NCBI GenBank assembly: GCA_036448795.1
Contig: JAZFXQ010000057.1
Location: 1 to 52,932 of the forward strand
Direction: 5' to 3'
DNA: 52,932 bases
Source of the DNA: Candidatus Margulisiibacteriota bacterium
Lineage (GTDB): Bacteria > Margulisbacteria > WOR-1 > O2-12-FULL-45-9
Shown: one piece after another, positions 1 to 52,932 of the stretch
How positions within the stretch are numbered: position 1 is the stretch's first letter
How the letters are laid out: every line of letters begins with the position of its first letter
Program-made: the position numbers and the translations under genes
Notes under the pieces: model-generated
Databases searched by the model: none
Told to the model about the DNA's origin: nothing
What the model saw: only the letters and a program-made list of their open reading frames with translations

Positions 1-60
1 GCAAGCCTTTACGCAAAGAGTACAGCCAGTACATTTATCCAGGAGCACTCGGATACTCAT
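1..60 (-). CDS. etfA: electron transfer flavoprotein alpha subunit, 5' end only (runs off window), with N-terminal 4Fe-4S ferredoxin-type segment
   Basis: Reverse-strand ATG at 58-60 overlaps the etfB stop (TAATG) and reads MSIRVLLDKCTGCTLCVKAC, a CxxCxxCxxxC cluster motif. The position directly after etfB fits etfA. Only 20 codons are visible. Confidence 0.5.
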   Translation of the reverse strand, partial: MSIRVLLDKCTGCTLCVKAC

Positions 61-842
61 TAGATTATCTTACTCTCCTTGATCTTAGAGATGAGCTTAT
101 CAACGATTTCTCCAGGCTCACCCTCCAGGATTTCCCCACTGCTCTTTGGGGGAGGAGTGAAAATTTTGATGACCTGGGTGGGGGAGCCGTCTAGCCCTAT
201 GTTTTTAAGATCTGCCTCAATATCTTCTGCTTTTAAGGTCTTAATTTCCGTTTTTTTGGCTTTCATCATCCCTTTAAGCGATGGCATGCGCGGTTCGTTA
301 ATTTGTTTTACTACCGTGATAACTGCCGGAAGGGGAGCTTCAACCACTTCGTTCACTTCTTCGAGAAGTCTTTCTACTTTTGCTTTGCTGCCGTCTATAT
401 CAATTTTAACCGCAAAGGTTACCTGTGGAATTCCCAGCCATTCGGCGATTCCAGGGCCAACCTGAGCAGTGTCTCCATCAATGGCTTGCTTTCCGCAAAG
501 AATTAGATCGTAAGTTCCTATTTTTCTGATGGTTTGGGCTAAAGTGTAAGAGGTTGCCCAGGTGTCCGAGCCAGCGAAGGCACGGTCAGAGATGAGGACG
601 ACCTCATCTACTCCCATGGCAATTGTGTTTTTTAAAGCTTCGGCCGCTTGCGGAGGCCCCATGCTGATGACGGTTATCTTTCCACCCTGTTTTTCCCTGA
701 GCTGGAGAGCGGCTTCAACCGCATTTTCATCAAAGGGGTTGACAATGGAAGGGACTCCTTCCCGTATCAAGGTGTTTGTCTCGGGATTGATCTTAACTTC
801 GGTGGTTTCCGGAACCTGTTTGATGCAGACTATAATGTTCAT
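60..842 (-). CDS. etfB: electron transfer flavoprotein beta subunit
   Basis: 260-aa ORF starting MNIIVCIKQVPE, with NPFDENAVEAAL and ILCGKQAIDGDTAQVGP, all typical of EtfB. It abuts the acyl-CoA dehydrogenase stop. Confidence 0.9.
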   Translation of the reverse strand: MNIIVCIKQVPETTEVKINPETNTLIREGVPSIVNPFDENAVEAALQLREKQGGKITVISMGPPQAAEALKNTIAMGVDEVVLISDRAFAGSDTWATSYTLAQTIRKIGTYDLILCGKQAIDGDTAQVGPGIAEWLGIPQVTFAVKIDIDGSKAKVERLLEEVNEVVEAPLPAVITVVKQINEPRMPSLKGMMKAKKTEIKTLKAEDIEADLKNIGLDGSPTQVIKIFTPPPKSSGEILEGEPGEIVDKLISKIKESKII

Positions 843-2006
843 TTACTTCTTGGCTCTGGCGCTTTCTTTGATAAGTTTTAGGGCGATCTCGTTCCTCTGG
901 ATCTGATTGGTCCCTTCATAAATTTGAGTTATTTTTGCGTCCCGCATCATTTTTTCAACCGGGTACTCCCGCATGTATCCGTATCCGCCGAGGATTTGGA
1001 CTGCCTCGGTCGTGACTTTCATGGCTGTATCGGAAGCAAAGAGCTTTGACATGGCAGATGCTCTGGTATAATCCTTTGCTCCAGAGTCGATCATTCTGGC
1101 GGTTGAATAGACCAATGCCCGAGCTGCTTCTATCTGGGTGGCCATGTCCGCCAACATGTGCTGGATAGCCTGAAGGGAAGAGATCGGTTTCCCAAACTGG
1201 ACCCTTTCCCGGCTATATTTTACGGCCTCGTCCAGCGCTCCCTGCGCGATCCCCACGGCTTGGGCCCCGATCCCCGGTCGGGTCAGGTCCAGTGTTTTCA
1301 TGGCAACGATAAAGCCCATCCCTTCTTTAGCCAGAAGCTGGCTCTTGTGAATTTTGCAATCCTGGAAGATCAGCTCCCGGGTAGCTGAGCAGCGGATACC
1401 CATTTTGTTCTCTTTTTTCCCGAAGGTAAAACCAGGGGTTCCTTTTTCGATGATAAAGGCGGATGCCCCACGGCTTCCCTTGTTTTTATCGGTTATGGTA
1501 ATCAAGGTGTAGACTTCAGCTTCTCCGCCGTTGGTGATCCATTGTTTGGTCCCGTTGATAATGTAGTGATCCCCTTCTTTTTTGGCGGTAGTTTCGATCC
1601 CACCTGCGTCTGAACCGGCGTTGGCCTCGGTTAAACCAAAGGCAGCCAGTTTTTTGCCGGCCGCAATCTCCGGCATATACTTTTTCTTTTGCTCTTCTGA
1701 TCCAAAAAGCAGGATTGGTGCGGCGCCCAAGGCAGAAGCGGCAAAGGTAACCCCGACCCCTCCGCAAACCCGGCTGATTTCTTCAGTGGCGATACAAAAA
1801 TTAAGGACGCTCTGTCCAAAGCCGCCGTACTCTTCCGGGATGTAAAGGCCGCATAGATCTGCTTCGGCAAAGGCTTTCATGAGATCCCAGGGAAACTCTT
1901 CTTTTTCATCCAGCTCGGCGCGCTTGGGAAGAACCTTTTCCACGGATACCTTGCGCGCCAAGTCCCTTATCATTTTCTGCTCTTCGCTTAAGAGATAATC
2001 AAGCAT
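843..2006 (-). CDS. acyl-CoA dehydrogenase (butyryl-CoA dehydrogenase-like)
   Basis: 387-aa ORF with the FGLTEANAGSDA, QWITNG and YEGTNQIQR motifs of the ACAD family. It is followed by etfB-etfA. Confidence 0.9.
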   Translation of the reverse strand: MLDYLLSEEQKMIRDLARKVSVEKVLPKRAELDEKEEFPWDLMKAFAEADLCGLYIPEEYGGFGQSVLNFCIATEEISRVCGGVGVTFAASALGAAPILLFGSEEQKKKYMPEIAAGKKLAAFGLTEANAGSDAGGIETTAKKEGDHYIINGTKQWITNGGEAEVYTLITITDKNKGSRGASAFIIEKGTPGFTFGKKENKMGIRCSATRELIFQDCKIHKSQLLAKEGMGFIVAMKTLDLTRPGIGAQAVGIAQGALDEAVKYSRERVQFGKPISSLQAIQHMLADMATQIEAARALVYSTARMIDSGAKDYTRASAMSKLFASDTAMKVTTEAVQILGGYGYMREYPVEKMMRDAKITQIYEGTNQIQRNEIALKLIKESARAKK

Positions 2007-2060
2007 TTATACACCCCATCTTATAACATTTACTTTTTCTTTTGGCAATCCCATTTTTAG

Positions 2061-3050
2061 CTATGTTTTTACTCCTAGTTTCGAGAAGCAGCTGACCATA
2101 TCTTCTTTGACTGCCTCGGCGGTTTCTCGAATGGCATTTTTGAAGGCCTGTGCTTTGGCGCGGCCGTGGGCTTTAAATACCACCCCTGAGATACCAAGCA
2201 GGGGTGCGCCTCCGTATTCATCATAGGTTATCGTTTTCCGAAGTTTTCGCAGGCTGGGGTAAAGCAAGGCCAAGCCAATCTTGTTCATGATCCCTTTGGA
2301 AAGTTCGTTTTTCAAAAGTTGAAAGACAGCTCCACTAATGGATTCCCCGAACTTCAAAATTAAGTTCCCCACAAACCCGTCGCATACGATCACATCTGCT
2401 TTGCCCTTAAGAATTTCTTTGGATTCTACGTTTCCAATAAAGTTGATAGGGGTCTGTTTAAGCAGGGGCCAGGCTTGGCGGGTTAACTCGTTTCCTTTTT
2501 CCTTCTCTTCTCCGATGTTTAGAAGTCCTACTCTTGGATTATCGATATGCAAGACATGCTGAGCGTAGAGGCTTCCCATTTCTGCGAATTGTTTCAAATT
2601 TTTAGGTTTGCAGTCAACGTTTGCTCCCATGTCCAGGAGCAAGACTTTGCCGGTAGGGAGTGGGAATTCCGTGGCAATGGCTGGCCGCTCAACTCCTGGA
2701 ATCCTTCCCAGCTTAAAAAGGGCAGCCGCCATAAGCGCCCCTGTGTTCCCACCAGAAACAACCGCGTCAGCTTTGCCATTTTTAACTAAGGAGACAGCGA
2801 CATTGATGGAAGCGTCCTTCTTTTGCTTAACTGCCTGAGCCGGGGGTTCGTCCATTTCAATCACTTCTGATGCCGCCACTACCGGAAGCTTCCCCTTCTC
2901 TTTATACTTTTTGAGCTCTCGGGATAATTTTTCCGGGTTGCCGACCAGTACGATCTCAACCGGCAATTCTTGGCTTGCATGTACCGCACCCTTTACGATT
3001 TCAAGCGGAGCAAAGTCTCCGCCCATCGCATCCACTGCGATCCTAATCAC
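2061..3050 (-). CDS. plsX: phosphate acyltransferase PlsX
   Basis: 329-aa ORF with IAVDAMGGDFAP, VSGGNTGA and GFVGN motifs, in the conserved yceD-rpmF-plsX order. Confidence 0.92.
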   Translation of the reverse strand: MIRIAVDAMGGDFAPLEIVKGAVHASQELPVEIVLVGNPEKLSRELKKYKEKGKLPVVAASEVIEMDEPPAQAVKQKKDASINVAVSLVKNGKADAVVSGGNTGALMAAALFKLGRIPGVERPAIATEFPLPTGKVLLLDMGANVDCKPKNLKQFAEMGSLYAQHVLHIDNPRVGLLNIGEEKEKGNELTRQAWPLLKQTPINFIGNVESKEILKGKADVIVCDGFVGNLILKFGESISGAVFQLLKNELSKGIMNKIGLALLYPSLRKLRKTITYDEYGGAPLLGISGVVFKAHGRAKAQAFKNAIRETAEAVKEDMVSCFSKLGVKT

Positions 3051-3263
3051 TTACTCTTTCTCCTTTTTACCCTTTCCCTTTTTTTCTTTCATTTTGATGA
3101 TGGGCTGGCCTTTGTATTTGCCGCAGGCAGGACAGGCATGGTGGGAGAGAATGGGGGCTCCGCATTCGGGACAGCGGCTGAGGTTGACCGGAGAGAGTCT
3201 ATAATTCGAAAATCTCCTTTTTCCCTGACGGACGTTTGAGTGTCTTTTTTTCGGCATGGGCAT
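3051..3263 (-). CDS. rpmF: 50S ribosomal protein L32 with Lys/Glu-rich C-terminal tail
   Basis: Starts MPMPKKRHSNVRQGKRR and has a CPECG...CPACG zinc ribbon. Its stop abuts the plsX start. Confidence 0.9.
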   Translation of the reverse strand: MPMPKKRHSNVRQGKRRFSNYRLSPVNLSRCPECGAPILSHHACPACGKYKGQPIIKMKEKKGKGKKEKE

Positions 3264-3266
3264 GGC

Positions 3267-3710
3267 TTATTCTCCTTTTGTTTGTGTCGGGATCCCCGTG
3301 CAGTCCGGCGAACACAAAGTCTTTATGGGTATGGCCAGCAAGAGATTTTGTCTGATCACTTCAGTAAGGTCGATGCTGTTATCCTTTTCAATTGGATAGA
3401 TAAAATCCGCTTCCTTTAGCTCAGTTTCTCCGCCGCCCTTGAATTCGGTCGGTCTTCTGGAAAATTCCTCCTCGATTTCAACCGCAAGAGGATATTTAAA
3501 AGTTTTCAGGCATCTTGAGCATTCCAGCTCGATTTCAGTTTCAACCCGTCCCTTTACCAGAACCGAAGCGCCGGTACTTACAAGATGCAGCCTTATTTTG
3601 GCCGGCTTGGTCAGGCTGAAGTCATCTTCCGGGTACCTTAATTTTTCAGCCTGCTCCAGGTCTGCCTCGTTCCCAACCTTCTGCAGCAGCTCGGTAAGGT
3701 CAATTTTCAC
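3267..3710 (-). CDS. DUF177/YceD-family protein
   Basis: 147-aa acidic protein with CSRCL...CSPDC cysteine pairs, immediately upstream of rpmF as in most bacteria. The start codon is GTG. Confidence 0.75.
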   Translation of the reverse strand: MKIDLTELLQKVGNEADLEQAEKLRYPEDDFSLTKPAKIRLHLVSTGASVLVKGRVETEIELECSRCLKTFKYPLAVEIEEEFSRRPTEFKGGGETELKEADFIYPIEKDNSIDLTEVIRQNLLLAIPIKTLCSPDCTGIPTQTKGE

Positions 3711-3721
3711 AACAAGGGGTA

Positions 3722-3751
3722 ATTATACTTGATTTTGGGAAGGCTTGTCAA
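3722..3751 (-). promoter_or_regulatory. candidate sigma70 promoter for yceD-rpmF-plsX
   Basis: Reverse strand reads TTGACA (3751-3746), an 18-nt spacer, then TATAAT (3727-3722). The -10 lies only 11 nt from the GTG at 3710, and the -35 overlaps the recombinase stop codon. Confidence 0.35.
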
Positions 3752-4635
3752 CGACCGGACCGGGGGTGAGCCGCGTCATAGACCTCTTTGAGGCGCTCTT
3801 TGGTGATATGAGTGTAGACCTGAGTGGTGGAAAGCGAGACATGTCCCAGAAGCTCCTGGACCATTCTGAGATCTGCTCCGCCAGAGAGCAAATGGGTGGC
3901 AAAAGAATGGCGCAGGGTGTGGGGGGTCACTTTTTTATTAAGCCCAGCTTTTTTGGCATAAAAAGTGATCATTCGCTCCACCGAACGGGGGGTCAAGCGG
4001 CCTCCCCGGCGGTTAATAAAAAGAGCTGGCATCTTTTTGCCTGAGATCAAGTGAGATCGTCCTTCTTTTATATATTTATGTAAAGCAGCTCGGGCGTGGG
4101 ATCCAAAGAGGACAATCCGCTCTTTGGACCCTTTTCCTAAGACCTTGATCTCGCCCTCATCGAAATCAATGTCATTCATGTTCATTCCAATGATTTCGGC
4201 CACACGCAGTCCCGTCCCGTAGATAACCTCAAGAATCGCTCGATCCCGCAAGCCCTGTGGCGATTTCTGGTCAGGGGCTTCCAGCAAGGATTTTAACTCT
4301 TCCGGATAGAGGAAGTTTGGAAGTTTTCGTGGCAGCTTTGGGGTCAGCAGATTTTGAAAAGGATCTTGCTCGACCAGCTTCTCGCGTATCAAAAAGCGAA
4401 AAAAAGAGCGTGCCGAGGAGAGCTTGCGGGCGATTGATCTTCGGGAATATCTTTTCTTTTCGAGTGCCAGAAGATAATCTCTGGCGGCAGAGCGATCTGT
4501 CTTTTTGCCTTTTAGAAAATTAGTCAGGAACCTAAGGTCTCGCTCATAGTTGCTGATAGTATGTGAGGAATAATTGCGCTCGGTTTTGAGAAAATTAATA
4601 AATTTGCAAATCAGTTCCTTCTTAAAAAAATTCAA
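3748..4635 (-). CDS. tyrosine site-specific recombinase, XerC/XerD type
   Basis: 295 aa with an N-terminal SAM-like core-binding domain. C-terminal HTLRHSFATHLL, GADLRMVQELLGH and TTQVYTH supply the R-H-R-Y catalytic residues. Confidence 0.85.
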   Translation of the reverse strand: MNFFKKELICKFINFLKTERNYSSHTISNYERDLRFLTNFLKGKKTDRSAARDYLLALEKKRYSRRSIARKLSSARSFFRFLIREKLVEQDPFQNLLTPKLPRKLPNFLYPEELKSLLEAPDQKSPQGLRDRAILEVIYGTGLRVAEIIGMNMNDIDFDEGEIKVLGKGSKERIVLFGSHARAALHKYIKEGRSHLISGKKMPALFINRRGGRLTPRSVERMITFYAKKAGLNKKVTPHTLRHSFATHLLSGGADLRMVQELLGHVSLSTTQVYTHITKERLKEVYDAAHPRSGR

Positions 4636-4649
4636 AATAATTTCTCCTT

Positions 4650-6173
4650 TTACAGCCCTTCCCCTGTGCCTTGAGCGTCCTTCAATTTGTTTTGCTTGTA
4701 ATAAAGCAGCCTGAGATTAAAGCAAACATTGTTATTTGAAGGATTAATTGCTAGTTCTTTCCGAAATTCCTCTTCGGCTTTTTTGAACATATTTTTCTTC
4801 ATATAAACAAGTCCCAAATTATTGTGAACCATTGGTTCTTGGGGGTTTAGTTCAAGAGATTTTTTGTATTTTGATTCAGCTTTATCTGGTTGTTCCTCTA
4901 AATAATACATTGTGCCCAGGTTTCGGTGGGCCAGTGATGAATGGGGTGAAGTCTTGACAGCATTTTCCCAGAAGTTTAATCTGTTTTTGAAGTTTTTGCT
5001 ATGGTTAAAAGTTATTATTGTTAAAAGGACAAGGACGATCACCGCTCCCAAAATTGGCGAACTATTTTTTTTCGCACTTAAATTTTTTATCATGTCAGTT
5101 TCTAGCAAAATGATAATAAAGCCAATGATGGGCAAATAAATTCTGTGTTCTATAAAGTAAGCGACGATTGCCGGATTTGGTTGAATAAAGGAGGGTAGCA
5201 GGAAAAGAATAAACCAAAACGATCCAAAAATAATGAAATTATAACATTTGTTTTTTGAGAGAAAGAGAGCGATGGTTAAAAGAGTTATTGCAATAAATCC
5301 GTAAACAAAGGTTGTGTCTTGAATTATGGGTAAAACCGACAAATTAAAAGGCAGAAGAATTTTGCCAATGTATTGAATAATTGCAGGGAGGTTCCCCAGC
5401 AAAGATCTTACCATGTTAGAGGGCGTCATTTTTATTGGATTTGCTAGAGCAGCATGCCGAAGGAAAAACCAAAGAGTTATTATGGTAAACCAACCTATTG
5501 CAAACAATTTTTCGGTAGAAGAGAATAACCTCTCTTTTGTGATCAAATGAAGATATAAAACACACATTATGATCAAAACAAGGGCGGATTCTTTTGTAAA
5601 AAGCGCTAGGGCGAAAAAAAGCAAGTGCCACAAATAAGATTTCCCATTTTTAGTTTCTAAAAAATTCAAAAACGAGATAAAAGCCATGAGTATAAAAATG
5701 GTCAGCAACGAATCATTTCTTCCTGGAATCCAGGCTACTGCTTGCGTTAATACTGGATGAACAGTAAAGACTAAAGAAAAAAATAATGCCAGCTCTTTTC
5801 TATACTTTAGCTTTATCAAAAACATAAAAAGCAGGCAGGCAGCTAAGAGATGGATATTTATATTTGTGAAATGATAGATAAAAGGAGAGGCACCCCCTAA
5901 TTGTGCATCCAGCATAAAGGATATGGTCAGTAAAGGACGATAATAGGCCTCAAAACACTGGGACGAATGAAATGCGTCTTGCCTAAATACTTGAAAGACA
6001 TTTGATGAACTGGTTAAAAAAGGAAGTTTTTCTAAAATTAAGATGTTATCGTCTAAATAAGTGAAATTAAAAAACAGGGTCTGTGAATATAGGAGCAAGC
6101 CTATGAAAATTATCCAAAAATAGGGATGCCAGGTTTTTAAAAATGTTTCTTCAACCCAGTTTCCTTTTGACAT
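4650..6173 (-). CDS. multi-pass membrane protein with C-terminal TPR repeats (TMTC/DUF1736-like putative glycosyltransferase)
   Basis: About 10 hydrophobic segments, an HPVLTQAVAWIPGRNDSL motif, and C-terminal TPR units (AHRNLGTMYY.., HNNLGLVYMK..). The gene is visibly more AT-rich than its neighbours. Confidence 0.65.
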   Translation of the reverse strand: MSKGNWVEETFLKTWHPYFWIIFIGLLLYSQTLFFNFTYLDDNILILEKLPFLTSSSNVFQVFRQDAFHSSQCFEAYYRPLLTISFMLDAQLGGASPFIYHFTNINIHLLAACLLFMFLIKLKYRKELALFFSLVFTVHPVLTQAVAWIPGRNDSLLTIFILMAFISFLNFLETKNGKSYLWHLLFFALALFTKESALVLIIMCVLYLHLITKERLFSSTEKLFAIGWFTIITLWFFLRHAALANPIKMTPSNMVRSLLGNLPAIIQYIGKILLPFNLSVLPIIQDTTFVYGFIAITLLTIALFLSKNKCYNFIIFGSFWFILFLLPSFIQPNPAIVAYFIEHRIYLPIIGFIIILLETDMIKNLSAKKNSSPILGAVIVLVLLTIITFNHSKNFKNRLNFWENAVKTSPHSSLAHRNLGTMYYLEEQPDKAESKYKKSLELNPQEPMVHNNLGLVYMKKNMFKKAEEEFRKELAINPSNNNVCFNLRLLYYKQNKLKDAQGTGEGL

Positions 6174-6179
6174 GTTTTA

Positions 6180-6602
6180 TTAGAGGCCGTACTTAGCTCT
6201 TTTGTCCGAGGTGAGCGGAAAATAGTCATTTCCTTCTTTGACAAATCTTACTGGATCGCCCGGCCGGGTATCGATATGGATCCATTTTTCCTTGGGGTAG
6301 AAACCGACTCCCCGCAGCTCGGGGATAGTTTCAGTGTACTTGAATAATTCCTGCGGAGAAACGCCTTCTATCATGATATGGGCGGCTTTTCCCATGGTAT
6401 GGAAGCTTCTCTTGGGCTTGTTTAATTTTTCGTAGTAGGCATCACACCAGTAGGCCGAGAGAATTCTTACCTTTTTTCTGAAGTGTCCGCCAATCTGCTC
6501 CAGCGCTCCCGCCAGTCCCAGATGTATCCGGTATTCTCCTTTGCATTCCGGGCAGCGGCAGGCAAAGTCTTTGTGGTTAAAGTGTTCGCTCAGATTCCCC
6601 AT
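6180..6602 (-). CDS. peptidase M15A / DUF882-like zinc D,D-peptidase
   Basis: 140 aa with HFNHKDFACRCPEC, then SAYWC.., H..G.A.D-like and WIHIDTR motifs typical of YcbK/M15A proteins. A TATAAT (6617-6612 on the reverse strand) lies 9 nt from the ATG with no SD. Confidence 0.65.
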   Translation of the reverse strand: MGNLSEHFNHKDFACRCPECKGEYRIHLGLAGALEQIGGHFRKKVRILSAYWCDAYYEKLNKPKRSFHTMGKAAHIMIEGVSPQELFKYTETIPELRGVGFYPKEKWIHIDTRPGDPVRFVKEGNDYFPLTSDKRAKYGL

Positions 6603-6628
6603 CTAAGCATTATTATATATTTTTTCTA

Positions 6629-6657
6629 TTGACAACGCAAACCAGGATAGATATACT
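6629..6657 (+). promoter_or_regulatory. sigma70-type promoter of metK
   Basis: TTGACA (6629-6634), a 17-nt spacer, then TATACT (6652-6657). It is followed by a leader carrying a 20-nt palindrome and the SD GGGAGGAG. Confidence 0.55.
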
Positions 6658-6720
6658 TTGGCATATTTTCCGGTCCGCTCGCCTGCCTGCCGGCAGGCAG
6701 GTATGAGGGAGGAGAAAAAA

Positions 6721-7917
6721 ATGAAGAAACGATACCTTTTTACCTCAGAATCTGTCACCGAAGGCCACCCCGACAAAATGTGCGATCAGATCTCGGATGC
6801 CATACTTGACGCCATTATGGAAAGGGACCCGCCCGGACGCGTTGCGGTTGAAACCCTGGTTACCAATGGAACCTGTGTGGTTGCCGGGGAAATCACAACC
6901 GGGTGCTATATTGAGATTCCTCAGATTGTCAGAAATACCATCAAGGAGATCGGCTATACCCGTGCCAAATACGGCTTTGATTATGAAACCTGCGGAGTGA
7001 TGCTCGCAATCCAGGGACAGTCCAAAGATATTGCCCGCGGCGTTGACAAGGCCCTGGAGATCAAAGGCGGGGAGGTCGTCAAAGAGGATTTGGAAGGGTT
7101 GGGGGCAGGGGACCAGGGATTGATGTTCGGATTTGCCTGTGATGAAACCGAAGAACTTATGCCGTTACCCATTACCCTGGCGCACAAATTGGCCAAAAAA
7201 TTAGCTGAGGTCCGCAAAACCGGTGAACTTTCCTACCTGCGTCCGGACGGCAAGTCTCAGGTTACCATCGAGTATGAAGATGATAGGCCGCTCAGGGTCC
7301 ATACCGCCTTGATTGCTGCCCAACACTCGCCTGATGTAGCCGTGGAAAAAATCAAACAAGATATCATTGAGCGTGTGATTCTGCCAACCCTTCCGGGAAA
7401 GTTGGTGGATGATAAGATTAAATATTATGTTAATCCCACGGGAAGATTTGTGATCGGGGGACCGCAAGGAGATACCGGCGTCACTGGAAGAAAGATCATT
7501 GTGGATACCTACGGCGGATACTCACGGCATGGAGGAGGGTGCTTTTCTGGCAAAGATCCGACCAAAGTGGATCGTTCAGGTACCTATGCCGCACGCTGGG
7601 TGGCCAAGAATATTTTGGCGGCCGGACTGGCAAAAAAGTGCGAGGTCCAGATTGCTTACGCCATTGGGATTGCCAGACCGCTTTCTGTTATGGTGGATAC
7701 CTTTGGCACCGGGGAAATACCGGATACCAAGATCGCAAAATTAGTGGATGATACTTTTGACCTGCGCCCCGGTCTGATTATTAAGAACCTGAAACTGCGC
7801 CGACCGCTTTATAAGCAGGTGGCTGCCTACGGGCACTTTGGCAGATTGGATCTGGATTTGCCCTGGGAAAAAACAGATAAAGCAGCTGAGTTAAAGAAAA
7901 AAGCCAGTCGGCCGTAA
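6721..7917 (+). CDS. metK: S-adenosylmethionine synthetase
   Basis: Contains [30 protein letters not shown] and [14 protein letters not shown]-like motifs. I chose the ATG at 6721, which has GGGAGGAG 6 nt upstream, over the ORF-track start at 6658. Confidence 0.93.
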
Positions 7918-10605
7918 CTAGTTAACCAGATATCTTTGTCCGTAGATGGCTTTGCCTCCACTGGTGTAGTCTTCCCAGAAAATATAGAAACTGTTATCAG
8001 AAGAAGTTGCTAGGATTTTGGGGGCCCTTCCTCCATTTTTGCTTGAGATTTTGAATCCGTTTTCAACCCAAGCCGGCTTACCATCGCTCTTTATTTTCTG
8101 AATATAGAGCTCATAGTGTTTGCCGCTCCGGTAATCTTCCCAAGCAATTATGACACTCCCGTTTTTCCATGGGATAATTTGAGGAGCATATTGGGTATGA
8201 GGGATAAGCGCCACCGGGACCCCATCTTCTCCCCAGGGGAGCTTACCCGAGGGGTCTACTGCTGCAGCAAAAACATCCCAGTTCCCGTAACGATAATCTT
8301 CCCAGACCAGAATGGTTTTATTTCCGAATTTTGGATTCTGTTGGGTGCGGCTCAATTGGTTGAGAGGAATGCCGTCCCTCATCCAAATAGGTTGTCCGGA
8401 TTTATTTATGCGCTGGGCATAGATATCGTAACTCCCACCTCCCTTATCTGTCCAGGAGATGATTACTCCTCCTTCCCCATCTGAAATTAATTTGGGAGCA
8501 CGCTGGACATCCGGAGCCCCACAGACTAAAACACCCTCTTCATGCCAAAGGGCCTTCCCTTTGGCGTTTATTCTTTGGGTATAGATATCCGGATTTCTAT
8601 CTCCGCGGCGGTAGTCTGTCCAGGCTAAAATCGCTCCACCCGCTCCGTCCGGGAGCATGCTTGCATCAAGTTGGTTGCCATTTGCAGAAATGGCGATTTT
8701 GCCCTTTTTGCCCCACAGAAGCATTCCCTTTCCAGATACCCTCTGAGCGTAGATATCCTGAAGACTTAGGACGTCCCGATCATCCTGCCAGGCCACAATC
8801 GCCCCGCCCGCTCCGTCAGAAATCATAATCGGTTTGATCTGTCGGGATTTGACTTTTGCCAGTGAGAGGCTGCTTTCCCAGAGCTTTTTCCCCTTGGAAT
8901 CTAAGTGTTGTGCCCGAATGGAAGGAAATTCTTCAATGCGGCGATCTTCCCAGGCAATGATTGCTCCCCCCTTGCCATCCGGCACAATCTGCGGGTCAAA
9001 TTGATCGGCCGCGACTTTAGCAATCGCGATTCCATGACGTCCCCAGGCTAATTGCCCTGTCTTGTCTATTTTTTGCGCATAAATATTAAAAAAGCCAGAG
9101 CGGGCGTCTTCAAAAACTAAGATAATTTCCCCTTTACCATTCGGAATTAACTCAATGTTTTGCTGTACGACTGAACCATGCGCAGCGCAGACCACTACCC
9201 CAGATTTTTTCCAAAGAAGAGTTCCATCCGGTGAAATTTTTTGCGCGTATATATCATAGTTTCCAAAGCGGCTATCTTTCCAGGTCACAATTATATTTCC
9301 GGTTGGGGTTGAGGTAACTGCTGGTGATTCCTGTGCCAGACGATCTGAAATTATGAGAAGGCCACCCGTTTTCCAGAGAGGGGTGCCCGCACTGTTTATC
9401 TTTTGAGCAAAAAGGTCCGCTTTTCCTTTTCGGCTGTCCTCCCAAACCACAATCCAATCTTCGGTTTTTAATTTGACAATCTCTGGATTTCTTTGTTTGC
9501 CGAGCGATCTGCAGACCGGACGACCGTTATCCTGCCAGGCCACTCTTCCATCTTTAAAAATTCTTTGGGCATAAATATCGCTTTCTTCTGCCCGGTGGTC
9601 TGTCCAAACCAAAATTGTTCCCCCCGATCCATCCGGGGAGAGCTTTGGGTTTTCTTGTGAATAAGGATAAGAGCAAGCGCAAACCCCTTCCTTTTCCCAT
9701 TCAAGGTTTCCAGCCAGATCTATTTTTTGCGCATAGATATCGATGTTCCCTGAACGGGCATCGTTCCAGGCAATAATTGCGCCATTTTGAGTGGAAAGAA
9801 TGACCGGACGTTCTTGGTTAAGTTGAGCAGAACAGATTGGAATCCCATCCCTTTCCCAGAGGATCTTGCCAGAGGGATCAAGGTGCTGTGCAAAAATATT
9901 GTTGTCTGAGGAACTAATTCGGCCGTCGGCCCAAACGATAATTGCCCCTCCCTGGCCGTCGCTTGCGATTTTTGGATACCATTGCGTGCCGGGCGCAGTT
10001 GAAACCGGGATTCCATTTTCCTGCCAGAGGGGGTTTCCAGAGCCATCCAGTCTTTGGGCGTAGACATCTTCTCCTTTTTCGCTACGATAATCATGCCAGG
10101 TAACGAATGCCCCTCCCGCTCCGTCTGAAATTATTTCTGGGCCGAATTGTCCAGCGGTTGCCACGCAAACCGGGGTGCCGCCTTCACCCCAGAGCGTGTT
10201 TCCGGCATAGTTTATTTTCTGGGCAAAGACGTCTGAGTTTCCGTTTCTGTAATCCTGCCAGACAATGATAAGCCCCCCAGCGCCATCGCTGGTTATCTGC
10301 GGGAAGTTCTGGTTTCCAAAACGGGAGCAGGCACCTATCCCATCTTTTGCCCAAAGTAGCCGACCGGATTCATCGATCTTTTGAGCGAAGATATCATAAT
10401 AACCAGAACGACCATCTTCCCAGACAAGGATGTAATTCCCATGCCCATCACTAATAATTTTTGGATTTTGTTGTGGAGAATTGCCCGGAGTATCGTTGAT
10501 AAGTAATCCGTAAGTAGCCCAGAGGGCTTTGGGCTCTGCTGCATAAGCCGGCGCAATCAGAATTGAAACCAATGCAAAAATCAAGATGCATTTATGAATG
10601 TTCAT
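7918..10605 (-). CDS. secreted protein made of about 16 tandem ~53-aa repeats (beta-propeller-like), function unknown
   Basis: Signal peptide MNIHKCILIFALVSILIAPAYA|AEP, then repeats of the pattern P.I.SDG.GGAI.VW.D.R.G..DIYAQ.I...G..LW...G..V. The start ATG overlaps the smc stop (ATGA). Confidence 0.8.
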   Translation of the reverse strand: MNIHKCILIFALVSILIAPAYAAEPKALWATYGLLINDTPGNSPQQNPKIISDGHGNYILVWEDGRSGYYDIFAQKIDESGRLLWAKDGIGACSRFGNQNFPQITSDGAGGLIIVWQDYRNGNSDVFAQKINYAGNTLWGEGGTPVCVATAGQFGPEIISDGAGGAFVTWHDYRSEKGEDVYAQRLDGSGNPLWQENGIPVSTAPGTQWYPKIASDGQGGAIIVWADGRISSSDNNIFAQHLDPSGKILWERDGIPICSAQLNQERPVILSTQNGAIIAWNDARSGNIDIYAQKIDLAGNLEWEKEGVCACSYPYSQENPKLSPDGSGGTILVWTDHRAEESDIYAQRIFKDGRVAWQDNGRPVCRSLGKQRNPEIVKLKTEDWIVVWEDSRKGKADLFAQKINSAGTPLWKTGGLLIISDRLAQESPAVTSTPTGNIIVTWKDSRFGNYDIYAQKISPDGTLLWKKSGVVVCAAHGSVVQQNIELIPNGKGEIILVFEDARSGFFNIYAQKIDKTGQLAWGRHGIAIAKVAADQFDPQIVPDGKGGAIIAWEDRRIEEFPSIRAQHLDSKGKKLWESSLSLAKVKSRQIKPIMISDGAGGAIVAWQDDRDVLSLQDIYAQRVSGKGMLLWGKKGKIAISANGNQLDASMLPDGAGGAILAWTDYRRGDRNPDIYTQRINAKGKALWHEEGVLVCGAPDVQRAPKLISDGEGGVIISWTDKGGGSYDIYAQRINKSGQPIWMRDGIPLNQLSRTQQNPKFGNKTILVWEDYRYGNWDVFAAAVDPSGKLPWGEDGVPVALIPHTQYAPQIIPWKNGSVIIAWEDYRSGKHYELYIQKIKSDGKPAWVENGFKISSKNGGRAPKILATSSDNSFYIFWEDYTSGGKAIYGQRYLVN

Positions 10606-12842
10606 GTTACAGCCTCAGCCAGTTTCATAGAGATTACTTTTGAAACCCCCGGTTCTTCCATGGTAATGCCGTAGATGTTGTTTGCTACAGCCATGGTGCA
10701 TTTGTTATGAGTGATTACAATGATTTGGCTTTGTGAGGAGAAATCCTTGAGCATTTCTGCAAAACGGCCGATGTTGGCATCGTCTAGGGCAGCGTCAACC
10801 TCATCCAGAAAACAAAAAGGGCTTGGCCGAATTTTTAGTAGAGAAAAGAGAATAGCAATGGCCGAAAGAGATCTTTCTCCACCGGAGAGAAGGGGGAGCG
10901 GAAGCCACTTTCGGCCCGAAGGCCTGACAGAAATTTCGATTTCTGCTTCGAGAGGCGGGGCTTCCGGAGAAAGGGAGATCTTGGCTTCTCCGCCCTGGAA
11001 GAGCTTGGAAAAGATTTCTGAAAAAATCGAAGAGAGCTGTCGCATGGTATCTAAAAAGGCTTGTTCGGCTTTAAGATCGAGTTCCGTGATTAAGCTGCGC
11101 AGGTTTTCGCGCGCACCATTTAGATCTTCTAGCTGTGCCTCAATAAAGGAAAGCCTCTCTTTCCCTTTTTCAAACTCTTCGATAGCCAGGAGGTTCACCG
11201 GCTCCAGCGATCGAAGCTTTGACTTCATTTCTTCCACTTCTTTTTTTGCCTTTGAGGTGTTTGATGCCGTATAAGCAGAGGCCAGGGCTTCTTCCATGCT
11301 CAGATTGTATTCCAGAGAAAGCTTTTCGCTTATGGTATTCGTTTCCCCTTCCAGTTTAGCCAGGGCGATTTCAAGGGAAGATTCTTCGGTCAGGGCCTTT
11401 CGTTCGGCCTGACCCTCGGTTCTCACCTTTTCTTCCAGAGCCGAGATCTTTTGGGAAATCTCTTCTTTTTCCTGCCTCTTCTGAGCAAGGATAAAAGCTG
11501 CGGTTTGCTTGGTCTTGGCTTCTTCAACCTTCTCGGTCAGATTTTCAAGCTGGGAACAGTAGGCCTGCAGGGCAAATTCGACCTTTCCCTTTTCCTCGAG
11601 AACTTTCTTCCCTTCTTCCTCAAGCAGTTCCAGTTTTAGCCGATAGGTTTCTTCTTTCTCAGTCGAGTGACCAAGGCTAAGGATGAGCTTGCTTTCCTTT
11701 CCCAAGGAGGAAAGGATGGAGGCCAGTATTTCAATTAATTCTGCGGATTGTTTAAGGATTCTTTCGAAAAATTCTGCGAGCGGAATCTCGGCAAGGTCCA
11801 ACCCTTTTTTTTCCTGCTCCAGATCAGATCTTATTGCAACAATTTTTTCCTGCATTTTCTTTTCTTTTTCCTGAAGGCCGCTTAAGAATTTCTCTTCCCG
11901 CTCGGTTTCACTTTTGACAAAGCGCTGGTCGAGTTCGATGTCGCGCAAGCGATCTTTCTCTTCGTCAAGCTTGACCAGCCGCTCATCAATTTCATGGTCG
12001 ATTTTTCGGTGGACCTCTTTGAGCATCAGCAGCTCTTGGGAATCTTTTTCTTCAGTTTCTTTCTGAGCTAAGCTTTCTTTTTTTATCTTTTCCAATTCCT
12101 CAGTCAATTTATTTTTCTTTTCTAAAATTTGTTCAAGCACTCGCCGGCTCAGGCCGATCTCCAGCTCTTTTAGATGGGATTGGATTTCAAGATATTGCTT
12201 GGCTTTTCGGGCCTGTTCTTCCAAAGTAAGAAGCTGCTCGTTAACCTCGATTTTTAAATCGCTGATACGTAAAATGTTCTGTTCCGCGGCAATCAGCTTC
12301 TTTTCGGCTGCCAGTTTTCTGGTCTTATACTTATTGATTCCGGCCGCTTCTTCAAAAACCGCTCTTCTCTCTTCTCCCTTGCTGGAAAGTATGGCATCCA
12401 CCTGCCCTTGGGTGATGATGGAGTAAGTTCCCTCGCCCAGCCCGGTATCCAAAAGGAGATCCTTGATATCTTTTAAGCGGCATTGGTTTTTGTTGATGAA
12501 GAATTCGCTCTCTCCTTCGCGAAAAGTTCGGCGTTTGATCGAAACTTCGGTAAAAGGGACCGGAAGTTTTCCGGCCGAGTTGTCGAAAACTAGCGCTACT
12601 TCAGCCAAAGAGAGGGGTTTTCGAGAGGAAGTCCCGGCAAAGATGATATTTGAGAGATTGGCCACCCTGAGCTGGCGGGGATTGTCTTCTCCCAAAACCC
12701 AGCGCGTGGCATCCAGCAGATTGCTTTTGCCGCAGCCATTTGGACCAACGATGGCCGTAATCCGAGCATCTTCCGAAAATTCAATTTCGGTTGAATCGGT
12801 AAAGGTTTTGAAACCCCGCAGAATTAGGGATTTTAGAAACAC
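10602..12842 (-). CDS. smc: SMC-type chromosome condensation ATPase, unusually short (746 aa), with no recognisable hinge
   Basis: N-terminal head MFLKSLILRGFKTF..GPNGCGKSN..RWVLGE. C-terminal head has LSGGERSL (signature) and FCFLDEVDAALD (Walker B). Heptad-rich Glu/Lys arms lie between the heads. Confidence 0.8.
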   Translation of the reverse strand: MFLKSLILRGFKTFTDSTEIEFSEDARITAIVGPNGCGKSNLLDATRWVLGEDNPRQLRVANLSNIIFAGTSSRKPLSLAEVALVFDNSAGKLPVPFTEVSIKRRTFREGESEFFINKNQCRLKDIKDLLLDTGLGEGTYSIITQGQVDAILSSKGEERRAVFEEAAGINKYKTRKLAAEKKLIAAEQNILRISDLKIEVNEQLLTLEEQARKAKQYLEIQSHLKELEIGLSRRVLEQILEKKNKLTEELEKIKKESLAQKETEEKDSQELLMLKEVHRKIDHEIDERLVKLDEEKDRLRDIELDQRFVKSETEREEKFLSGLQEKEKKMQEKIVAIRSDLEQEKKGLDLAEIPLAEFFERILKQSAELIEILASILSSLGKESKLILSLGHSTEKEETYRLKLELLEEEGKKVLEEKGKVEFALQAYCSQLENLTEKVEEAKTKQTAAFILAQKRQEKEEISQKISALEEKVRTEGQAERKALTEESSLEIALAKLEGETNTISEKLSLEYNLSMEEALASAYTASNTSKAKKEVEEMKSKLRSLEPVNLLAIEEFEKGKERLSFIEAQLEDLNGARENLRSLITELDLKAEQAFLDTMRQLSSIFSEIFSKLFQGGEAKISLSPEAPPLEAEIEISVRPSGRKWLPLPLLSGGERSLSAIAILFSLLKIRPSPFCFLDEVDAALDDANIGRFAEMLKDFSSQSQIIVITHNKCTMAVANNIYGITMEEPGVSKVISMKLAEAVT

Positions 12843-12917
12843 CTTGCATTAATAATAACATAAAGCGAGCCTGAGCATCAACCCAGCAGCATAGTGGTGC
12901 TGGGTCAACTAAAGCAT

Positions 12918-12945
12918 TTGCATCTAAAAGGGAGTGTGTTAAAAT
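12918..12945 (+). promoter_or_regulatory. promoter with extended -10 for the SLH envelope operon (leaderless candidate)
   Basis: TTGCAT (12918-12923), a 16-nt spacer, then TGtTAAAAT (12937-12945). The ATG at 12954 lies 8 nt downstream with no SD. Confidence 0.45.
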
Positions 12946-12953
12946 AACGCAAA

Positions 12954-14201
12954 ATGAGGAAGATTTTAGTTTCGCTACTCCTGCTTTTATTTTTTACCTC
13001 TCTGGTGAAAGCTGGGATTTTTATCTCTGAACCTAAAGATAAGTTGATCACCTTTAACGAAGTTGTGATGCTGCGTGGGGCGTCAAAAGAATTAGATATT
13101 CTCAAGGTTAATGGGCAAAAAATAAAATTTGAGCCGGACGGATCTTTTTCCTGCGGTCTGGTTCTGAAACCCGGCAAGAACTATGTCGAAGTGCGGGCCC
13201 TGGATAAAGACAAGAATCATTTTGTCAAGAAAATCCGTATTTTAAGGCTAAAGACCTATCCGGACATGGAAATCCTCTATGATGGAAAAAAGCATTGGGC
13301 GCGCAACCAAGTTATATATCTTTCCAGTCTGGGATTTATTGAAGGGTATCCCGATAACTATTTTTTCCCGGGGAATCCGATAACCCGGGGGGAATTTGCC
13401 ACTTGGATCGCTCGCATAAAGGGGTTCAAGATACCGATTTTGACCGAGGATGTGTTTTTTGATGTTCCGAAAGAACACTGGAGAGCCCCTTATATTAAGG
13501 TGGTCGTGGATGCCGGCTTTTTGAGCGGCTATACTAATGAGACTTTTGGGATTGATGATCCCATTTCTCGCCGCGAAGCCGCGCAGGTTACGGTGGTCAC
13601 CGAAGGTCTCAGTGTGGGTGAGAAAATAAGGTCATTCTTTATCGATGTCCCAAGGGAGGAAGAGGGAGCTACCCCGATTTATGTTGCAGGCGAAAAAGGA
13701 TTGGTAAAGGGGGTTTATGAAAACATCCCGGTTTATGATCCAGATCGAGCTTTGACTCGAGCAGAAGCGGCGGTGTTGCTGGCTAGATTCGCGCGTCCGA
13801 TTAACAGCATACGCTACTTATTTGATTTTGGGAGGGGTTTTTCAGAAGTAAATTATTGCAGTCTGAATGTTCCTCCGGAGGTTGTTTATTTTTGGACTGA
13901 ACCCGGCAGAATACGCCGCGCAGAAAGGACAACGGTTAGAGTGCGGGCGCAAATTGCTTCGCGGGAAAGGTTCCTGCCTATTTCCACCGTTAAGGTTAAC
14001 CTGTCGGAGGTTGGGGGAGTACCCGACACCAAGATGTTTGATGATGGTACCCACGGAGATGAGGAAAAAAATGATCTTATTTATTCGCTCAATCTTTCTC
14101 TGGAACCTAAAGTGAGTGGGGCCAAAGTTCTAATAGTTACTGCGGTTGACCAGTTAGGGTGGGAAGGCAAAAGGCAAACCTCGCTGTTGATAGTCGAATG
14201 A
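12954..14201 (+). CDS. secreted SLH-domain protein with Ig-like domains
   Basis: Signal peptide, an N-terminal Ig-like segment, three SLH repeats (FFPGNPITRGEFATWIARI; FFDVPKEHWRAPYIKVVVDAGF; DPDRALTRAEAAVLLARF), and a C-terminal Ig-like domain with DDGTHGDE. Confidence 0.8.
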   Translation: MRKILVSLLLLLFFTSLVKAGIFISEPKDKLITFNEVVMLRGASKELDILKVNGQKIKFEPDGSFSCGLVLKPGKNYVEVRALDKDKNHFVKKIRILRLKTYPDMEILYDGKKHWARNQVIYLSSLGFIEGYPDNYFFPGNPITRGEFATWIARIKGFKIPILTEDVFFDVPKEHWRAPYIKVVVDAGFLSGYTNETFGIDDPISRREAAQVTVVTEGLSVGEKIRSFFIDVPREEEGATPIYVAGEKGLVKGVYENIPVYDPDRALTRAEAAVLLARFARPINSIRYLFDFGRGFSEVNYCSLNVPPEVVYFWTEPGRIRRAERTTVRVRAQIASRERFLPISTVKVNLSEVGGVPDTKMFDDGTHGDEEKNDLIYSLNLSLEPKVSGAKVLIVTAVDQLGWEGKRQTSLLIVE

Positions 14202-15832
14202 TGAGAAACCAACTAATTTTCATATTTATTTTGTCATTTGTCATTCTGGCGCTGCCTACCCATGCTCAATTGGGAGGGCTGGGGATTAATCCTTTTGACA
14301 TCGAGATCGGAAGTAGGCCGCTTGGAATGGGAGGGGCTTTTGCCGGCTTGGCGGATGATATGAATGCGGCCTTTTACAATCCGGGCGGGCTGGCTTGGGC
14401 AAAAGGGATTTCACTCAGCCTAAAAGATTTTGGGAATATTTCAGCAGTTCAAGCTTATCCCACTGGGTTTGGTTCCTCTCTTGGATTAGCAGTTATTACA
14501 AGTAAAATTTCGAATATTCCAATTCCCGCAGGTTCTGCTAATTCCAATAGTAATATCATCAGCCTCTCCTATGGGACAAAGCTGACCTTTTTGCCCGGCC
14601 TTTATAAAAGGCCTTTTTTTCAGCGCCTGGGGTTGGGCTTGAATATAAAAGGGTTGATGGGGCAGACTTTGAGGAGGACCGATGAGCCGGATCGCTCAGC
14701 AACCGGCTGGGACATGGATGTGGGGGTATTGTGGAAGGGAGAAGAATGGTGGTCAGCGGGGGTATCTTTGCAGAATATTCTTCCAGCCAAAACCTTAGGG
14801 GGAGGGATAATCAAGTGGGATGTTGGCGAGGAGGAAGGGATTCCAGCTGTTGGGAAGTTATCGGCTTCGGCTCGGTTAATCGGAGATATTGGTTCACCCA
14901 TTTTTATGGAAGGGAGAGAACTGCTTTTGGGTGGCGAGCTCGATTTTTCCAGGAATCGACCGATGCTGCTGCGTCTGGGAGCGGAGTGGAATTTTGCAAA
15001 AAGATATTATTTTAGAACAGGTTTCATGCAGCAGTATCAAAAAATCGGAATTTCTTCTGATATAAATTTTGGAATGGGTCTCCGTTTTGAGAGATGGGGA
15101 CTTGATTTTGTGAGTTACAGAGAACCCATTCAGGACGAACGCTTTTTCTGCGCCTCATTTCTTTATTTTCCCAAGGAATGGATAGTGGTTAGAAAACTGG
15201 ATGTTGAGAAGCCGGCGGTTATGATCGAGAGACCGATCGAGATGATTTCCCTTGAGGATAATATTGTTACTTATGATGATAAGATCGAGGTTTTTGGCAA
15301 GGTCAAGCCGGGTGTGGAGGTTTATATAAACGGTTTAAGGGCTTCCTTGGGTCCGGACAATTCCTTTAAGACCGTGGTTCCCCTGCGCCTGAAGAAGAAT
15401 CTGATTGTAGTAGAGGCGCGCTACGAGGGCGAGAAGAAAGTGTGGAAATATAAGGTGCTCAGGAAGGCCAGGGTGAAGATTGCTGATGAGGAAAGGGTTA
15501 AGGATTTGGAAGAGAAAAAAGAGGCGGTGGAGTCTTTGGTTACCATGGGTGTGATCGAAATAACTCCTGAGGCAGAATTTGTAATGGAGGCCGGGGTCAC
15601 CCGAGGAGAGCTTTCGAGCTGGCTGGTAAAGGCTTCAGATATGAAACTGCCGGAGGTCAAAAAAGACCTTTTTGCAGACGTTCCCAAAGAACATCTCTTG
15701 GCTCCCTATATCAAGGTTGTTACTGATTTAAAGTTGTTGCTCCCCTTCCCAGACGGGACTTTTCGGCCGGGAGCAGTTGTTTCTAAGGAAGAGGGAGATG
15801 CGATTTTTGCGAAGTTTGGAGTAGCCAGATGA
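14198..15832 (+). CDS. outer-membrane beta-barrel-like protein (PorV/FadL-like N-terminus) with Ig-like domain and C-terminal SLH domain
   Basis: I chose the start at ATG 14198, which forms an ATGA overlap with the upstream stop. Signal peptide ..LALPTHA|Q. GSRPLGMGGAFAGLADDMNAAFYNPGGLA is followed by alternating barrel-like strands. The C-terminal FADVPKEHLLAPYIKVV..FPDGTFRP is an SLH repeat. Confidence 0.72.
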   Translation: MMRNQLIFIFILSFVILALPTHAQLGGLGINPFDIEIGSRPLGMGGAFAGLADDMNAAFYNPGGLAWAKGISLSLKDFGNISAVQAYPTGFGSSLGLAVITSKISNIPIPAGSANSNSNIISLSYGTKLTFLPGLYKRPFFQRLGLGLNIKGLMGQTLRRTDEPDRSATGWDMDVGVLWKGEEWWSAGVSLQNILPAKTLGGGIIKWDVGEEEGIPAVGKLSASARLIGDIGSPIFMEGRELLLGGELDFSRNRPMLLRLGAEWNFAKRYYFRTGFMQQYQKIGISSDINFGMGLRFERWGLDFVSYREPIQDERFFCASFLYFPKEWIVVRKLDVEKPAVMIERPIEMISLEDNIVTYDDKIEVFGKVKPGVEVYINGLRASLGPDNSFKTVVPLRLKKNLIVVEARYEGEKKVWKYKVLRKARVKIADEERVKDLEEKKEAVESLVTMGVIEITPEAEFVMEAGVTRGELSSWLVKASDMKLPEVKKDLFADVPKEHLLAPYIKVVTDLKLLLPFPDGTFRPGAVVSKEEGDAIFAKFGVAR

Positions 15833-16773
15833 AAATCCGAAGTCCGAAATCCGAATATCGAAATAAATCCAAAATCCCAATTTCCAAACTGGTCATTGCA
15901 GTCTTGGTCATTATTTCATCATTCTGGCTTGGTCATTGGTTATTGGTTGCGCCAGCATATGCGCAGAAAAAGGCGGAAGCCGAGGAAAAGCTAACGAAGG
16001 GCGAGGCGGTCATGTACATTTCGGCCACGGATTTCATGAAGAAGAAGATCGGGGAGCTCCTTTCTTGGACCATCGGCTATGATATCTCTAAGGTGAGCCG
16101 CATAAAACTCACCCCAACCATTAATTATGTCATGGCTATTCCGAAAAGGGTTCCACCGGATGGAAGGACCATCCTTGAAATCGTGGCTTCAGTGGATAAT
16201 CCGGGAGGTCTGAAAAATATTGCGGGGGTCAGAGCAGACTTAAGCTCTATCGGACGGCTTCCGAATACCATGCTTGTGGATAATGGTCTCTTTGGTGATA
16301 AAAAAGCATCTGACGGCATTTATACTTTGCAAACTAGTGCTTCCCCAAAGATTGAACATGGAGTGAAGGAGGTGCCGGTAGCAGTTGCCAACAAAAAGGG
16401 ATGGCTGGCCCTTGCCAAAACAACCTTGGATATTAGAGTGAATCCGGTTATAATTGAGGCAAGGTTTGCGCCAGATAAGGCACGTGCTGGGAGCTCTGCT
16501 CCGGTTACCCTTACGATTAGGATTGACAATCCGGGAAGAATTGAGGACTTGAAGAAGGTCACAGCGGATTTAAGATCTTTCGGGTATACCGAGCTGGCGT
16601 TGTTGCGAAACGATGGCCGGGGAGGGGATGCAGTGGCTGGAGACGATATTTTTACTTTGCGATTTGTGGTGCCTGAGTTTGTGAGCGAGGGGGAATATAA
16701 CATAAGGGTGGGAGCTTCAAACCTGGCTGGGGGTTACGGATTTGCAGATGTTGTTTTGAGGGTTTATAGATAA
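15829..16773 (+). CDS. signal-anchored surface protein with two Ig-like domains, function unknown
   Basis: ATGA overlap with the upstream stop. N-terminus MKIRSPKSEYRNKSKIPISKLVIAVLVIISSFWLGHWLLVAPAYA|Q. Two repeats contain ADLSSIG..DNGLFGDKKASDGIYTL and ADLRSFG..NDGRGGDAVAGDDIFTL. Confidence 0.65.
   Translation: MKIRSPKSEYRNKSKIPISKLVIAVLVIISSFWLGHWLLVAPAYAQKKAEAEEKLTKGEAVMYISATDFMKKKIGELLSWTIGYDISKVSRIKLTPTINYVMAIPKRVPPDGRTILEIVASVDNPGGLKNIAGVRADLSSIGRLPNTMLVDNGLFGDKKASDGIYTLQTSASPKIEHGVKEVPVAVANKKGWLALAKTTLDIRVNPVIIEARFAPDKARAGSSAPVTLTIRIDNPGRIEDLKKVTADLRSFGYTELALLRNDGRGGDAVAGDDIFTLRFVVPEFVSEGEYNIRVGASNLAGGYGFADVVLRVYR
15833..15949 (+). repeat. two degenerate heptanucleotide arrays (AAATCCG-type, then TTGGTCA-type) encoding the N-terminal signal anchor
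   Basis: First array, 15833-15860: aaatccg aagtccg aaatccg aatatcg. Continuation, 15865-15885: aaatcca aaatccc aatttcc. TTGGTCA-type units: ctggtca at 15889, ttggtca at 15904, and ttggtca ttggtta ttggttg at 15929-15949. Confidence 0.7.
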
Positions 16774-18971
16774 TGTTGACCACCTTAACCATTATCAGCA
16801 TATTCACCGAAATTTTTGCTTCGGGCATCCTGATTGCAGGAACGGTGGCTTTTCTTAAGAATTATTTTTCATTTAAACGAATAAAAGATCTGCTTTTTAG
16901 CTTGGTTTTCCTTACTTTCTTTGTTTTTGTTGCTTCAACCATCGCATCACAGATGATGTTTAACCTGGGGCGAGAGCTTTCCGAGCTTATACTGGTGCAT
17001 AAGGGGATATCAATCTGTCTTGTGTTTTGTGCGGTTTTTCTTTGGGCTTTTATACTGGAGAGATTTGATAAAAGGAAATGGCGATGGAGCAGTCTCTTGA
17101 CGTTGCTCCTGGCCGGTTTTTTTGTTTATCGCATCTTGGGCTCATCTGTGAATCTGATTTACCGGGAGGGGATAATCGAGCCGATTGCAACTTTTTCTCT
17201 TTCTGTGCCGGTTAAACCTTTCTTTGTTCTAATGTGGATATTGTTGGCGGTTTTCTCGTTTATTTCTGCCCCATCCTACCCTCGGGGAAGAAGATCCCTT
17301 ACTCTGTATCTTGGATATTCTGCCCTTTTTATTCTGGCGGCAATGTTTTGTTCGTTCCTTTATGTCCGTTTCGGAGAACCCGGATATCTTTTGGTTTCTT
17401 GGATTTTAATCCTTATTTCTAGCTTAGGATTCCTGTTGGCCGAGTTAATTCCTTCAGAATCCCCCGAGGCCAAAAGACCGCTGCGCTTCTTCAGATCACG
17501 TATTTTATTTAAACTCATGCTTATTTTTGTCCTGTTAATTGTAATTCTTTTTGAAGCCACCACCCTGGCTACCATAAATATCAGCAAGGAAGCTTTATCT
17601 AAGGCAATCGTTAATAATTATTTAAGAGCGGCAGAAGATCTTGCTTCAGAGATTAAGGCCTCTCCGGAGAGGCCTTCCTTTGAATCCTTGCAGAGGTTGG
17701 TCTCAACCGCCAGAGTGGATGCAAAGGGAGTAGCCTTTGTGGTTGATAAAGAGGGTCGGCTTATTTCTCACCCGGATAAGAAACGGGCCATACAGCGTGA
17801 AAATCTTATAAGGAATCAAGGAGTAGAACGGGTTTCGGGAGGGGAAAGAGGAGGGGGCGAGTTGCGGGATGAGCTGGGAAGCGCAGTGGTTGGAGCTTAT
17901 GTGCCCATAAAAAAATATGGTTGGGGGGTGGTGGTCCAGGAACCCCTGGATTCCGCCTATTTTGAGCTCCGCAGATTAGAAACCAACTCGCTTCTTTTTG
18001 TAATCGCCGGAATGTTCCTTACCGCTTTGGTTGGAATCTTTTTTGCTCACTCAATTGAGAAACCGATCAAAGAGTTAACCCGGGGGACCGAGGCAGTTGC
18101 TAAGGGGGACTTGCACTGGCATGTAGCAATTGATTCGGACGATGAGATCGGCCAACTTGCTGCGGCCTTTAATCAGATGACCAAGGATTTAAGAGATAGC
18201 CAGGAGCGTCTTGTTCTTTCAGAGAAATTAGCTTCTTTAGGGACCATGGCGGCGGGGATGGCCCATGAAATTAAAAATCCATTGGTTTCTTTGCGAACTT
18301 TCACTCAACTTTTGCAGCAAAAATGGGAGGACACCGAGTTCCGCGAAAAATTTTCATCCATTATTCCTCACGAAATTGAGCGCATTAACCGCATCGCAGA
18401 GAGTTTATTAAAATTTGGGAAACCGATGAAGCCAGAGCTTACCAAGGTGGAAGTAAATGCCCTGCTCGAAGAAGTACTCATGCTCTTTGAGAGCGAGACC
18501 AAAAAGCATAACATAAGGGTCACCATGAAGCTGGCGGAGCTTCCAGAGATAACCGGCGATGCCGGACAGCTTCAGCAGGCTTTTGTAAATATTGTTAAGA
18601 ACGCGATTGAAGCCATGCATGAAAAGGGCGGGGAGCTCATTGTCAAAACGGATGTAGGAGAGGTGGTCCGGCTTGGGAAAATTCAAAGGGAAGGCAGAAA
18701 AAGAGGCGAGGAGATGGTTTGGGGAGAAGAGGAAGTGATGGATAAACCGATCCCGGTGGTTTTCATAGAGGTTTCGGACAGCGGAGAAGGGATACCGGAA
18801 GAAAATCTTAAAAGTTTATTCGATCCGTTCTTTACCACGAAAATGACCGGAACCGGGATGGGGCTTCCTATAACCCTGCGCATCATAGAAGAGCACAAAG
18901 GATCGTTAAAGGTCAGGAGTCAGGAAGGGAAAGGGACAACGTTTATAATAACTCTACCCCAGAAGCACTAG
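16773..18971 (+). CDS. sensor histidine kinase (multi-TM N-terminus, periplasmic Cache-like domain, HAMP, HisKA, HATPase)
   Basis: TAATG overlap with the upstream gene and about 9 hydrophobic helices. H-box MAHEIKNPL, N-box NIVKNAIEAM, and G-boxes DSGEGI and GTGMGL. No response regulator is adjacent. Confidence 0.85.
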   Translation: MLTTLTIISIFTEIFASGILIAGTVAFLKNYFSFKRIKDLLFSLVFLTFFVFVASTIASQMMFNLGRELSELILVHKGISICLVFCAVFLWAFILERFDKRKWRWSSLLTLLLAGFFVYRILGSSVNLIYREGIIEPIATFSLSVPVKPFFVLMWILLAVFSFISAPSYPRGRRSLTLYLGYSALFILAAMFCSFLYVRFGEPGYLLVSWILILISSLGFLLAELIPSESPEAKRPLRFFRSRILFKLMLIFVLLIVILFEATTLATINISKEALSKAIVNNYLRAAEDLASEIKASPERPSFESLQRLVSTARVDAKGVAFVVDKEGRLISHPDKKRAIQRENLIRNQGVERVSGGERGGGELRDELGSAVVGAYVPIKKYGWGVVVQEPLDSAYFELRRLETNSLLFVIAGMFLTALVGIFFAHSIEKPIKELTRGTEAVAKGDLHWHVAIDSDDEIGQLAAAFNQMTKDLRDSQERLVLSEKLASLGTMAAGMAHEIKNPLVSLRTFTQLLQQKWEDTEFREKFSSIIPHEIERINRIAESLLKFGKPMKPELTKVEVNALLEEVLMLFESETKKHNIRVTMKLAELPEITGDAGQLQQAFVNIVKNAIEAMHEKGGELIVKTDVGEVVRLGKIQREGRKRGEEMVWGEEEVMDKPIPVVFIEVSDSGEGIPEENLKSLFDPFFTTKMTGTGMGLPITLRIIEEHKGSLKVRSQEGKGTTFIITLPQKH

Positions 18972-19162
18972 CCTTTGATCTTTTTTAAAAGAGTCTGCAT
19001 GCCGTGTTCAAGCATTCCGTCCATTTTTTCAAGGAGCCCGCTTTGGGCAAGATGGTAAGGGTTTTCTTGGTGGTCGCCAAAGACGATATTACCACTGGTT
19101 TTATAAGTAACTCCTTCTAAGGTTATGCTGTTTTTCGATTTGTCAGTATTATCTTTTAGCAT
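18968..19162 (-). CDS. small hypothetical protein (64 aa from ATG 19162; the ORF track starts at GTG 19171)
   Basis: ORF MLKDNTDKSKNSITLEGVTYK.. lies 18 nt downstream of a sigma28-like promoter motif. Its 3' end overlaps the kinase stop by 4 nt (convergent). No recognisable domain. Confidence 0.4.
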   Translation of the reverse strand: MLKDNTDKSKNSITLEGVTYKTSGNIVFGDHQENPYHLAQSGLLEKMDGMLEHGMQTLLKKIKG

Positions 19163-19180
19163 AGGTATCACTCATAATAT

Positions 19181-19208
19181 TTATCGAGTTAGGAAGCAGA
19201 AAACTTGC
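19181..19208 (-). promoter_or_regulatory. sigma28-like promoter motif, degenerate copy (site F)
   Basis: Reverse strand reads GCAAGTTT tctgcttcctaa CTCGATAA atattatgag. It has the same 8+12+8 geometry as the five TGAAATTT sites. Confidence 0.45.
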
Positions 19209-19233
19209 GTCGTAAATGCATGGCTGTTATAAT
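19205..19233 (+). promoter_or_regulatory. sigma70-type promoter of clpC with extended -10
   Basis: TTGCGT (19205-19210), a 17-nt spacer ending in TGt, then TATAAT (19228-19233). The SD GAGGA precedes ATG 19268. Confidence 0.55.
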
Positions 19234-19267
19234 TGTGGCGATGGCTTAAAATTGAGGATGATTAATT

Positions 19268-21763
19268 ATGGCGATGTTTGAAAGATTTACCGAGAGAGCG
19301 GTTAGAGTAATTATGGCGGCCCAGGAGGAAGCCAAGCGCTTGGGAACCCCCTTTGTGGGGGTGGAGCATCTTTTGTTAGGCATGATGCGCGAAGGGGAGC
19401 CGATCGTACTCCGGACTTTGGAGCATTTCAGGATCGACCCGGCTGCTCTCAAGGAACGCATCGAAGAAAAAATTGCGAAAATGCAGTCCCCCGGGAAAGT
19501 CGGGCCGGAGCTTCCCTTTAACACTCGAGTCAAAAAAGTTATCGAACTAGCCTGGGATGAGGCCCGGGGTTTGGGGCACAGCTATGTGGGTGTGGAACAT
19601 TTATTTTTGGGGATATTGAGAGAGGGAAGTGGAATAACCGGCGAAGTTTTGGGTGAGCTGGGAATTACCATCGCTTCAGCCAAGGACCAGATTGTGACTA
19701 TCCTGGGAGAGGTTGCGACCTTTCAAAAAAGGATGCCGCGGCCCACCCGCACCCCGGTCCTGGATGGTTTTAGTCGGGACTTGACCGTTCTGGCAAGAGG
19801 GAAAAAGCTTGATCCGGTGATCGGGCGGGCCAAAGAGATCGAAAGGGTAACCCAGATCCTTTCCCGTCGCAAAAAAAATAATCCAGTCTTGATTGGAGAG
19901 GCCGGAGTAGGGAAAACCGCTATCGTAGAGGGATTATCCCAGAGAATTGTAGCGGGAAACGTTCCGCCGCCTCTTTTAGGCAAAAGAGTGGTCACCTTAG
20001 ATCTGGGCCTGTTGATCGCGGGGACCAGATATCGGGGAGAGTTTGAGGAGAGAATGAAAAAAGTGATCGGTGAGGTAACCAAGGATGGGAATGTTATTCT
20101 TTTTATCGATGAGCTGCATACCCTCATCGGAGCAGGTGCGGCAGAAGGGGCCATGGATGCTGCAAACATTTTGAAGCCAGCGCTTGCCCGGGGTGAGCTT
20201 CAGTGCATCGGAGCCACCACCATCGATGAGTATCGGAAAAGGATCGAGTCTGATCCAGCGCTGGAACGCAGATTTCAATCGGTTATGGTAGAGGAACCAA
20301 CTGTACATGAGACCATTGAGATCTTAAAAGGACTGCGCGAACGCTATGAAGACTTTCACAAGGTCAAGATTACCGACGATTCTCTGGTTTCTGCAGCGCG
20401 GCTTTCTGCGCGTTACATTTCGGATCGGCACCTGCCGGATAAGGCCATTGATTTAATTGATGAGGCGGCCTCAAAAGTCATGCTGCAGTCTTCGGTTGCT
20501 CCGCCTGAGCTGGTTGAGATCACAAAACAGATTGAAAAAGTGAAGGGAGAAAAAGAAAAGGCGGTTGAAAACCAGGAGTTTGAACAGGCCGCTCAGCTCA
20601 GAGATAAAGAAGATGGCCTGCGCTTGCAGTATGAAGCTATTTCAAAAAAAATGACTGGGTTGACGCGTGAAGGATATCCCGAGGTAAATTCAGAAACCAT
20701 TGCCCAAGTGGTTTCCTCCTGGACCAGCGTTCCGGTAACACAACTCACCACAGAAGAGACCGAGCGGTTGCTCAAGATGGGGGAAGAGCTAAAGAGACGG
20801 GTGGTGGGCCAAGATGAGGGAATTTCGGTGGTTTCTAAATCTATTCGTCGGGCGCGAGCAGGGCTAAAAGATCCCAGACGGCCGATCGGGTCATTTATCT
20901 TCCTGGGTCCCTCTGGGGTTGGCAAAACCGAGTTGGGGAAGAGGTTGGCAGAGTTCTTGTTCGGAGATATAGATGCAGTGGTGCGCATTGACATGTCAGA
21001 ATACCTGGAGCAACACACTGTCTCCAGATTGATTGGTTCTCCTCCGGGCTATGTTGGCTTTGGTGAGGGGGGGCAGTTAACAGAACCCATCCGACGAAGA
21101 CCCCATTCGGTAGTGCTCTTTGATGAGATCGAGAAAGCCCATCAAAATGTGATGAATGTTCTGCTCCAGATCTTGGATGAAGGTCACATAACCGATGCCC
21201 AGGGGCGCTTAATTGATTTTAAGAACACGGTCATTATTATGACCAGCAATGTGGGGGCCGAGCTTATCCGCAAAGAGACCTCGATCGGCTTTGTGACCCG
21301 GGATGATGCCAAGGCTTCCTATGATAAAATGAAAGAAATAGTCCTGGATCAGCTAAACAAACAATTTCGGCCTGAATTTTTAAATCGTGTGGATGAGAAG
21401 ATCGTTTTTCGTCCGCTCTCCAAAGAGGATCTGGCGGCCATTGTGGATATCATGATAGGGGATATTAATACCCGCGTAGAAGAGAAAGGCCTCCATCTAA
21501 AGATAACCAAAAAGGTCAAAGAATTTTTGGTTGAAAAAGGCTATGACCCCAAACTCGGGGCAAGACCCTTGCGGAGAGCGATCGAGGAGCATGTTGAAGA
21601 TCCGCTTTCGGAAGATGTGCTTAAGGGCAAATTCGGTTATGGCAGCAAGATCAGCCTGAAGGTTGAAAAAGGTAAAATCGTTTTCAGCGGAACCAAGGGG
21701 AGAAAGTCTTCCAAATCCGAAACCTCCTCCAAAAAAGAAGAGCCCGCGATCAAAGGTGAGTAA
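19268..21763 (+). CDS. clpC: ATP-dependent Clp protease ATP-binding subunit ClpC
   Basis: Two Clp_N repeats (FTERAVRVIMAAQEEA.., VKKVIELAWDEA..), Walker A motifs GEAGVGKT and GPSGVGKT, and a UVR-like linker (ENQEFEQAAQLRDKE). 831 aa. Confidence 0.93.
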   Translation: MAMFERFTERAVRVIMAAQEEAKRLGTPFVGVEHLLLGMMREGEPIVLRTLEHFRIDPAALKERIEEKIAKMQSPGKVGPELPFNTRVKKVIELAWDEARGLGHSYVGVEHLFLGILREGSGITGEVLGELGITIASAKDQIVTILGEVATFQKRMPRPTRTPVLDGFSRDLTVLARGKKLDPVIGRAKEIERVTQILSRRKKNNPVLIGEAGVGKTAIVEGLSQRIVAGNVPPPLLGKRVVTLDLGLLIAGTRYRGEFEERMKKVIGEVTKDGNVILFIDELHTLIGAGAAEGAMDAANILKPALARGELQCIGATTIDEYRKRIESDPALERRFQSVMVEEPTVHETIEILKGLRERYEDFHKVKITDDSLVSAARLSARYISDRHLPDKAIDLIDEAASKVMLQSSVAPPELVEITKQIEKVKGEKEKAVENQEFEQAAQLRDKEDGLRLQYEAISKKMTGLTREGYPEVNSETIAQVVSSWTSVPVTQLTTEETERLLKMGEELKRRVVGQDEGISVVSKSIRRARAGLKDPRRPIGSFIFLGPSGVGKTELGKRLAEFLFGDIDAVVRIDMSEYLEQHTVSRLIGSPPGYVGFGEGGQLTEPIRRRPHSVVLFDEIEKAHQNVMNVLLQILDEGHITDAQGRLIDFKNTVIIMTSNVGAELIRKETSIGFVTRDDAKASYDKMKEIVLDQLNKQFRPEFLNRVDEKIVFRPLSKEDLAAIVDIMIGDINTRVEEKGLHLKITKKVKEFLVEKGYDPKLGARPLRRAIEEHVEDPLSEDVLKGKFGYGSKISLKVEKGKIVFSGTKGRKSSKSETSSKKEEPAIKGE

Positions 21764-23123
21764 ACAAGATATCCGCTACGTCTGTCAGTCCTGTGGTCAG
21801 GATTATCCGCGCTGGTTTGGGCAGTGCCAGTCCTGCGGGGAATGGAATAGCCTGGTAGAGGAACAAATTATAAAATCCATCCCGATAAAATCGGGACCAA
21901 ACAAATTACAAATTTCAAATATCCAATCTCCAATTTCGATAGTTGAGGTTAAATATGATGCTGAGGAAAGGAACGCCACTGGAATTGCGGAGGTGGACAG
22001 GGTTCTAGGTGGGGGTGTGGTTGGTGGGTCAGTTGTGTTGGTTGCCGGTGAGCCAGGGATCGGGAAATCGACCATGATGCTGCAGGCTGCGGAGGCTTTG
22101 AGTAAAAACGAGCTGGTTCTCTATGTGAGCGGGGAGGAATCGCCAAAGCAGATTAGACTTCGGGCCGAGAGATTGGGAACGATCTCCAAAAACCTGATGC
22201 TTTTTCCGGAGACCAATCTCTTTGCCATTGAAAAAGCAATCGGAGAAATCAAACCTCAATTTGTAGTGGTCGATTCGATTCAGGCCGTATACCGCGAAGA
22301 TATTCCATCTGCGCCTGGATCTGTTTCTCAAGTTCGGGAATGCGCAGGCTATTTGGTAAGGATCGCGAAATCAACGGGCATCCCGATCTTTATTGTCGGA
22401 CATGTTACCAAAGAAGGGAATATTGCCGGTCCACGGGTGCTGGAGCATGTAGTTGATACAGTTCTTTATTTTGAAGGAGAAAGGCACAAACAATATCGGA
22501 TCCTGCGAGTGACCAAAAACCGGTTCGGTTCTACCAATGAGGTCGGGATTTTTGAGATGAAGGATAAGGGCCTGGTCGAAGTTGCCAATCCTTCCGAGGT
22601 TTTTCTGTCCGAGCGGCCCAAGGATTCCTCTGGCTCCGTGGTAACTGCTGCTATTGAAGGAACACGTCCACTTTTGGTAGAAATCCAAGCTCTGGTTTCG
22701 CCAACTAAGATGGCTTATCCGATCCGTAGAACTACCGGAGTGGATTATAACCGGACCTCGATCATCATCGCAGTTTTGGAAAGACAATTAGGTTTGAAGC
22801 TTTCCGGAGCAGATGTTTATGTGAATGCAGCGGGAGGAGTCAGGGTTGCCGAACCAGCCATCGATCTGCCAATCGCCGTTGCGATTGCTTCCTGCTACAA
22901 AAATAAAGTTGTTGATCCACAGACCATTGCTGTTGGTGAAATTGGTTTAGCCGGAGAGATACGCTCGGTCAGTCAAATCGAGCAGCGGGTTAAGGAAGCG
23001 GAGAAGCTGGGTTTTAAGAGAATTATTGTTCCTCGAGCCAATTTGAAAGAGGTTGGTAAGGCAAAAATAAGCATAGAAGCAGTTTCCTCAGCTAGAGAAG
23101 CCTTCAGGGGCATTTTTGGATAG
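21756..23123 (+). CDS. radA: DNA repair protein RadA/Sms
   Basis: Zinc finger YVCQSCG..CQSCGEWNS, Walker A GEPGIGKST, KNRFG motif (VTKNRFGSTNE), and a Lon-like C-terminal domain. I chose GTG 21756 (8-nt overlap with clpC) because the longer ORF-track start at 21663 only adds low-complexity sequence inside clpC. Confidence 0.88.
   Translation: MSKQDIRYVCQSCGQDYPRWFGQCQSCGEWNSLVEEQIIKSIPIKSGPNKLQISNIQSPISIVEVKYDAEERNATGIAEVDRVLGGGVVGGSVVLVAGEPGIGKSTMMLQAAEALSKNELVLYVSGEESPKQIRLRAERLGTISKNLMLFPETNLFAIEKAIGEIKPQFVVVDSIQAVYREDIPSAPGSVSQVRECAGYLVRIAKSTGIPIFIVGHVTKEGNIAGPRVLEHVVDTVLYFEGERHKQYRILRVTKNRFGSTNEVGIFEMKDKGLVEVANPSEVFLSERPKDSSGSVVTAAIEGTRPLLVEIQALVSPTKMAYPIRRTTGVDYNRTSIIIAVLERQLGLKLSGADVYVNAAGGVRVAEPAIDLPIAVAIASCYKNKVVDPQTIAVGEIGLAGEIRSVSQIEQRVKEAEKLGFKRIIVPRANLKEVGKAKISIEAVSSAREAFRGIFG
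21903..21937 (+). repeat. degenerate heptanucleotide array inside the radA linker
   Basis: aaattac aaatttc aaatatc caatctc caatttc encodes QISNIQSPIS, which lies between the zinc finger and the ATPase domain. Confidence 0.5.
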
Positions 23124-23203
23124 CCTATAAATATTTCCTCGGGTCTGAGATCTTTCCTCTCGTGCTCCATTTATTATAGAAAGCTATGATTTTCCAAAAA
23201 TAA

Positions 23204-23231
23204 TGAAATTTTCGTATAAAATTGTCGATAA
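23204..23231 (+). promoter_or_regulatory. sigma28-like promoter motif (site C)
   Basis: TGAAATTT tcgtataaaatt GTCGATAA atatatgaagaggag. ATG 23274 lies 42 nt downstream and is preceded by AGGAGG. Confidence 0.6.
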
Positions 23232-23273
23232 ATATATGAAGAGGAGATTTAAGGTAAAAAGGAGGAATTTGAT

Positions 23274-23852
23274 ATGGGAAGCACAGTAACAATAGTTGGC
23301 AGAGAAATGTTATCAAGGATGAATATAAGACCAGGAAAAATTTTTTCTACAAGGTATAGAGGGCTAAAAAATATTGGAATTCGCTTGCCGTACACTGCTG
23401 GCAAATTGCCAGGGGAATCTAGGATTTTTGTTTTAGTTGGAGAAATGGTCTATAGAGGAGTTGGCAAGAAAAAGGCACAACTAGCTGAAATGCTAAACCC
23501 ATTAGCTAATCTTGATTTGTCATTAATCTATACATTCGATGAGGAAGGATCAGAAATAGGTCGGCTAGTTTTGGAAGCCGATTTTTTGAGAGAATTTGAT
23601 GATGTGAAGAGAATGCTGCAGAAGGTGCCTGGATTGGAGAAAAAGATTCTAGCTTGCTTTCCGGCAGAATCAGAGCCAATGAGAGAAGAATCAATATATT
23701 GGAAGTATGCCCCGATAGCAGATTCAGACGGTTCAGTTGCAGAAAAAGCTATGTTAATTGAAGTATTCCGCAGAGACAAATTAAATAACCTTGCGAAACA
23801 AATCGCCCAAGCAATTCAAGCGCTTCAACTTGAAATTATTGGAGCTAAGTAA
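23274..23852 (+). CDS. hypothetical protein (192 aa), no recognisable domain
   Basis: ORF with a strong SD (AAAGGAGG) in an AT-rich island, driven by motif site C. Confidence 0.55.
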   Translation: MGSTVTIVGREMLSRMNIRPGKIFSTRYRGLKNIGIRLPYTAGKLPGESRIFVLVGEMVYRGVGKKKAQLAEMLNPLANLDLSLIYTFDEEGSEIGRLVLEADFLREFDDVKRMLQKVPGLEKKILACFPAESEPMREESIYWKYAPIADSDGSVAEKAMLIEVFRRDKLNNLAKQIAQAIQALQLEIIGAK

Positions 23853-23883
23853 AATGTATTTCTCATATTGGACTTTGAGTTGC

Positions 23884-25161
23884 TTAGAGATACTTCCTTG
23901 GATCCGCGATTTTTCCTTCTATGACTGAAGCAGCCACTGTGGCAGGTGAGGCTAAGTAAATAAAAGCGTTTGGGTTCCCCATTCTCCCCTTAAAATTTCT
24001 GTTTGCAGTTGAAATCACGTTTTCTCCATCGGAGGGTACTCCATTGTGGGTTCCCACACAGGGTCCACAGCCCGGAGTTACCACAACTGCCCGGGCTTCA
24101 AGTAAAGTCTGAATAATCCCTTCTTCCAAAGCCTCCAGAAGGACCTCTTTGGAAGCCGGAGCCACGATCAGGCGGCATTCTGAATTGACTTGCTTCCCTT
24201 TTAAAATCTGTGCGGCAATTCTTAAATCTTCCACCCGTCCATTAGTGCAAGTTCCAATAAAACCCTGTTGGATGGGGGTTCCGATTACTTCAGATATTGG
24301 GCTAACATTGTCTACGGTATGCGGTTTAGCGACTTGAGGCTCTAATTTGGATACATCAACCTCTTTTGTTTCTTTATAAACCGCATCTTTGTCTGCGGCA
24401 ACCGGCTTGGGTTTGCGTTTGGAGTGTTTCTTGACCCAGTCCAGGACCTTCTTGTCTGCCTCCATGAGACCAACCTTGGCTCCACATTCAATGGCCATAT
24501 TCGAAATCGTAAACCGGCTATCAATCGAAAGCTGTTCAATTACTTCTCCATAAAACTCAAGCGCCATATATGTTGCCCCGTCTGCTCTGATCTGCCCAAT
24601 GAAATTTAGGATCACATCTTTGGAAAAAACACCTTTGGGAAGCTTTCCGGAGAAAATTACCTTCATGGTTTCCGGAACCTTAAACCAGAGCTGACCGGAA
24701 GCAATTCCAGCTGCTAGATCCGTTGAACCCACTCCCGTGGAAAAGGCGTTAATTGCTCCATAGGTACAGGTATGTGAATCCGCTCCAATTACTAGATCTC
24801 CCGGAACCACATGACCTTGCTCCGGCAGAAGCTGATGGCAGACCCCGCATCCCACATCGTAAAGGATAGCTCCTTTGCTTTTTGCAAATTCTCTTATCTT
24901 TTTGTGGATGGTGGAAACCCCGATGTTGGGCGAAGGAGCGCTGTGGTCTATGCAAATCGCAAATTTGGAAGGATCATCGATCTTTTTAGCTCCCATTTTT
25001 TGGAAGGAATCCACGATGATCCCGGAGGTACCATCTTGGCCCATCATGAAATCCAGGTTGGCAATTACAATGTCTCCGGCTTTGGCGTTTTTTCCTGAGT
25101 GGGAGGATAGGATCTTTTCGGAGATAGTTCGACTACACTCACTGCAAGTGGTTTTACCCAT
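23884..25161 (-). CDS. aconitase-family dehydratase large subunit (3-isopropylmalate/homoaconitate dehydratase, LeuC/HacA type)
   Basis: 425 aa with DHSAPSP, GADSHT and CGPCVG (cluster cysteines), plus STANRNFKGRMG. No small-subunit (LeuD) gene is adjacent. Confidence 0.82.
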   Translation of the reverse strand: MGKTTCSECSRTISEKILSSHSGKNAKAGDIVIANLDFMMGQDGTSGIIVDSFQKMGAKKIDDPSKFAICIDHSAPSPNIGVSTIHKKIREFAKSKGAILYDVGCGVCHQLLPEQGHVVPGDLVIGADSHTCTYGAINAFSTGVGSTDLAAGIASGQLWFKVPETMKVIFSGKLPKGVFSKDVILNFIGQIRADGATYMALEFYGEVIEQLSIDSRFTISNMAIECGAKVGLMEADKKVLDWVKKHSKRKPKPVAADKDAVYKETKEVDVSKLEPQVAKPHTVDNVSPISEVIGTPIQQGFIGTCTNGRVEDLRIAAQILKGKQVNSECRLIVAPASKEVLLEALEEGIIQTLLEARAVVVTPGCGPCVGTHNGVPSDGENVISTANRNFKGRMGNPNAFIYLASPATVAASVIEGKIADPRKYL

Positions 25162-26079
25162 TTATCTCTTCTTCTTTTTATCTCTTTCCTTTATGGCCTC
25201 TTCAATAATTCTTGTTTTTTCAATGAGGTAGGGATCAAGCCCTGCCATTTCGTGAACCTGTTTCAGAAGCTTGATCGCTTTGGGATGGGTCACAATGTCT
25301 GCCAGGTCGAGTTTGGCCCGGGCAATCAGGTCGGTGTAGGCAAAGGGCATTTTGAGGACTTCGGTTAAGAGCTTTTCCGCTTTTTCAAAGTCTCCTTTTT
25401 TGGCTCGACGAGTCAGGACTTCGGATTTCAACACCTTTCCTTTGTTTGCGAAGTAATCATCCGGCCTGGCTTTGAGTTCCTTCAGAGCAAAGTCGCACAG
25501 CTTGATGGCCGCGCCCAGGTCTTCCGGGTCGCGGTAGAGGATTATTTCAGCTTTTGAAAGAAGCGCCCTTCCCCTGAAATACCAATGCGCATCCTGTTCC
25601 TTAACTATCTGGTTGATCAGTCTCAAGGCATAACTCCAGTCTCCTTTATCCCGACGGGCCAGGCGCAGTTCAGCCTCCACAATATAGGTTTTGGCCGCGA
25701 AGAAATCAGAAACATCGCTCCCCAGGATTTTACGGGCCTTCTCACACAAGGAGATGGCATTCCCAAATTCCTCAGGGGTTCCGATTGAAAGTTCAGATTT
25801 ACCGATCAGGGCGCGTGCTTTAAGATAGGCGGGAGGATTACGAAGCAGAATCTGGTCATAAAGTTTCATGGCTTCAGCATGATCACCCGGTTCACCGCGT
25901 CCAACTAAAAGATCCGCAATGCCGAACATGATCTCCGGGGCGTCGGCCCGCTTGGGATGCTGGGATAATATGTAGTGGTAGCGTTTAAGGGCCTTGTTTA
26001 TTTTTTCCTTTTCCGAAGGAATGGGGAAGCCGAGTTCCTTATCCACAATGTAGCTCATGATCGGGGAAAGGATTGCCAT
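25162..26079 (-). CDS. helical-repeat (TPR-like) protein, function unknown
   Basis: I chose the start at ATG 26079 (MAILSPIM..), which has AAGGTGA upstream. Repeated A..Y/L..A-type helical hairpins and a Lys-rich tail. Its stop abuts the dehydratase start. Confidence 0.55.
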   Translation of the reverse strand: MAILSPIMSYIVDKELGFPIPSEKEKINKALKRYHYILSQHPKRADAPEIMFGIADLLVGRGEPGDHAEAMKLYDQILLRNPPAYLKARALIGKSELSIGTPEEFGNAISLCEKARKILGSDVSDFFAAKTYIVEAELRLARRDKGDWSYALRLINQIVKEQDAHWYFRGRALLSKAEIILYRDPEDLGAAIKLCDFALKELKARPDDYFANKGKVLKSEVLTRRAKKGDFEKAEKLLTEVLKMPFAYTDLIARAKLDLADIVTHPKAIKLLKQVHEMAGLDPYLIEKTRIIEEAIKERDKKKKR

Positions 26080-26154
26080 GTTTATCACCTTTCTTTTAGA
26101 GTCATTGTTAACTGGTTGATTCTTAATTGTATATAATGTAAAATATAAAGTCAA

Positions 26155-26934
26155 ATGGAACAGATTGCCCCGCAGCGCGAAAAAGAGCTCCATGAAATTG
26201 AAAAGAGGCTAGGGACTTGCTTCCTCAACAAAGCTTTACTTAATCAATCACTGACCCACAGTTCTTACGGCCATGAAAAAAAGATCCCGGATAACGAACG
26301 GATGGAATTTCTGGGAGACGCCATCTTGAAATTAGTGGTCAGCGAATATCTCTACCATAAATTTCCTGAGCGCGCTGAAGGAGATCTTACCAAGATAAGG
26401 GCGGCAGTTATCTCGGATGAAACCTTGGCCTTTGTGGGACGGAAGCTCGATATAGGGAATTATCTGCTTTTGAGCGCGAACGAAAGAAGAACCGGGGGCG
26501 TGCGGAGAAAATCGAATTTGGCAAATGCTTTTGAGGCGGTTATTGGCGCAGTTTTCCTGGATGGGGGGATTGGCAAGTCACGCGAGTTGATCTTGGGTAT
26601 CTTGGAAAAGGAGATCGAGAAGGCATCCCGTGCGGGGTATATTCGTGATTATAAATCCGCCTTACAGGAGTTTACTCAGAAGCGCAAATGGGAACTTCCG
26701 CGCTACAGAGTTATTAAAGAGACCGGGCCCAAGCACCGCCGAGTTTTTTGGATGGAGGTTAAGATCAGGGGGAGGCGCTACGGAGTAGGGAGAGGTAGAA
26801 ACAAGAAGGAATCCGAACAGAGGGCAGCCATGCAGGCCTTAAGGGGGTTAAAGACGGAGAAGAAGGAGACAGGAAGAGAGGGGAAGGGTTTTCGGGGGAT
26901 TATTTCGCAGGTAAGAAAAAGGATCAAGATCTAA
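26155..26934 (+). CDS. rnc: ribonuclease III
   Basis: ERMEFLGDAILKLVVSEYLY signature, a dsRBD (DYKSALQEFTQKRK..PRYRV), and a basic C-terminal extension. Confidence 0.9.
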   Translation: MEQIAPQREKELHEIEKRLGTCFLNKALLNQSLTHSSYGHEKKIPDNERMEFLGDAILKLVVSEYLYHKFPERAEGDLTKIRAAVISDETLAFVGRKLDIGNYLLLSANERRTGGVRRKSNLANAFEAVIGAVFLDGGIGKSRELILGILEKEIEKASRAGYIRDYKSALQEFTQKRKWELPRYRVIKETGPKHRRVFWMEVKIRGRRYGVGRGRNKKESEQRAAMQALRGLKTEKKETGREGKGFRGIISQVRKRIKI

Positions 26935-28223
26935 TGGCGGGTTTGCTCATCAAGAACGGTAGAGTAATCGATCCAGCCTCCAAGCTGGATGGGAAAAGAG
27001 ACATTCTGATTGTAGGGGATAAAATAAAATCAATAAAGTCTCGAGTCACGAGCCGCGGGGCACGGGTCATAGATGCAAAAGGAATGCTGGTTCTGCCTGG
27101 CTTGATCGATATGCATACACACCTTCGAGATCCCGGTCGCCCAGATAAAGAAACCATTGCAAGCGGGACACGGGCGGCAGCCCGGGGCGGATTTACCACC
27201 CTTTGCTGTATGGCAAATACAGAGCCACCCATTGATAATCCAGCCGTAGTGAAGTACGTGCGAAACAAGGCGGAGACAGAGGGGGTAGTTAATGTTTATC
27301 CGGTTGCGGCAGTCACGAAAGGACTTAAGGGAGAGGCCTTAGCGGAGATGGGGCTGATGTTAGAAGAGGGGGCAGTGGCCTTCTCAGATGATGGAAATTC
27401 GGTCATGCGGGCAGATCTAATGCGGAGAGCCGTAGAATACGCAAGACAGTTTGGTGTGCCAGTCATTTCTCATTGTGAGGATAAAAATCTATCACATGCT
27501 GGAGCAATGAATGAGAGCGCACTTTCAACTGCGATTGGTCTGCCCGGGATACCGGCCCTCTCTGAGGAAATTATGGTGGCACGGGATATCAGGCTAGCTC
27601 AGGAATACGGAAGAGTTCATATTGCCCACATTTCCTCAGCCAGATCAGTGGAGCTAATTCGTCAAGCAAAAAGGAAAGGGATTCCGCTCACATGCGAAAC
27701 TTGCCCGCATTATTTTAGTCTGACCGAAGAGGCGATCATGGAATATGACACAAATGCCAAGGTTAATCCTCCACTTAAGGCAAAAGAAGATGTTAAAGCT
27801 GTCATGAGGGGGCTTAAAGATGGCACCATCGATTGTATCGTGACTGACCATGCCCCTCACAATATTGAAGAAAAGAATGTCGAGTTTAATTTGGCTGCCT
27901 TTGGCATGATCGGGTTGGAAACCGCTCTGGCTCTGGTTTTGACCAAGCTGGTCAACGTCAAGGTCCTGACCTTGAAAAAGGCGATTGAAAAAATGACAGT
28001 TGCTCCAGCGAAAATTCTTAATTTAAATAAAGGAACGCTTGGGGTTGGGGCAGATGCGGATGTTATTATTGTTGATCCCAAGGCCGAGTGGGCTGTGGAT
28101 GCAGAACAGTTTGCCTCCAAGAGTAGAAATACCCCCTTCCAGGGCTGGAAGCTCAAAGGAAAGGTTCTCTACACTATCGTGGGCGGCAAGGTTGTGGTGA
28201 AAGATGGCAAGCTTGCTGCCTAA
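26934..28223 (+). CDS. pyrC: dihydroorotase
   Basis: LPGLIDMHTHLRDPG, a cyclic amidohydrolase fold, and VTDHAPH. The ATG overlaps the rnc stop. Confidence 0.85.
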   Translation: MAGLLIKNGRVIDPASKLDGKRDILIVGDKIKSIKSRVTSRGARVIDAKGMLVLPGLIDMHTHLRDPGRPDKETIASGTRAAARGGFTTLCCMANTEPPIDNPAVVKYVRNKAETEGVVNVYPVAAVTKGLKGEALAEMGLMLEEGAVAFSDDGNSVMRADLMRRAVEYARQFGVPVISHCEDKNLSHAGAMNESALSTAIGLPGIPALSEEIMVARDIRLAQEYGRVHIAHISSARSVELIRQAKRKGIPLTCETCPHYFSLTEEAIMEYDTNAKVNPPLKAKEDVKAVMRGLKDGTIDCIVTDHAPHNIEEKNVEFNLAAFGMIGLETALALVLTKLVNVKVLTLKKAIEKMTVAPAKILNLNKGTLGVGADADVIIVDPKAEWAVDAEQFASKSRNTPFQGWKLKGKVLYTIVGGKVVVKDGKLAA

Positions 28224-28824
28224 ATGTTTAGTTATTGTATCTTGTTTTTTGGTTATTTCGCTTAGTGGCTGCGGTGACGTTGACAGCGAGCTTGCCAATT
28301 TAACCATTTCTCCCTCAAGTGCCACAATTGGAATTAATCAATCTCAGCTTTTTACGGTTATTGGGAAAGATGGGTTTGGTTTGATTGTTGAGGTTGATCC
28401 AACCTGGAGTTTAACCGGTGGAATCGGGGATATTCGTTCGAGTGGTTTATTTACTGCGGGTTCAACCAGCGGTGAGGGAACGGTAGTGGCTAGTTATGGA
28501 GAAAAATCGGAAAGTGCGTCAGTTACGGTGACGGAAAATGGATGGCTTGAAGGAAGAGTCCAGAATAGTGTTTATGGTTATGTTCCCGGGATAAGAGTTG
28601 AATTAATAGATACTTCTCTTTTTGATTTTTCTGACAGCGACGGGAGATATTCCATCTCGAATATCCCACCCGGGACCTATGAAGCACGTACTCGAGAAAC
28701 TCAAATCTATCAAGTAGCTTCTTTAGAGGTAACCATTGATAGAGGAGAAACAGAAACATGGGATATCTTTTTGGAAACACTGCCTGGAGTTACTCCCGTT
28801 CCTACAACCACCAATCCTTTTTAA
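28204..28824 (+). CDS. lipoprotein with Big_2-like Ig domain and carboxypeptidase-regulatory-like domain
   Basis: Lipobox VISLSGC, an LTISPSSATIGINQSQLFTV segment (Big_2-like), and GRVQNS..PGIRVEL..SDSDGRYSISNIPPGTY (CarboxypepD_reg-like). Confidence 0.6.
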   Translation: MASLLPKCLVIVSCFLVISLSGCGDVDSELANLTISPSSATIGINQSQLFTVIGKDGFGLIVEVDPTWSLTGGIGDIRSSGLFTAGSTSGEGTVVASYGEKSESASVTVTENGWLEGRVQNSVYGYVPGIRVELIDTSLFDFSDSDGRYSISNIPPGTYEARTRETQIYQVASLEVTIDRGETETWDIFLETLPGVTPVPTTTNPF

Positions 28825-28827
28825 GTT

Positions 28828-29169
28828 ATGGCAGAGGAATTCAATCCAGCTGAAGAAGGCCGTCGTATTGCCCACGAGTATTTAAGTAAGCGCGGTTGGA
28901 CGCGCGAGTGGCGCAGAACCCTGAATCGCCAATTATATCCCGGAGTTCAAAGGGAGGAATTTGAGGCCAAGCAGAGGCAGTGCGATCAGATGGAGGAGGA
29001 AGCCGAAGAGATTTTTTCCCGAAATATTGAGCGCTGGAGACACGATCCTTCTCCGCAGGCCAAGGAAGTTCTGCATGCCATTGTTGAAGTGATGGGAAAA
29101 AGGCTAGATCTTGGATTCTTTGCAAAGAGGATTGTGGATCGCTTGGAGAGAGAACTGGGGCCAATTTAA
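28828..29169 (+). CDS. hypothetical charged helical protein (113 aa)
   Basis: The ORF starts 3 nt after the upstream stop and has a protein-like helical composition. The equally long antisense ORF is Pro/Ser low-complexity. Confidence 0.45.
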   Translation: MAEEFNPAEEGRRIAHEYLSKRGWTREWRRTLNRQLYPGVQREEFEAKQRQCDQMEEEAEEIFSRNIERWRHDPSPQAKEVLHAIVEVMGKRLDLGFFAKRIVDRLERELGPI

Positions 29170-29175
29170 AGTGAA

Positions 29176-29202
29176 GGGGGCGCGCTCTCCGCGAACGCCC
29201 CC
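29176..29202. terminator. bidirectional rho-independent terminator hairpin between convergent genes
   Basis: GGGGGCG cgctctccgcgaa CGCCCCC is followed by ctcttatttg on the + strand and a T-rich run on the - strand. Confidence 0.6.
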
Positions 29203-29213
29203 CTCTTATTTGA

Positions 29214-30119
29214 TTACTTTTCGAGAACTAACCGGACTGGTGAAGGGAATGTATGATTCTTGCCTTTATATTTAAAACTGAGGAAATCAACATGAATATC
29301 TAGATAGTCAGCGTAGGCGGTGGTCGCGCTTTCCGAAATTGGCTCAACTTTTACTGGCCCTTTTGCCGGTAGAGCGATCTTGTTCTCGATCATATATTTG
29401 GCCAGCTCTAGTTTGAACTTGCTCACATTTCCTCTCTTAATAAGACCAAGCTGCCACGCTCTCTTTTTGCTTCCCTTTTCGCATATATTGGAATCGCGCC
29501 CATGATCCCTCCATGGTTTAACGCGAAGCCTCTTTGCTAAATTATACACATCCATATTAACGTATGGTCTTTTCGCTGCTCGTGAAAGCCAGGGGTGTTT
29601 TATTTTATCCGCCCATCCGATCTCCTCCCTGCTTTCCGTTTGCAATTCATTGATCTGTTCCGGGGTAAAGTACTCTGGATTTTTATCTTTGAAGGTCTCA
29701 CGTATTCCGTCGCGTTGAATTATAAGGGCTTCAGCAAAACGAACGGTTTTATCCTTATATTTAAAACCCACGAAAAGGAAAACCGCCCGGTTGCAAAAAA
29801 AGTCCTGTTGCCAATTTTTCGTATCGCTTTCTGAAAATGGCTCGATCTCTATGGTGCCCCTTTGGGAGATTTTGATCTTCTCGGCGAGCAGTGCCTGCGC
29901 TATTTCAAGTTTGATCTTGCTCCGATTTGTCCGCTCGAACGATGATAGTTTCTCCAGAAAGAGACCCTCTCCCCGTCTAAAATTTCGCCAATTTTTTATC
30001 CGGATTCTCTTTGCCAGATTATATACGTCCATATTGATGCCTTTTTTTAGCGCCATTTGAGAAAGGAAGGGGCGCCTTACTTTCTCTGCCAACCCCATTC
30101 TAGCTCCAGCTGTAACCAT
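29214..30119 (-). CDS. hypothetical protein with an internal two-fold duplication (301 aa)
   Basis: SD GGGGGA lies 8 nt before the ATG. The two halves share NMDVYNLAKR(I/L)R(I/V)K.WR, SK(I/F)KLE(I/L)A, (I/V)EP(F/I)SES and FKYK.K...F. Confidence 0.6.
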   Translation of the reverse strand: MVTAGARMGLAEKVRRPFLSQMALKKGINMDVYNLAKRIRIKNWRNFRRGEGLFLEKLSSFERTNRSKIKLEIAQALLAEKIKISQRGTIEIEPFSESDTKNWQQDFFCNRAVFLFVGFKYKDKTVRFAEALIIQRDGIRETFKDKNPEYFTPEQINELQTESREEIGWADKIKHPWLSRAAKRPYVNMDVYNLAKRLRVKPWRDHGRDSNICEKGSKKRAWQLGLIKRGNVSKFKLELAKYMIENKIALPAKGPVKVEPISESATTAYADYLDIHVDFLSFKYKGKNHTFPSPVRLVLEK

Positions 30120-30202
30120 TTTTTGTTCCCCCTTAATTTATATTTTAGTTTTTCAGATATCGACCTTCGTCAGCCTCTTTGGGCATCTGAGTTTCCAAAA
30201 TT

Positions 30203-30233
30203 TTAGGGAACGTACTCTCCGCACGTTCCCTAA
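30203..30233 (-). terminator. perfect 11-bp stem hairpin: terminator of the radical-SAM gene and/or attenuator in the leader of 29214-30119
   Basis: TTAGGGAACGT actctccgc ACGTTCCCTAA. On the - strand it is followed by AATTTTGG. It lies downstream of motif site E. Confidence 0.45.
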
Positions 30234-30275
30234 GTTTTTCCTTATTTGCGGAGAGCAAATGTCTCTCTATATGTA

Positions 30276-30303
30276 TTATCGTCACTTTTTGGAAGAAATT
30301 TCA
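30276..30303 (-). promoter_or_regulatory. sigma28-like promoter motif (site E)
   Basis: Reverse strand reads TGAAATTT cttccaaaaagt GACGATAA tacatatagagagac, 156 nt upstream of ATG 30119. Confidence 0.6.
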
Positions 30304-30317
30304 TATTTTGCAGAAAA

Positions 30318-31205
30318 TTAAATGCGAGGGAAACCTCGATGCAAGCCTTCCTTTTTAGCCATATCGATGGCTTCTCTATATTCTTCATGGGATATTCTTC
30401 GATCAAGCGGAGGGAAGTCCCAGGCCTGGCCGCAGGGGCGATACTGATCCATGATGTTAACATAGGAATCTTTGGATAGCTCGGAAGCTATAAAATGCAT
30501 GACGCTTCCAGTTCCAGCTAATCCTCCCGGAAGAACCAAGTGTCTGATTAGCATTCCACGCTCAGCGATCCCTTCTTTGTTCATGATTAGATCTCCCACC
30601 TGTCGATGCATTTCTTTAAAGGCTGCCCTGGCTACTTCCGGATAATCTTTGGCTTCTTTTGAATAACTGCTAGCCACTTCTTTATCCCAGTATTTAAAAT
30701 CCGGCATGTAAATATCAATTACATCTTCCATAAGCTTTAATTCCTGGATAGAATCGTAGCCTCCGGTATTGTAAACCAGGGGAACCTTTAGTCCCTGGGG
30801 AATGGCGATCTCAAGTGCGGCTAGGATCTGTGGAACCTGATGGGAAGGGGTAACAAAGTTGATATTGTGGCAGCCAAGTTTCTGCAGATAGAGCATCTGA
30901 TCGGCAAATTCTTCTATGGAGACTACTTTACCCATCATGCTGTGGCTTATTTCGTAATTCTGACAGTACAAGCAATGCAGATTACAACCGGTTAAAAAGA
31001 TTGTTCCTGATCCATGCCGGCCCACCAGAGGAGCTTCTTCGCCAAAGTGCGGGCTGGCAGAAGAGAGCATAGGATCTTTTCCAACCTTGCAATCCCCAAG
31101 CTCTCCTTTGAGTCGATTGACTTTGCATTCACGGGGGCAAAGGGTACAGTTTTCAAGAATTTTATAAGCTTTTTCGATTTTTTCTCGAAGCTCTCTGTTA
31201 CCCAC
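30318..31205 (-). CDS. radical SAM protein, PflX-like (putative glycyl-radical-enzyme-activase-like)
   Basis: CTLCPRECKVNR, followed by the GCNLHCLYCQN CxxxCxxC cluster motif. 295 aa, GTG start. Confidence 0.75.
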   Translation of the reverse strand: MGNRELREKIEKAYKILENCTLCPRECKVNRLKGELGDCKVGKDPMLSSASPHFGEEAPLVGRHGSGTIFLTGCNLHCLYCQNYEISHSMMGKVVSIEEFADQMLYLQKLGCHNINFVTPSHQVPQILAALEIAIPQGLKVPLVYNTGGYDSIQELKLMEDVIDIYMPDFKYWDKEVASSYSKEAKDYPEVARAAFKEMHRQVGDLIMNKEGIAERGMLIRHLVLPGGLAGTGSVMHFIASELSKDSYVNIMDQYRPCGQAWDFPPLDRRISHEEYREAIDMAKKEGLHRGFPRI

Positions 31206-31251
31206 GACTTAATTATAGCAAATCCGATAAGCGCGTGATAGAATATTACAA

Positions 31252-32241
31252 ATGATTCTGGTGTGGTTAAAGTTCATCATCTGCGTTGCGATCATCTTCT
31301 TTGCCGGTTCCAAGCTTGCCAGATACTGGGACGCGATCGCTCATAAGACCGGGCTAAGTCACGCTTGGGTCGGGATCGTTCTTTTAGCGATTGTCACATC
31401 CCTTCCCGAGCTGGCTAACGGGATATCCTCTGTCGCTTTAGCCAGGATTCCTGACCTGGCCATGGGAGATCTCCTTGGCGCCTGTATGATGAATATGTTC
31501 TCGCTGGCCATGCTTGATCTGATCTGGGGGCTGCGCGGCCGCGAATCTTTGTTCAAAACATTTCGAGAAAGCAACCTGGTCTCGACCTTTTTCGGAGTCC
31601 TGCTCTTGTTGATTGCGTCCGCAGCATTGGCTCTGAGTCAATTCTTGTTTGATTTCTCTCTATTCGGCGTTTCTATTTATTCCTTTGTTATTCTGGGTGT
31701 GTATATCGCTGCGCTGAAGGTTCTTGGCCAGCATATGGATGAAGAAGAGGTGGACGAGGAAGAATACGCTCATCTTTCCGACCTTCAGGTATATATTGTT
31801 TTCTTTATATTGGCCTTGATAGTTATTGGAGCAGGAATATGGCTGCCTTTCATCGGCAGCGAGATTGTTTCGGTCATGGGCTGGGGAAAGACTTTTGTGG
31901 CGGTCTTGTTCATTGCCTTGGCGACCACTCTGCCCGAGTTAACAGTATCTTTGACCGCTTTGCGCATGGGTGAGACCAGCATGGCCATTGGCAACCTGGT
32001 TGGCAGCAATATTTTTAATGTAGCGATAATTTTTGTGGTGGATATTTTCAATCAACCTGCTTCGCTTCTTTCAGCGGTCTCTCAAAATATGATCTATGCG
32101 GCCCTCTTCGGGGCGCTCCTCATGGGAATAGCCTTTTTTGCCTTGAAAAAGCAGATCGCAAACCGCATCCCTGCGTTGATCATCATTCTGCTTTACCTTT
32201 TCTCCCTCTTTTTCATTTTCCAGGCCGGCGCACTGTCGTAA
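31252..32241 (+). CDS. Ca2+/Na+ antiporter family (CaCA) membrane protein
   Basis: Two alpha-repeats (TSLPELANGISSV; TTLPELTVSLTALRMGETSMAIGNLVGSNIFN) and about 10 TM helices. TGaTAGAAT (31236-31244) lies 7 nt before the ATG. Confidence 0.8.
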   Translation: MILVWLKFIICVAIIFFAGSKLARYWDAIAHKTGLSHAWVGIVLLAIVTSLPELANGISSVALARIPDLAMGDLLGACMMNMFSLAMLDLIWGLRGRESLFKTFRESNLVSTFFGVLLLLIASAALALSQFLFDFSLFGVSIYSFVILGVYIAALKVLGQHMDEEEVDEEEYAHLSDLQVYIVFFILALIVIGAGIWLPFIGSEIVSVMGWGKTFVAVLFIALATTLPELTVSLTALRMGETSMAIGNLVGSNIFNVAIIFVVDIFNQPASLLSAVSQNMIYAALFGALLMGIAFFALKKQIANRIPALIIILLYLFSLFFIFQAGALS

Positions 32242-32291
32242 TCCCGACACTTCCCTTCCCGCATCCCTCGTCCCGCATCCCGCATACCCCT
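32242..32291 (+). repeat. intergenic heptanucleotide array (TCCCGCA-type)
   Basis: tcccgca tccctcg tcccgca tcccgca tacccct, in phase from 32257, with degenerate units upstream. Confidence 0.6.
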
Positions 32292-32317
32292 GGTAATAAG
32301 ATTGCTGTCTGTTCCAT

Positions 32318-32743
32318 ATGATCCTCGGACAGCAAACGATTCTTAAATTAATTCTTATTGTTTTATTAGTCTTGGCATTATCATCTTGTGCTTCTGTCAA
32401 AGAGAAAGCTGAGGTAAGCCTTGAAGAGGAAGAGTCAGAGATTATTGCGGAAAAGGCAGCCTCAGCTGAAGGGGATGTCCGTAAGCCAATCTATGTTTAC
32501 GAAAACCAACCGAAAAAAGTTTCTTTGAAAGAAATAACATTAACAATGCATAGCGAGCCCCTCCTCCTGCCCAACGGCTATGTTCGGTTAGTTGGGGTGG
32601 TCAGTGGGGGAAGACCGATGGCTCTGATTGAGGTCGGGGGGAGAGGGCTTTGTGTTGATGTGGGAGATGAGATTGGTAAATACAGGGTTGCCTGGATTTC
32701 AAGAGAAAAAATCAAGCTGGTAAGAAAAGGGGAGGATCAATAA
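32318..32743 (+). CDS. lipoprotein, PilP/GspC-like secretin-associated protein
   Basis: Lipobox LALSSC. The C-terminal VRLVGVVSGGRPMALIEVGG..VDVGDEIGKYRVAWISREKIKL resembles the PilP/GspC beta domain. It ends at the secretin start (ATAATG). Confidence 0.5.
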   Translation: MILGQQTILKLILIVLLVLALSSCASVKEKAEVSLEEEESEIIAEKAASAEGDVRKPIYVYENQPKKVSLKEITLTMHSEPLLLPNGYVRLVGVVSGGRPMALIEVGGRGLCVDVGDEIGKYRVAWISREKIKLVRKGEDQ

Positions 32744-33900
32744 TGTTTAAAAAAATTGTGCTTCTATGCTGTTGTGCCACTATCTTTCTGAGTCTCGCGG
32801 AGGCCAGTGAGCTGATCGCCAGAGTGGATTTTGCGGATGCGGCAGTATTAGATGTGGTCCAAACACTGGCACGGCAGGCCGGTTTAGAGTTGATAATCAG
32901 CGGAGACAGTGCTTTGGCGCAGAACAAGCGGACAACCGTGCATTTGAAGGATATTACAGCCGAGGAGGCCATTGATTATGTTGTGAAAACAAATGGCCTG
33001 GCTTTTGAGCGGAAAGGAAAAGTTATCCTGGTTTCTGTGTTGCCTCAGGGGCCTGCGGCGTATAAGGGAGAGATCGAAACCCTGAGCCTCAAATATCTTT
33101 CTGCTGAAAGAATGTCGGCTCTGCTGGCTAAAGTACTTCCCGCATTAAAGGCCACTAGCGGGGGAAGCGCAAATTCCTTAATCCTTCAGGGGAGCTCCGC
33201 TCTTATTGAAGAGGCCCGGAAACTCATTTCTTCAGTTGACAGACCGGTTCCTCAAATATTGATCGAGAGCAAGGTATTGGAGATTTCTGAATCAGATTCT
33301 ATGCGTTTGGGGTTCTCTTATGGCCGGGAGAAAGGAGCTTTCAAATTTATAACTGACAAGAAAAGCGGGCAAACCGTCCCGGCGGAGGATTTGCAGACAA
33401 CCTTGAATGCTCTTATAGGGAATGGCAAGGCAAACGTTGTAGCCAGCCCCAGGATCGCGACTTTGGATAACCATGAAGCGGTGATCAATATCGGCAGCCG
33501 TATCCCTTACGCGGTTCCGGTAAGCAACGGTTCCAGTAGCACTCAGTGGACGGTTGAGTACATCGAGGCAGGGGTGAAGCTAAAGATCACTCCGCGCCTT
33601 GGTCAAGAAGGCTACATTACTACTTCGATTCAACCTGAGGTTTCTTCAGTTTCAGAATGGCGGACCACCGCTGCGGGCGAATTCCCGGTAATCACTACCC
33701 GGAACGCCCAAGCCACTCTTAGGGTTAGAGATGGTGAGACCATTGTGGTGGGAGGATTGCTTTCTGAGTCTGATCGCGAAAATATTTCCAGATTGCCAAT
33801 CCTGGGATATTTACCGGTAATAGGTTTGCTTTTCCAAAATAAGACCGTAGAGAAGGCGAAGACCGAGATAGTTTTTCTAATTACACCCCATGTTATCTAA
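32743..33900 (+). CDS. secretin (type II secretion/type IV pilus family), short form
   Basis: N-terminal STN/N0-like domain, then NVVASPRIATLDNHEAVINIG, ATLRVRDGETIVVGGL and LPILGYLPVIGLLF..TEIVFLITPHV. Confidence 0.85.
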   Translation: MFKKIVLLCCCATIFLSLAEASELIARVDFADAAVLDVVQTLARQAGLELIISGDSALAQNKRTTVHLKDITAEEAIDYVVKTNGLAFERKGKVILVSVLPQGPAAYKGEIETLSLKYLSAERMSALLAKVLPALKATSGGSANSLILQGSSALIEEARKLISSVDRPVPQILIESKVLEISESDSMRLGFSYGREKGAFKFITDKKSGQTVPAEDLQTTLNALIGNGKANVVASPRIATLDNHEAVINIGSRIPYAVPVSNGSSSTQWTVEYIEAGVKLKITPRLGQEGYITTSIQPEVSSVSEWRTTAAGEFPVITTRNAQATLRVRDGETIVVGGLLSESDRENISRLPILGYLPVIGLLFQNKTVEKAKTEIVFLITPHVI

Positions 33901-34622
33901 AGAGGAACAATCTTAACTTTTCCGAGTGCCCCCATCTGATCCTCTTTTATGATGAGCACTCCATCCAGTCCACGGATTTTCTTGGCAAGTTTAAGCCCAT
34001 GATCGATATCTGGGATCTCTTTGACCACATTGCCAATGGCAGTCGCGGCTGCATCGGCCAGAAGAGTGCTTTTGGCAATGACCACCACCGCGTCTGCTTT
34101 TCCGAAGCTGAACGAGTGCCCGACCGTTCCGGATGAACAGCATATTGAGAAGGGCTTTTCACGAGGTTCGATCTCTAAAGCGATTTTCTCTGAAAAAGGA
34201 CATTTTCCAGCGTAAATCGCAACCTTTCTGGTCTGGTTGATTTTTAAGAAGATATCCCCTCCATTTTCAACAATAATTTCATCGCTAAAACTCATAAGGT
34301 CTTTTCCTACAAATTCAGCCATGGCTCCGGCCACAGCTGCCATGGGGCCGACCTTTGTTTTCCGGGCTGCCAGGCCCATCTCTTTTACAATGGGAGGGGC
34401 GTCGTAGCGAATGTGAAGAGGAGAGAAGGTTTTGGCAAATTGTGGATTGGCCTCAATATATTTCTCAATTTCAGTTCGGTATTTCAGGGCAGAGGCTAAG
34501 GCCTTGTCATATAAATTCTCTTTGGCCAGGATCAATAAATCGGTTTCCTTCTCGATGACCTCGAATTTGGTCAGGTTTTCAGCCTTCACATAATTTCGGT
34601 AAGCTCTCTCTTGATATGGCAT
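33897..34622 (-). CDS. UPF0280/ApbE-like family protein
   Basis: 241 aa with ..VGPMAAVAGAMAEFVG..ENGGDIFL.. and SSGTVGHSFSFGKADAV, typical of UPF0280. Confidence 0.65.
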   Translation of the reverse strand: MPYQERAYRNYVKAENLTKFEVIEKETDLLILAKENLYDKALASALKYRTEIEKYIEANPQFAKTFSPLHIRYDAPPIVKEMGLAARKTKVGPMAAVAGAMAEFVGKDLMSFSDEIIVENGGDIFLKINQTRKVAIYAGKCPFSEKIALEIEPREKPFSICCSSGTVGHSFSFGKADAVVVIAKSTLLADAAATAIGNVVKEIPDIDHGLKLAKKIRGLDGVLIIKEDQMGALGKVKIVPL

Positions 34623-34630
34623 GTTATAAT
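34622..34630 (+). promoter_or_regulatory. extended -10 promoter, leaderless candidate
   Basis: TGtTATAAT lies 7 nt before ATG 34638 with no SD. A mirror TGaTATAAT on the - strand (34658-34650) serves the divergent gene. Confidence 0.45.
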
Positions 34631-34637
34631 ACCTTGT

Positions 34638-35366
34638 ATGCTATATGGAATTATATCAGATATCCACAGTAATTTGGAAGCTTTGAACGTTGTTCTCAAC
34701 AAACTCTACCAGGCAGAAAAGCTGGTTTGCCTGGGGGACATTGTGGGTTATGGACCCGATCCCAACTTATGCGTTGAGAAGGTAAGAGAATTAAACATTC
34801 CGACCGTGGCTGGGAACCATGACAAAGCAGTGACAGGCGAGATGGAGACAACCTGGTTTAATCAGAGTGCACGGGAGGCGGTGATCTGGACGCAGAGAGA
34901 GATAAAGGAAGAAAATCTAGAATATCTTAGAAATCTTCCAGAAATCATCGAAGAAGATGACTTTCAGGCTGTTCACGGAAGTCTGCGGGCTCCTCTGGAG
35001 GAGTATATAATGAGTATTTCCGATGCCTTGCCGACCTTTGAAAAGATGACCAAACCGGTATGTTTTATAGGGCATTCCCATGCTCCTCTTTTCATTGCTC
35101 TCAAGAAAGATGGGAACTATGACGGTCGGGTGCTTTTGGACGGAGAGGAAGTCCTGGTTGAGGATCATGAAAAAGTTATCATCAATGTGGGTGGGGTGGG
35201 GCAGCCCCGGGATGGGGATCCGCGCGCCAGCTACGGGATCTATGATTCAAAAACCAAGATCTTTACTCTGCATCGGGTAGAATATAACATCGAGAGAGTT
35301 CAAGGGAAGATGAAAACGGTCGGTTTACCTCAACCTTTAATTGCTCGACTCCAATTTGGTAGATGA
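34638..35366 (+). CDS. metallophosphoesterase (YfcE/MJ0936-like)
   Basis: ISDIHSN, GDIVGYGP, GNHD and GHSH motifs. I preferred the start at 34638 (MLYGIISDIH) over the ORF-track 34611, which overlaps the divergent gene. Confidence 0.75.
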   Translation: MLYGIISDIHSNLEALNVVLNKLYQAEKLVCLGDIVGYGPDPNLCVEKVRELNIPTVAGNHDKAVTGEMETTWFNQSAREAVIWTQREIKEENLEYLRNLPEIIEEDDFQAVHGSLRAPLEEYIMSISDALPTFEKMTKPVCFIGHSHAPLFIALKKDGNYDGRVLLDGEEVLVEDHEKVIINVGGVGQPRDGDPRASYGIYDSKTKIFTLHRVEYNIERVQGKMKTVGLPQPLIARLQFGR

Positions 35367-35993
35367 TTATAAAATCCCCTTTGTGGAAGGAACGCCCTTT
35401 TTGCGGGGATTGATCTGGCAGGCTTTGCGGAGTGCGACCCCAAAAGCCTTGAAAATTGCTTCGATCTTGTGGTGCGTGTTTTTACCTCTTTTAAGGTCTA
35501 TGTGAAGCGTGATTCCTGCTTTATAAACAAAAGATTCAAAGAATTCACGCAGCATTTCGGCATCTAAATATAATTTCATTCGTTCTTTGCCGATCTGCGC
35601 ATAAAGAAGTTCTTTTGGAAACCTCGCTTTAAAAGTAAAATGAGGTCGGCCACTAATATCTACAGCAGCTTTTACTTCGGCCAGAGACTCATCCATAGGG
35701 ACGATGGCGTGACCATAGCGCTCGATCTTCTTCTTGGTGCCCAAGGCTTTTTTAAAGGCTTCCCCAAGACTGAGACCAGTGTCTTCAATAAGATGATGAA
35801 GATCGACCTCAACATCTCCTTTTGCAGAAAGCTTTAAATCAAAAAGACCGTGCTTGGCAAACAGGGCAAACATGTGACCCAAAAAAGGGATGGGATAATC
35901 TATCTTGCTTTTGCCCGAACCGTCAATATTTAATTCGATCTTGATATGGGTCTCTTTAGTTTTGCGGAGGACCTTGCTCTTTCTCTTCTTCAT
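35367..35993 (-). CDS. hisB: imidazoleglycerol-phosphate dehydratase
   Basis: RKTKETHIKIELNIDG, DLHHLIEDTG and HHKIEAIFKAFG motifs. Confidence 0.9.
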   Translation of the reverse strand: MKKRKSKVLRKTKETHIKIELNIDGSGKSKIDYPIPFLGHMFALFAKHGLFDLKLSAKGDVEVDLHHLIEDTGLSLGEAFKKALGTKKKIERYGHAIVPMDESLAEVKAAVDISGRPHFTFKARFPKELLYAQIGKERMKLYLDAEMLREFFESFVYKAGITLHIDLKRGKNTHHKIEAIFKAFGVALRKACQINPRKKGVPSTKGIL

Positions 35994-36249
35994 GTTTTAC
36001 TTCACCACTCTCGAGCTCTTTTATTTTACTTTCTAGTTCCTTGATCCTTTGCGTGGTTTTTAAATATTTCGGAGCCCCAAAAAGGGCAGCCACGAGAACT
36101 CCAATCAGGACCGAAAACAAAACAACCAAAGCCAGGGATATTTCAGGTGCTTTCCATAAGAAGAGATTTACGGAGACCGGGGCACTATTTAAAGAAGCAA
36201 AGCCCGCGATTGTTATTGCGATCAGGAGCGCCAGAATAAGACCCCACAT
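35956..36249 (-). CDS. LapA/DUF1049-like small membrane protein
   Basis: Two TM helices followed by a coiled KELESKIKELE tail. Overlaps the hisB start by 38 nt. Confidence 0.55.
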   Translation of the reverse strand: MWGLILALLIAITIAGFASLNSAPVSVNLFLWKAPEISLALVVLFSVLIGVLVAALFGAPKYLKTTQRIKELESKIKELESGEVKHEEEKEQGPPQN

Positions 36250-36252
36250 GTT

Positions 36253-37296
36253 TTATCCCTCCTTGAATAGATTTGCTTGCTTTGTCTTGTCTGATTTTTT
36301 TATGGCTATTCCAAGGTGCTTATGAGCAGCCGGCGTAGCCACTCTTCCCCGCGGTGTTCTTTCGATGAATCCAAGCTGCAGGAGGAAAGGCTCATAAACA
36401 TCTTCAATGGTCAGAGAATCTTCATGGATGGAAGCAGCTAGAGAGTCAACTCCTACCGGTCCGCCCGAAAATTTTTCAATAATGGCTTTTAAAAGCTTTC
36501 GATCAACCTTGTCCAAGCCTAGTTCGTCAATCTCTAAGCCTGCCAGGGCTTTCTCAGCAGTTTCTCGATTAATGGTGCCATCTTCCTTGACTTGCGCAAA
36601 ATCCCGCACTCGGCGCAGCAGCCGGTTCGCAATGCGCGGAGTTCCTCGAGAGCGCTTGGCGATTTCCTGCGAACCTTCCTTTTCGATCTCAATCTTTAAT
36701 ACCTGAGCGGCATGCAGGATGATTTGGTCTATTTCCTCCGGCGAGTAAAATTCAAGTCGACTGATCATTCCAAAGCGGTCCCGAAGCGGGGAGGAGAGCT
36801 GACCGATGCGAGTGGTGGCACCAATTAAAGTAAATTTGGGAAGATCCAGACGGATAGATCTGGCGCTGGGGCCTTTTCCAATCATAATGTCCAGTCCAAA
36901 ATCTTCCATGGCCGGATAAAGAACCTCCTCCACTACCCGATTCAGACGATGAATTTCGTCGATGAAGAGAACATCATTCATTTTTAGATTGGTTAAAATG
37001 GCGGCTAGATCGCCCGGGCGTTCAATCGCCGGACCTGAGGTTATTTTAAAATTGACCACCATTTCGTTGGCGATAATACTGGCGAGGGTTGTTTTTCCCA
37101 AACCAGGCGGGCCATAAAAAAGGAGGTGTTCCAGATGTTCTTTGCGCCCCTTGACCGCATCGATGTGAATAAGCAAGTTTTCCTTGATCTTTTCCTGGCC
37201 GATGAAATTTTTGAAGGTCTTGGGACGAAGCCCCTCAAAAGCCAGGTCTTCTTCCTTGCGCTCAAAGGTAATGATCCTATCCTTTTTTTCAGCCAC
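36253..37296 (-). CDS. ruvB: Holliday junction branch migration helicase RuvB
   Basis: [30 protein letters not shown] and RTPRGR motifs. Confidence 0.93.
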
Positions 37297-39352
37297 CGGC
37301 GTAAGTCCTCTTATACCCGTAATAGCTTTTTAAAACCTTCTTTACATAATATCTGGTTTCTCGGAAGGGAATATCTTCTATAAATTCGTCTATATCAAGA
37401 TTATTATTGTACTTTTTGAGCCACCTTTTCACTCTGACCGGTCCACCATTATATCCTGCCAGAGCCAGGGCTACGTTTCCGTCAAACCTCTTAATAAGAC
37501 TTGAGAGGTAATAGGTTCCCATATGGATATTAACACGCGGATTGTATAATTTCCAGCGTGAGTAGCGGATTCCCAAAAGACGGGAAAGGTTTCGCCCGGT
37601 GCTGGGAATAATCTGCATCAGTCCGTGCGCCCAGGAGCGGGATAAGGCCCGGGATTTGAAGAGGCTTTCTTCACGGATGACTGCGTAAGTCAAGTAGGGA
37701 TCAAGGCCGTACATTTTTGAATATTTTTCAACGTATCTGCTATAACCGCGAGGATAGGAAAACCTCCAGAGGCGGGGATCAATGCTTGAAAGGGAACCTG
37801 CCAGCATAGCTTCTTTAATTTTTTTGTCTGCAAAATCGATCGGTCTGGCATACCTTCCCTTCATGACGTAAGCATGATACTTGGCAATGCGTGCCCTATC
37901 TTTCTTGCTGAGCGGGACTTTCTCTACCAGAAAAGAAGCCTCTTGTGCCGCTTCATCTCCCAAACCCAAGGCTAAAAGTTCCTTGTATTTTTCTTCGTGA
38001 GTAGCAGTTTCTGGTGAGCCCCCATTTATCTCTTCGACCATTTCAGAAATTTCCGGCACGGCATTGGCTTTGATTTGTATTCCAAATTTTTGCAATTCTT
38101 CCCGCGCACGGTATCCGTAGTAAGAATGGTCATAGCGCTGGATGGTAGTTTTGTATAGAGTCTTGGCTTTCTCTTTTTTTCCGATTTTCTCCGCGCATTT
38201 CGCAGCCCAGAAAAGCAGTCGATCCGAGGCTTTCTCAGGAGGAAGTCGAAGCGCTTGCCTGAACTGGTCGTAAGCCTTCTTATAGTTTTCCTGTTTGAAG
38301 TAAATATTTCCAGTATGCCAGATTGAGTCTGCGAAGAACTCAGAGCTGGGATAAAAAGAAGCCAGTTTTTTATAACATCGAAGAGCATTTTGGGTATCGC
38401 CAGCTTTCTTGTAATAGCGGCCTAGATAATAGAGAGCGTCATCTGCGCTGTGACTATTTGGATACATAGAAACCGTTTTTTCCAAAGTATAGATCGTGGC
38501 CTGGGGACTGCCAAGATAAGCGTAAGTCAGGGCCAGATAAAACATAGCCTGGGGCTTTGAATCTTTGTTAAGATTGATGGCCTTCTTGAAATAGCGGGTG
38601 GCTAGGCTTAACTTTCCCCGCCTTAAGAAAATTCTTCCGAGCATAAAGATAGCTTCGTCATGAAAAGAGCTTTTTTTGTAGAATTTTGCAAGACGCATAA
38701 AGTATCCCTTGGATTTTGTATAGTTCCTCTTTTTGAAGTATTTGATCCCCAGATTATAGATGGTGGCAGCCGGCGCTTCATAGCCCGCCAGATGTTTCTT
38801 CTTGGCGAGCCAATCCAGCCGCTCCAGGGCTTTTTCTGCAAAATCGCTCTCCGGATGCAGGAGATCAAGGTTTCGATAAACCCGAGCGGCATCCACAAAT
38901 TTGCCTGCTTTTTCTAAATTTGTCCCAAGCAGATAGCGGGCTTCGGGAATTAGTTCATGCTCTGGGAATTGCGCAATGAGTATTCTCAAGGTGGAGTTAG
39001 CATCGGTGTAATTTTCTAATTCAATTTGACATTGGGCGATGCCAAATAATGCCTTGGGGATCAAGATACTGTTTTTGAAGTAATTTACTACTATTTCATA
39101 AACCTGGAGAGATTCTTTGAAGCGATAACCTTTCTGATAGGCTTGCGCCATATAATAGTAGCTGTAATCCAGAAGGGGATAGGAACGGTCTCCGAGGGTA
39201 CCCTTAAAGCTCTTTATAGATGAATAGTATTCCCCCTCTTCGAGTAATTTATAGCCCTTTTTAAAGGCATCCCGGGTCTCCAGGGTATATGCCAAAGAAG
39301 AGGTGCTGAAGACCGCTAATATGAGGACAGCTAAGATAACTCGGAATCGCAT
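37289..39352 (-). CDS. soluble lytic murein transglycosylase (Slt70-like) with TPR-like superhelical N-terminal domain
   Basis: C-terminal [18 protein letters not shown] and AGYNGGP motifs. Signal peptide [21 protein letters not shown], taken from ATG 39352 (the ORF-track start at 39382 is TTG). Confidence 0.8.
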
Positions 39353-39444
39353 AGTAGAATATAGCGCTGCAGCTCGGCCCAAAAACTAAAAGCTTCAAAA
39401 CCACAAACCTCTCGAACGAGAAATTCTTTCAGCTGCAGCGCGAT

Positions 39445-39472
39445 TTGATTATAGCACAGCATGTGCTAGAAT
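39445..39472 (+). promoter_or_regulatory. promoter with extended -10, leaderless candidate for galT
   Basis: TTGATT (39445-39450), a 16-nt spacer ending in TGc, then TAGAAT (39467-39472). ATG 39483 lies 10 nt downstream. The first ATG (39471) sits inside the -10. Confidence 0.45.
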
Positions 39473-39482
39473 GCAATTCGAG

Positions 39483-40487
39483 ATGCCCGAACTGAGACAA
39501 AATCCAGCTACCAAGGAATGGGTAATTATTGCCGGTGAGCGGGCCGCGCGCCCCAATCACATGGGAAAAAAAGTTGATATTCCTTTGCCGGAAGAAAAAG
39601 AAAAGTGTCCTTTTTGTGGAGGACATGAAAACATGACCCCTGCTGAAATTTTATCCTATCGTACTTATGGAACCGCTCCCAATTCACCGGGATGGCGGAT
39701 TAGAATTGTTCCCAATAAATATGCGGCGCTTGTTCCAAAGGGTGAACTGAAGAGAGCTAAGGTGCAAAGGTTCTTCCCACATATGAACGGCATCGGGGAA
39801 CACGAGGTAATTATTGAATCTCCTGAGCATGATAAAACCATTGCCACCATGGATCAGAAGCAGGTGGAAGAGATCTTTTCGGCTTACCGGGAGAGATATA
39901 TAACCTTATCCAAGAATCCCAGGTATGAAATGATCATTATTTTTAAGAATCACGGGGTTCAGGCCGGAACCTCCTTGAGGCATCCTCATTCGCAATTGAT
40001 CGCCACCCCCATCACCCCCATGCATATCCGGCATCGCATTGAGGAAGCCATGCGTTTTTTTGATGATAATGGTGAATGTGTGTACTGCGAGATGATCAAG
40101 ACCGAGAAGAAAGCCAAGGAAAGGGTGGTTTTAGAAACAGATAATTTTATCTCCTTTGAGCCTTTTGCTTCGAAGTCCCCTTTTGAAACCTGGATAATAC
40201 CCAAGATACACAAAGCTTCTTTTGAGGGGGTCTCTCTGGAGGAGATCAAGGAATTAGCCTATGTCATGAAGCAGACCTTGGCTAAGATTTATAAGTCCTT
40301 AAACGATCCTGACTTTAACTATATGATTTTTTCCTCTCCCTGCCATGAAAAGGATGGAGAGTATTATCACTGGTACATACAGATTCTGCCTCGGGTCTCT
40401 TCTATGGCTGGTTTTGAACTGGGATCCGGAATATATATCAATACCATGCATCCCGAGACCGCGGCCAGGCTCTTGCGAGAGACTTAG
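39483..40487 (+). CDS. galT: galactose-1-phosphate uridylyltransferase (HIT superfamily; could also be an ADP-glucose phosphorylase-type enzyme)
   Basis: CPFCGGHE zinc site and the HPHSQLIA (HxHxQ) active site, with duplicated HIT-like halves. Alternative start at 39471. Confidence 0.78.
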   Translation: MPELRQNPATKEWVIIAGERAARPNHMGKKVDIPLPEEKEKCPFCGGHENMTPAEILSYRTYGTAPNSPGWRIRIVPNKYAALVPKGELKRAKVQRFFPHMNGIGEHEVIIESPEHDKTIATMDQKQVEEIFSAYRERYITLSKNPRYEMIIIFKNHGVQAGTSLRHPHSQLIATPITPMHIRHRIEEAMRFFDDNGECVYCEMIKTEKKAKERVVLETDNFISFEPFASKSPFETWIIPKIHKASFEGVSLEEIKELAYVMKQTLAKIYKSLNDPDFNYMIFSSPCHEKDGEYYHWYIQILPRVSSMAGFELGSGIYINTMHPETAARLLRET

Positions 40488-40492
40488 GTTGA

Positions 40493-41248
40493 ATGAAAAA
40501 AAGGTTAGACCAGCTCCTGGTTGAACAGGGCCGCTTCTCTTCACGCTCCCGTGCCCAAGCTGCTATTCTGGAAGGCTTGGTATATATAGGGGGGCAAAAG
40601 GTCGAGAAGGCCGGAGCGCTTTTTTCTTCAGAAGTTGCGATAGAGGTCAAGGGAGAATCCCATCCTTATGCAAGTCGGGGCGGGGTAAAGCTGGAGCAGG
40701 CTCTAAAGGAATTTCAAATAAAAGTAAAAGGCAAAGTTGCCGTGGATGTTGGTGCTTCCACCGGTGGATTCACGGATTGTTTGCTGCAGCAGGGAGCAGC
40801 AAAGGTTTATGCTGTTGATGTTGGTTATGGACAGTTAGCCTGGAAACTTCGCCAAGATCCGAGAGTTAAAGTTATAGAGCGGACCAATATTAGATATTTA
40901 ACACCAGAGAAATTTAGAGAGAAAATTTCGGATTTCGGATTTCGGATTTCGGATTTTGCCACAATAGATGTTTCCTTTATTTCGCTTTCCAAAGTTTTGC
41001 CTGCGGTTTATAATTTGTTAGGGGACAAGGGGGAAGTCATTGCTTTGATTAAGCCTCAATTTGAGGCACGGCGTGAGCAAGTAGGCAAGGGCGGGATCGT
41101 TAAGGACAATAAAGTCCATAAGGAAGTGGTCGAGAAGGTCAAGGCGGAGGCAGAGGCAATAGGCTTTAAGGCAAAGGGTGTTGTGCAGTCTCCGATAACT
41201 GGGGCAGATGGAAATGTGGAGTTTTTTATTTATTTGTTGAAAGGATAG
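40493..41248 (+). CDS. tlyA: TlyA-family rRNA 2'-O-methyltransferase
   Basis: N-terminal S4 domain (RLDQLLVEQG..SRSRAQ), SAM site DVGASTGGFTDC, and IDVSFISL..LIKPQFE. Confidence 0.88.
   Translation: MKKRLDQLLVEQGRFSSRSRAQAAILEGLVYIGGQKVEKAGALFSSEVAIEVKGESHPYASRGGVKLEQALKEFQIKVKGKVAVDVGASTGGFTDCLLQQGAAKVYAVDVGYGQLAWKLRQDPRVKVIERTNIRYLTPEKFREKISDFGFRISDFATIDVSFISLSKVLPAVYNLLGDKGEVIALIKPQFEARREQVGKGGIVKDNKVHKEVVEKVKAEAEAIGFKAKGVVQSPITGADGNVEFFIYLLKG
40925..40957 (+). repeat. perfect heptanucleotide tandem repeat (ATTTCGG x4 plus a partial unit) inside the tlyA reading frame
   Basis: atttcgg atttcgg atttcgg atttcgg atttt encodes ISDFGFRISDF. It is the reverse complement of the AAATCCG-type array at 15833. 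Confidence 0.85.
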
Positions 41249-41259
41249 GGATTAATACG

Positions 41260-41802
41260 ATGGGAGAGGGCTATCAAATCTTATTATATCTATCGATTGG
41301 TGTAATTCTAGGTGGTTTTCTGTTTTTCGTTCTGGGTCGGTTGTGGAGGCGAAAAATACCAGTTGTTCAAAGCGAAGGCATAAGATTTTCCGAGAAGGAA
41401 GTGGAGGGTTTTCTGCAAAGAGCAGGCTATCAGATCCTGGGGAAACGGCAAAGGGAAACTGTCATTACCAACGTGGACGGAAAGGATCGTTTTGGATATC
41501 TTGAGGCTGATTATACCGTCCGCAGGGGGAAGAAAAAATATGTGGTGGTGGTTCAGTCTGGAGAAGGTTCTTCCGACCCCAACGAACCCCTGCTGCGTCG
41601 GAAACTATTGGAATACGATCATGTCTTTTCCCCGAATGCCCTTCTGGTCCTGGATCTTTCCCGGGGAGAGATTCACGAAGTTAATTTCCGCTTTCCATAT
41701 GAGAGGAATATTGACTTTTTTTTCAGGTTTTTGATCGCGCTGTTTATTGTCTTAATGATAGTTGGTATAATCTGGATGTTGGTGCAGCTGCGCTTAATTT
41801 GA
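41260..41802 (+). CDS. membrane protein with a cytoplasmic endonuclease-fold-like core between two TM helices, function unknown
   Basis: N- and C-terminal hydrophobic helices. The core EVEGFLQRAGYQIL...GYLEADYTV...YVVVVQSGE loosely resembles YraN/PD-(D/E)xK topology but lacks the E-x-K. Confidence 0.5.
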   Translation: MGEGYQILLYLSIGVILGGFLFFVLGRLWRRKIPVVQSEGIRFSEKEVEGFLQRAGYQILGKRQRETVITNVDGKDRFGYLEADYTVRRGKKKYVVVVQSGEGSSDPNEPLLRRKLLEYDHVFSPNALLVLDLSRGEIHEVNFRFPYERNIDFFFRFLIALFIVLMIVGIIWMLVQLRLI

Positions 41803-41817
41803 TGGGAGGCGAAAAAT

Positions 41818-42579
41818 ATGACAACCATCGGAGTGATCTATAAAAAGGAAGACAGCTTGATCGCGGGAACCGCGCAGCAGGTCATAAAAGAGCTCAAGAA
41901 AATGGGATATAAGCTCGATCTGGCAAGGGCCAGGTTTGTCTTAACTTTTGGGGGCGATGGAACCATTCTGCGCGCAGCCAGGATCCTGGCAAAAAGTAAG
42001 ACCCCCATCTTAGGGGTCCATCTGGGAGGCCTTGGGTTTTTGTCGGAGATCGAGCTGCATGAGCTTAGCGACGCCCTGGAGCGGATCAAGAAGGGCAAAT
42101 TTATTATTGATGAAAGAGCCATGCTCGAGGCCATGCTAGGCGGAAGAAAACTTATTGCCTTAAACGATATTGTAATCAGCAATAGCGGCATTGCGCGTGT
42201 GATAAAATTGGAGGTTAAGGGAGTGGCGGAGTACACTTCAGACGGCATAATCTTTTCAACCGCTACCGGCTCCACCGCCTACAATCTTTCTGCGGGTGGC
42301 CCGCTTCTTACCCCGGATTCACAAAGTATGGTCATCTCGGCTATCTCTCCGCACAGCATCAGTACTCGTCCGCTGGTGCTCGAAAAACCGGTTACCGCAG
42401 TATTGATCCGGGGGAAGGAGGCCATCCTAACTGCTGACGGTCAACACCTTGTCCCGCTGCATGAAACGCAAAAAATACGGATTTATAAATCAAAATTTAA
42501 GACCAGATTTATCCGTTTGAAGGAATATAATTTCTTTGAGAGGGTAAAGAATGTCTTTGGCTTTGGGCCCAGGACTTAA
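41818..42579 (+). CDS. nadK: NAD kinase
   Basis: FGGDGTILRAAR, GHLGFL-like (LGGLGFLSE) and STGSTAYNLSAGGP motifs. SD GGGAGG. Confidence 0.85.
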   Translation: MTTIGVIYKKEDSLIAGTAQQVIKELKKMGYKLDLARARFVLTFGGDGTILRAARILAKSKTPILGVHLGGLGFLSEIELHELSDALERIKKGKFIIDERAMLEAMLGGRKLIALNDIVISNSGIARVIKLEVKGVAEYTSDGIIFSTATGSTAYNLSAGGPLLTPDSQSMVISAISPHSISTRPLVLEKPVTAVLIRGKEAILTADGQHLVPLHETQKIRIYKSKFKTRFIRLKEYNFFERVKNVFGFGPRT

Positions 42580-42803
42580 TTCAGGAAGGAGCCGCTGTTG
42601 AGGGAGACTAATTTTGAGATGTCATCAATTAAAACAAAATAGACCGGATCAGATAAGTTCGGCGCTCCGGTTTTAGAGAAGATCGGGAAAAGTGTGACCT
42701 TGTGCATTTCTGAATTGATCAATTTCTTCAGGTATTTTTGAAGGGCAAACTTTTCCATGGCTTCAATTACTTTTGCGTTGTTCATGGTGTTCATCTTTTT
42801 CAC
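42576..42803 (-). CDS. small hypothetical protein (75 aa)
   Basis: Second ORF of a two-gene unit, 2 nt after the upstream stop. AT-rich, no recognisable domain. Its 3' end overlaps the nadK stop by 4 nt. Confidence 0.4.
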   Translation of the reverse strand: MKKMNTMNNAKVIEAMEKFALQKYLKKLINSEMHKVTLFPIFSKTGAPNLSDPVYFVLIDDISKLVSLNSGSFLN

Positions 42804-42805
42804 CT

Positions 42806-43003
42806 CTAGAAGTAGGATTTGTTTCCGGCTTCACGCTTTAGAAACATGTCTGCAAAAACTCTTATGAATTGGCCAGAAGTCTTGACCAAGTTCTTTTCAA
42901 TATGCAATGCATCTCGTATATGAGCCCGCCTGGTCTTTCCCGGCTGATTGATTAGCGCTACATCAAAATTTCTTCTATCTGCATTTTCGCGATTCATATT
43001 CAT
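42806..43003 (-). CDS. small hypothetical protein (65 aa)
   Basis: MNMNRENADRRNFDVALINQPGKTRRAHIRDAL.. lies 14 nt downstream of motif site A. GAGAGGGA precedes the ATGs at 43003 and 42997. Confidence 0.45.
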   Translation of the reverse strand: MNMNRENADRRNFDVALINQPGKTRRAHIRDALHIEKNLVKTSGQFIRVFADMFLKREAGNKSYF

Positions 43004-43017
43004 TCCCTCTCATATAT

Positions 43018-43045
43018 ATATCGACAGATTTTCACGAAAATTTCA
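43018..43045 (-). promoter_or_regulatory. sigma28-like promoter motif (site A)
   Basis: Reverse strand reads TGAAATTT tcgtgaaaatct GTCGATAT atatatgagaggga ATG. Confidence 0.6.
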
Positions 43046-43099
43046 CCCGATTTCCATTTTTGGCAGTTTGACGCTAAAAAACATATCTAAAAAACTTTT

Positions 43100-44323
43100 C
43101 TATAATAGGTTAACATTTACCGAGGCATTTTCGGTTGAATGTTCAATAAGGAATTTTTCAATATGGCTTTGTACTTTCGCCGTCAGCACAGTGTCAAGAT
43201 GTCCAAGGTTTTCAAATTGCAGAAATACTTTGTTGCCTCTTTGCTTGCCGATGTATCCTTTTCCTTTAATAGAGGTTAATTCTTTAGGGTGTTGCTTATG
43301 TCGGGTAGCATCGAAAGCCGACTTCACTGTTTCAGGAGGAGCAAGTCCGTCTCTTTCTCCAGCGATAAAAAACATGGGGATTTCTGAAAAACCCATGTTA
43401 TAACGATAGCTGTATCGTCTTTTTGTCCTTTCTAGAACCCTTTTATAGGCCTTAGTATATTCTTTTATATTCGAATCATCTAAATCCTCTATATCTTCAA
43501 ATTCAGCCCAGCCGGGGTTGGATCTAAAATCTTCTGAATATGCCCAATCTTTAAATTGATCCAGCAACCCTCTCGGGATACCTTCAAGGACCTCAGAAAA
43601 TATTTTTTCGACAACTTTGTCATTCATATTTTCGGTATTATTCCCTAAAGTTTTTAGGCTTTTCTTTTTGATCTTTAAGGGTAATTTAGATGCATAACCT
43701 AAATAGTTTACCAGGGGTCTGTAGAGGAAAGCCCATTTATAAGCGCGCAGTAATTTCTTGGATAATTGCTCAGGATGCAGAAAGAAAGGACTGCAAATAG
43801 CGGTGATAGATTTTAATTTATTCAACATGAAATTCCTGGCAGAAGCCATATAGGCATAGATCATCATTGATCCCATACTAAAACCTGCCCAGTGGACTTG
43901 ATCGTGTCCGGTTACTTTTCTGACAAAATCTATGAATGCTGGAACATGATTGAAGAGAAGATTGTCAAAATCCAATTTTTTCTTTCCTTCGCTTAGCAGC
44001 TCAGCCGAAAAAACATTAAAATCCGCTAGGGCCAATTTGTTTTTTAAAGATCGGTTTGTTTCAAGCCCCATTCGGCCATCGTCCCCTAGCGCAAAAATTT
44101 CTCGATTGTGAGCTAAACCCGAACAGAGAATGACAGGCTCGCGATTAAGTTCGAGCGATTTCATTGTCCAGGTTTGAGTAATTTTGAAGGATAAATTGCC
44201 TGGGGTCTTTACTAAATATTCGCATTCATGTAATGATTGGGCCTGTCTTCCTGCTTTGGATTTGGCCAAAGAAGGCGTCGGTTGAAACTGGGATGTAAGT
44301 GTAATGCTTCTAAACCAGCGCAT
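43100..44323 (-). CDS. alpha/beta-fold hydrolase (lipase/esterase-like)
   Basis: GxSxG nucleophile elbow (HWAGFSMGSMM), a late HLD-type segment (NLGHLD), SD GAAGGGG. 407 aa, AT-rich. Confidence 0.65.
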   Translation of the reverse strand: MRWFRSITLTSQFQPTPSLAKSKAGRQAQSLHECEYLVKTPGNLSFKITQTWTMKSLELNREPVILCSGLAHNREIFALGDDGRMGLETNRSLKNKLALADFNVFSAELLSEGKKKLDFDNLLFNHVPAFIDFVRKVTGHDQVHWAGFSMGSMMIYAYMASARNFMLNKLKSITAICSPFFLHPEQLSKKLLRAYKWAFLYRPLVNYLGYASKLPLKIKKKSLKTLGNNTENMNDKVVEKIFSEVLEGIPRGLLDQFKDWAYSEDFRSNPGWAEFEDIEDLDDSNIKEYTKAYKRVLERTKRRYSYRYNMGFSEIPMFFIAGERDGLAPPETVKSAFDATRHKQHPKELTSIKGKGYIGKQRGNKVFLQFENLGHLDTVLTAKVQSHIEKFLIEHSTENASVNVNLL

Positions 44324-44386
44324 AGAGTTGCCCCTTCTACTATTTATCTGATTTTGGATTGAATAATTTCAGATGATTTGGGAGGC

Positions 44387-45898
44387 CTATTTTGTAATAC
44401 TGTGGAGAATATATGCCGCTTCGGCCCGGGAGAAATCCTTATTAGGCTCAAGGCTGTCTCCGGGAATATAATCTAACAATCCGGCTTTCTTCGCGGCAAT
44501 AATATTTGGGGCAGCCCAGTGGCTGGCAGGAAGATCAATGAAGGGAGATTCTTCTCTGATCGGCTTTAGGTTTGCAAATCGGGATAGGATAAGCACCCCT
44601 TCAACCCGGTTCAAGGTTTTTGAGGGTTGAAAAGTCCCATCCGGATATCCGCCGACTAATTTGATGTCTACGGCGGCCTTAATATAAGGTGCGGCCCAGT
44701 GTTTGACCGGAAGATCATTAAAAATTTGCTCTTTAGGTTTTGCAACCTTTATCTTTTTAGCTTTAATAAGTAGGGTGCTAAGCTCAGCTCGGGTTAAAGT
44801 CTTTTCTGGTTTGAAAGTCCCGTCTGGATATCCGCCGATGATTCCTTTTTCAGCTAGGGTTTCTATGGCTTCTTTAGCCCAATACCCTTGGGGCACATCC
44901 GAAAATCCAGGAGGAGCTTTAACTTTCTTGGGTGGAGCTTTTATTTTCTTTTCTGGCAGAAGATAGGAAAACGTGAAGTAATGGGTAGAATTTGCTGAAA
45001 GAAGGGTGTCTATGTAGTAGGCATAATCAAATGAAAATCCATTGGAGTTCAGACCGATTCCCAATCCCAGATTGGTAGTTGCTTCATTTTGGTTTATGGC
45101 AATTTGATCTAGCCCCCCTCGAATAGCGAGTAGCTCTGAATATCTCCATTCGACTCCGGCATGGAGTAGAAGGGGGGAGTTGCGGGCATAATCCAGGTCT
45201 CCCGTGATCAGTAAGTCATTTCGAGGAGTGTAAGCGCAACCGATCTTGGTATTGAAAGGGATTCCTTCTTTTTCTCCCGTACCCCAGGTAATTGAAGCAA
45301 TGCTTGCGGGCAGGGTGTTCTGCTGGGATACCCCGAGACTGAAATCTTTTCTCGGTTTCCAGAGAAGACCGAGGTCCATGTCAAAGCCGGAGGCAGTGCT
45401 TCCGGAAGAGCCGCTAAAGCCTTTGCTGAAAAGCTTCAGGGTGGCGCCGGCTGCCAGATTTTCCATGATCTCTTTTCCATAAACCAGGGAAATAACGCTG
45501 TTTGAATAGTCAAATGAAGTCCCGCTTGCCACGATTCGGCTGTCTGCATCCCGGGTAGCAATTTGAATCCCTGAGGTTAATCCACCAAGATAGGATAGTC
45601 CAAATGTTCCCCAGGGAGCCTGATATCCCCCGCCCAGCAGGGTGTAAGTAATCTCTCCCTCAAGCAGGGTCGTGTACATACTGGTTGCGCCCCAGCCCTT
45701 GAAATCAGCGGCATTAGCCGGGTTTATGAACATGGAGTTGATATTACCCGCAAGGCTGGCTGCGGTGCGGCCCATGGCCAGGGACCTTGCACCTACCCCC
45801 AGTTTCATGGGATCCAGCGAAGCCGCATGACAAATCCCAAAACCAAATGACAGACTTAAAATAATCGACAAAATCCAAATTGTAAGTTTAGTTATCAT
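44387..45898 (-). CDS. outer-membrane beta-barrel-like protein with three C-terminal SLH domains (paralog of 14198-15832)
   Basis: Signal peptide ..GICHA|A. GARSLAMGRTAASLAGNINSMFINPANAA is followed by alternating strands. Three SLH repeats follow (FSDVPQGYWAKEAIE.., FNDLPVKHWAAPYIKAA.., FIDLPASHWAAPNII..). Confidence 0.75.
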   Translation of the reverse strand: MITKLTIWILSIILSLSFGFGICHAASLDPMKLGVGARSLAMGRTAASLAGNINSMFINPANAADFKGWGATSMYTTLLEGEITYTLLGGGYQAPWGTFGLSYLGGLTSGIQIATRDADSRIVASGTSFDYSNSVISLVYGKEIMENLAAGATLKLFSKGFSGSSGSTASGFDMDLGLLWKPRKDFSLGVSQQNTLPASIASITWGTGEKEGIPFNTKIGCAYTPRNDLLITGDLDYARNSPLLLHAGVEWRYSELLAIRGGLDQIAINQNEATTNLGLGIGLNSNGFSFDYAYYIDTLLSANSTHYFTFSYLLPEKKIKAPPKKVKAPPGFSDVPQGYWAKEAIETLAEKGIIGGYPDGTFKPEKTLTRAELSTLLIKAKKIKVAKPKEQIFNDLPVKHWAAPYIKAAVDIKLVGGYPDGTFQPSKTLNRVEGVLILSRFANLKPIREESPFIDLPASHWAAPNIIAAKKAGLLDYIPGDSLEPNKDFSRAEAAYILHSITK

Positions 45899-45956
45899 TT
45901 TCTGTTATCTCTATTCTCCAACACCCGCTATAGTGTGTCAAGTATTTGGGGAAATA

Positions 45957-45965
45957 TGATATAAT
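45957..45965 (+). promoter_or_regulatory. extended -10 promoter, leaderless candidate
   Basis: TGaTATAAT lies 6 nt before ATG 45972 with no SD. Confidence 0.45.
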
Positions 45966-45971
45966 CAAAGC

Positions 45972-46997
45972 ATGGAGCGTTTTCTTAAAAGCCGCTACAA
46001 GATCGGTGAAAAAATCTCTGAAAATCCCTTTAGTGTGACCTATAAAGGGGCTTTCCTGGGCACCCATAAGCCGCTTGTCATAAAAATTTATAAGAGAGGG
46101 ACCCTGAATTCTGGCTTGATCAACCGCATGAAGCAGAAAGTCAGAGAGCTTTCCCTCATAAGTCATCATGGGATTGCAAAGTTGATCGACGGTGATTACG
46201 GCTGGCAGGGGTTTTACTACGTTCGGGAGTATATTAAAGGGGAAAGTCTTCAGCACATATTGGAAAGCAGTCAAAATATCGGGATTGAGAAGGCGGTTAA
46301 GATCGCTGAAGAAGTTTGTCATGCACTTGAATTTGCGCATAACAAGGGAATTATCCACGGGGCGATTAAACCTAACAATATTTTTATTGACTCACATGGG
46401 CTGGTGAGGGTAGCCGATTTTGTGATTGAGGGAGAAATCAAGGAGGCCATGCCGCAAAAGATCTTATCCCTCATGGATGATGGCAGGTATGCATCCCCTG
46501 AGGAATTGGCCGGAAAACCTGCTTCGGTTACCTCGGATGTCTACGCTTTGGGAATAATTCTCTATGAACTGGCCGTGAACCGCTGCGGTTTGGTTGAGGA
46601 AGGGCTCTCAAGCGGCTTGATAAAACTAAGGAACAAATCGTTATTGAATCAAGAAGAGCTGGCCAGCCTGCCGAGGTATCTCCAGGATGTTGTCAGCAGA
46701 GCCCTGCAAAGCGACCCGCAGCTGCGTTTCCCTTCAATGACTGAATTCCGTGAAAGCCTGGAAAAGAAAAATTTGGTCCTGAAGCGGCTTCCGCAGGAAG
46801 AATACATTACCCTTTTTGAAAACACGGTTACTCAATACGGCGGCGAGGAGCTTGATAAGGAAAGCGAGTCTCTAGAGGACTTAGGTCGGGTGAAAATTTC
46901 CTGGGGAAAAGAGAAACACAGGAATTGGATTTTGGCTTTGATCCTTGGAATAGCTTTTCTTTCTGGTATCTTATACGTATTTTTGTTCGCTTGGTAA
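45972..46997 (+). CDS. Hanks-type Ser/Thr kinase-fold protein with degenerate catalytic motifs (predicted pseudokinase) and a C-terminal TM helix
   Basis: Kinase fold markers are VIKIYK (Lys), SPE and the DFV segment. The catalytic loop reads IIHGAIKPNN instead of HRDxKxxN, and the Gly-rich loop reads ISENPFSVTY. C-terminal TM helix ILALILGIAFLSGILYVFLF. Confidence 0.78.
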   Translation: MERFLKSRYKIGEKISENPFSVTYKGAFLGTHKPLVIKIYKRGTLNSGLINRMKQKVRELSLISHHGIAKLIDGDYGWQGFYYVREYIKGESLQHILESSQNIGIEKAVKIAEEVCHALEFAHNKGIIHGAIKPNNIFIDSHGLVRVADFVIEGEIKEAMPQKILSLMDDGRYASPEELAGKPASVTSDVYALGIILYELAVNRCGLVEEGLSSGLIKLRNKSLLNQEELASLPRYLQDVVSRALQSDPQLRFPSMTEFRESLEKKNLVLKRLPQEEYITLFENTVTQYGGEELDKESESLEDLGRVKISWGKEKHRNWILALILGIAFLSGILYVFLFAW

Positions 46998-47011
46998 AAA
47001 CTTATCGGACT

Positions 47012-47674
47012 ATGCTTATTTCATATATTAGCTTTTATCTTATTTTTATTATCTCGATTTCCATCCTGATCGGTCTTCTTGTGTTGAGGTTAAATCTACC
47101 CAAGCCGCGCATGGTCATATCGATAATCGTCGCCATTATTATTTCGCCGCTCATCATAGGCTATCTTTATATTACCTATTTTACTTCTATTCCTGAAGCA
47201 GTTGTCCCGGACATGAGGGGTTTGCCTTTGGAAAAGGCTTTTGAGAAGCTTGAATCCCTGAAGCTTGAGGGGACCTTTGCCGGGACCGTATTTGATATGA
47301 AATATCCCGAGGGAAGCGTGGTGAATCAGCGGCCGGAAGGAGGGAGGATGGTTAAGATTGGAAGGGTGGTCAGGCTGGTGACCAGCTCCGGGAAAAGGAG
47401 GGTTATGGTTCCCAACCTTCTGGGCCGGCTTGCTGTTCAAGCTGAGGCTGTGCTGGCAGCCAAGGGTTTGCAATTGGGGAAAGTTGAACAGGATTTTGTG
47501 CCAGAGCTGGATTCGGGTATAATACTTACACAAAACCCCTTGCCGGGGGAAGAAGCGAAAGTTGGTTCTTATGTTAACATTACGGTTTCTGCCACAGAAG
47601 AACCAGAAATAATATTGGAAGCGACTGAGGAGGCAGAAGGCGCAGAAGAAGGAGGTTTTAAGTTTTGGTGGTAA
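47012..47674 (+). CDS. membrane protein with two extracytoplasmic PASTA domains
   Basis: Start at ATG 47012, 14 nt after the kinase stop. Two TM helices precede the PASTA units VPDMRGLPLEKAFEKL..VVNQRPEGG..VRLVTS and VPNLLGRLAVQAEAVL..ILTQNPLPG..VNITVS. Confidence 0.75.
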   Translation: MLISYISFYLIFIISISILIGLLVLRLNLPKPRMVISIIVAIIISPLIIGYLYITYFTSIPEAVVPDMRGLPLEKAFEKLESLKLEGTFAGTVFDMKYPEGSVVNQRPEGGRMVKIGRVVRLVTSSGKRRVMVPNLLGRLAVQAEAVLAAKGLQLGKVEQDFVPELDSGIILTQNPLPGEEAKVGSYVNITVSATEEPEIILEATEEAEGAEEGGFKFWW

Positions 47675-48339
47675 AATCTTCTAATAAACCCGGGATAAAG
47701 GTTGCCCCTTCCATTCTTTCAGCAGATTTTATAAATTTGGGGGCCGAAATAAAAAAAGTTGGAAAAGCCGGCGCGGACATGATCCATATCGATGTTATGG
47801 ATGGCCACTTTGTGCCAAATATTAGCATTGGGCCTCTGGTAGTGAAAGCTGCCAGGAAAGCCACCCAATTGCCGCTGGATGTGCACCTGATGATTGAAAA
47901 TCCAGATCGCTATATTCCGGACTTTGCCAAGGCCGGAGCGGATATAATTACCATACAGGCTGAGGCTTCAAAGAACCTGGATGAAGACATCGAGCTCATT
48001 AATCAAAACAATGTAAAGCCGGGGGTAGTGGTCAATCCGGATACCCCGATTGATTCCATCTTTCATGTTTTGGACAAGGTGGTTATGGTATTGATCATGT
48101 CGGTCAACCCGGGTTTTGAAGCCCAGAAGTTTATGCCGGAAGTTCTGCCAAAGATCAAGAAATTGAGATCAGAAATAGGAAAGAGGAAACTCAAGGTAGA
48201 CATCGAAGTCGACGGTGGCATCAATCTGGAAACTGCGCCAAAGGTGGTCTCCGCCGGAGCAAATGTGCTGGTGGCGGGGTCGGCTATATTTCACGCAAAA
48301 GACTACCAGAATGTCATCAAGAAATTAAAATCTTTGTAG
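47665..48339 (+). CDS. rpe: ribulose-phosphate 3-epimerase
   Basis: APSILSADF, HIDVMDGHFVPN and VDGGIN motifs. Non-ATG start (TTG 47665 or GTG 47668) after the SD GAAGGAGG. Confidence 0.88.
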   Translation: MVVKSSNKPGIKVAPSILSADFINLGAEIKKVGKAGADMIHIDVMDGHFVPNISIGPLVVKAARKATQLPLDVHLMIENPDRYIPDFAKAGADIITIQAEASKNLDEDIELINQNNVKPGVVVNPDTPIDSIFHVLDKVVMVLIMSVNPGFEAQKFMPEVLPKIKKLRSEIGKRKLKVDIEVDGGINLETAPKVVSAGANVLVAGSAIFHAKDYQNVIKKLKSL

Positions 48340-48358
48340 CTCCCTTTTTAAAAACACC

Positions 48359-48386
48359 TGAAATTTCACATTTTTTCTGCGGATAA
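48359..48386 (+). promoter_or_regulatory. sigma28-like promoter motif (site D)
   Basis: TGAAATTT cacattttttct GCGGATAA tatattagagagca. ATG 48425 lies 38 nt downstream. Confidence 0.6.
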
Positions 48387-48424
48387 TATATTAGAGAGCA
48401 CGGAAAGTTTTTGAGGAAAAAATC

Positions 48425-49222
48425 ATGTTTATAATGAGAAATAGTGTGCGTGCGGCCGGACCCAGGATTGCTTCCGGTAAAGAGATGAACGCAGATCAAT
48501 TATGCACTGCCCTGAAAAAAATACACAGGGGGGCGTCGCCCTGGATCTTTAACGCAACCGTTAGAACCCAGACCTCGCCTTTGCAACTCCGTCGGCTTGA
48601 CACTCGATCCTGCTATTGGATTGCCTCGGCCATGCCGATTAAGTTTAGCAGGTTTCTTGAATTCTTATCCGGCCTCAAAGGGAAACTCTTCAAGGCCTGG
48701 CTGATCTATGCGGGAAAAGAAAAGATCGAACACGAAGTTACTCTTACAAGTTCAGGGGTAAGCCTGGACGGGAGCCCTCACCAAACCAAAGGGCTGCCAG
48801 AGGGACTCGAGCTTGTTCGCCAGCAAGCGCCTGCTCTGATCAAAGGACAGACTTATAAGATCGGCATGAATGCGGGAGCGATTATTTTAGGCGAGCCGAG
48901 CGAGCATGGGCTGGGAATCGAAGCAAAATTACAGAAGATAGGGGTGAGCTCTTCATCATCCGGGTCGGAATCCAATCATTTTATGGCGGGAGTCACCGAT
49001 CTTGAGCAATTTCAAAGAGCTTTGTCGCCTCTGCTTGAGAAATCTGACTTCTTAGGACTGGAATTCGTTCAGCCCGCTTTATCGGTGGTGGTCAGAGAGG
49101 CCCGCATTTATCATGATCGGGTGAGAAAAAGTTTTTCTTGCGAATGTATTTTAGAGCCGGTGGCGCCTGAGATCGAGCGCAATCTGTTCAATGCGCTCTT
49201 TGATTCTGATACCAGGTCATAA
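48425..49222 (+). CDS. hypothetical protein (265 aa), no recognisable domain
   Basis: ORF downstream of motif site D. It is convergent with, and overlaps by 35 nt, the 3' end of 49188-50360. Confidence 0.5.
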   Translation: MFIMRNSVRAAGPRIASGKEMNADQLCTALKKIHRGASPWIFNATVRTQTSPLQLRRLDTRSCYWIASAMPIKFSRFLEFLSGLKGKLFKAWLIYAGKEKIEHEVTLTSSGVSLDGSPHQTKGLPEGLELVRQQAPALIKGQTYKIGMNAGAIILGEPSEHGLGIEAKLQKIGVSSSSSGSESNHFMAGVTDLEQFQRALSPLLEKSDFLGLEFVQPALSVVVREARIYHDRVRKSFSCECILEPVAPEIERNLFNALFDSDTRS

Positions 49223-50360
49223 GCTCAAATCTGATCGGAATATTTTCTAGGCAGTGTCCCGCCTCAGCCATTCTATTCTCCAAAGAAATAATCTCCCGGT
49301 TAATTTCGGTTCGGGTCAGATCTTTAAGGATTTTGCCGGAAGCGGAGATCGGGGTAGAGGAAAGGAGAAGACGGCGAAGAAGCTGCCGGATTGTCATTTG
49401 ATGCCCGTAAATATTTTCAAAATCAAATAATCGTTTGTGGGTCACAATGCGAATTTCGTAATTACCTTCTTTAATATCCTTTTGGTAAAGGCTGGGAAGA
49501 TCGAAGTTTTCAGGGTTTAAAAGAACGTCTTTCTGGGAGAGGGTTTTACGGTTTTTCCCCTTATATTGACTGCCCAATCCCAGGAACTGGAATATGAAAT
49601 CACCGAAACCGTAGCCATTATCGCCTTTTATTTCAAATATGATCAAGCGGCCGCTGTCCCGGTCCCGGCCGATAATGTCAAAAAACTCGATCTGGTTTAA
49701 GCTCCCCTTTTGAGAGAGAGTGGCATTGGCGTTCACAATTTCTATGTTTGTGTTTTGACCGATGTAAAGAATGGCTCTCAGCTCAGTGATCGCCCCTACG
49801 ATGTCGAAGTTGGTTATGTGGTTTGCAAGCAATCGATTGAGATATTTCTTAAAAAGGCCGTTGGTATTTTCCTCGGATAAAATCTTCAGGGCGTGAATGG
49901 CGTCCTGTAGCCAATCCTCGGTGAATTTTCCGCCTAATTTGTTCTGGATCCTCTGCTCAAAAGAGAGGGGTTGGGATGCAGCTGGAGAGGCGTTGTCATA
50001 AATGTCTAATATGCCTTGTAAGGGGCCTTGCGCCTTCTTTGCTAATTTATTTATTCTGCGATTATTTATTTGTATGCCTTGAACTTTATGCTCTAATATT
50101 TTTTCCAAATTATCTATGTGTTTGGGGAGCTTACTATGATCAAAAAATCTTGCGGGTAATGAATCTTTATCTAAGATTGCTGTTAATTTGTCAAATTTAG
50201 GTGCAAGTATTTTATGCGTTCCGAAAAGTTCAAGACCTTTAAGCGCAATGGTTTCCAGTCTGTCTCTTCGGATTGTATGGGGAGAGATAGCAGGCACGCT
50301 GCGCAATTTTAGCTGCGGGGTTGAATTTAATTTTCTGGCACCATTTAAGGATCCGGCCAT
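49188..50360 (-). CDS. hypothetical protein (390 aa) with a PD-(D/E)xK-like nuclease motif
   Basis: Start at ATG 50360 (MAGSLNG..), with GGAGGAG 8 nt upstream; the ORF-track start at 50393 is TTG and lies inside the promoter motif. The core IEFFDIIGRDRDSGRLIIFEIKG fits D-x(n)-E-x-K. Confidence 0.55.
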   Translation of the reverse strand: MAGSLNGARKLNSTPQLKLRSVPAISPHTIRRDRLETIALKGLELFGTHKILAPKFDKLTAILDKDSLPARFFDHSKLPKHIDNLEKILEHKVQGIQINNRRINKLAKKAQGPLQGILDIYDNASPAASQPLSFEQRIQNKLGGKFTEDWLQDAIHALKILSEENTNGLFKKYLNRLLANHITNFDIVGAITELRAILYIGQNTNIEIVNANATLSQKGSLNQIEFFDIIGRDRDSGRLIIFEIKGDNGYGFGDFIFQFLGLGSQYKGKNRKTLSQKDVLLNPENFDLPSLYQKDIKEGNYEIRIVTHKRLFDFENIYGHQMTIRQLLRRLLLSSTPISASGKILKDLTRTEINREIISLENRMAEAGHCLENIPIRFELMTWYQNQRAH

Positions 50361-50383
50361 CTTGTGACTCCTCCTGCATATAT

Positions 50384-50411
50384 ATATCGTCAAATTTCGC
50401 TCGAAATTTCA
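50384..50411 (-). promoter_or_regulatory. sigma28-like promoter motif (site B)
   Basis: Reverse strand reads TGAAATTT cgagcgaaattt GACGATAT atatatgcaggaggag, 23 nt before ATG 50360. Confidence 0.6.
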
Positions 50412-50420
50412 CTTTTTTAA

Positions 50421-50429
50421 TGATAAAAT
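50421..50429 (+). promoter_or_regulatory. extended -10 promoter, leaderless candidate for ribD
   Basis: TGaTAAAAT lies 9 nt before ATG 50439 with no SD and no room for a riboswitch. Confidence 0.45.
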
Positions 50430-50438
50430 AAAAGTCTG

Positions 50439-51533
50439 ATGTGGGCTGAAGATGATCTAAAGTTCATGCGCGATGTCCTTTCTTTGGCCAAATCCGCTGA
50501 GGGCAGAACCGCCCCGGATCCTTTGGTGGGGGCGGTCTTGGTCAAAGATGGCAGGATTATTTCCATGGGCTATCATGGAGAGGTTACTACTCCTCATGCG
50601 GAAGAATGGGCTATCCAGAAGGCAGGCAAAAATGCCAGGGGGGCCATTCTTTATCTTAACCTGGAGCCCTGCTGCCATTACGGGAATAATCCTCCCTGCA
50701 CGGATCTAATTATTGGCTCGGGCATAAAAAAAGTAGTTGCCTCAATGAAAGATCCGAATCCCCTGGTAAATGGAAAGGGCTTCAGGAGTTTGAAACGGCA
50801 TGGCATCAAAGTCAGGGTGGGCCTGTTTGAGAAAGAGGCCACGAAATTAAATGAGGTCTTCATTAAATATATCACGACCAAAAAGCCTTTTGTGGTTTTA
50901 AAGTCCGCTATGACCATAGATGGGAAGATCGCCACTCGAACCGGAGCCAGCCGCTGGGTAGCCTCACTTACTTCTCGGAAATATGCTCATCACCTGCGCA
51001 ATATCTACGATGCGATCCTGGTGGGAGAAGGAACGGTTTTGATCGATAATCCCAAACTCACGGTTCGCCTGGTCAAGAGAATTAAGAACCCTATTCGGAT
51101 CGTTTTGGATGCCTATGCGCGAACTCCCCTGAGGGCCAATGTTTTGAATACCAGAGGGGCGAAGACCATTATTGTAGTTGGCCCCAAGGCCCCCAAAAAG
51201 AAGGTTCGAGCCCTGGAGAACAAAGGAGCTGAGATCTTAAGGCTTTCCGCGCCCAAGGGGAAAATTGACCTAAAGGCCTTGATGAGGAAACTGGGGAAGA
51301 GGCAGATAACCAGTCTTCTGATCGAAGGGGGCGGAGAGGTGAATGCCTCTTTTTTTGAGTCAGGCCTGGTAGATAAAGCCATCTTTGTGGTTTCCCCCAA
51401 GATCTTTGGTGGACGGGATGCCAAAACCCCAGTTGAAGGGGAAGGAATAAAGCTTCCCAAACAGGCTATCTGTTTGAAAAACACCCATCTTGAGCAGGCG
51501 GGCGAAGATATTTTAGTTACAGGCTATCTGTAA
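50439..51533 (+). CDS. ribD: bifunctional riboflavin biosynthesis deaminase/reductase RibD
   Basis: The deaminase zinc site is HAEEWAI...PCCHYGNNPPC. The reductase domain has TIDGKIATRTG and LLIEGGG. Confidence 0.9.
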   Translation: MWAEDDLKFMRDVLSLAKSAEGRTAPDPLVGAVLVKDGRIISMGYHGEVTTPHAEEWAIQKAGKNARGAILYLNLEPCCHYGNNPPCTDLIIGSGIKKVVASMKDPNPLVNGKGFRSLKRHGIKVRVGLFEKEATKLNEVFIKYITTKKPFVVLKSAMTIDGKIATRTGASRWVASLTSRKYAHHLRNIYDAILVGEGTVLIDNPKLTVRLVKRIKNPIRIVLDAYARTPLRANVLNTRGAKTIIVVGPKAPKKKVRALENKGAEILRLSAPKGKIDLKALMRKLGKRQITSLLIEGGGEVNASFFESGLVDKAIFVVSPKIFGGRDAKTPVEGEGIKLPKQAICLKNTHLEQAGEDILVTGYL

Positions 51534-51534
51534 T

Positions 51535-52812
51535 ATGTGCTACGCCATCCCCGGAAAAGTAGTAGAAATCTCCGGAAAAACTGCTGTGGTCGATTACTTC
51601 GGAGAAAAAAGAAGGGCCATAAATGAGCTGAAAAGCTTGAGGATCGGGGACTTCATTTATGCTCAGGGGGGATTTGTGATCTCCAAAGTCTCCGAGGCCG
51701 AGGCCAAGCAGATCCTGGATATGTGGCGGGAGATGTTTTTCGCCCTGCGAAAGACCGACCTCCGGCTTTCCCGCTTGGAATTTGATGATATCGGAATTGA
51801 CCGAAAGTTTGCCCTTATCCTGGATAAAGCCGCGGAAGGAATGCCGCTTAAAAGAGAGGAGCTCCTCCGCCTTTTGCAGGCTAATAATCGAAGGGAGCTG
51901 AACCTGCTCTTTAAAGTCGCTAACTTCCTTCGCCAGAAACACCTGAAGAATGCCTGCTGTGTGCATGGAATTATTGAGTTTTCCAATCATTGTCAAAATG
52001 ACTGTGTCTATTGCGGCATTCGAAAGAGCAACGCTTCCCTGCCAAGATACCGCATGTCTGAAGAAGAGATCCTCCAGGCCGTGGGCGAGGCCGTAAATAA
52101 GCATGGATTTAAGGCCCTGGTCCTTCAGTCAGGAGAAGACCCCTATTTTACTCCGGATAGGTTAGCCGGGATCATAAAGGAGATCAGGGAGAAGTTCGCG
52201 GTTCTCATATTTATTTCGGTGGGAGAAATAGGAAGGAAGGGGTTAACCAAGCTATACCAGGCCGGGGCAAGAGGAGTGCTTTTGCGTTTCGAAACCAGTA
52301 ATTCGGAATTGTACTCTAAGCTTCACAATAAAGACAGCTTGGAAGACCGCCTGCAGGATTTGAGGGATGCTTTTGAACTGGGCTACCTTATCCTGACCGG
52401 GGGATTGATCGGGCTTCCAGAACAAACTGAAGAGGATTTATTGAATGATATTTTGCTGACCAAAGAGCTAAAGGCTGAAATGTATACTTCCGGACCGGTC
52501 CTTCCGAAGGGCCCCAAAAGCGAATTGGTCTTAAAAGTCCTGGCAGTCAGCAGAATCGTTGATCCGGAGAACGCGAAGATCGTGGTCACTACTGGTTTTG
52601 AGACCCTGGATCAGGATGCCCGGCGTTTGGGTCTTCTGGCTGGCGCAAATTCCATGATGCTTAATGTGACTCCCATGAAATATCGAAGATTTTATAATAT
52701 CTATCCCGATCGAGCGCATGTAAATGAGAAAATTGAAGATCAGATTAAGGATGCTTTGGAAATTCTTTATTCTTTGGGAAGAGCCCCTACGGATTTAGGA
52801 GTTTCTCAATAA
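51535..52812 (+). CDS. hydE: fusion of a HypC/HupF-like domain (aa 1-~72) to a HydE-type radical SAM [FeFe]-hydrogenase maturase
   Basis: The N-terminus MCYAIPGKVVEISGKTAVVDYFG...GDFIYAQGGFVIS is the HypC signature with Cys2. It is followed by IEFSNHCQNDCVYCGIRKSN (CxxxCxxC), VLQSGEDPYF and a BioB/HydE-like TIM barrel, with no stop between the two parts. Confidence 0.78.
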   Translation: MCYAIPGKVVEISGKTAVVDYFGEKRRAINELKSLRIGDFIYAQGGFVISKVSEAEAKQILDMWREMFFALRKTDLRLSRLEFDDIGIDRKFALILDKAAEGMPLKREELLRLLQANNRRELNLLFKVANFLRQKHLKNACCVHGIIEFSNHCQNDCVYCGIRKSNASLPRYRMSEEEILQAVGEAVNKHGFKALVLQSGEDPYFTPDRLAGIIKEIREKFAVLIFISVGEIGRKGLTKLYQAGARGVLLRFETSNSELYSKLHNKDSLEDRLQDLRDAFELGYLILTGGLIGLPEQTEEDLLNDILLTKELKAEMYTSGPVLPKGPKSELVLKVLAVSRIVDPENAKIVVTTGFETLDQDARRLGLLAGANSMMLNVTPMKYRRFYNIYPDRAHVNEKIEDQIKDALEILYSLGRAPTDLGVSQ

Positions 52813-52932
52813 TTGCGAGGGTTTCTTCAACCTGGAAAGGCTTCTTGATGATCCCGTCAACTTTGTATTCTTTTCCCACAATTTCAGCCACATCTTCATT
52901 TATCCCGGTTAAGAAAACTACCGGGATCTTAG
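52787..52932 (-). CDS. response regulator receiver domain, C-terminal part only (runs off window)
   Basis: Reverse-strand reading gives ..KIPVVFLTGINEDVAEIVGKEYKVDGIIKKPFQVEETLAIIEKLLNP*, the typical beta4-alpha4-beta5 (K-P-F) end of a REC domain. It overlaps the hydE 3' end by 26 nt. Confidence 0.5.
   Translation of the reverse strand, partial: KIPVVFLTGINEDVAEIVGKEYKVDGIIKKPFQVEETLAIIEKLLNP

Follow-up and report, generated by a model that had tools for sequence, protein, structure and literature searches.

A short-armed Smc protein without a hinge in an uncultured Margulisbacteria bacterium and its relatives

Results

Gene organization and family assignment

The smc gene lies on the reverse strand at positions 10602-12842 of the window (the whole stretch of 52,932 nucleotides analysed here), which belongs to the 77% complete MAG of an uncultured member of the Margulisbacteria (WOR-1/Saganbacteria). 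The open reading frame list and the translation give it a GTG start, a TGA stop and 746 aa, far short of the ~1186 aa of canonical bacterial Smc, as a preliminary description of this DNA had stated. Its stop overlaps the start of the next gene in an ATGA at 10602-10605 (reverse strand); this downstream gene (7918-10605) encodes a secreted repeat protein of 895 aa, and the same gene pair was also found in the relatives L091 and L096.

Both halves of an SMC-type ATPase head are present, and every motif that the preliminary description had quoted for them was recovered. The N-terminal half (aa 1-169; 12336-12842, reverse strand) carries the Walker A motif GPNGCGKS at aa 33-40 and the Q-loop residue Q145; FEEAAGINKYK spans aa 163-173. 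The head-proximal C-terminal helix and the C-terminal head half together span aa 552-746 (10605-11189, reverse strand) and hold the signature motif LSGGE (aa 652-656), the Walker B motif DEVD (aa 680-683) within the Walker B/D-loop stretch FCFLDEVDAALD (aa 676-687), and H712 as the H-loop. Residues G33-S40, Q145, L652-E656, D680-D687 and H712 were invariant in an alignment of 71 sequences, and mean column conservation was 0.87 for the N-terminal head half and 0.80-0.84 for the region from aa 552 to 746. The N-terminal half matched the Smc head structures 5xg3, 3zgx and 5h68 with E-values of 1e-104 to 1e-125, and the heads agree with solved Smc heads by fold as well.

Against the NCBIfam model TIGR02168 (SMC_prok_B) the protein scored 710.4 bits, above the equivalog cut-off of 567.35 bits, while the RecN model TIGR00634 gave 24.3 bits (cut-off, 407.85) and the Rad50 model 58 bits (cut-off, 700). 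The TIGR02168 match falls into two pieces, aa 2-361 aligning with model positions 1-359 and the C-terminal half with positions 834-1181, and ~470 central model positions, the hinge included, are missing. Pfam returned SMC_N alone (aa 2-734). Beyond the lineage, the closest sequences are those of canonical Smc proteins of ~1190 aa, at 35-47% identity. By its score, its bipartite ABC-type head, an arm with a joint, and the presence of ScpA and ScpB in the genome, the product is a bacterial Smc, one in which the hinge is absent.

Absence of a hinge and of a zinc hook

The hinge is regarded as a defining part of an SMC protein: the subunits dimerise constitutively through it, DNA has been proposed to bind or enter there, and the arm that transmits force ends in it. 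The SMC_hinge family PF06470 had no match in the 746-aa protein even at E <= 1 in the Pfam search, and profile searches found none in the MAG and none above the cut-off in 40 relatives. The translation contains five cysteines (C37, C121, C428, C677 and C715) with no CxxC among them, nor was a CxxC found in the centre of any relative's Smc; thus, the protein has neither a hinge nor a Rad50-type hook, as had been suspected from the sequence. A hinge remnant in the arm tip was also considered and rejected, as hhalign gave a probability of 0.2% for the tip profile against the canonical hinge profile of the phylum; an f3-type partial hinge was likewise rejected (0.6%). Because of these two values, the likeness between the F-G-K followed by a strand in the tip and the entry into a hinge is only an impression.

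Arm, joint and tip

AlphaFold2 predicted arm helices at aa 170-345 and 394-614, the latter with a break at 513-551, forming an arm of ~190 aa (~28 nm) that is ~45% shorter than the canonical one. The N-terminal arm helix (aa 170-345, 176 residues; 11808-12335, reverse strand) was modelled as one continuous helix, with pLDDT values of 88-98 in the fragment model. The distal and middle part of the returning helix (aa 394-512; 11307-11663, reverse strand) was predicted as two segments, 394-444 and 448-512, separated by a break at 445-447, and is followed by the joint (aa 513-551; 11190-11306, reverse strand), a conserved interruption of the head-proximal arm that the model places between helices 516-520 and 529-546. 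Column conservation of the joint was 0.68, and aa 460-574 matched the B. subtilis Smc coiled-coil construct 5nmo, which we take to cover the Smc joint region. Global pairwise alignments place the deleted arm segments inconsistently within the coiled coil, and residue-by-residue mapping is reliable only for aa 1-257 and 458-746.

In the place of the hinge, the arm ends in a tip (aa 346-393; 11664-11807, reverse strand) that AlphaFold2 predicts as a loop, a short helix and a second loop with an LxLxL motif at 386-390. The preliminary description had joined the two arms by ~30 non-coil residues; a joining segment does exist, but it is larger (~48 aa) and includes a predicted 24-aa helix. This tip helix (aa 356-379; 11706-11777, reverse strand) is a candidate dimer contact on the basis of column statistics over 66 short-form sequences, in which hydrophobic a/d/e positions are conserved at 359, 362, 363, 366, 369, 370, 373, 376, 377 and 380. 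Families f1, f2, f8, f10, f12 and f13 share a low-charge tip helix that leads into [FL]-G-[KQ]; some of the longer hinge-less relatives (f7/f9, 905 aa) have no obvious hydrophobic cap. The tip is the least conserved region of the protein (column conservation, 0.34-0.47). Its three-helix model had a pLDDT of 88.8, and a fold search with this model gave no match at E < 0.1; the hits above this value were helical hairpins of a generic sort, among them the p85 iSH2 domain and Rad50 rods. As modelled, the cap resembles neither a hinge nor any solved fold. A conserved hydrophobic helix is compatible with the RecN-like association of coiled-coil tips proposed in the preliminary description, and the far end of RecN reportedly mediates dimerisation according to structural work on the D. 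radiodurans protein.

Distribution and partner genes

A short form of 717-820 aa was the single SMC open reading frame in 14 of 15 relatives from the same family and in 14 of 15 from the same order, among them the closed genomes G016 and G017, and it was present in every family- or order-level relative from which the gene was recovered. More than 100 metagenome clusters of 736-761 aa with 58-82% identity, drawn from independent metagenomes, carry the same form. Neither the MAG nor any of the 24 relatives with a completeness of 90% or more yielded a second match to TIGR02168 or a hinge, and MksE/JetB was not found in 41 genomes. The short gene is the one and only Smc of this bacterium. The nearest relatives at the DNA level are ~72% identical in protein, and synonymous sites are therefore saturated.

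The partners of Smc were also found. The MAG encodes ScpA and ScpB on a single contig (G000:C68) as well as ParB, and both ScpA and ScpB were present in 38 of 41 relatives. An apparent second ScpA in the MAG was discounted: the two copies, which lie at contig ends and are 89.7% identical, represent variants from different strains. In other families of the phylum, Smc and ScpB have been lost altogether.

A graded series of Smc forms

Within the WOR-1/Saganbacteria class, one genome (G126) encodes a canonical Smc of 1182 aa, family f3 retains the last hinge strands alone (~1000 aa), and the hinge-less forms measure ~1070, 984, 905, 850, 776, 746 and 716 aa. In the SMC tree, the short forms nest within the canonical Smc proteins of the Margulisiibacteriota themselves, and the canonical G126 sequence and the f3 stub forms adjoin the hinge-less f7/f9 forms. 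A single origin of all hinge-less forms was not rejected by the AU test (p = 0.104). Because of this result we do not claim multiple independent losses of the full hinge; our claim is limited to one full loss and one separate partial deletion.

Discussion

The 746-aa protein is probably part of a working Smc-ScpAB condensin, its hinge-less dimer being closed by the cap together with contacts between the arms. In the WOR-1/Saganbacteria class, the protein has shed its globular hinge and, next to it, ~150 residues of each arm; it retains two normal head halves, the joint, an arm of ~190 residues and a small helical cap. Two such subunits may be joined at the far end by the hydrophobic tip helix and the short strand, which probably form a small bundle of helices, while arms packed side by side would add to the contact; ScpA would bridge the heads, ParB/parS would load the complex, and ATP hydrolysis would power the translocation of DNA or the extrusion of loops in the manner of canonical Smc-ScpAB. 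The architecture of the protein and its conservation across the class are observed, as are the lack of a further SMC or hinge and the presence of ScpA, ScpB and ParB; dimerisation at the tip and retained condensin function are what we infer.

With canonical Smc of Smc-ScpAB of the B. subtilis type (head structures 5XG3, 3ZGX and 5H68) the protein shares its head halves, its Walker A and B and signature motifs, its neck and joint, and its antiparallel arm, whereas the canonical hinge of 170-190 aa is replaced by a 48-aa helical cap and arms of ~340 residues by arms of ~190. B. subtilis grows normally when an unrelated dimerisation domain takes the place of the hinge fold (PMC5344682), and shortened arms function at certain lengths: in the functional constructs they measured either 253-267 aa or 321 aa and more (Burmann et al. 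2017, PMC5344682). The engineered Mini-Smc and Smc(Zh), the latter a hinge-to-Rad50-zinc-hook chimera, show that shortened arms and a non-hinge dimeriser can support Smc function, although each functional laboratory construct still had a hinge or a zinc hook (PMC5344682) and the natural 746-aa form has neither. Two aspects of the arm count against a working condensin closed at its tip: its ~190 aa exceed the natural mode of 163 aa but fall short of that of 238 aa, and they miss the length windows that are functional in B. subtilis. In addition, the low conservation of the tip, and its lack of resemblance to any known dimerisation module, speak against closure of the ring at this end.

The same two properties of the tip would be expected of an open-ended Smc, in which no tip dimer forms and the subunits meet through their ATP-engaged heads and ScpA, or a single arm acts alone, leaving a clamp or fork that holds DNA only in the head/kleisin compartment. 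The 905-aa relatives with no obvious hydrophobic cap also favour this alternative, as does the outright loss of Smc-ScpAB elsewhere in the phylum, a sign that the demands on the complex may be relaxed. We nevertheless consider it unlikely, since the a/d/e pattern of the tip helix, the [FL]-G-[KQ] motif and LxLxL are kept in six families and argue for a buried contact, and since every functional B. subtilis construct retained some dimerisation domain (PMC5344682). A further point against the main reading concerns the importance of the complex: because other families of the phylum have lost Smc and ScpB, Smc-ScpAB is dispensable in some relatives and its role here could be reduced.

Conversion into a RecN- or Rad50-like repair or defence ATPase that no longer organises the chromosome is a much weaker proposition, and we give it very little credence. 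The protein does share with RecN the lack of a hinge and a short antiparallel coiled coil, and with Rad50/SbcC an ABC head and a long antiparallel coiled coil with no globular hinge; the translational coupling of smc to an unrelated gene for a secreted repeat protein could also be read in this way. RecN, however, is not known to use ScpAB, Rad50/SbcC dimerise by a CxxC zinc hook that the 746-aa form lacks, and the bit scores place the protein above the Smc equivalog cut-off and below those of RecN and Rad50. Moreover, a new function would leave the retained ScpA and ScpB with no partner and the cell with no other SMC for the work of a condensin. Still harder to sustain is a decaying paralog or pseudogene, with a canonical smc hidden in the unassembled 23% of the MAG: the incomplete genome would allow it, but no short-form relative has a second SMC or hinge, closed genomes and those at least 95% complete included, and the frame is intact with strongly conserved heads and catalytic motifs invariant across 71 sequences. 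A collapse of the similar coiled-coil arms onto each other during assembly is effectively excluded: an open reading frame of matching length (734-760 aa) occurs in independent assemblies of every family and order relative, closed genomes included, and in the metagenome clusters, and the same length and tip sequence were obtained dozens of times by different studies using different assemblers.

Hinge-less SMC proteins are already known as a kind. A hinge-less clade from the ocean microbiome, annotated as Actinomycetes and described from predicted structures only, was first reported in 2025 (Environ Microbiome 2025, PMC12153180). That clade and the 746-aa form are alike in having SMC heads and a coiled coil, in lacking a hinge and a CxxC, and in being apparently the sole SMC; the present form differs in belonging to the Margulisiibacteriota, and this lineage adds partner genes, intermediate forms and the stepwise series to the oceanic case (PMC12153180). 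The nesting of the short forms within the Margulisiibacteriota Smc tree argues for a hinge loss separate from that of the oceanic clade, with which the comparison is by description only. A more far-reaching interpretation, which we put forward tentatively and would not favour at present, is that the class preserves a stepwise record of hinge loss (from a full hinge to a last-strand stub to none) accompanied by a shortening of the arms from ~350 to ~176-190 residues, and that the a/d/e-hydrophobic tip helix with LxLxL would constitute a previously undescribed minimal SMC dimerisation module, which would close the ring at an arm length offset from that of canonical Smc by about half a super-helical period.

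If the condensin reading holds, a whole bacterial class that has ScpA, ScpB and ParB runs on a hinge-less Smc with arms of ~28 nm. Its relatives with full, partial and no hinge form a natural set of constructs for the study of SMC mechanism, with which models of loading and loop extrusion can be sorted by whether they truly depend on the hinge and on a given arm length. The set also shows that loss of the hinge is recurrent in small-genome bacteria and goes beyond one oceanic clade.

Domain content and copy number of the short Smc

The smc gene occupies positions 10602-12842 on the minus strand as an open frame of 746 residues with a GTG start and a TGA stop. The SMC head motifs quoted in the preliminary description were all present in this frame, and the catalytic residues were invariant across 71 aligned homologues (Walker A G33-S40, Q145 and H712), as were the signature L652-E656 and the Walker B/D-loop D680-D687. 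Pfam returned a single SMC_N match bridging aa 2-734 and otherwise generic AAA models only; SMC_hinge (PF06470) was not found by Pfam even at E <= 1, and no CxxC occurred among the five cysteines, as expected from the claim that both a hinge and a Rad50-type hook were lacking. Against TIGR02168, the NCBIfam Smc equivalog model, the protein scored 710 bits (cut-off, 567 bits) in a two-piece match, residues 2-361 covering positions 1-359 of the model and the C-terminal half covering positions 834-1181. The gap between the two pieces therefore corresponds to approximately 470 missing central model positions, which take in the hinge together with the stretch of each arm strand next to it. The models for RecN, Rad50 and archaeal SMC-related proteins all scored far under their cut-offs. 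The hinge-less short Smc is a real feature, and the earlier reading is supported. At the start of the gene (12840-12860, minus strand), the GTG has no clear Shine-Dalgarno spacing, with only an AAGG directly abutting it; homologues start with ATG at the same MFLKSL position.

Neither a further TIGR02168 match nor a hinge was found in the source MAG (1.25 Mb in 185 contigs, 77% complete, the window being contig 57); the second full-length smc that had been considered was likewise not found there. When 40 relatives, including assemblies of one to five contigs (G016, G017 and G022), were searched for smc and hinge, every family- or order-level relative with a recovered gene had a single 744-803-aa open frame (stop-to-stop length) with the same two-piece TIGR02168 match, and a hinge above the Pfam cut-off was found in 0 of 40. 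In addition, over 100 clusters with lengths of 723-768 aa and identities of 58-82% were present in a collection of 5.8 billion proteins. Their sources were NCBI, JGI, ENA and Logan assemblies, and they bore the names Candidatus Margulisiibacteriota, Saganbacteria or candidate division WOR-1. An assembly collapse between the arms could not recur identically across so many assemblies and was rejected as the cause of the short form. Beyond the lineage, the closest cluster representatives were overwhelmingly canonical Smc proteins of 1180-1200 aa (35-47% identity), indicating that the short protein is a derived Smc and not another SMC-like family.

Predicted anatomy of the arm and tip

AlphaFold2, given the whole sequence and an alignment of 71 sequences (mean pLDDT 79), predicted an unbroken N-terminal arm helix (aa 170-345), a short tip helix of 24 residues with a loop on each side (aa 356-379), a returning arm helix with one small break (aa 394-512), the joint (aa 513-551) and a head-proximal helix (aa 552-614). 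Modelled alone, aa 296-450 gave the identical three helices (pLDDT 88.8; short helix, 84-88). With head boundaries set as in canonical Smc, the predicted head-to-tip segments measured 176 and ~207 residues, a mean of ~190 (estimate error, 10-15 residues) that corresponds by arithmetic from the model to roughly 28 nm; the canonical arm has ~340 residues and spans 47-49 nm (PMC5344682).

Conservation was 0.87 in the heads but 0.34-0.47 at the tip (aa 346-393). Nevertheless, at least 94% of the 66 sequences compared had hydrophobic residues at the a/d/e positions of the tip helix (359, 362/363, 366, 369/370, 373, 376/377 and 380); after the helix came a nearly invariant [FL]-G and, at 386-390, an alternating L-x-L-x-L. 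Three hydrophobic positions per heptad suggest that two or more partner helices bury the tip helix. This element lies at the centre of short-form proteins in six families (f1, f2, f8, f10, f12 and f13). No profile similarity between tip and hinge was detected (probability 0.2%), and when solved folds were searched with the tip model, generic helical hairpins were the top matches (best E, 0.3).

Partner proteins and gene neighborhood

Both scpA and scpB, for which a search had been proposed, lie side by side on MAG contig 68. Of 41 genomes, 38 encoded ScpA and ScpB, among them all 24 that were at least 90% complete; a ParB gene was found in the MAG, and an MksE/JetB-type subunit in 0 of 41 genomes. 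A second scpA match in the MAG was rejected as a paralog, being a strain variant at a contig end (89.7% DNA identity). The two versions of the region (contig 32, G000:C32:9405-9956; contig 68, G000:C68:1-553) are both at contig ends, and the doubling is strain heterogeneity breaking the assembly there, not gene duplication.

An ATGA at 10602-10605 overlaps the smc stop with the start of the next gene (7918-10605, minus strand), which encodes a secreted tandem-repeat protein of 895 aa. In two relatives from different assemblies, smc was likewise followed immediately by an 891-896-aa ORF (L091, 5241-7931; L096, 5238-7913); thus, the smc/repeat-protein pairing is conserved.

Graded hinge and arm reduction within the class, and Smc loss in the wider phylum

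A hinge was detected in only 15 of 146 phylum genomes, which were exactly those with a canonical Smc (frames mostly 1184-1224 aa). Within the class of the window, one genome (G126) encodes a canonical Smc (1182 aa), all others being hinge-reduced. The spacing from motif FEEAAGI..YK to motif LEPVNL took discrete values: 808-811 aa for canonical proteins, and 697, 622-625, 599, 532, 470-475, 395-403, 377, 360-372 and 341 aa for reduced forms. In family f3 (~1000 aa), the last, C-terminal hinge strands alone remain, with VMLNGDLIFSNGSLTGGS aligning to canonical VTLEGEFIPDYGTISGGS (hhalign probability 95%, E 2.7e-8); these proteins (loci L065 of genome G123, L005, L007, L059, L060 and L064; ~aa 460-530 of each) look like a natural half-deleted hinge. 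A 1133-aa Saganbacteria protein (P0118) is another partial-hinge form, matching hinge-profile positions 73-112 only. In the hinge-less family f7 (905 aa), two members are 115-165 aa longer (L066 of G129, 1070 aa; L063 of G131), and similar sequence blocks recur in the G129 arm, which suggests a secondary arm expansion by internal duplication.

A tree built from 644 well-aligned columns grouped the class at 100% support and placed G126 with f3, adjoining the hinge-less f7 and f9, while the other hinge-less forms made up a second clade with lengths stepping down from 984 through ~850 and ~776 to ~746 aa. The AU test did not reject one shared origin for the fully hinge-less forms as a whole (p 0.10). 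It can safely be stated that there was at least one complete hinge loss and one separate partial deletion, and that hinge losses were followed by progressive, matched shortening of both arm strands.

Across the phylum, 68 of 146 genomes had no TIGR02168 match at 1e-30. Neither an Smc homologue (E <= 1e-5) nor ScpB was found in four genomes of other families that are 92-95% complete (G045, G046, G052 and G059), which have RecN- and RecF-sized SMC_N proteins only. Several lineages of the phylum appear to have dispensed with Smc-ScpAB altogether, and from these four high-quality genomes the phylum as a whole seems tolerant of reducing the system. Separately, a Sphaerochaetaceae long-read MAG (L106, 2989-5815) carries an Smc-like region 52% identical to the 746-aa Smc and split into ORFs of 439 and 460 aa (~940 aa in total), which may be a frameshifted or shortened spirochaete Smc or reflect long-read errors.

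Proposed mode of action and comparison with known systems

The Smc ATPase of the lineage is intact and conserved, complete with neck, joint and short arm; the lineage has kept kleisin, kite and ParB, and a substitute condensin is absent. On the experimental precedent of B. subtilis, where cells grow normally when an unrelated dimerisation module takes the place of the hinge fold and where arms shortened to certain lengths are functional (PMC5344682), we infer that the 746-aa protein acts as Smc-ScpAB. The two tip caps would form a small helical bundle, the LxLxL segments perhaps pairing with each other, and the arms would zip into a rod, so that the ring would be closed but far smaller. The chief alternative is a complex with an open end, in which only the heads and ScpA hold the subunits together; closure through a tip bundle and zipped arms would be the most economical model. 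Natural Smc arm-length modes include 163 and 238 aa, and arms of 253-267, 321-373 and 407-435 aa are functional in B. subtilis (PMC5344682). At ~190 aa (+/- 10-15 residues), the arm lies between the two modes, outside the B. subtilis functional windows and ~1.5 super-helical periods short of canonical. As a lead only, this odd length could reflect a cap that connects the arms in another rotational phase than the hinge does.

None of the literature searched mentioned the SMC architecture of Margulisbacteria. An abundant oceanic 'hinge-less' SMC clade, annotated as Actinomycetes and without CxxC, was described in 2025 from predicted structures only (PMC12153180), and the Margulisbacteria Smc has this architecture, without hinge or CxxC, in common with it. 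The hinge-less architecture was therefore already known, and this lineage is a new member, apparently of independent origin. Its contribution is to show that ScpAB and ParB are retained, that the tip carries a conserved element, and that graded intermediates exist inside one class.

Follow-up and report, generated by a model that had tools for sequence, protein, structure and literature searches.

Five intergenic sites in the window (the whole stretch of 52,932 nucleotides that was analysed, from Candidatus Margulisiibacteriota) carry one composite motif, and judged from their sequence, these sites are probably promoters read by RNA polymerase with a sigma factor of the FliA/WhiG family (sigma-28, group 3). 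The evidence supports the reading of all five as real sigma-28/FliA-type promoters and, beyond the window, the existence of an expanded regulon of sigma-28 type that spans this uncultured phylum and consists mostly of fast-evolving orphan genes.

The motif and its geometry

A sequence-only reading of this DNA had described six local copies of a sigma-28-like promoter, each directed at an orphan gene. All six sequences were confirmed at their coordinates and strands, and the distances given to the ORF starts are right [42 nt for 23204(+), 38 for 48359(+), 14 for 43045(-), 23 for 50411(-), 156 for 30303(-) and 18 for 19208(-)]. The exact pattern TGAAATTT-N12-GNNGATAW is present at the first five of these, with 0.00 sites expected and a match in 0 of 100 dinucleotide-preserving shuffles of the window. 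This significance stems from the composite motif and not from the 8-mer TGAAATTT alone, whose supposed rarity was an error: the window holds 11 copies, where 8.1 are expected. The sixth site [19181..19208(-), GCAAGTTT-N12-CTCGATAA, in front of a 64-aa ORF] scores -4.8 bits on a weight matrix made from 117 related sites; because about 113 equally good sites per window are expected by chance, it is indistinguishable from chance and its membership is unsupported. If there is a further, weak member, site 44371(-) may be the better choice; it is intergenic and co-oriented with a gene for a 407-aa alpha/beta hydrolase (43100-44323, -), ends 14 nt upstream of its ATG and would thus leave a short leader. 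Its CAGATAA variant of the -10 element also occurs in the relatives L010 and L233.

The aligned sites suggest a promoter in which an UP-element-like A-tract at about -43 to -37 would be followed by the -35 element (G)TGAAATTT, whose AAA occupies -33 to -31, and by a spacer of 12 nt that often has AAA at -21 to -19. An extended -10 element would come next, with T(-16), G(-15) and the core CGATA(A/T) at -13 to -8. After the discriminator, which is AT-rich (ATATAT), transcription would start at a purine (+1) and run into a purine-rich initial transcribed region, which in many genes would also serve as the ribosome-binding site in a leader of 10-25 nt. The A-tract, the T at -16 (85%) and the purine at +1 are conserved even though the search pattern did not fix them, and a pyrimidine occupies +1 in only 1 of the 117 aligned sites; no C is conserved at -14. 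After the motif, the A/T run and the purine-rich GAGAG noticed earlier are indeed present, and relatives keep them too. The proposed sigma-28 geometry also stood up to comparison with the structurally characterised fliC promoter of P. aeruginosa, (-36)TCTAAAG(-30)/(-15)GCCGATAA(-8), in which AAA and CGATAA occupy identical registers (PMC12784957). The -35 element departs from the classical TAAAG, with G for T at -34 and T for G at -30.

A candidate sigma factor and a non-flagellar regulon

A sigma factor of the FliA/SigD group, for which the earlier reading had proposed a search, is conserved in the lineage, but its gene did not turn up in the window, in 7 kb of additional contig sequence or in the assembly to which the window belongs. 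The protein of locus L120 (236 aa) has TIGR02479 FliA_WhiG as its best family (E 8.6e-39), at a score of 133.6 bits, which is below the NCBIfam curated cut-off of 189.6. Its best 120 homologues are 65-97% identical; several are named sigma-28 SigD/FliA/WhiG or sigma-70 family at NCBI, and those so named come from Saganbacteria, Margulisiibacteriota or WOR-1. Gene and motif occur together: on the L120 contig the sigma gene is accompanied by two motif sites, and the metagenome-assembled genome JAYEOW01 has the gene in L246 and strict and relaxed sites, at least three of them strict, in L045, L049 and L072.

The lineage carries flagellar basal-body genes. The sigma gene lies inside an operon of this kind (flgF/G-flgA-flgH-flgI-x-sigma-flgB-flgC-fliE-fliF-fliG-fliH-fliI-fliJ), which in at least one copy has a consensus sigma-70 promoter. 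Given this position, sigma-70 would express the basal body together with FliA, and FliA would then activate a large second tier.

The genes behind the motif across the phylum comprise the famA-famB operon, an sRNA of ~65 nt, Ser/Thr kinases, GH16 and GH26 glycoside hydrolases, SLH-domain proteins and, above all, poorly conserved domain-less proteins; few of 226 driven proteins match any Pfam domain. That the regulon is non-flagellar, as had been claimed, is borne out by the Pfam summaries of these 226 proteins (the best-represented 25 of 34 and 25 of 42 families), from which flagellin, hook-associated, motor and chemotaxis families are absent. Self-composed probe sequences for flagellin, MotA and FliP gave zero matches in the DNA surrounding the sites, about 1.6 Mb in all. 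The N-termini of the driven proteins are biased towards an acid-poor, polar composition and are probably disordered. By extrapolation, the regulon would amount to tens to >100 transcription units per genome.

The closest known kind is the class 3 promoter of sigma-28/FliA (E. coli, Salmonella, P. aeruginosa) and of B. subtilis sigma-D (TAAA-N15-GCCGATAA/T). Shared with it are the core CGATAA/T at -13 to -8, G(-15), AAA at -33 to -31 and the spacing, as well as a sigma gene among flagellar genes and an upstream tier driven by sigma-70. Unlike in that class, the -35 element is GTGAAATTT rather than TCTAAAG(TTT), C(-14) is unconserved, there are a strong AT-rich discriminator, a purine-rich start and an A-tract, and none of the flagellin, hook-associated, motor or chemotaxis kind appeared in the Pfam summaries of the driven genes. 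Sigma-28 sites number tens in the 4.6-Mb genome of E. coli; compared with this, the density here, which in the neighbourhood of known sites reaches about one in 10-14 kb, is high. Non-flagellar members of sigma-28 regulons include the Fed proteins and the sRNAs CjNC1/CjNC4 of Campylobacter and the sigma-28-dependent sRNAs of E. coli, and Legionella has FliA-dependent virulence traits; in these organisms, however, such members are outnumbered by those of a classical flagellar late regulon, of which zero members were seen here in the Pfam summaries of the driven genes. Passages in two reports likewise have sigma-28 driving sRNAs and non-flagellar proteins alongside motility (PMC4626219, PMC10578931).

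FliA-family sigmas also act on non-flagellar genes in Chlamydia trachomatis, where sigma-28 serves the late developmental genes hctB and tsp, and in Streptomyces, where passages of one report describe WhiG as a FliA-family sigma for sporulation (PMC12282069, PMC12871210). However, the Chlamydia regulon consists of two genes (PMC12282069), as opposed to the size extrapolated here. In neither case does a basal-body operon lie beside the sigma gene, whereas the sigma gene here is inside one. An analogy of working, not of membership, can be drawn with the 'hrp box' of HrpL, in that one promoter type marks fast-evolving, unrelated proteins. The HrpL regulon of P. syringae is large, strain-specific and made up of such proteins, whose N-termini are acid-poor and polar, as are those of the driven proteins here. 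HrpL, in contrast, is an ECF sigma with the box GGAACC-N15/16-CCACNNA.

It is possible but unlikely that the FliA-like protein is unrelated to the motif and that another alternative sigma, either a SigW-type ECF (group 4) or another group-3 factor, reads it. TGAAAT-N16-CGAT is indeed near the SigW-type ECF consensus, TGAAAC-N16-CGTA, an ECF sigma is present in the lineage (L099), and the lack of classical late flagellar genes in the Pfam summaries would fit as well. However, this sole ECF sigma found has a promoter of its own, GGAAC-N-GTCTAA, and the motif is absent upstream of it. Furthermore, conservation of T(-16)G(-15) as an extended -10 element implies a sigma with region 3, a region absent from ECF sigmas, and the register of CGATA(A/T) and AAA is that of the sigma-28 promoter of known structure. 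Within the roughly 1.6 Mb covered, a fraction of any one genome, the FliA-type factor was the sole group-3 sigma to be found; it is highly conserved in the lineage and co-occurs with the motif. These findings argue for the FliA-type factor as the one that would read it.

Spread and placement of the motif

The strict 34-nt motif was found in at least 115 stretches of GTDB species genomes and at least 120 of metagenomes (at least 235 in all), almost confined to the window's own taxon, Candidatus Margulisiibacteriota/Saganbacteria. Among the 80 genome loci listed, the title reads Saganbacteria, Margulisiibacteriota or WOR-1 for 47 and Falkowbacteria for one, and it is uninformative for 32. In 903 kb of related DNA, 185 sites exceed 15 bits, versus 1 in a shuffle. 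Thus, the earlier description of local copies holds for the motif but not for its being local; this putative promoter recurs throughout the phylum.

At least 18 of the sites precede distinct copies of a new small RNA of 60-70 nt, whose 5' end coincides with the predicted +1 and whose 3' end is formed by a terminator hairpin that covaries. The fixed position of the two blocks relative to the sRNA 5' ends and to start codons bears on another reading, in which they form an operator for a lineage-specific transcription factor, overlapping an ordinary promoter. Such an operator would account for an unusually high information content (spacer AAA, A-tract, ATATAT), beyond the needs of most sigmas, and for the spacer of the t390 promoter being identical in the window and in L233. 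It is nevertheless very unlikely, since the blocks are neither palindromes nor direct repeats, a sigma-70-like -10 element fits no register (CGATAT agrees with TATAAT at 2 of 6 positions), and the blocks match sigma-28 elements base for base.

In their placement, the sites behave as promoters do. In about 1.6 Mb of related DNA, only 19 of 376 family sites (5%) fall inside long ORFs, which make up 84% of the bases (p about 1e-251). The first feature downstream is a co-oriented gene start in 275 cases and an opposite-strand gene end in 25 (p about 2e-54), so that 92% of scorable sites face a gene start. The start codon is often 10-25 nt from the site, and 118 of 294 called leaders are of 25 nt or less. 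This placement and orientation answer the question, raised with the original observation, of its being a repeat element and no promoter. Many near-identical copies per genome might suggest a dispersed repeat or the remnant of a mobile element (MITE- or REP-like), but conservation is limited to about 45 bp, within which the 12-nt spacer varies, the flanks are unrelated, sites recur at orthologous positions, and inspection of the aligned sites by eye showed neither terminal inverted repeats nor target duplications, making this reading extremely improbable. Finally, that the motif is the housekeeping consensus of a divergent primary sigma, as in Bacteroidota, might be thought from its presence in five of about 26 transcription units of the window (~20%), but this is effectively refuted by the canonical sigma-70 promoters (TTGACA-N17-TATAAT or TGnTAnAAT) of tRNA genes in these genomes and of the flagellar operon and by 55.8 kb of flagellar and housekeeping genes centred on the sigma gene, with zero sites above 12 bits; clpC, radA, smc and plsX in the window also lack the motif.

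Target genes in the window

Promoters, the candidate extra site, a leader and target genes in the window
Feature	Positions	Strand	Remarks
Promoter of t192	23197..23243	+	Exact motif, 45.0 bits
t192	23274..23852	+	192-aa orphan protein
t301	29214..30119	-	301-aa orphan
Structured leader	30120..30269	-	150 nt, t301 promoter to start codon
Promoter of t301	30264..30310	-	Exact motif, 18.3 bits
famB	42576..42803	-	Small protein, 72-75 aa; second operon gene
famA	42806..43003	-	Small protein, 63-65 aa
Promoter of famA-famB operon	43006..43052	-	Exact strict motif, 47.9 bits
Weak candidate member (site 44371)	44332..44378	-	TGAAATTA-N12-TCAGATAA, 7.4 bits
Promoter of t265, weaker	48352..48398	+	Exact motif, 14.3 bits
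t265	48425..49222	+	265-aa orphan
t390	49188..50360	-	390-aa orphan
Promoter of t390	50372..50418	-	Exact strict motif, 49.0 bits

The description of the targets as orphan or domain-less was upheld, in that none has a match in Pfam, NCBIfam or PADLOC. Two small proteins, famA and famB, form a conserved operon. Orthologues of famA, preceded by the same promoter, occur in >20 loci across the phylum, and the family stands behind strict sites in 11 GTDB loci as well as further metagenome loci; it has the conserved motifs NYDV..I..PGK..R and GQF..VFADMFLKRE and no Pfam match even at E<=10. Orthologues of famB, which also has no Pfam match, are 50-75% identical and lie directly 3' of famA in >20 loci.

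The t192 promoter lies between the radA stop (23123) and the ATG at 23274 and shows the full order of A-tract, TGAAATTT, N12, GTCGATAA, ATATAT and purine-rich start, with a predicted +1 near 23238-23239. The t192 protein has no PDB match either, and its matches at E<=0.001 are only 3 proteins among 1.84 billion cluster representatives. The t301 promoter, with the discriminator TACATA, precedes a leader that has an 11-bp hairpin followed by AAUUUU and a minimum free energy of -44.1 kcal/mol (shuffles -26.0 +/- 3.6, z = -5.1), and that matches no Rfam family. The t301 protein, with no PDB match, contains an internal duplication, seen in its translation as two occurrences of MDVYNLAKR[IL]R[IV]K.WR.

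Three of the window promoters are kept in L233, a syntenic relative, in which the encoded proteins are 41-75% identical. The t265 promoter has the -10 element GCGGATAA and the discriminator TATATT, and a similarly deviant -10 element, GCAGATAA, is found at the orthologous position in L233, 10409(+). The t265 protein, which has no PDB match, is 41% identical to its L233 orthologue; its gene is convergent with t390 and overlaps it at the 3' end. The t390 protein was matched by only 3 proteins among 5.8 billion. Its AlphaFold2 model (mean pLDDT 70.6, residues 1-24 disordered) found nothing in the PDB at E below 0.3 with Foldseek, and a conserved D228...E243-x-K245 gives a weak hint of a PD-(D/E)xK nuclease fold. 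The t390 promoter occupies most of the 78-bp divergent intergenic region common to t390 and ribD. Its -35 element, 12-nt spacer, -10 element and A/T run are identical in L233, at 12481(-), although the two t390 proteins are only 53% identical.

Motif and lineage distribution

The composite motif TGAAATTT-N12-GNNGATAW has five exact matches in the window, compared with a mean of 0.00 in 100 dinucleotide-preserving shuffles. The sequence-only reading had described six such sites, each aimed at an orphan gene, and had argued from the rarity of the 8-mer that the five exact copies could not have arisen by chance. This conclusion holds for the composite motif, although the argument itself was wrong, since the 8-mer alone is not enriched in the window (11 copies versus 8.1 expected). 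Five of the six sites are exact; the other, 19208(-), scores -4.8 bits, and because some 113 sites scoring as well would arise by chance in one window, it has been left out of the count. The other features claimed for the sites stand. Downstream of each motif comes one of ATATAT, TATATT and TACATA, with a purine-rich, GAGAG-like run behind it; the spacings to the start codons match those originally given; and the downstream proteins are orphans, with all seven lacking Pfam, NCBIfam or PADLOC matches. CGATA(A/T) is present in four of the five sites, with GGATAA in the remaining one, and there is a G at -15 (numbered from the predicted +1) in all five, a position that is fixed by the search pattern and that varies among relaxed sites.

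A possible weak extra promoter, 44371(-), reads TGAAATTA-N12-TCAGATAA and scores 7.4 bits with a weight matrix built from related strict sites. It ends 14 nt upstream of the ATG of a gene for a 407-aa alpha/beta hydrolase and, judged by its match to the motif, is a better weak candidate than 19208(-). Overall, the motif is carried by about 5 of the 26 transcription units in the window, and its target genes are more AT-rich than the others (41.6% versus 46.6% G+C). The window is ordinary bacterial chromosome, with etf, acyl-CoA dehydrogenase, plsX, smc, clpC, radA, rnc, dihydroorotase and ribD genes, and it also encodes a Ser/Thr kinase with PASTA domains. It overlaps the 58,174-bp contig JAZHBW012005129.1 of assembly GCA_044240365.1: from the coordinates, the first 1.6 kb or so of the window (1-1607) reach past one end of that contig, which continues for 6.8 kb past the other end of the window, so that the window belongs to a separate, overlapping record, probably the MAG copy.

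Coordinates of promoter-like sites, RNAs and genes in the window and in related loci (L-numbers)
Feature	Sequence	Position	Basis or note
Exact motif site, target t192	window	23204(+)	pattern search
Exact motif site, target t265	window	48359(+)	pattern search
Exact motif site, target famA-famB	window	43045(-)	pattern search
Exact motif site, target t390	window	50411(-)	pattern search
Exact motif site, target t301	window	30303(-)	pattern search
Possible weak extra promoter	window	44332-44378(-)	weight matrix
t265/t390 3' overlap	window	49188-49222	convergent genes
t265/t390 3' overlap	L233	11267-11289	convergent genes
t301 leader	window	30120-30269(-)	promoter to start codon
t301	window	29214-30119(-)	
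HupF/HypC-radical SAM gene	window	51535-52812(+)	precomputed Pfam
sRNA copy	L052	2158-2218(+)	predicted +1 to terminator
sRNA copy	L009	4340-4403(-)	predicted +1 to terminator
sRNA copy	L159	2375-2436(-)	predicted +1 to terminator
sRNA tandem pair	L075	3919-3985(-) and 4059-4123(-)	predicted +1 to terminator
Short fliG	L239	13226-13723	fliH directly 3'
Short fliG	L120	4465-4980(-)	fliH directly 3'
Short fliG	L241	7051-7563	fliH directly 3'
Short fliG	L246	7847-8311	fliH directly 3'
Motif-driven 365-aa protein	L120	712-1809(+)	beside flagellar cluster
Strict motif at codY 3' end	L133	1597-1630(+)	Firmicute-like contig

The strict 34-nt pattern TGAAATTT-N12-GNCGATAW-ATATAT, for which the estimated chance expectation is well under ten in 596 Gb, was found in at least 115 stretches when one genome per GTDB species was searched and in at least 120 stretches of metagenomes. 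Among 80 listed genome loci, the titles of 47 name Saganbacteria, Margulisiibacteriota or WOR-1, those of 32 are uninformative (several of the 32 carry the same sRNA or small-protein operon discussed below), and that of one names Falkowbacteria. The last (L081, MFFY01000004.1), the sole match with a non-Margulisiibacteriota title among the genome loci listed, has motif and famA sequences identical to those of the related locus L114, which suggests a mis-binned contig or a recent transfer.

Conservation at the positions left free by the pattern was read from 117 distinct strict sites. These share an A-tract in the 7 nt preceding the -35 block, a G or C directly 5' of the T of TGAAATTT, AAA at the centre of the spacer, and, in 85%, a T directly 5' of the fixed G, i.e., at -16. 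Position -14 is A in 40%, T in 32% and C in 23%; the last position of the -10 block is T in 79%; and the first base after ATATAT is A (56%) or G (44%), with one pyrimidine, followed by a purine-rich run. In a weight-matrix census of 903 kb, 185 sites scored above 15 bits, compared with 1 in a shuffle. The 66 of these that are non-strict have the relaxed core TGAAAT(T/A)T-N14-CGATA(A/T), with CGATA(A/T) as the most conserved block.

The placement of the sites is that of a promoter. Long ORFs make up 84% of the bases in all of the fetched DNA, and only 19 (5%) of its 376 sites above 15 bits lie inside them (p ~1e-251 for the deficit). Furthermore, when a long-ORF boundary lies within 400 nt downstream, 275 sites meet the start of a co-oriented gene versus 25 that meet the end of a gene on the opposite strand (p ~2e-54). 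Dispersed repeats such as MITE or REP elements are conserved over their whole length, are placed independently of orientation and often have terminal inverted repeats; such an element is made very unlikely here by the orientation bias and the scarcity of intragenic sites, together with the variable spacer and flanks. In addition, three of the window promoters have been kept at orthologous positions in L233, a syntenic metagenome relative. For t390, the -35 element, spacer, -10 element and A/T run are identical in the two, while the proteins share 53% identity; the famA promoter is retained; and at t265, where the -10 element is weaker (GCGGATAA), L233 has one that deviates in a similar way (GCAGATAA).

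In 118 of the 294 sites with a callable start codon, that codon lies no more than 25 nt from the predicted +1, and in these short leaders, the purine-rich run would double as a Shine-Dalgarno sequence. However, the run is also present with long leaders and in the absence of any ORF; consequently, it belongs to the promoter or to the initial transcript.

Relation to sigma-28 and other promoter classes

Sigma-28 promoters are recognized by CGATAA/T located 7-8 nt upstream of the start, by TAAA(G), and by 'GC' at -15/-14; late flagellar, motility or chemotaxis targets are typical of sigma-28 regulons but do not define them. By its sequence, the motif belongs with the sigma-28-dependent promoters and would work like them. 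In the P. aeruginosa fliC promoter, as seen in a sigma-28 open-complex structure, the elements are (-36)TCTAAAG(-30) and (-15)GCCGATAA(-8), with GC as the extended -10 (PMC12784957). When the motif is superimposed on this promoter, CGATAW at -13 to -8 places the AAA of TGAAATTT at -33 to -31, the fixed G at -15 and the conserved purines at -1/+1. The N15 spacing proposed earlier is thus exact, with GAAA standing for TAAA and 15 nt separating it from GCCGATAA, and the -35 element deviates from TCTAAAG at two of its seven positions. Relative to sigma-28 promoters, the lineage variant is distinguished by its GTGAAATTT -35 element, TG at -16/-15, an ATATAT discriminator and a purine-rich start.

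Two other promoter classes were considered. Promoters of the ECF (group 4) sigma factors have a -35 element with AAC and a -10 element with CGT, lack an extended -10, and usually lie upstream of their own sigma gene. The motif instead has AAAT, a CGAT -10 element and a conserved TG upstream of the -10, which makes this identity unlikely. When 0.9 Mb of GTDB loci was probed with FliA, SigD, RpoD and RpoE, only one ECF sigma was found, and it has been rejected as the cognate sigma, as it carries its own GGAAC...GTCTAA promoter. A housekeeping sigma-70 promoter (TTGACA-N17-TATAAT) can be dismissed, given that CGATAT agrees with TATAAT at only two of six positions. Housekeeping promoters in these genomes are canonical in sequence: a tRNA-Met gene of the lineage has TTGACT-N17-TATAAT, several other tRNA genes have TGnTAnAAT, and the flagellar operon of MAG JAYEOW01 has TTGACA-N17-TATAAT.

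A FliA-like sigma gene in a basal-body operon

At the level of the lineage, a FliA-family sigma is co-encoded with motif sites, both on the metagenome contig L120 and in MAG JAYEOW01. The 236-aa sigma of L120 is closest to B. subtilis SigD and E. coli FliA (sequences used as probes only). Its best NCBIfam family is TIGR02479 FliA_WhiG (model positions 2-224 of 224, E 8.6e-39), and its score of 133.6 bits lies under the curated cut-off of 189.6; judged from this match, the protein is either a divergent FliA/WhiG family member or a sister to that family. On the same strand, 3' of the sigma gene, are flgB, flgC, fliE, fliF, fliG, fliH, fliI and fliJ, and two motif sites adjoin fliJ, each upstream of an orphan gene. 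A total of 414 homologues of this sigma were found, and the best 120 of the 414 share 65-97% identity with it. NCBI labels some of them 'RNA polymerase sigma 28 subunit SigD/FliA/WhiG [Candidatus Saganbacteria bacterium]' and others as sigma-70 family from Margulisiibacteriota or as a WOR-1 hypothetical protein. The gene order is shared by further contigs as far as each extends, the fullest being flgF/G-flgA-flgH-flgI-(~90-110 aa)-sigma-flgB-flgC-fliE-fliF-fliG-fliH-fliI-fliJ.

One sigma contig, JAYEOW010000055.1, comes from the MAG (isolate MAG019) that also contains motif loci L045, L049 and L072, where three strict sites and several relaxed ones lie. Probing of the window and examination of the homologue loci did not reveal a FliA-family sigma for the window's own genome, and none of the seven sigma homologues located (P0055, P0026, P0019, P0038, P0080, P0125 and P0056) lies in GCA_044240365.1, the window's assembly. 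The 55.8 kb around the sigma genes contains no motif site above 12 bits, which fits early flagellar genes that are independent of sigma-28. Near known sites, there is about one site per 10-14 kb; given this uneven density, any count per genome is an order of magnitude only.

In rotating flagella, FliG_C is the torque-generating domain that meets the stator. In ten contigs with Saganbacteria/Margulisiibacteriota basal-body operons, FliG is only 154-172 aa long, and Pfam scans of three copies revealed FliG_N and part of FliG_M, with FliG_C absent.

Two further loci were noted. The motif-driven 365-aa protein of L120 shows weak similarity to the nucleotidyltransferase domain at the N-terminus of SidM, a Legionella effector (E 0.0015), and to NTP_transf_2 (E 0.007), both under the curated cut-offs. 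In L133, codY, with the strict motif at its 3' end, is followed by flgB-flgC, and B. subtilis has the sigma-D-dependent PD-3 promoter in the corresponding codY-flgB region. However, L133 was set aside as a positive control: a terminator-like hairpin lies 3' of the site, and given the very large collection searched, the site may be a chance match.

Proteins and RNAs downstream of the motif

The sequence-only reading had noted that the targets in the window are not flagellar genes, and this extends to the lineage. When 226 proteins downstream of strict or relaxed sites were scanned against Pfam, no flagellin, hook, hook-associated, motor or chemotaxis family was among the 25 best-represented families listed. 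Those listed include Ser/Thr kinases (6), GH16 (5), SLH (5), GH26 (4) and FGE-sulfatase (4), as well as PKD, ADP-ribosylglycohydrolase, HEAT and single others. Likewise, flagellin, MotA and FliP probes had no match in about 1.6 Mb around the sites, and a rod/hook N-terminal motif turned up nowhere but in the basal-body clusters and L133. At E 1e-4, 72 of about 100 proteins from genome loci remain singletons. The families that do recur are famA (61-64 aa; five proteins in a homologue search) and famB (69-75 aa), which form a conserved two-gene operon that is also present in the window. Pfam scans of ten famA/famB proteins at E<=10 matched no family, FlgM and FlgN included. With the window targets as queries, PADLOC and PDB sequence searches gave no matches; t390, named 'hypothetical protein V3T21_02445' by NCBI, has three relatives among 5.8 billion proteins, and t192 has three among 1.84 billion cluster representatives.

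The driven proteins do have N-termini in common. Within the first 40 residues, D/E make up 6.3%, versus 10.4% in other proteins of the same loci (p 3e-7), S/T/P/N/Q/G are enriched (p 4e-10), as are Arg and Pro, and a signal-peptide-like hydrophobic stretch is rare. In an AlphaFold2 model of t390 (mean pLDDT 70.6), residues 1-24 are disordered; a Foldseek search with this model gave no significant match, with PD-(D/E)xK nucleases appearing only at E >0.3.

At least 18 distinct motif sites precede not an ORF but a conserved RNA of 59-73 nt whose first base is the predicted +1. The conserved 5' end of this RNA, AGGAAGCCAUACCUUUCACC, is rich in C/U and anti-Shine-Dalgarno-like, and its 3' end is a terminator hairpin with an invariant GCCUGUU loop, compensatory changes at seven of nine stem pairs, and a U-run. 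The layout, from promoter to terminator, looks like that of an sRNA gene, and with no Rfam match, the family is apparently new. With a covariance model, 16 copies were recovered from the GTDB loci, and the window gave no copy. When the window and 18 loci were scanned against Rfam, no known RNA appeared behind the motif; only unrelated tmRNA genes were matched.

Taken together, these targets set the lineage apart from known sigma-28 regulons in scale and in content, with orphan genes, kinases, surface glycoside hydrolases and an sRNA in place of filament and motor genes. A near precedent for non-flagellar use is the sigma-28 of Chlamydia, with a regulon of two genes (PMC12282069). Others are WhiG of Streptomyces and, in Campylobacter, E. 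coli and Legionella, the minority of regulon members that are non-flagellar. The Margulisiibacteriota/Saganbacteria, an uncultured lineage sister to the Cyanobacteria, have hitherto been known from metabolic reconstruction only; the Saganbacteria literature examined does not mention promoters, sigma factors or flagella, and the main paper is likewise silent on motility. Thus, a single, extremely conserved promoter that marks a putative co-regulated gene set across the group's genomes (the two-gene small-protein operon, the new sRNA, kinases, cell-surface glycoside hydrolases and many orphan genes) offers a route from sequence alone to regulon definition in organisms that cannot be grown, and it points to genes that probably act together. 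It also raises the question of what role a flagellar-type sigma has in a basal-body operon with a truncated FliG and no recognizable filament or motor targets.

One answer, which we regard as unlikely, is that the flagellar sigma of Saganbacteria/Margulisiibacteriota would be the master switch for a large, fast-evolving set of lineage-specific proteins that are exported through a non-rotating, flagellum-derived type III apparatus. Such export would fit the short FliG without FliG_C in the scanned copies and the lack of flagellin, hook-associated or motor genes in the listed families of the 226 proteins or in the 1.6 Mb probed. It would also fit the acid-poor, S/T/P/N/Q/G-rich and rarely signal-peptide-like N-termini, as well as the disordered N-terminus of the t390 model. 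If so, famA and famB might serve as a pair of chaperones or as the FlgM-like checkpoint that is missing.

Several minor features of the window were also observed. A strongly structured leader of 150 nt separates the 30303(-) promoter from the t301 start codon. Its minimum free energy is -44.1 kcal/mol (z = -5.1 versus shuffles), and it contains an 11-bp hairpin with AAUUUU after it; Rfam gave no match for this leader, which, from its predicted fold, could be an attenuator or the source of a leader-derived sRNA. The 301-aa t301 protein is itself an internal duplication, each half opening with MDVYNLAKR[IL]R[IV]K.WR, near residues 30 and 187. The convergent t265(+) and t390(-) genes overlap at their 3' ends by 35 nt, and L233 keeps this convergence with an overlap of 23 nt. 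Finally, the window encodes a 425-aa protein with HupF/HypC and radical SAM domains, the gene for which adjoins a response regulator and, on the part of the overlapping contig that extends beyond the window, a cluster resembling those for hydrogenase or formate dehydrogenase.

Follow-up and report, generated by a model that had tools for sequence, protein, structure and literature searches.

A conserved terminator-like leader precedes a gene for a duplicated basic orphan domain in Candidatus Margulisiibacteriota

Results

The analyzed locus spans positions 29176-30303 of contig JAZFXQ010000057.1 (GCA_036448795.1) from a Candidatus Margulisiibacteriota bacterium, and the entire stretch of 52,932 nt that was available is referred to here as the window. 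As read from its sequence, the locus is best explained as a single transcription unit consisting of a promoter, a leader of ~150 nt and a gene with a rare basic domain fused in two copies. Direct reading confirmed the presence of all sequence features that had been listed in an earlier, sequence-only reading of this DNA. Leaders were compared between the window and L082, the locus of the relative P0003, which is the sole relative with usable DNA, and all statements on conservation and covariation below refer to this pair (n=2).

The gene (29214-30119, minus strand) encodes a protein of 301 aa with a pI of 10 that contains two copies of a ~140-aa domain, located at aa 8-132 (nt 30098-29724) and aa 167-295 (nt 29621-29235). 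Compared over these segments, the copies were 37% identical with an E-value of 3e-27, in agreement with the internal duplication described earlier. Synonymous codon differences were present at 22 of the 49 residues identical between the halves, and identity by codon position followed the order 2>1>3. Judged by this similarity and the many synonymous differences, the coding sequence is real and the duplication is old.

When 1.84 billion representative proteins were searched exhaustively with HMMER, two relatives were identified, P0002 and P0003, both of which are single-domain proteins with a pI of about 10, while no additional members were detected among 5.8e9 clusters, leaving a family of three known members. 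P0002 is encoded on a contig of JGI 3300042731, where ruvA is followed by a gap of 131 nt. The protein encoded at L082 shared ~33% identity with the window protein. Neither the 301-aa protein nor its domain or relatives had a significant match in Pfam-A, NCBIfam, PHROGs or PADLOC, and a profile search of the PDB, where the earlier reading had proposed HHpred on one repeat unit, returned nothing significant. The AF2 model of the domain reached a pLDDT of 70 and a pTM of 0.66; the full-length model (pLDDT 55, pTM 0.39) was unusably poor. Foldseek searches with the domain model gave nothing at E<0.01 (best 0.16 in the PDB and 0.019 in BFVD, TM <0.35), no structural or sequence similarity to an RNA-binding fold was found for the protein, and the predicted fold gave no hint of one. 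The 53-kb window held no paralogue of the domain elsewhere, viral contigs searched with the family profile yielded no relative, and the single locus (L083) returned by a scan of metagenome contigs with P0002 was judged spurious. Orthologues of the upstream radical-SAM protein with 57-66% identity were found in genome contigs of many phyla, none of them with the orphan gene downstream. At L082 another ORF begins 20 nt after P0003, but with only 30 aa of it available its paralogy with P0003 could not be demonstrated, and an origin of the two-domain gene by fusion of two tandem genes is unproven.

The promoter motif TGAAATTT-N12-GACGATAA (30276-30303, minus strand), with a predicted transcription start near 30268, was computed to lie upstream of the leader hairpin and on the same strand as hairpin and gene. 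It recurs with identical spacing at five other sites in the window and at L082 389-416, and the form common to the window and L082 is TGAAATTT-N12-RACGATAW. In the sigma-28 register, GAAATTTC-n11-GACGATAA matched the sigma-28 (FliA) consensus TAAAGTTT-n11-GCCGATAA (PMC2859248) at 12/16 positions with canonical spacing. The same site also scored 9/12 in a sigma-70 scan (ATGAAA-18-GATAAT), and the CG of CGATA was absent from two of the six motif sites, which read GGATAA or AGATAA instead. Four of the genes that follow the six sites encode orphans (192, 265, 301 and 390 aa) that had no Pfam match, one encodes an alpha/beta hydrolase and the sixth is a 65-aa ORF; no flagellar or chemotaxis genes were found downstream of the six sites, the Pfam scan covering all of them but the 65-aa ORF. 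The motif and spacing of the sigma28-like promoter proposed earlier were thus borne out, but its sigma-28 identity was not: sigma-28 and sigma-70 appear to fit about equally, the downstream genes include non-flagellar orphans, and the assignment is not established. The leaders at the other five sites are short and free of hairpins, which agrees with the claim that the leader structure is unique among the motif sites.

Several elements were recognized in the leader, all on the minus strand. The first is P1, a small 5' hairpin (GAGAG-ACAUUUG-CUCUC, 30251-30267) predicted in both leaders, followed by the pyrimidine box GCUCUCCGC (30248-30256), of which GCUCUCCG is identical in L082. A terminator-like hairpin (30203-30233) has the arms UUAGGGAACGU and ACGUUCCCUAA and carries GCGGAGAGU at its apex (30222-30214); the 11-bp stem noted before was read directly, and its extended form has 13 pairs and a GGAGA apex. 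AAAAUUUU comes next in the sequence. A U-rich run was present after the hairpin as proposed (AAAAUUUUGG, 30197-30200), but it contains only 4 U with 4 A before it, and the window copy failed the terminator scan on these 4 U despite its 13-bp stem. The UUUUGGA at this position is kept in L082. On the plus strand, GTTTTT follows the hairpin. Further elements are P3, a small conserved hairpin (GCC-CAAAGA-GGC, 30173-30184) with the L082 counterpart GGCC-CAAGA-GGCC, and a Shine-Dalgarno sequence (AAGGGGGAAC, 30128-30132) located 8 nt before the ATG, which itself lies 83 nt from the terminator-like hairpin. Only ~45 nt of the leader precede the hairpin, and folding z-scores were -4.8 to -5.0 for the window and -3.1 for L082. 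The radical-SAM gene upstream has its own small hairpin and T-rich tail over its stop codon. Two further candidates were rejected: a 37-codon TTG-start uORF (30258-30145) as a sensor, because neither its start nor its frame has a counterpart in L082, and a pseudoknot AUUUG/CAAAU around the box, which is absent from L082.

A second GC-rich hairpin (29176-29203) is situated between convergent genes, 7 nt past the stop of ORF 28828-29169(+) and 11 nt past the stop of the duplicated gene, and is annotated as a bidirectional terminator. Read from 29203 to 29176 it consists of an outer GGGGGCG..CGCCCCC stem, an inner CGC/GCG stem and a GGAGA apex, with GCGGAGAG at the minus-strand apex (29192-29185). 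The octamer CTCTCCGC occurs at 29185-29192(+), 30215-30222(+) and 30248-30255(-), confirming the description that both apical regions share it and that a third copy is complementary. The octamer has seven copies in the window against 1.58 expected, a number reached in 0/100 shuffles; the remaining four copies lie in coding DNA without a hairpin. Because some octamer was found in three copies within 1.1 kb in 157 cases in this window, its clustering was dropped as a statistical argument and only its placement is unusual: two copies occupy hairpin apexes, one of which is preceded at 25 nt by the complementary copy. A rough estimate of the probability of this placement by chance was ~2e-4 for this loop pair and ~0.05 if every pair of strong hairpins in the window is considered. 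A search for more hairpins with the octamer in the loop, which the earlier reading had suggested for the genome, was made over the 53 kb and found no other strong GGAGA-loop or GCGGAGAG hairpin there. That the shared octamer marks a hairpin-bracketed cassette found no independent support, the 3' hairpin being shared with the convergent ORF.

The leader of the relative shared its organization with that of the window. The gene upstream is ruvA in L082 and a radical-SAM gene in the window, while the order of promoter, GCUCUCCG box, GC-rich hairpin with U-run, Shine-Dalgarno sequence and gene, claimed earlier for the window, was unchanged. All 8 of 8 nucleotides of the box were identical, and local alignment of the two leaders gave a score of 46 compared to 17.3 +/- 2.5 (maximum 29) for shuffles. 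The coding nucleotides are no longer alignable and gave only a 16-nt chance match. The window hairpin covaried with L082 458-483, with six pairs identical and four compensatory. The RNAalifold consensus for the terminator contained 10 pairs, of which four were compensatory, none one-sided and none broken (n=2; the manual count agrees), and that for P1 contained five pairs with one A-U to G-U change; covariation statistics are thin with only two leaders. The L082 hairpin passed the terminator scan (10 pairs, 6 GC, AATTTTTTGG, six U), and its U-run ends only 22 nt before the ATG, so that the gene must be transcribed through the hairpin. Its loop is UUUU, and the loop octamer and GGAGA apex are absent, so the octamer common to the two window loops is not conserved. 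The earlier reading would have been abandoned had relatives shown no conservation or covariation of the leader; L082 exhibited both, in the order of elements, the alignment, the stem pairs and the pairing of the box. Since the order is kept despite different upstream genes, the sequence comparison supports the assignment of the leader to the gene as one conserved unit.

In both loci the box is complementary to part of the downstream hairpin. At the hairpin apex of the window the predicted partner of the box is UGCGGAGAGU; the duplex energy was -18.0 kcal/mol here and -13.6 kcal/mol in L082. These energies were reached by 12/5000 (window) and 7/5000 (L082) shuffles of the target and by 9/5000 and 7/5000 shuffles of the box, respectively, making each pairing stronger than about 99.8% of shuffles. 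The target in the window comprises the loop plus 1-2 stem nucleotides, or about two top pairs, and is partly exclusive with the terminator, while in L082 it comprises 7 nt of the 5' arm and is mutually exclusive with the terminator. In partial transcripts without the 3' arm the box was predicted to be paired downstream with a probability of 1.0 (window) and 0.99 (L082); in full-length transcripts it was paired upstream (0.73 and 0.81, respectively) and the terminator was formed. Wherever P1 or the antiterminator contains a wobble pair, it reads G-U on the sense strand, which favors RNA pairing over DNA symmetry. Box-terminator complementarity persists while its target differs between the loci, and of the pseudoknot proposed earlier the pairing between box and hairpin stood in both, whereas its location in the loop did not, as the L082 box pairs with the 5' arm below a UUUU loop.

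Searches with Rfam 15 at gathering thresholds gave no match in the whole window. In E-value mode the best matches at the locus were uup (19.4 bits, threshold 36.8) and SSRC34 (21.5 bits, threshold 64), and L082 gave chance-level matches only. Of the attenuator or riboswitch-type leader suggested by the earlier reading, the conserved terminator-like leader was recovered, and no match to a riboswitch or known leader family. In viral contigs the box pattern had two chance matches, both in coding DNA, and the pattern of promoter plus box had none.

Discussion

We tentatively favor a reading of the leader as a terminator/antiterminator attenuator, although the sequence comparisons leave it a little short of probable. 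The box GCUCUCCG would act as a single invariant switch strand with two alternative partners. Pairing with the 5' purine run AGAGRG would form P1, the anti-antiterminator, and pairing with the GGRGAG run within the downstream terminator hairpin would form the antiterminator. If P1 or a bound factor sequesters the box, the GC-rich hairpin and U-run could form and transcription would stop before the gene, while capture of GGRGAG by the box as this run leaves the polymerase would allow read-through. That termination occurs, that it is conditional and that an effector exists are all inferred, and our guess for the effector is a protein that recognizes the invariant region GACAU..GCUCUCCG..AAAUA; it might be the basic gene product itself, acting as feedback.

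Several observations speak against the attenuator. The U-run in the window, 4 U after 4 A, failed the terminator scan, and with GTTTTT on the plus strand the window hairpin may be no more than a bidirectional terminator or insulator. As the window antiterminator overlaps only the loop and about two pairs, the lower 10 bp of the terminator are not clearly incompatible with it, and the mechanism would differ between the loci. The ~45 nt ahead of the terminator have no Rfam match, and the protein fold carries no RNA-binding hint. The octamer in the loop of the 3' terminator is not accounted for by the attenuator model.

In PyrR-pyr, TRAP-trp and BglG/LicT-RAT, leaders are controlled by proteins and one strand joins an upstream anti-antiterminator helix or an antiterminator overlapping the terminator. 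The present locus resembles these leaders in its promoter, short leader, two-partner strand and terminator placed before the Shine-Dalgarno sequence, as well as in the sequence conservation of the switch region, which is expected of a protein-binding site. It differs from them in that only two examples exist, no Rfam model matched, those for PyrR and RAT-type leaders included, and the window antiterminator is directed at the loop of the terminator instead of the 5' arm. With riboswitches that use a terminator platform it shares a conserved structured leader, a terminator before the regulated gene and an alternative pairing involving the terminator. Unlike those, it has ~45 nt before the terminator with no recognizable aptamer and only chance-level Rfam matches at E<=10, and since the regulated gene is an orphan no metabolite suggests itself.

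A less probable but serious alternative holds that the elements are ordinary and independent, the hairpin being a constitutive bidirectional terminator, insulator or mRNA stabilizer, the box an initially transcribed region or a dyad DNA operator (GAGAG-N7-CTCTC) for a repressor, and the octamers coincidental. The plus-strand GTTTTT, the weak sense-strand U-run of the window, the recurrence of AGAGAG right after the -10 element at the promoter site at 48360, the commonness of octamer triplets within 1.1 kb and the loss of the loop octamer in L082 would all fit this explanation. It does not account as well for L082, where the conserved promoter precedes, and the gene start closely follows, the hairpin with its six U, which is hence part of the gene's leader and has the gene's orientation. 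Moreover, the radical-SAM gene already has a hairpin and T-rich tail at its stop, the complementarity between box and terminator is kept although its target differs, and the wobble pairs work only in sense RNA.

The layout of promoter, 5' hairpin, A-rich single-stranded linker and terminator with U tail would also suit a ~70-nt sRNA, either separate or derived from the 5'UTR, whose C/U-rich box serves as seed against purine-rich trans targets (GGAGAG, SD-like), one of them being GCGGAGAG in the loop of the 3' terminator, with the gene expressed by leaky read-through. Conservation of the box in sequence and not merely in pairing potential is typical of seeds, and two box-complementary GCGGAGAG sites are located in exposed loops of the window transcript. 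We nevertheless consider an sRNA unlikely, as the unit is attached to the same protein family in both loci, which points to a cis role, the 53-kb window has no further GCGGAGAG hairpin targets, and L082 leaves no room for a separate gene promoter.

Returning to the attenuator, its boldest elaboration would have the product, as a single-domain dimer or fused pseudo-dimer, bind the invariant GACAU-GCUCUCCG-AAAUA of its own nascent leader and thereby choose antiterminator or terminator. The GGAGA hairpins at both mRNA ends would be additional binding sites in the window lineage, and the gene would be part of a regulon of basic orphans under the unusually long sigma-28-like motif, amounting to a new attenuator class and a new basic nucleic-acid-binding family. 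We regard this combination as decidedly unlikely. The promoter motif resembles sigma-28 promoters in its 12/16 match at canonical spacing and also precedes genes for basic proteins; it differs in that the site also fits sigma-70 and that the downstream genes include no flagellar or chemotaxis members. The chlamydial hctB is a sigma-28-driven late gene for a basic repeat protein, but the window product has no similarity to Hc2.

Considered as protein sites in their own right, the C-G closed GGAGA pentaloops, GNRNA-like as in phage boxB and containing GGA as in CsrA sites, would mark both mRNA ends, possibly for the two-domain product, and could control antitermination, translation or stability. 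In phage lambda, GNRNA pentaloop hairpins (boxB) are bound by the arginine-rich peptide of N, and as a lead the likeness extends to the fit of the window pentaloops to GNRNA, the very basic protein and the setting of termination control. Both hairpin apexes read GC-GGAGA-G, the product and both of its relatives have a pI of about 10, two domains would match two sites, and the window has no other strong hairpins with a GGAGA loop. This interpretation is nonetheless very unlikely: L082 has a UUUU loop without the GGAGA apex, the single-domain relatives argue against a requirement for two sites, the protein resembles no RNA-binding fold, and in contrast to lambda the locus offers no boxA, N similarity or phage context. 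A mobile cassette bounded by recombination hairpins, such as IS200/IS605 ends or integron attC sites, was already disfavored and has a negligible probability, because despite two bracketing hairpins with a shared apical octamer on the same strand and gene neighborhoods that differ among genomes, no transposase or integrase is present within +/-10 kb, neither hairpin has a second copy in the window, the GC content agrees with that of the adjoining DNA, the L082 gene has a 5' hairpin but no 3' hairpin with the next ORF following after 20 nt, and no phage or viral relatives were found.

With two leaders from an uncultured host the practical value of the attenuator reading is limited, and it constitutes a well-defined hypothesis rather than a result that changes understanding. 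If it is true, the locus would represent an undescribed cis-regulatory leader outside Rfam that is tied to an undescribed protein family of three members. It would also provide a compact case of an invariant switch strand that keeps its complementarity to a terminator while its target shifts from stem arm to loop.

Layout of the locus and its promoter motif

Read on the minus strand, the locus runs from the stop codon of a radical-SAM gene (30320-30318) through a promoter motif (TGAAATTT-N12-GACGATAA, 30303-30276), AGAGAGACAUUU (30268-30257) and a short pyrimidine box (GCUCUCCGC, 30256-30248), with stop, motif and box read from the sequence. An A-rich linker leads to the leader hairpin (UUAGGGAACGU-GCGGAGAGU-ACGUUCCCUAA, 30233-30203) with AAAAUUUUGG directly 3' of it, a small third hairpin (GCC-CAAAGA-GGC, 30184-30173), the SD GGGGG (30132-30128) and the ATG of the duplicated gene (30119), whose stop (29216-29214) is followed by a 3' hairpin (GGGGGGCG-UU-CGC-GGAGA-GCG-CGCCCCC, 29203-29176). 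This confirms the locus description of the sequence-only reading, including the octamer positions and the two alignable protein halves. The octamer shared by the two large hairpins is found 7 times in the window, more often than expected (1.58); four of these copies, outside the locus, lie in coding DNA without a hairpin. Since the window holds 157 cases of some octamer present three times within 1.1 kb, copy number and clustering are uninformative and placement alone counts.

Over the radical-SAM stop codon lies a further small hairpin (CGAGG-UUUC-CCUCG, 30325-30338(-)) whose tail is T-rich; it may serve the radical-SAM gene as a weak terminator before the next promoter begins. Orthologues of the radical-SAM protein are only 57-66% identical and spread across many phyla. 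The window sequence also matches contig JAZHBW012005129.1 of the NCBI metagenome assembly GCA_044240365.1. Elsewhere in the window, a 503-aa protein with three SLH (S-layer homology) domains (44387-45898(-)) and a secretin gene (32743-33900) are the only hints on the cell-envelope type of the host.

The promoter motif nTGAAATTT-N12-G.CGATAW (longer form nTGAAATTT-N4-5-AAAAT-N2-3-G.CGATAWATATAT) occurs at fixed spacing, often with ATATAT after it, six times in the window (23204-23232(+), 43045-43018(-), 44370-44343(-), 48360-48387(+), 50411-50384(-) and 30303-30276(-)) and once (389-416) in L082, the scaffold of a relative described below. It had been labelled sigma28-like, and it does agree with the sigma-28 consensus TAAAGTTT-n11-GCCGATAA (PMC2859248) at 12/16 positions; the label is nevertheless unproven, because sigma-70 also fits (9/12, 18-nt spacer) and the downstream genes are non-flagellar. 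Besides the 301-aa protein these genes encode products of 192, 390, 265 and 65 aa and an alpha/beta hydrolase, all basic (pI 9.1-10.6); four of the six were without a Pfam match (the 65-aa ORF lay outside the scan) and none was flagellar. The six sites may form the regulon of an alternative, sigma-28-like factor or may represent the strong-promoter consensus of the lineage. As had been noticed, only the 30303-30276 site carries a long structured leader; the remaining five have short leaders with GAGAGG-like SDs after the -10 element.

The duplicated protein and its relatives

The halves of the 301-aa protein are 37% identical (E 3e-27). Different synonymous codons encode 22 of their 49 identical residues, and identity by codon position is 0.56/0.66/0.44, so the ORF is genuinely coding and under selection, and the duplication is old. 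No match was found in Pfam, NCBIfam, PHROGs or PADLOC, and a word-indexed search of 5.8e9 clusters returned the protein itself only. An exhaustive HMMER search of 1.84e9 representatives with a two-halves profile recovered two real single-domain relatives, P0002 (144 aa) and P0003 (156 aa), while four other matches, to repetitive eukaryote-like proteins, were rejected as chance; a second indexed search with a four-domain profile added nothing further. The protein belongs to a very rare new family. P0002 is the nearest match of its C-terminal half (44%), and the N-terminal half shares 33-38% identity with each of the others. The domain model (AF2, pLDDT 70, pTM 0.66) consists of several helices and then a three-stranded sheet; Foldseek searches of PDB and BFVD gave no neighbour for it, and the family profile had no match in PDB. 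The basic charge (pI about 10 in all three proteins) is the sole hint of nucleic-acid binding.

The P0003 gene lies on a 1.1-kb ENA scaffold (L082) directly 3' of ruvA, and that of P0002 (contig JGI 3300042731) in the order ruvC-ruvA-gene. Both single-domain relatives are therefore directly downstream of ruvA; the window gene instead follows the radical-SAM gene, and the window ruvB (36253-37296(-)) is located about 6 kb off without an adjoining ruvA. In L082 a second ORF (1011-1100(+), GGAGG SD) starts 20 nt past P0003 and is ended by the contig edge, its 30 readable residues being too few for a paralogue call; if it were a paralogue, the window gene would be two tandem genes fused.

Conservation of the leader

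All window leader elements are present in L082 with their order kept: promoter motif CTGAAATTT-N12-AACGATAT, ACAGAGGGACAUA, box GCUCUCCG (identical in both leaders), AAAUAG..., hairpin AAGGGGAGCAU-UUUU-AUGCUCCCCUA, AUUUUUUGGA 3' of it, small hairpin GGCC-CAAGA-GGCC and AGAAGGAGA, then ATG. The leaders align with a score of 46 (shuffles 17.3 +/- 2.5, maximum 29), whereas the alignment is lost in the coding nucleotides, so constraint on the leader is stronger than on synonymous sites. For these two leaders (n=2), the RNAalifold consensus consists of P1, a small 5' hairpin with 5 pairs of which one changes from A-U to G-U, and the terminator hairpin, in which 6 of 10 pairs are identical, 4 are changed on both sides and none is broken (also counted manually). 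The leader thereby came through the conservation and covariation check that the sequence-only reading had set. The third small hairpin (GCC-CAA(A)GA-GGC; 30173-30184(-), L082 about 494-506) keeps its loop in both leaders.

The L082 hairpin is terminator-like. As its end is just 22 nt from the start codon, the gene there can be transcribed solely through it. As the upstream genes differ (radical-SAM in the window, ruvA in L082), the hairpin belongs, on this comparison, with the downstream unit rather than with the upstream gene.

Predicted pairing of the box with the terminator

The octamer copy in the loop is absent from the L082 leader, whose loop is UUUU, and is thus not conserved; the conserved feature is complementarity of the box to part of the terminator hairpin. 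In the window, box strand UGCUCUCCGCA pairs with UGCGGAGAGU(A), covering the loop plus top pairs (-18.0 kcal/mol, reached by 12/5000 target shuffles), and in L082 GCUCUCC pairs with GGGGAGC in the 5' arm (-13.6 kcal/mol, 7/5000); counts were similar when the box was shuffled instead. At both loci the box is paired downstream with a probability of about 1.0 in transcripts ending before the 3' arm, and the full-length ensemble favours P1 plus terminator; for the 186-nt window leader, the MFE holds the box:loop helix and the centroid the terminator. Such folding would fit a three-helix attenuator logic of anti-antiterminator (P1), antiterminator and terminator. The wobble pairs of P1 and of the antiterminator take the G-U form in the sense orientation, which favours an RNA-level over a DNA-level mechanism.

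We rate an attenuator mechanism, as predicted from the two leaders, at slightly under an even chance. The earlier proposal of an attenuator- or riboswitch-type leader is partly supported: the leader is conserved and covaries, but the loop-octamer pseudoknot found no support in L082; it may form in the window leader yet cannot be the conserved mechanism. The window U-tract is short and the lower terminator stem is not clearly excluded by the window antiterminator. The leading rival, that promoter, box and hairpins are ordinary independent elements, is rather doubtful. The leader matches no known RNA family. An sRNA-like unit formed by promoter, box and hairpin is unlikely.

A 37-codon ORF (30145-30258(-), TTG start, GAGAGA before it) reads across the box and the hairpin, its stop lying 25 nt upstream of the main ATG. 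As no equivalent exists in L082, it probably does not encode a leader peptide. In plus-strand orientation, GTTTTTCC comes after the leader hairpin (30203-30233). This T-run is better than the one in the sense orientation, and the hairpin could also stop antisense transcription leaving the duplicated gene.

The 3' hairpin

The 3' hairpin lies between convergent genes, 7 nt past the stop of ORF 28828-29169(+), and is predicted to be a bidirectional terminator because of T-rich tails on both strands. The ORF sharing it encodes an acidic protein (113 aa, pI 6.0) without a Pfam, NCBIfam, PHROG or PADLOC match. The apex of the 3' hairpin is the same C-G closed GGAGA as that of the leader hairpin; L082 is uninformative here because another ORF follows 20 nt after its gene. 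The shared apex may be chance (roughly 0.05 for any two strong window hairpins). Alternatively, it may offer the box a second partner specific to this lineage, or be a putative common protein site. Protein-binding GGAGA hairpins as the explanation of the locus, given the shared apex on one side and the UUUU loop of L082 on the other, are improbable. The hairpin-flanked cassette that had been suggested found no support in L082, the GC content of the locus is in line with that of the adjoining DNA, and a mobile cassette is very improbable indeed.

We would place the locus in the terminator/antiterminator leader class, as a new candidate member that accompanies a protein family both new and very rare.

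Follow-up and report, generated by a model that had tools for sequence, protein, structure and literature searches.

In some type II restriction-modification (R-M) systems the R and M genes are convergent, and DpnI/DpnII of Streptococcus pneumoniae are R-M cassettes that occupy one fixed locus as alternative alleles. Some CdiA-CT domains of polymorphic toxins have a PD-(D/E)xK fold. Convergent type I toxin–antitoxin transcripts with overlapping 3' ends are represented by txpA/RatA and bsrG/SR4 in Bacillus subtilis. To our knowledge, the experimentally characterised biology of Margulisbacteria, an uncultured sister lineage of Cyanobacteria, is almost nil.

In this study, a pair of orphan genes lying between rpe and ribD was investigated in a 52,932-nt stretch of Candidatus Margulisiibacteriota DNA (contig JAZFXQ010000057.1 of assembly GCA_036448795.1), hereafter the window. 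Our leading reading, which is held tentatively at somewhat below an even chance, is that the pair forms a conflict- or selfish-type two-gene module consisting of a nuclease and its cognate partner under alternative-sigma control. The two genes and their junction are as follows.

48425..49222, plus strand: gene A, encoding a 265-aa orphan protein
49188..50360, minus strand: gene B, encoding a 390-aa protein, helical in its N-terminal half, with a PD-(D/E)xK-like core
49188..49222, both strands: overlap of the coding 3' ends of A and B, 35 nt

The tail-to-tail arrangement and its 35-nt overlap, described in the first-pass annotation, were confirmed from the ORF positions, and the overlap persisted in better and independent assemblies. 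Gene B was counted from an ATG; a TTG start would give a 401-aa reading frame, which is likewise open. The NCBI call for gene A is 196 aa, and a length of 265 aa is supported instead by the homologues, by a frame free of stops and by the promoter position. The dN/dS values (0.22–0.27 for A and 0.29–0.45 for B) establish both as genuine genes under purifying selection and, being below 0.5, show no overt positive selection. No terminator or conserved hairpin was found between or inside the A and B gene ends; a 7-bp hairpin at approximately 49176–49199 occurred only in the window and in the near-identical allele at locus L010. An Rfam scan of 47500–50800 returned nothing credible, including no FMN riboswitch before ribD. 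The pair had been described as more AT-rich than both neighbours, which is correct for B alone (42.3% GC, and 38.1% over codons 1–125) and wrong for A (49.5%, against 45.5% in rpe and 49.0% in ribD). The argument from an AT-rich island was therefore abandoned, because the GC content of A is above that of rpe and equal to that of ribD.

Co-occurrence and convergence in related genomes, which an inserted pair had been expected to display, were checked and held throughout. A B homologue adjoined a convergent A homologue in 12 of 12 independent related loci, spread over four genomic contexts, and at every B homologue with a readable neighbourhood; the two adjacent genes were strictly co-inherited, as those of a module should be. 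The overlaps across related loci were 35, 35, 35, 47, 23, 32, 18, 56, 6 and 4 nt, and the remaining loci had a gap of 1–2 nt instead. Given this recurrence in 12 independent related loci, the convergent arrangement is neither a chance nor an assembly effect. The A–B family is very rare (12 clusters in 1.84 billion representatives), and the pair occupied at least three genomic contexts. Four loci with the pair lie outside the rpe|ribD context; the pair is found between trpB and trpA in L018, by trpB in the opposite orientation in L016, and in a HicAB|AAA_14 context in L002.

The kinase-PASTA-rpe-A-B synteny persisted where the B identity dropped to 25%. The proposal of an inserted two-gene module survived in one part: a discrete module exists, is found in at least three contexts and is swapped as a cassette, but a recent insertion in this genome is contradicted by the conservation of the rpe|ribD position across lineages sharing only 25% B identity. 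Such persistence fits a vertical, lineage-specific cellular function equally as well as a conflict system. When plasmids, phages and viral contigs were searched, no relatives turned up, which speaks against an element carried by plasmids or phages; neither a transposase nor an integrase was found with the pair. GTDB genomes scanned with patterns from the two families, where exact matches to short degenerate patterns were required, likewise yielded no relatives; this is weak evidence of a true absence. A truncated B at L007 was ruled out, because the full reading frame and the promoter were intact and the gene caller had picked a later start.

The architecture of the B protein is given below, with all features on the minus strand.

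49986..50360: B residues 1–125, variable helical N-terminal module, 38% GC
49827..49961: B residues ~134–178, three-helix unit with a weak RecX-repeat match
49566..49811: B residues 184–265, putative PD-(D/E)xK catalytic core
49782–49784: E193, invariant in the B family
49677–49679: D228, invariant in the B family
49632–49634: E243, invariant in the B family
49626–49628: K245, invariant in the B family
49587–49589: Q258, invariant in the B family
49191..49565: B residues 266–390, conserved alpha/beta C-terminal region
49455–49457: E302, invariant, in the C-terminal region

The AlphaFold model of B, built from an alignment of 3 sequences, was of moderate quality, with a pLDDT of 70.6 overall and 74–89 across most of the core. 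It was helical up to residue 201, in agreement with the helical N-terminal half noticed at first reading. Residues 1–125 evolve and recombine independently of the remaining protein, and the B protein of L018 is a 272-aa short form that lacks this module. The three-helix unit was modelled as helices 134–142, 148–163 and 171–178; residues 135–177 gave the sole borderline match of the profile search, to a RecX repeat (E = 0.002 against PDB 3e3v), and the unit was duplicated in homologue P0015, where it appears as an insertion in the alignment. The C-terminal region carries the motifs SQxDVLLxPE and GNYEIR. B is hydrophilic (hydropathy −0.39) with no hydrophobic segment; neither a signal peptide nor a transmembrane segment nor any known trafficking domain emerged from the Pfam domain scan and hydropathy analysis, and Pfam matched no domain in the N-terminus.

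In an alignment of 15 homologues with identity down to 23%, the sole invariant columns were G189, E193, E225, F227, D228, E243, K245, Q258, G261 and E302. The modelled invariant residues were located on helix 184–201, strand 229–233, strand 239–245 and helix 252–260, and the order of these elements is that of the PD-(D/E)xK core. The residues typical of this fold, namely, an acidic residue at a strand start, (D/E)xK on the strand that follows and usually a helix Glu, are all present in B. The D...ExK core singled out in the first-pass annotation (IEFFDIIGRDRDSGRLIIFEIKG, residues 224–246) proved to be exactly the invariant stretch of the family, placed on the right secondary-structure elements. 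On the basis of invariant E193, D228, E243, K245 and Q258 on the expected helix and strands, B looks like a nuclease of the PD-(D/E)xK (restriction-endonuclease-fold) type.

The structural check of the endonuclease fold was favourable in the order of secondary-structure elements and unfavourable in that no Foldseek match was significant, the best having E = 0.014. Against PDB, the best E value of the B model (pLDDT 70.6) was 0.33, with ACE1/Cas4, MGME1, McrC, LmuA and RecU among the weak matches; PD-(D/E)xK nucleases dominated the weak matches in this list and in that from BFVD. Against BFVD, the best match was a RecB-family nuclease (E = 0.014, probability 0.80); in the top 50, 18 of the 22 informatively named matches were PD-(D/E)xK nucleases, none of them significant, and the weak matches included the HamA C-terminal domain. 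The Pfam matches were all sub-threshold (UPF0102, E = 0.086; Hjc, E = 0.053; SduA_C, E = 0.18), and those to UPF0102 and Hjc coincided exactly with the D...ExK stretch. Alignment with Escherichia coli YraN using hhalign was in register (E = 0.19). Single-sequence and alignment-wise scans placed B above no Pfam, NCBIfam, PHROGs or PADLOC threshold, its sole match in PADLOC-DB 2.0 being Aga_Nuclease (E = 0.052) at residues 75–164, outside the core. Profile searches of PDB sequences with the A and B families found no nuclease. Overall, neither sequence nor structure linked B to a known nuclease family at statistical significance in Pfam, NCBIfam, PDB, BFVD or hhalign.

The N-terminal 70 aa of the A protein are basic (pI 11.3) and the remainder is near neutral (pI 6.3). 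The near-invariant residues are W92, H103, E104, G111, D115, G116, Q216, P217, L219 and S220. The Ser-rich linker SSSSSGSES, highlighted at first reading, is present at residues 175–183 and is not conserved in other alleles. The initial impression that A has no recognisable motif was upheld in Pfam, NCBIfam, PHROGs, PADLOC and PDB; A and 9 homologues matched nothing at all in Pfam, NCBIfam or PDB, no PADLOC-DB 2.0 model matched A, and neither a methyltransferase motif nor a methyltransferase family match was detected in A. The AlphaFold model of A was unusable (pLDDT 37.8) and was left out of the fold searches.

The promoter-like elements around the pair are listed below.

48359..48386, plus strand: promoter-like motif of A, TGAAATTT-N12-GCGGATAA
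50384..50411, minus strand: promoter-like motif of B, TGAAATTT-N12-GACGATAT
50401..50429, plus strand: sigma-70-like site TCGAAA-17-TAAAAT with TG, a consensus match lying back to back with the B promoter

The motif TGAAATTT-N12-GNSGATAW matched the window five times, against 0.05 matches expected from shuffles. All five copies were intergenic and directed at the downstream ORF, and in the window the motif stands before orphan genes only. Each gene of the pair has its own copy, as the initial reading had it, and both copies are conserved in relatives. The A motif has G/A where the sigma-28 consensus has C before GATA, and can also be scored as a weak sigma-70 site (CTGAAA-18-GATAAT); it is kept upstream of A in L003, L007, L010, L002, L011 and L018, with a weaker version in L008. 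The B motif is nearer to the sigma-28 consensus, and after it come a conserved ATATATG..GGAG and then the ribosome-binding region AAGGAGTCAC(A/C)AGATG; the motif is conserved in every locus reaching the B start, unrelated contexts included. A −10 match to CGATA(A/T) was found for B and three other window copies, and not for A (G/A for C). Further conserved orphans of the lineage have the same motif upstream, both in the window and at L011, L014 and L015. The sigma-70-like site at 50401..50429 is a possible promoter of ribD. A general housekeeping promoter was rejected as an identity for the motif, since sites of the TTGACA/TATAAT type lie upstream of the genes checked in the window, among them metK, clpC and the kinase gene.

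Compared with sigma-28 (FliA/SigD) promoters, with the consensus TAAAGTTT-N11-GCCGATAA, the motif has the same overall length within 1 nt and a similarly A/T-rich −35 element of 8 nt. Its −10 element, G(A/T/C)CGATA(A/T), is identical to that of E. coli FliA promoters such as fliC (TAAAGGTT-N11-GACGATAA). The motif departs from the sigma-28 consensus in its −35 element, TGAAATTT in place of TAAAGTTT, and in its spacer, N12 against N11; unlike in sigma-28 regulons, the genes behind the motif are orphans and not recognisable flagellar or chemotaxis genes. No fliA or flagellar genes were seen within the window, and Margulisbacteria have been named among the phyla with flagellins or FlgV. The letters of the shared motif are best interpreted as a promoter of the sigma-28 type, which would make A and B members of an alternative-sigma regulon that also includes other orphan genes.

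The pairwise identities of A and of the B core (residues 126–390) were strongly correlated (r = 0.81, 36 pairs). On the subset also having rpe, the correlation between A and the B core was 0.91, whereas that with rpe was only 0.15–0.48. The putative toxin domain and its partner therefore diversify together, as those of toxin–immunity systems do, and the co-variation suggests that A may act as a modulator or immunity protein of B. The unit that moves is as follows.

48296..49985: exchanged cassette, comprising the final ~45 nt of rpe, the promoter of A, gene A itself and residues 126–390 of B

Between the window and L011, the cassette had ~50% identity and the flanks 86–92%; at the protein level, the identities were 91% for rpe and 82% for the first 125 aa of B, against 41% for A and 44% for the B core. 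The opposite pattern was observed with L010, where the cassette had 84–95% identity and rpe 61–78%; here, rpe was 79% identical with a dS of 2.0, and A was 86% identical with a dS of 0.26. Phylogenetic discordance with the flanks and the dS contrasts (0.16–0.26 against 2.0) reveal horizontal replacement; at rpe|ribD, lineages have swapped A with B residues 126–390 as one cassette. The breakpoints lie within conserved coding sequence and the flanks are mosaic. Highly divergent alleles occur at the same site, even within one sample.

If the pair is a nuclease with its cognate partner, B would be a cytoplasmic, Mg2+-dependent PD-(D/E)xK nuclease with an active site formed by E193, D228, E243-x-K245 and Q258, and its helical N-terminal part would be regulatory or serve in targeting. 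A would be the cognate partner, most likely binding the C-terminal two thirds of B and controlling it, either in the role of inhibitor or immunity protein or as a regulatory subunit that B cannot do without. Through their separate inward-facing sigma-28-type promoters, A and B would be turned on by the same alternative sigma factor and not by the housekeeping one. With no terminator between the genes and with overlapping ends, convergent transcription would be expected to give mutually antisense RNA and polymerase collisions, which may couple the expression levels of A and B. The module is fast-evolving, with divergent alleles at one site, recombinational exchange and occasional other sites, and by analogy such evolution resembles that of conflict or selfish nuclease systems (toxin–immunity, restriction-like and addiction modules). 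Toxin–antitoxin and immunity pairs are normally co-directional; A and B are convergent, which was counted against the module reading. A stronger form of it, in which the pair is a new nuclease–immunity (self/non-self or addiction) cassette with tail-to-tail wiring in which convergent, overlapping transcription sets the A-to-B ratio, activation by a flagellar-type sigma factor, divergent exchangeable alleles at one chromosomal site throughout a lineage and a partner of new fold, is regarded as unlikely.

The most serious competitor, which we consider possible at a clearly lower probability than the leading reading, is a lineage-specific housekeeping DNA- or RNA-processing complex, vertically inherited at rpe|ribD and belonging to an alternative-sigma programme (motility-linked or late-stage), with weak constraint as the cause of fast evolution. 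It would account for a synteny kept at 25% B identity, for the same motif before other conserved orphans of the lineage (in the window, L011, L014 and L015), for the purifying selection on both genes, and for the lack of mobile-element genes and of plasmid or phage copies. However, horizontal cassette replacement, as indicated by flank discordance and dS, and the highly divergent alleles at one site within one sample oppose it, and the occurrence of the pair at trpB/trpA in two orientations and beside HicAB would be rare for such complexes. A selfish homing- or restriction-like element, in which B would cut cassette-free or other-allele chromosomes, repair would spread the module with short flanks, and A would protect or assist, has several points in its favour: the pair is inserted precisely between conserved neighbours, and this at two sites or more (rpe|ribD and trpB|trpA), the exchanged tract extends a few tens of nt into rpe, the flanks are mosaic, and B has a PD-(D/E)xK signature. 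We nevertheless judge it improbable. A has no methyltransferase or other recognisable motif, homing endonuclease genes usually stand alone, neither a target site nor a duplication could be identified, and breakpoints in conserved coding sequence are what ordinary homologous recombination gives.

The co-variation of A with the B core, the coexistence of divergent alleles in one sample, and a conserved N-terminal module joined to a variable C-terminal part and partner (window versus L011) are also features of a polymorphic exported toxin, with the B N-terminus directing export, conceivably via the flagellar export apparatus in view of the sigma-28-type promoter, the C-terminal nuclease acting as toxin and A conferring immunity. 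B, however, lacks a signal peptide, a transmembrane segment and a known trafficking domain, its partner is convergent rather than directly downstream, the natural short form at L018 has no N-terminal module, and no secretion genes are nearby, which together leave this explanation very improbable. Least credible, and hardly to be entertained, is the view that A and B are unrelated neighbours, the B motif being a chance resemblance and the overlap a result of compact gene packing. The absence of significant nuclease homology in B and of an assignable function in A would suit it, but the linkage data speak against it, with adjacency and orientation preserved in 12/12 loci, four of them beyond rpe|ribD; so do the correlation of 0.81 between A and the B core and invariant columns that reproduce the catalytic pattern.

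If the leading reading is true, the pair represents a new family of restriction-endonuclease-fold nucleases with a partner protein of unknown fold, in an unusual layout of overlapping, tail-to-tail conserved protein genes behind the same alternative-sigma promoter. The layout could exemplify natural expression coupling through convergent transcription, and the module offers a first handle on an orphan-only alternative-sigma regulon in Margulisbacteria. Divergent alleles exchanged at one site would also make cognate specificity directly testable.

Among small PD-(D/E)xK nucleases, YraN/UPF0102 (PF02021), the archaeal Holliday-junction resolvase Hjc (PF01870) and RecU are matched by B in two successive strands (IEFFDII...LIIFEIK against 'E-x-D ... 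hhhh-E-V/I-K') and in an upstream helix with a conserved Glu. Unlike these proteins, B is three times longer, with a helical N-terminal region of ~180 residues and a C-terminal extension of ~125 residues, and has an invariant Gln (Q258) after ExK, as in RecB/Cas4-type enzymes. The domain order of B, helical and then PD-(D/E)xK, is shared with the defence nucleases Shedu SduA, Lamassu LmuA (Cap4-type), Hachiman HamA and the Argonaute-associated Cas4-like ACE1, whereas their partners (helicases, SMC-like ATPases and Argonautes) are absent here and a 265-aa orphan is found instead. No PADLOC-DB 2.0 model of a known or candidate anti-phage defence protein was matched by the pair.

Protein toxin–antitoxin modules form a co-directional operon, usually with one promoter, unlike A and B, which are convergent with their own promoter-like motifs. 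As in type I toxin–antitoxin pairs, the 3' ends of the converging units overlap and would allow antisense pairing; unlike in those pairs, where a small RNA counteracts a small membrane-peptide toxin, both strands here encode conserved proteins, and a non-coding RNA antitoxin is contradicted by the lack of an Rfam match and by dN/dS values of 0.22–0.45. Polymorphic toxins (colicin/pyocin DNases and CdiA-CT/CdiI) resemble the pair in that the C-terminal part and its neighbour diversify and swap jointly while the N-terminus can stay conserved. They differ in that B has no export or delivery domain and its partner is convergent and overlapping, at a housekeeping locus; neither an N-terminal delivery domain nor a same-strand downstream immunity gene was found.

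Type II R-M systems differ from the pair in their DNA methyltransferase partner, for which A and 9 homologues showed no motif or match in Pfam, NCBIfam or PDB, and in that the present locus has no control protein and carries alternative-sigma-type promoters. The resemblance lies in a gene for a PD-(D/E)xK-type nuclease set tail to tail with its partner and, as in the DpnI/DpnII cassettes, in unrelated-looking alleles that occupy one site and are exchanged through flank recombination.

The gene pair, here called A and B, lies at the rpe|ribD junction of a contig from a Candidatus Margulisiibacteriota genome bin, and its coordinates, convergence and common stretch of 35 nt (49188-49222) were borne out as first annotated:

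48425-49222 (+): gene A, 265 aa
49188-50360 (-): gene B, 390 aa

Both genes are covered by a pair of NCBI tags (V3T21_02440/V3T21_02445), each labelled 'hypothetical protein'. The NCBI model of A is 196 aa long and starts at Met70, thereby leaving out the first 69 residues (48425-48631). The 265-aa model is supported by homologues of 265-269 aa that span 99% of it, by the retention of the 69 N-terminal residues in homologues, by the absence of stop codons from this stretch in the related locus L010, and by the promoter motif immediately 5' of 48425. The pair had also been described as more AT-rich than its neighbours; this is true of B only (42.3% GC over the whole gene, 38.1% over codons 1-125), and A, with 49.5% GC, is no poorer in GC than rpe (45.5%) or ribD (49.0%). 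The start codons of B and ribD are 78 nt apart (50361-50438), and in this interval the B promoter stands back to back with a sigma-70-like site for ribD. No FMN riboswitch was detected ahead of ribD in an Rfam scan at E <= 1.

The pair is rare and tightly linked. A search of 5.8 billion proteins returned only two further relatives of B and four of A, and when 1.84 billion cluster representatives were searched in full with a HMMER profile, the B family came to 12 clusters in total. No relatives of the pair were found in a pattern scan of GTDB genomes, in the viral contigs searched, or in the plasmids and phages searched. Co-occurrence and convergence in relatives, a point raised in the first-pass annotation, held throughout: all B homologues with readable surroundings adjoin a convergent A homologue, with gene ends arranged as follows.

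Arrangement of the A and B gene ends at related loci
L003/L004/L005/L012, L007 and L010: 35-nt overlap
L013: 56-nt overlap
L008: 47-nt overlap
L014: 32-nt overlap
L011: 23-nt overlap
L015: 18-nt overlap
L018: 6-nt overlap
Contig of the homologue P0009: 4-nt overlap
L016: 1-nt gap
L002: 2-nt gap

The dN/dS values of A (0.22-0.27) and B (0.29-0.45), compared with 0.08-0.12 for rpe and ribD, demonstrate that purifying selection acts on A and B, which are therefore real protein genes. Both evolve faster than the neighbouring genes; between lineages, rpe identity is 71-93%, and that of A and B falls to 26% and 25%, respectively.

B had no curated-family match in Pfam, NCBIfam, PHROGs or PADLOC. Only ten columns are invariant across 15 aligned family members with identity down to 23% (G189, E193, E225, F227, D228, E243, K245, Q258, G261 and E302), and they include D228, E243 and K245 of the D...(D/E)xK core originally claimed for B. 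In the AlphaFold model (mean pLDDT 70.6; 74-89 for most of the core), E193 is within helix 184-201, strand 229-233 begins at D228, strand 239-245 bears E243 and K245, and helix 252-260 bears Q258; in the PD-(D/E)xK (restriction-endonuclease) fold, catalytic residues are known to have this order and spacing. A helical half precedes the core, and a conserved alpha/beta region with E302 follows it. Within the helical half, residues ~134-178 (49827-49961) form a three-helix unit with a borderline RecX-repeat match (PDB 3e3v, E = 0.002), which is present twice in the homologue P0015.

The only Pfam near-matches of family members were sub-threshold, namely, UPF0102/YraN (E = 0.086), Hjc (0.053) and SduA_C (0.18), and the first two coincide exactly with the D...ExK stretch. 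The hhalign comparison of the B family with E. coli YraN placed E-x-D and E-x-K/R in register (E = 0.19). Weak Foldseek matches of the B model in the PDB include ACE1/Cas4, MGME1, McrC, LmuA and RecU; in BFVD a nuclease of the RecB family ranked first (E = 0.014, probability 0.80), and PD-(D/E)xK nucleases accounted for 18 of the 22 informatively named matches among the best 50. The weak matches thus converge on the proposed endonuclease fold and none is significant alone, so that B is rated a probable PD-(D/E)xK nuclease on its sequence and model. The protein agrees with the superfamily definition at motif level but fails all significance tests for named families, and would be a new family within the superfamily.

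Ten members of the A family had no match in Pfam or PDB, A itself had none in NCBIfam, PHROGs or PADLOC, and no methyltransferase signature was found in A. Its structure model was unusable (pLDDT 37.8). The first 70 residues have a very basic pI of 11.3, the remainder being near neutral; W92, H103, E104, G111, D115, G116, Q216, P217, L219 and S220 are near-invariant. The Ser-rich linker noted earlier is present in A, but is not kept across the family.

The claim that each gene has its own upstream copy of a shared promoter-like motif, TGAAATTT-N12-GNSGATAW, was confirmed. Five copies were observed in the window, compared with 0.05 expected from shuffled sequence:

48359-48386 (+): ahead of A
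50384-50411 (-): ahead of B
23204-23231 (+): ahead of an orphan at 23274-23852 (192 aa), no family match
30276-30303 (-): ahead of an orphan at 29214-30119 (301 aa), no family match
43018-43045 (-): ahead of an orphan at 42806-43003 (65 aa), no family match, followed by a 75-aa ORF at 42576-42803

The motif is kept 5' of B in all loci reaching the B start, where it is followed by ATATATG..GGAG and then by the nearly invariant AAGGAGTCAC(A/C)AGATG, and 5' of A in most loci. The housekeeping genes examined in the window have ordinary TTGACA/TATAAT-type sites and the motif precedes orphans only, thereby marking a separate regulon. The -10 part, G(A/T/C)CGATA(A/T), is the same as in sigma-28 (FliA) promoters, as in fliC (TAAAGGTT-N11-GACGATAA) and tar (TAAAGTTT-N11-GCCGATAA) of E. 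coli (PMC4183435), whereas the -35 block is different (TGAAATTT) and the spacer has 1 extra nt. Two papers list Margulisbacteria as one of the phyla in which flagellins or FlgV, a flagellar protein, occur (PMC7018530, PMC11607428), which makes a FliA-type sigma factor plausible in this lineage; no flagellar genes were found within the window. B promoters always contain CGATA, and A promoters always contain GGATA or AGATA and also score as weak sigma-70 sites. Given this difference, A could be made when B is not.

The motif copies and their orphans look like an alternative-sigma regulon of lineage-specific genes only. The copy before the 65-aa and 75-aa ORFs is kept in L011 (5554-5580) and L014 (6114-6140); L015 (2735-2792) has one copy upstream of A beyond the called start, and another orphan there (2811-3680) is preceded by a divergent copy. 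The 301-aa orphan (-) has an internal duplication, with MDVYNLAKR(I/L)R, (I/F)KLE(I/L)A and F(V/L)(G/S)FKYK each occurring twice, and the motif lies ~156 nt upstream of it, across a leader (30120-30275) with a strong hairpin (GGGAACGT...ACGTTCCC).

Pairwise identities of A correlate with those of the C-terminal 265 residues of B (r = 0.81, 36 pairs); the correlation of A and of this part of B with rpe is only 0.15-0.48. Based on rpe, L011 is the closest relative of the window and L010 is more distant, and the mosaic boundaries are sharp in both comparisons.

Identity and divergence between the window and two related loci
rpe, nucleotide: L011 86-92%; L010 61-78%
rpe, protein: L011 91%; L010 79%
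rpe, dS: L010 2.0
48296 onward (A and B 3' end), nucleotide: L011 about 50% up to 49990; L010 84-95%
A, protein: L011 41%; L010 86%
A, dS: L010 0.26
B 3' end, dS: L010 0.16
B residues ~126-390, protein: L011 44%
50000-50500 (B residues 1-125 and promoter), nucleotide: L011 86-92%

The exchanged unit is 48296-49985, comprising the last ~45 nt of rpe, the A promoter, A and B residues 126-390. The crossovers fall within conserved coding sequence, which suggests that the cassette moved between lineages by ordinary homologous recombination. The N-terminal 125 residues of B are a separate module, and a natural 272-aa form without them occurs in L018. The L011 allele clusters with those of L002 and P0009 (48-54% identity). 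P0009 adjoins ribD, which fits a location at rpe|ribD, and was recovered from one sample together with a window-type allele. Highly divergent alleles of a single locus therefore coexist. The flanks are also mosaic between the window (46900-51400) and L011: calculated per 100 nt, identity is 86-92% for rpe, 70-84% for the neighbouring PASTA gene and 57-80% for ribD. This pattern suggests that recombination has recurred around the locus.

The layout had been read as an inserted two-gene module. Recent arrival in this genome is argued against by L014, which keeps the kinase-PASTA-rpe-A-B order with B only 25% identical; the pair has long occupied the rpe|ribD position. The module itself is discrete and movable, as judged from its alternative contexts, in which both promoters are always present:

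L018 1-4045: pair between trpB and trpA (normally adjacent genes)
L016 1-2749: pair after trpB, opposite orientation
L002: pair between HicAB and an AAA_14/DUF4143 gene
L008, L015: pair with a different right-hand neighbour in each

No transposase or integrase was found beside the pair. In L018 and L002, an outward TGnTATA-like site adjoins the B promoter and may serve to express the displaced neighbour gene.

Elsewhere in the window, paralogues at 14159-15832 (+) and 44387-45898 (-) gave sub-threshold matches to the PorV/PorQ family (outer-membrane barrel), and one of them adjoins an SLH-domain protein (12954-14201). The gene at 51535-52812 (+) encodes a radical-SAM protein that carries a HupF/HypC-like domain at its N terminus; this fusion, kept in L003 and L012 beside a second radical-SAM/BATS gene, is probably an [FeFe]-hydrogenase maturase.

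In the proposed working, B would be a cytoplasmic metal-dependent nuclease and A a putative cognate partner that targets its C-terminal two thirds, and one alternative sigma factor may induce both. No terminator was found between or within the gene ends, which, with their overlap and convergent transcription, points to antisense RNA and polymerase interference; convergent transcription would thus couple the two expression levels. RNase III is encoded within the window. Our tentative first choice, at somewhat under even chances, is that A-B is a nuclease module of the conflict or selfish kind, be it toxin-immunity, restriction-like or addiction; its rapid evolution, the coexistence of divergent alleles, their exchange as a cassette and occasional relocation fit this reading. 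Its main rival, a lineage-specific cellular enzyme complex of a sigma-28-type regulon, is favoured by the old and fixed chromosomal position, and we consider it rather unlikely.

As a two-gene system of an uncultured phylum, A-B is rare, clean and open to testing, with a putative nuclease and an unusual regulatory geometry. That A and B are unrelated neighbours is scarcely credible beside their co-inheritance. The pair matches no known defence model. B differs from polymorphic exported toxins in having no export domain, and such a toxin is very improbable here. A homing- or restriction-like element is improbable to a lesser degree: the pair differs from restriction-modification systems in the absence of a methyltransferase, but resembles some of them in its convergence and its allelic cassettes at a fixed site. 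Compared with toxin-immunity modules, A and B are not co-directional, but they are likewise co-inherited, co-diversifying and exchanged as a cassette.
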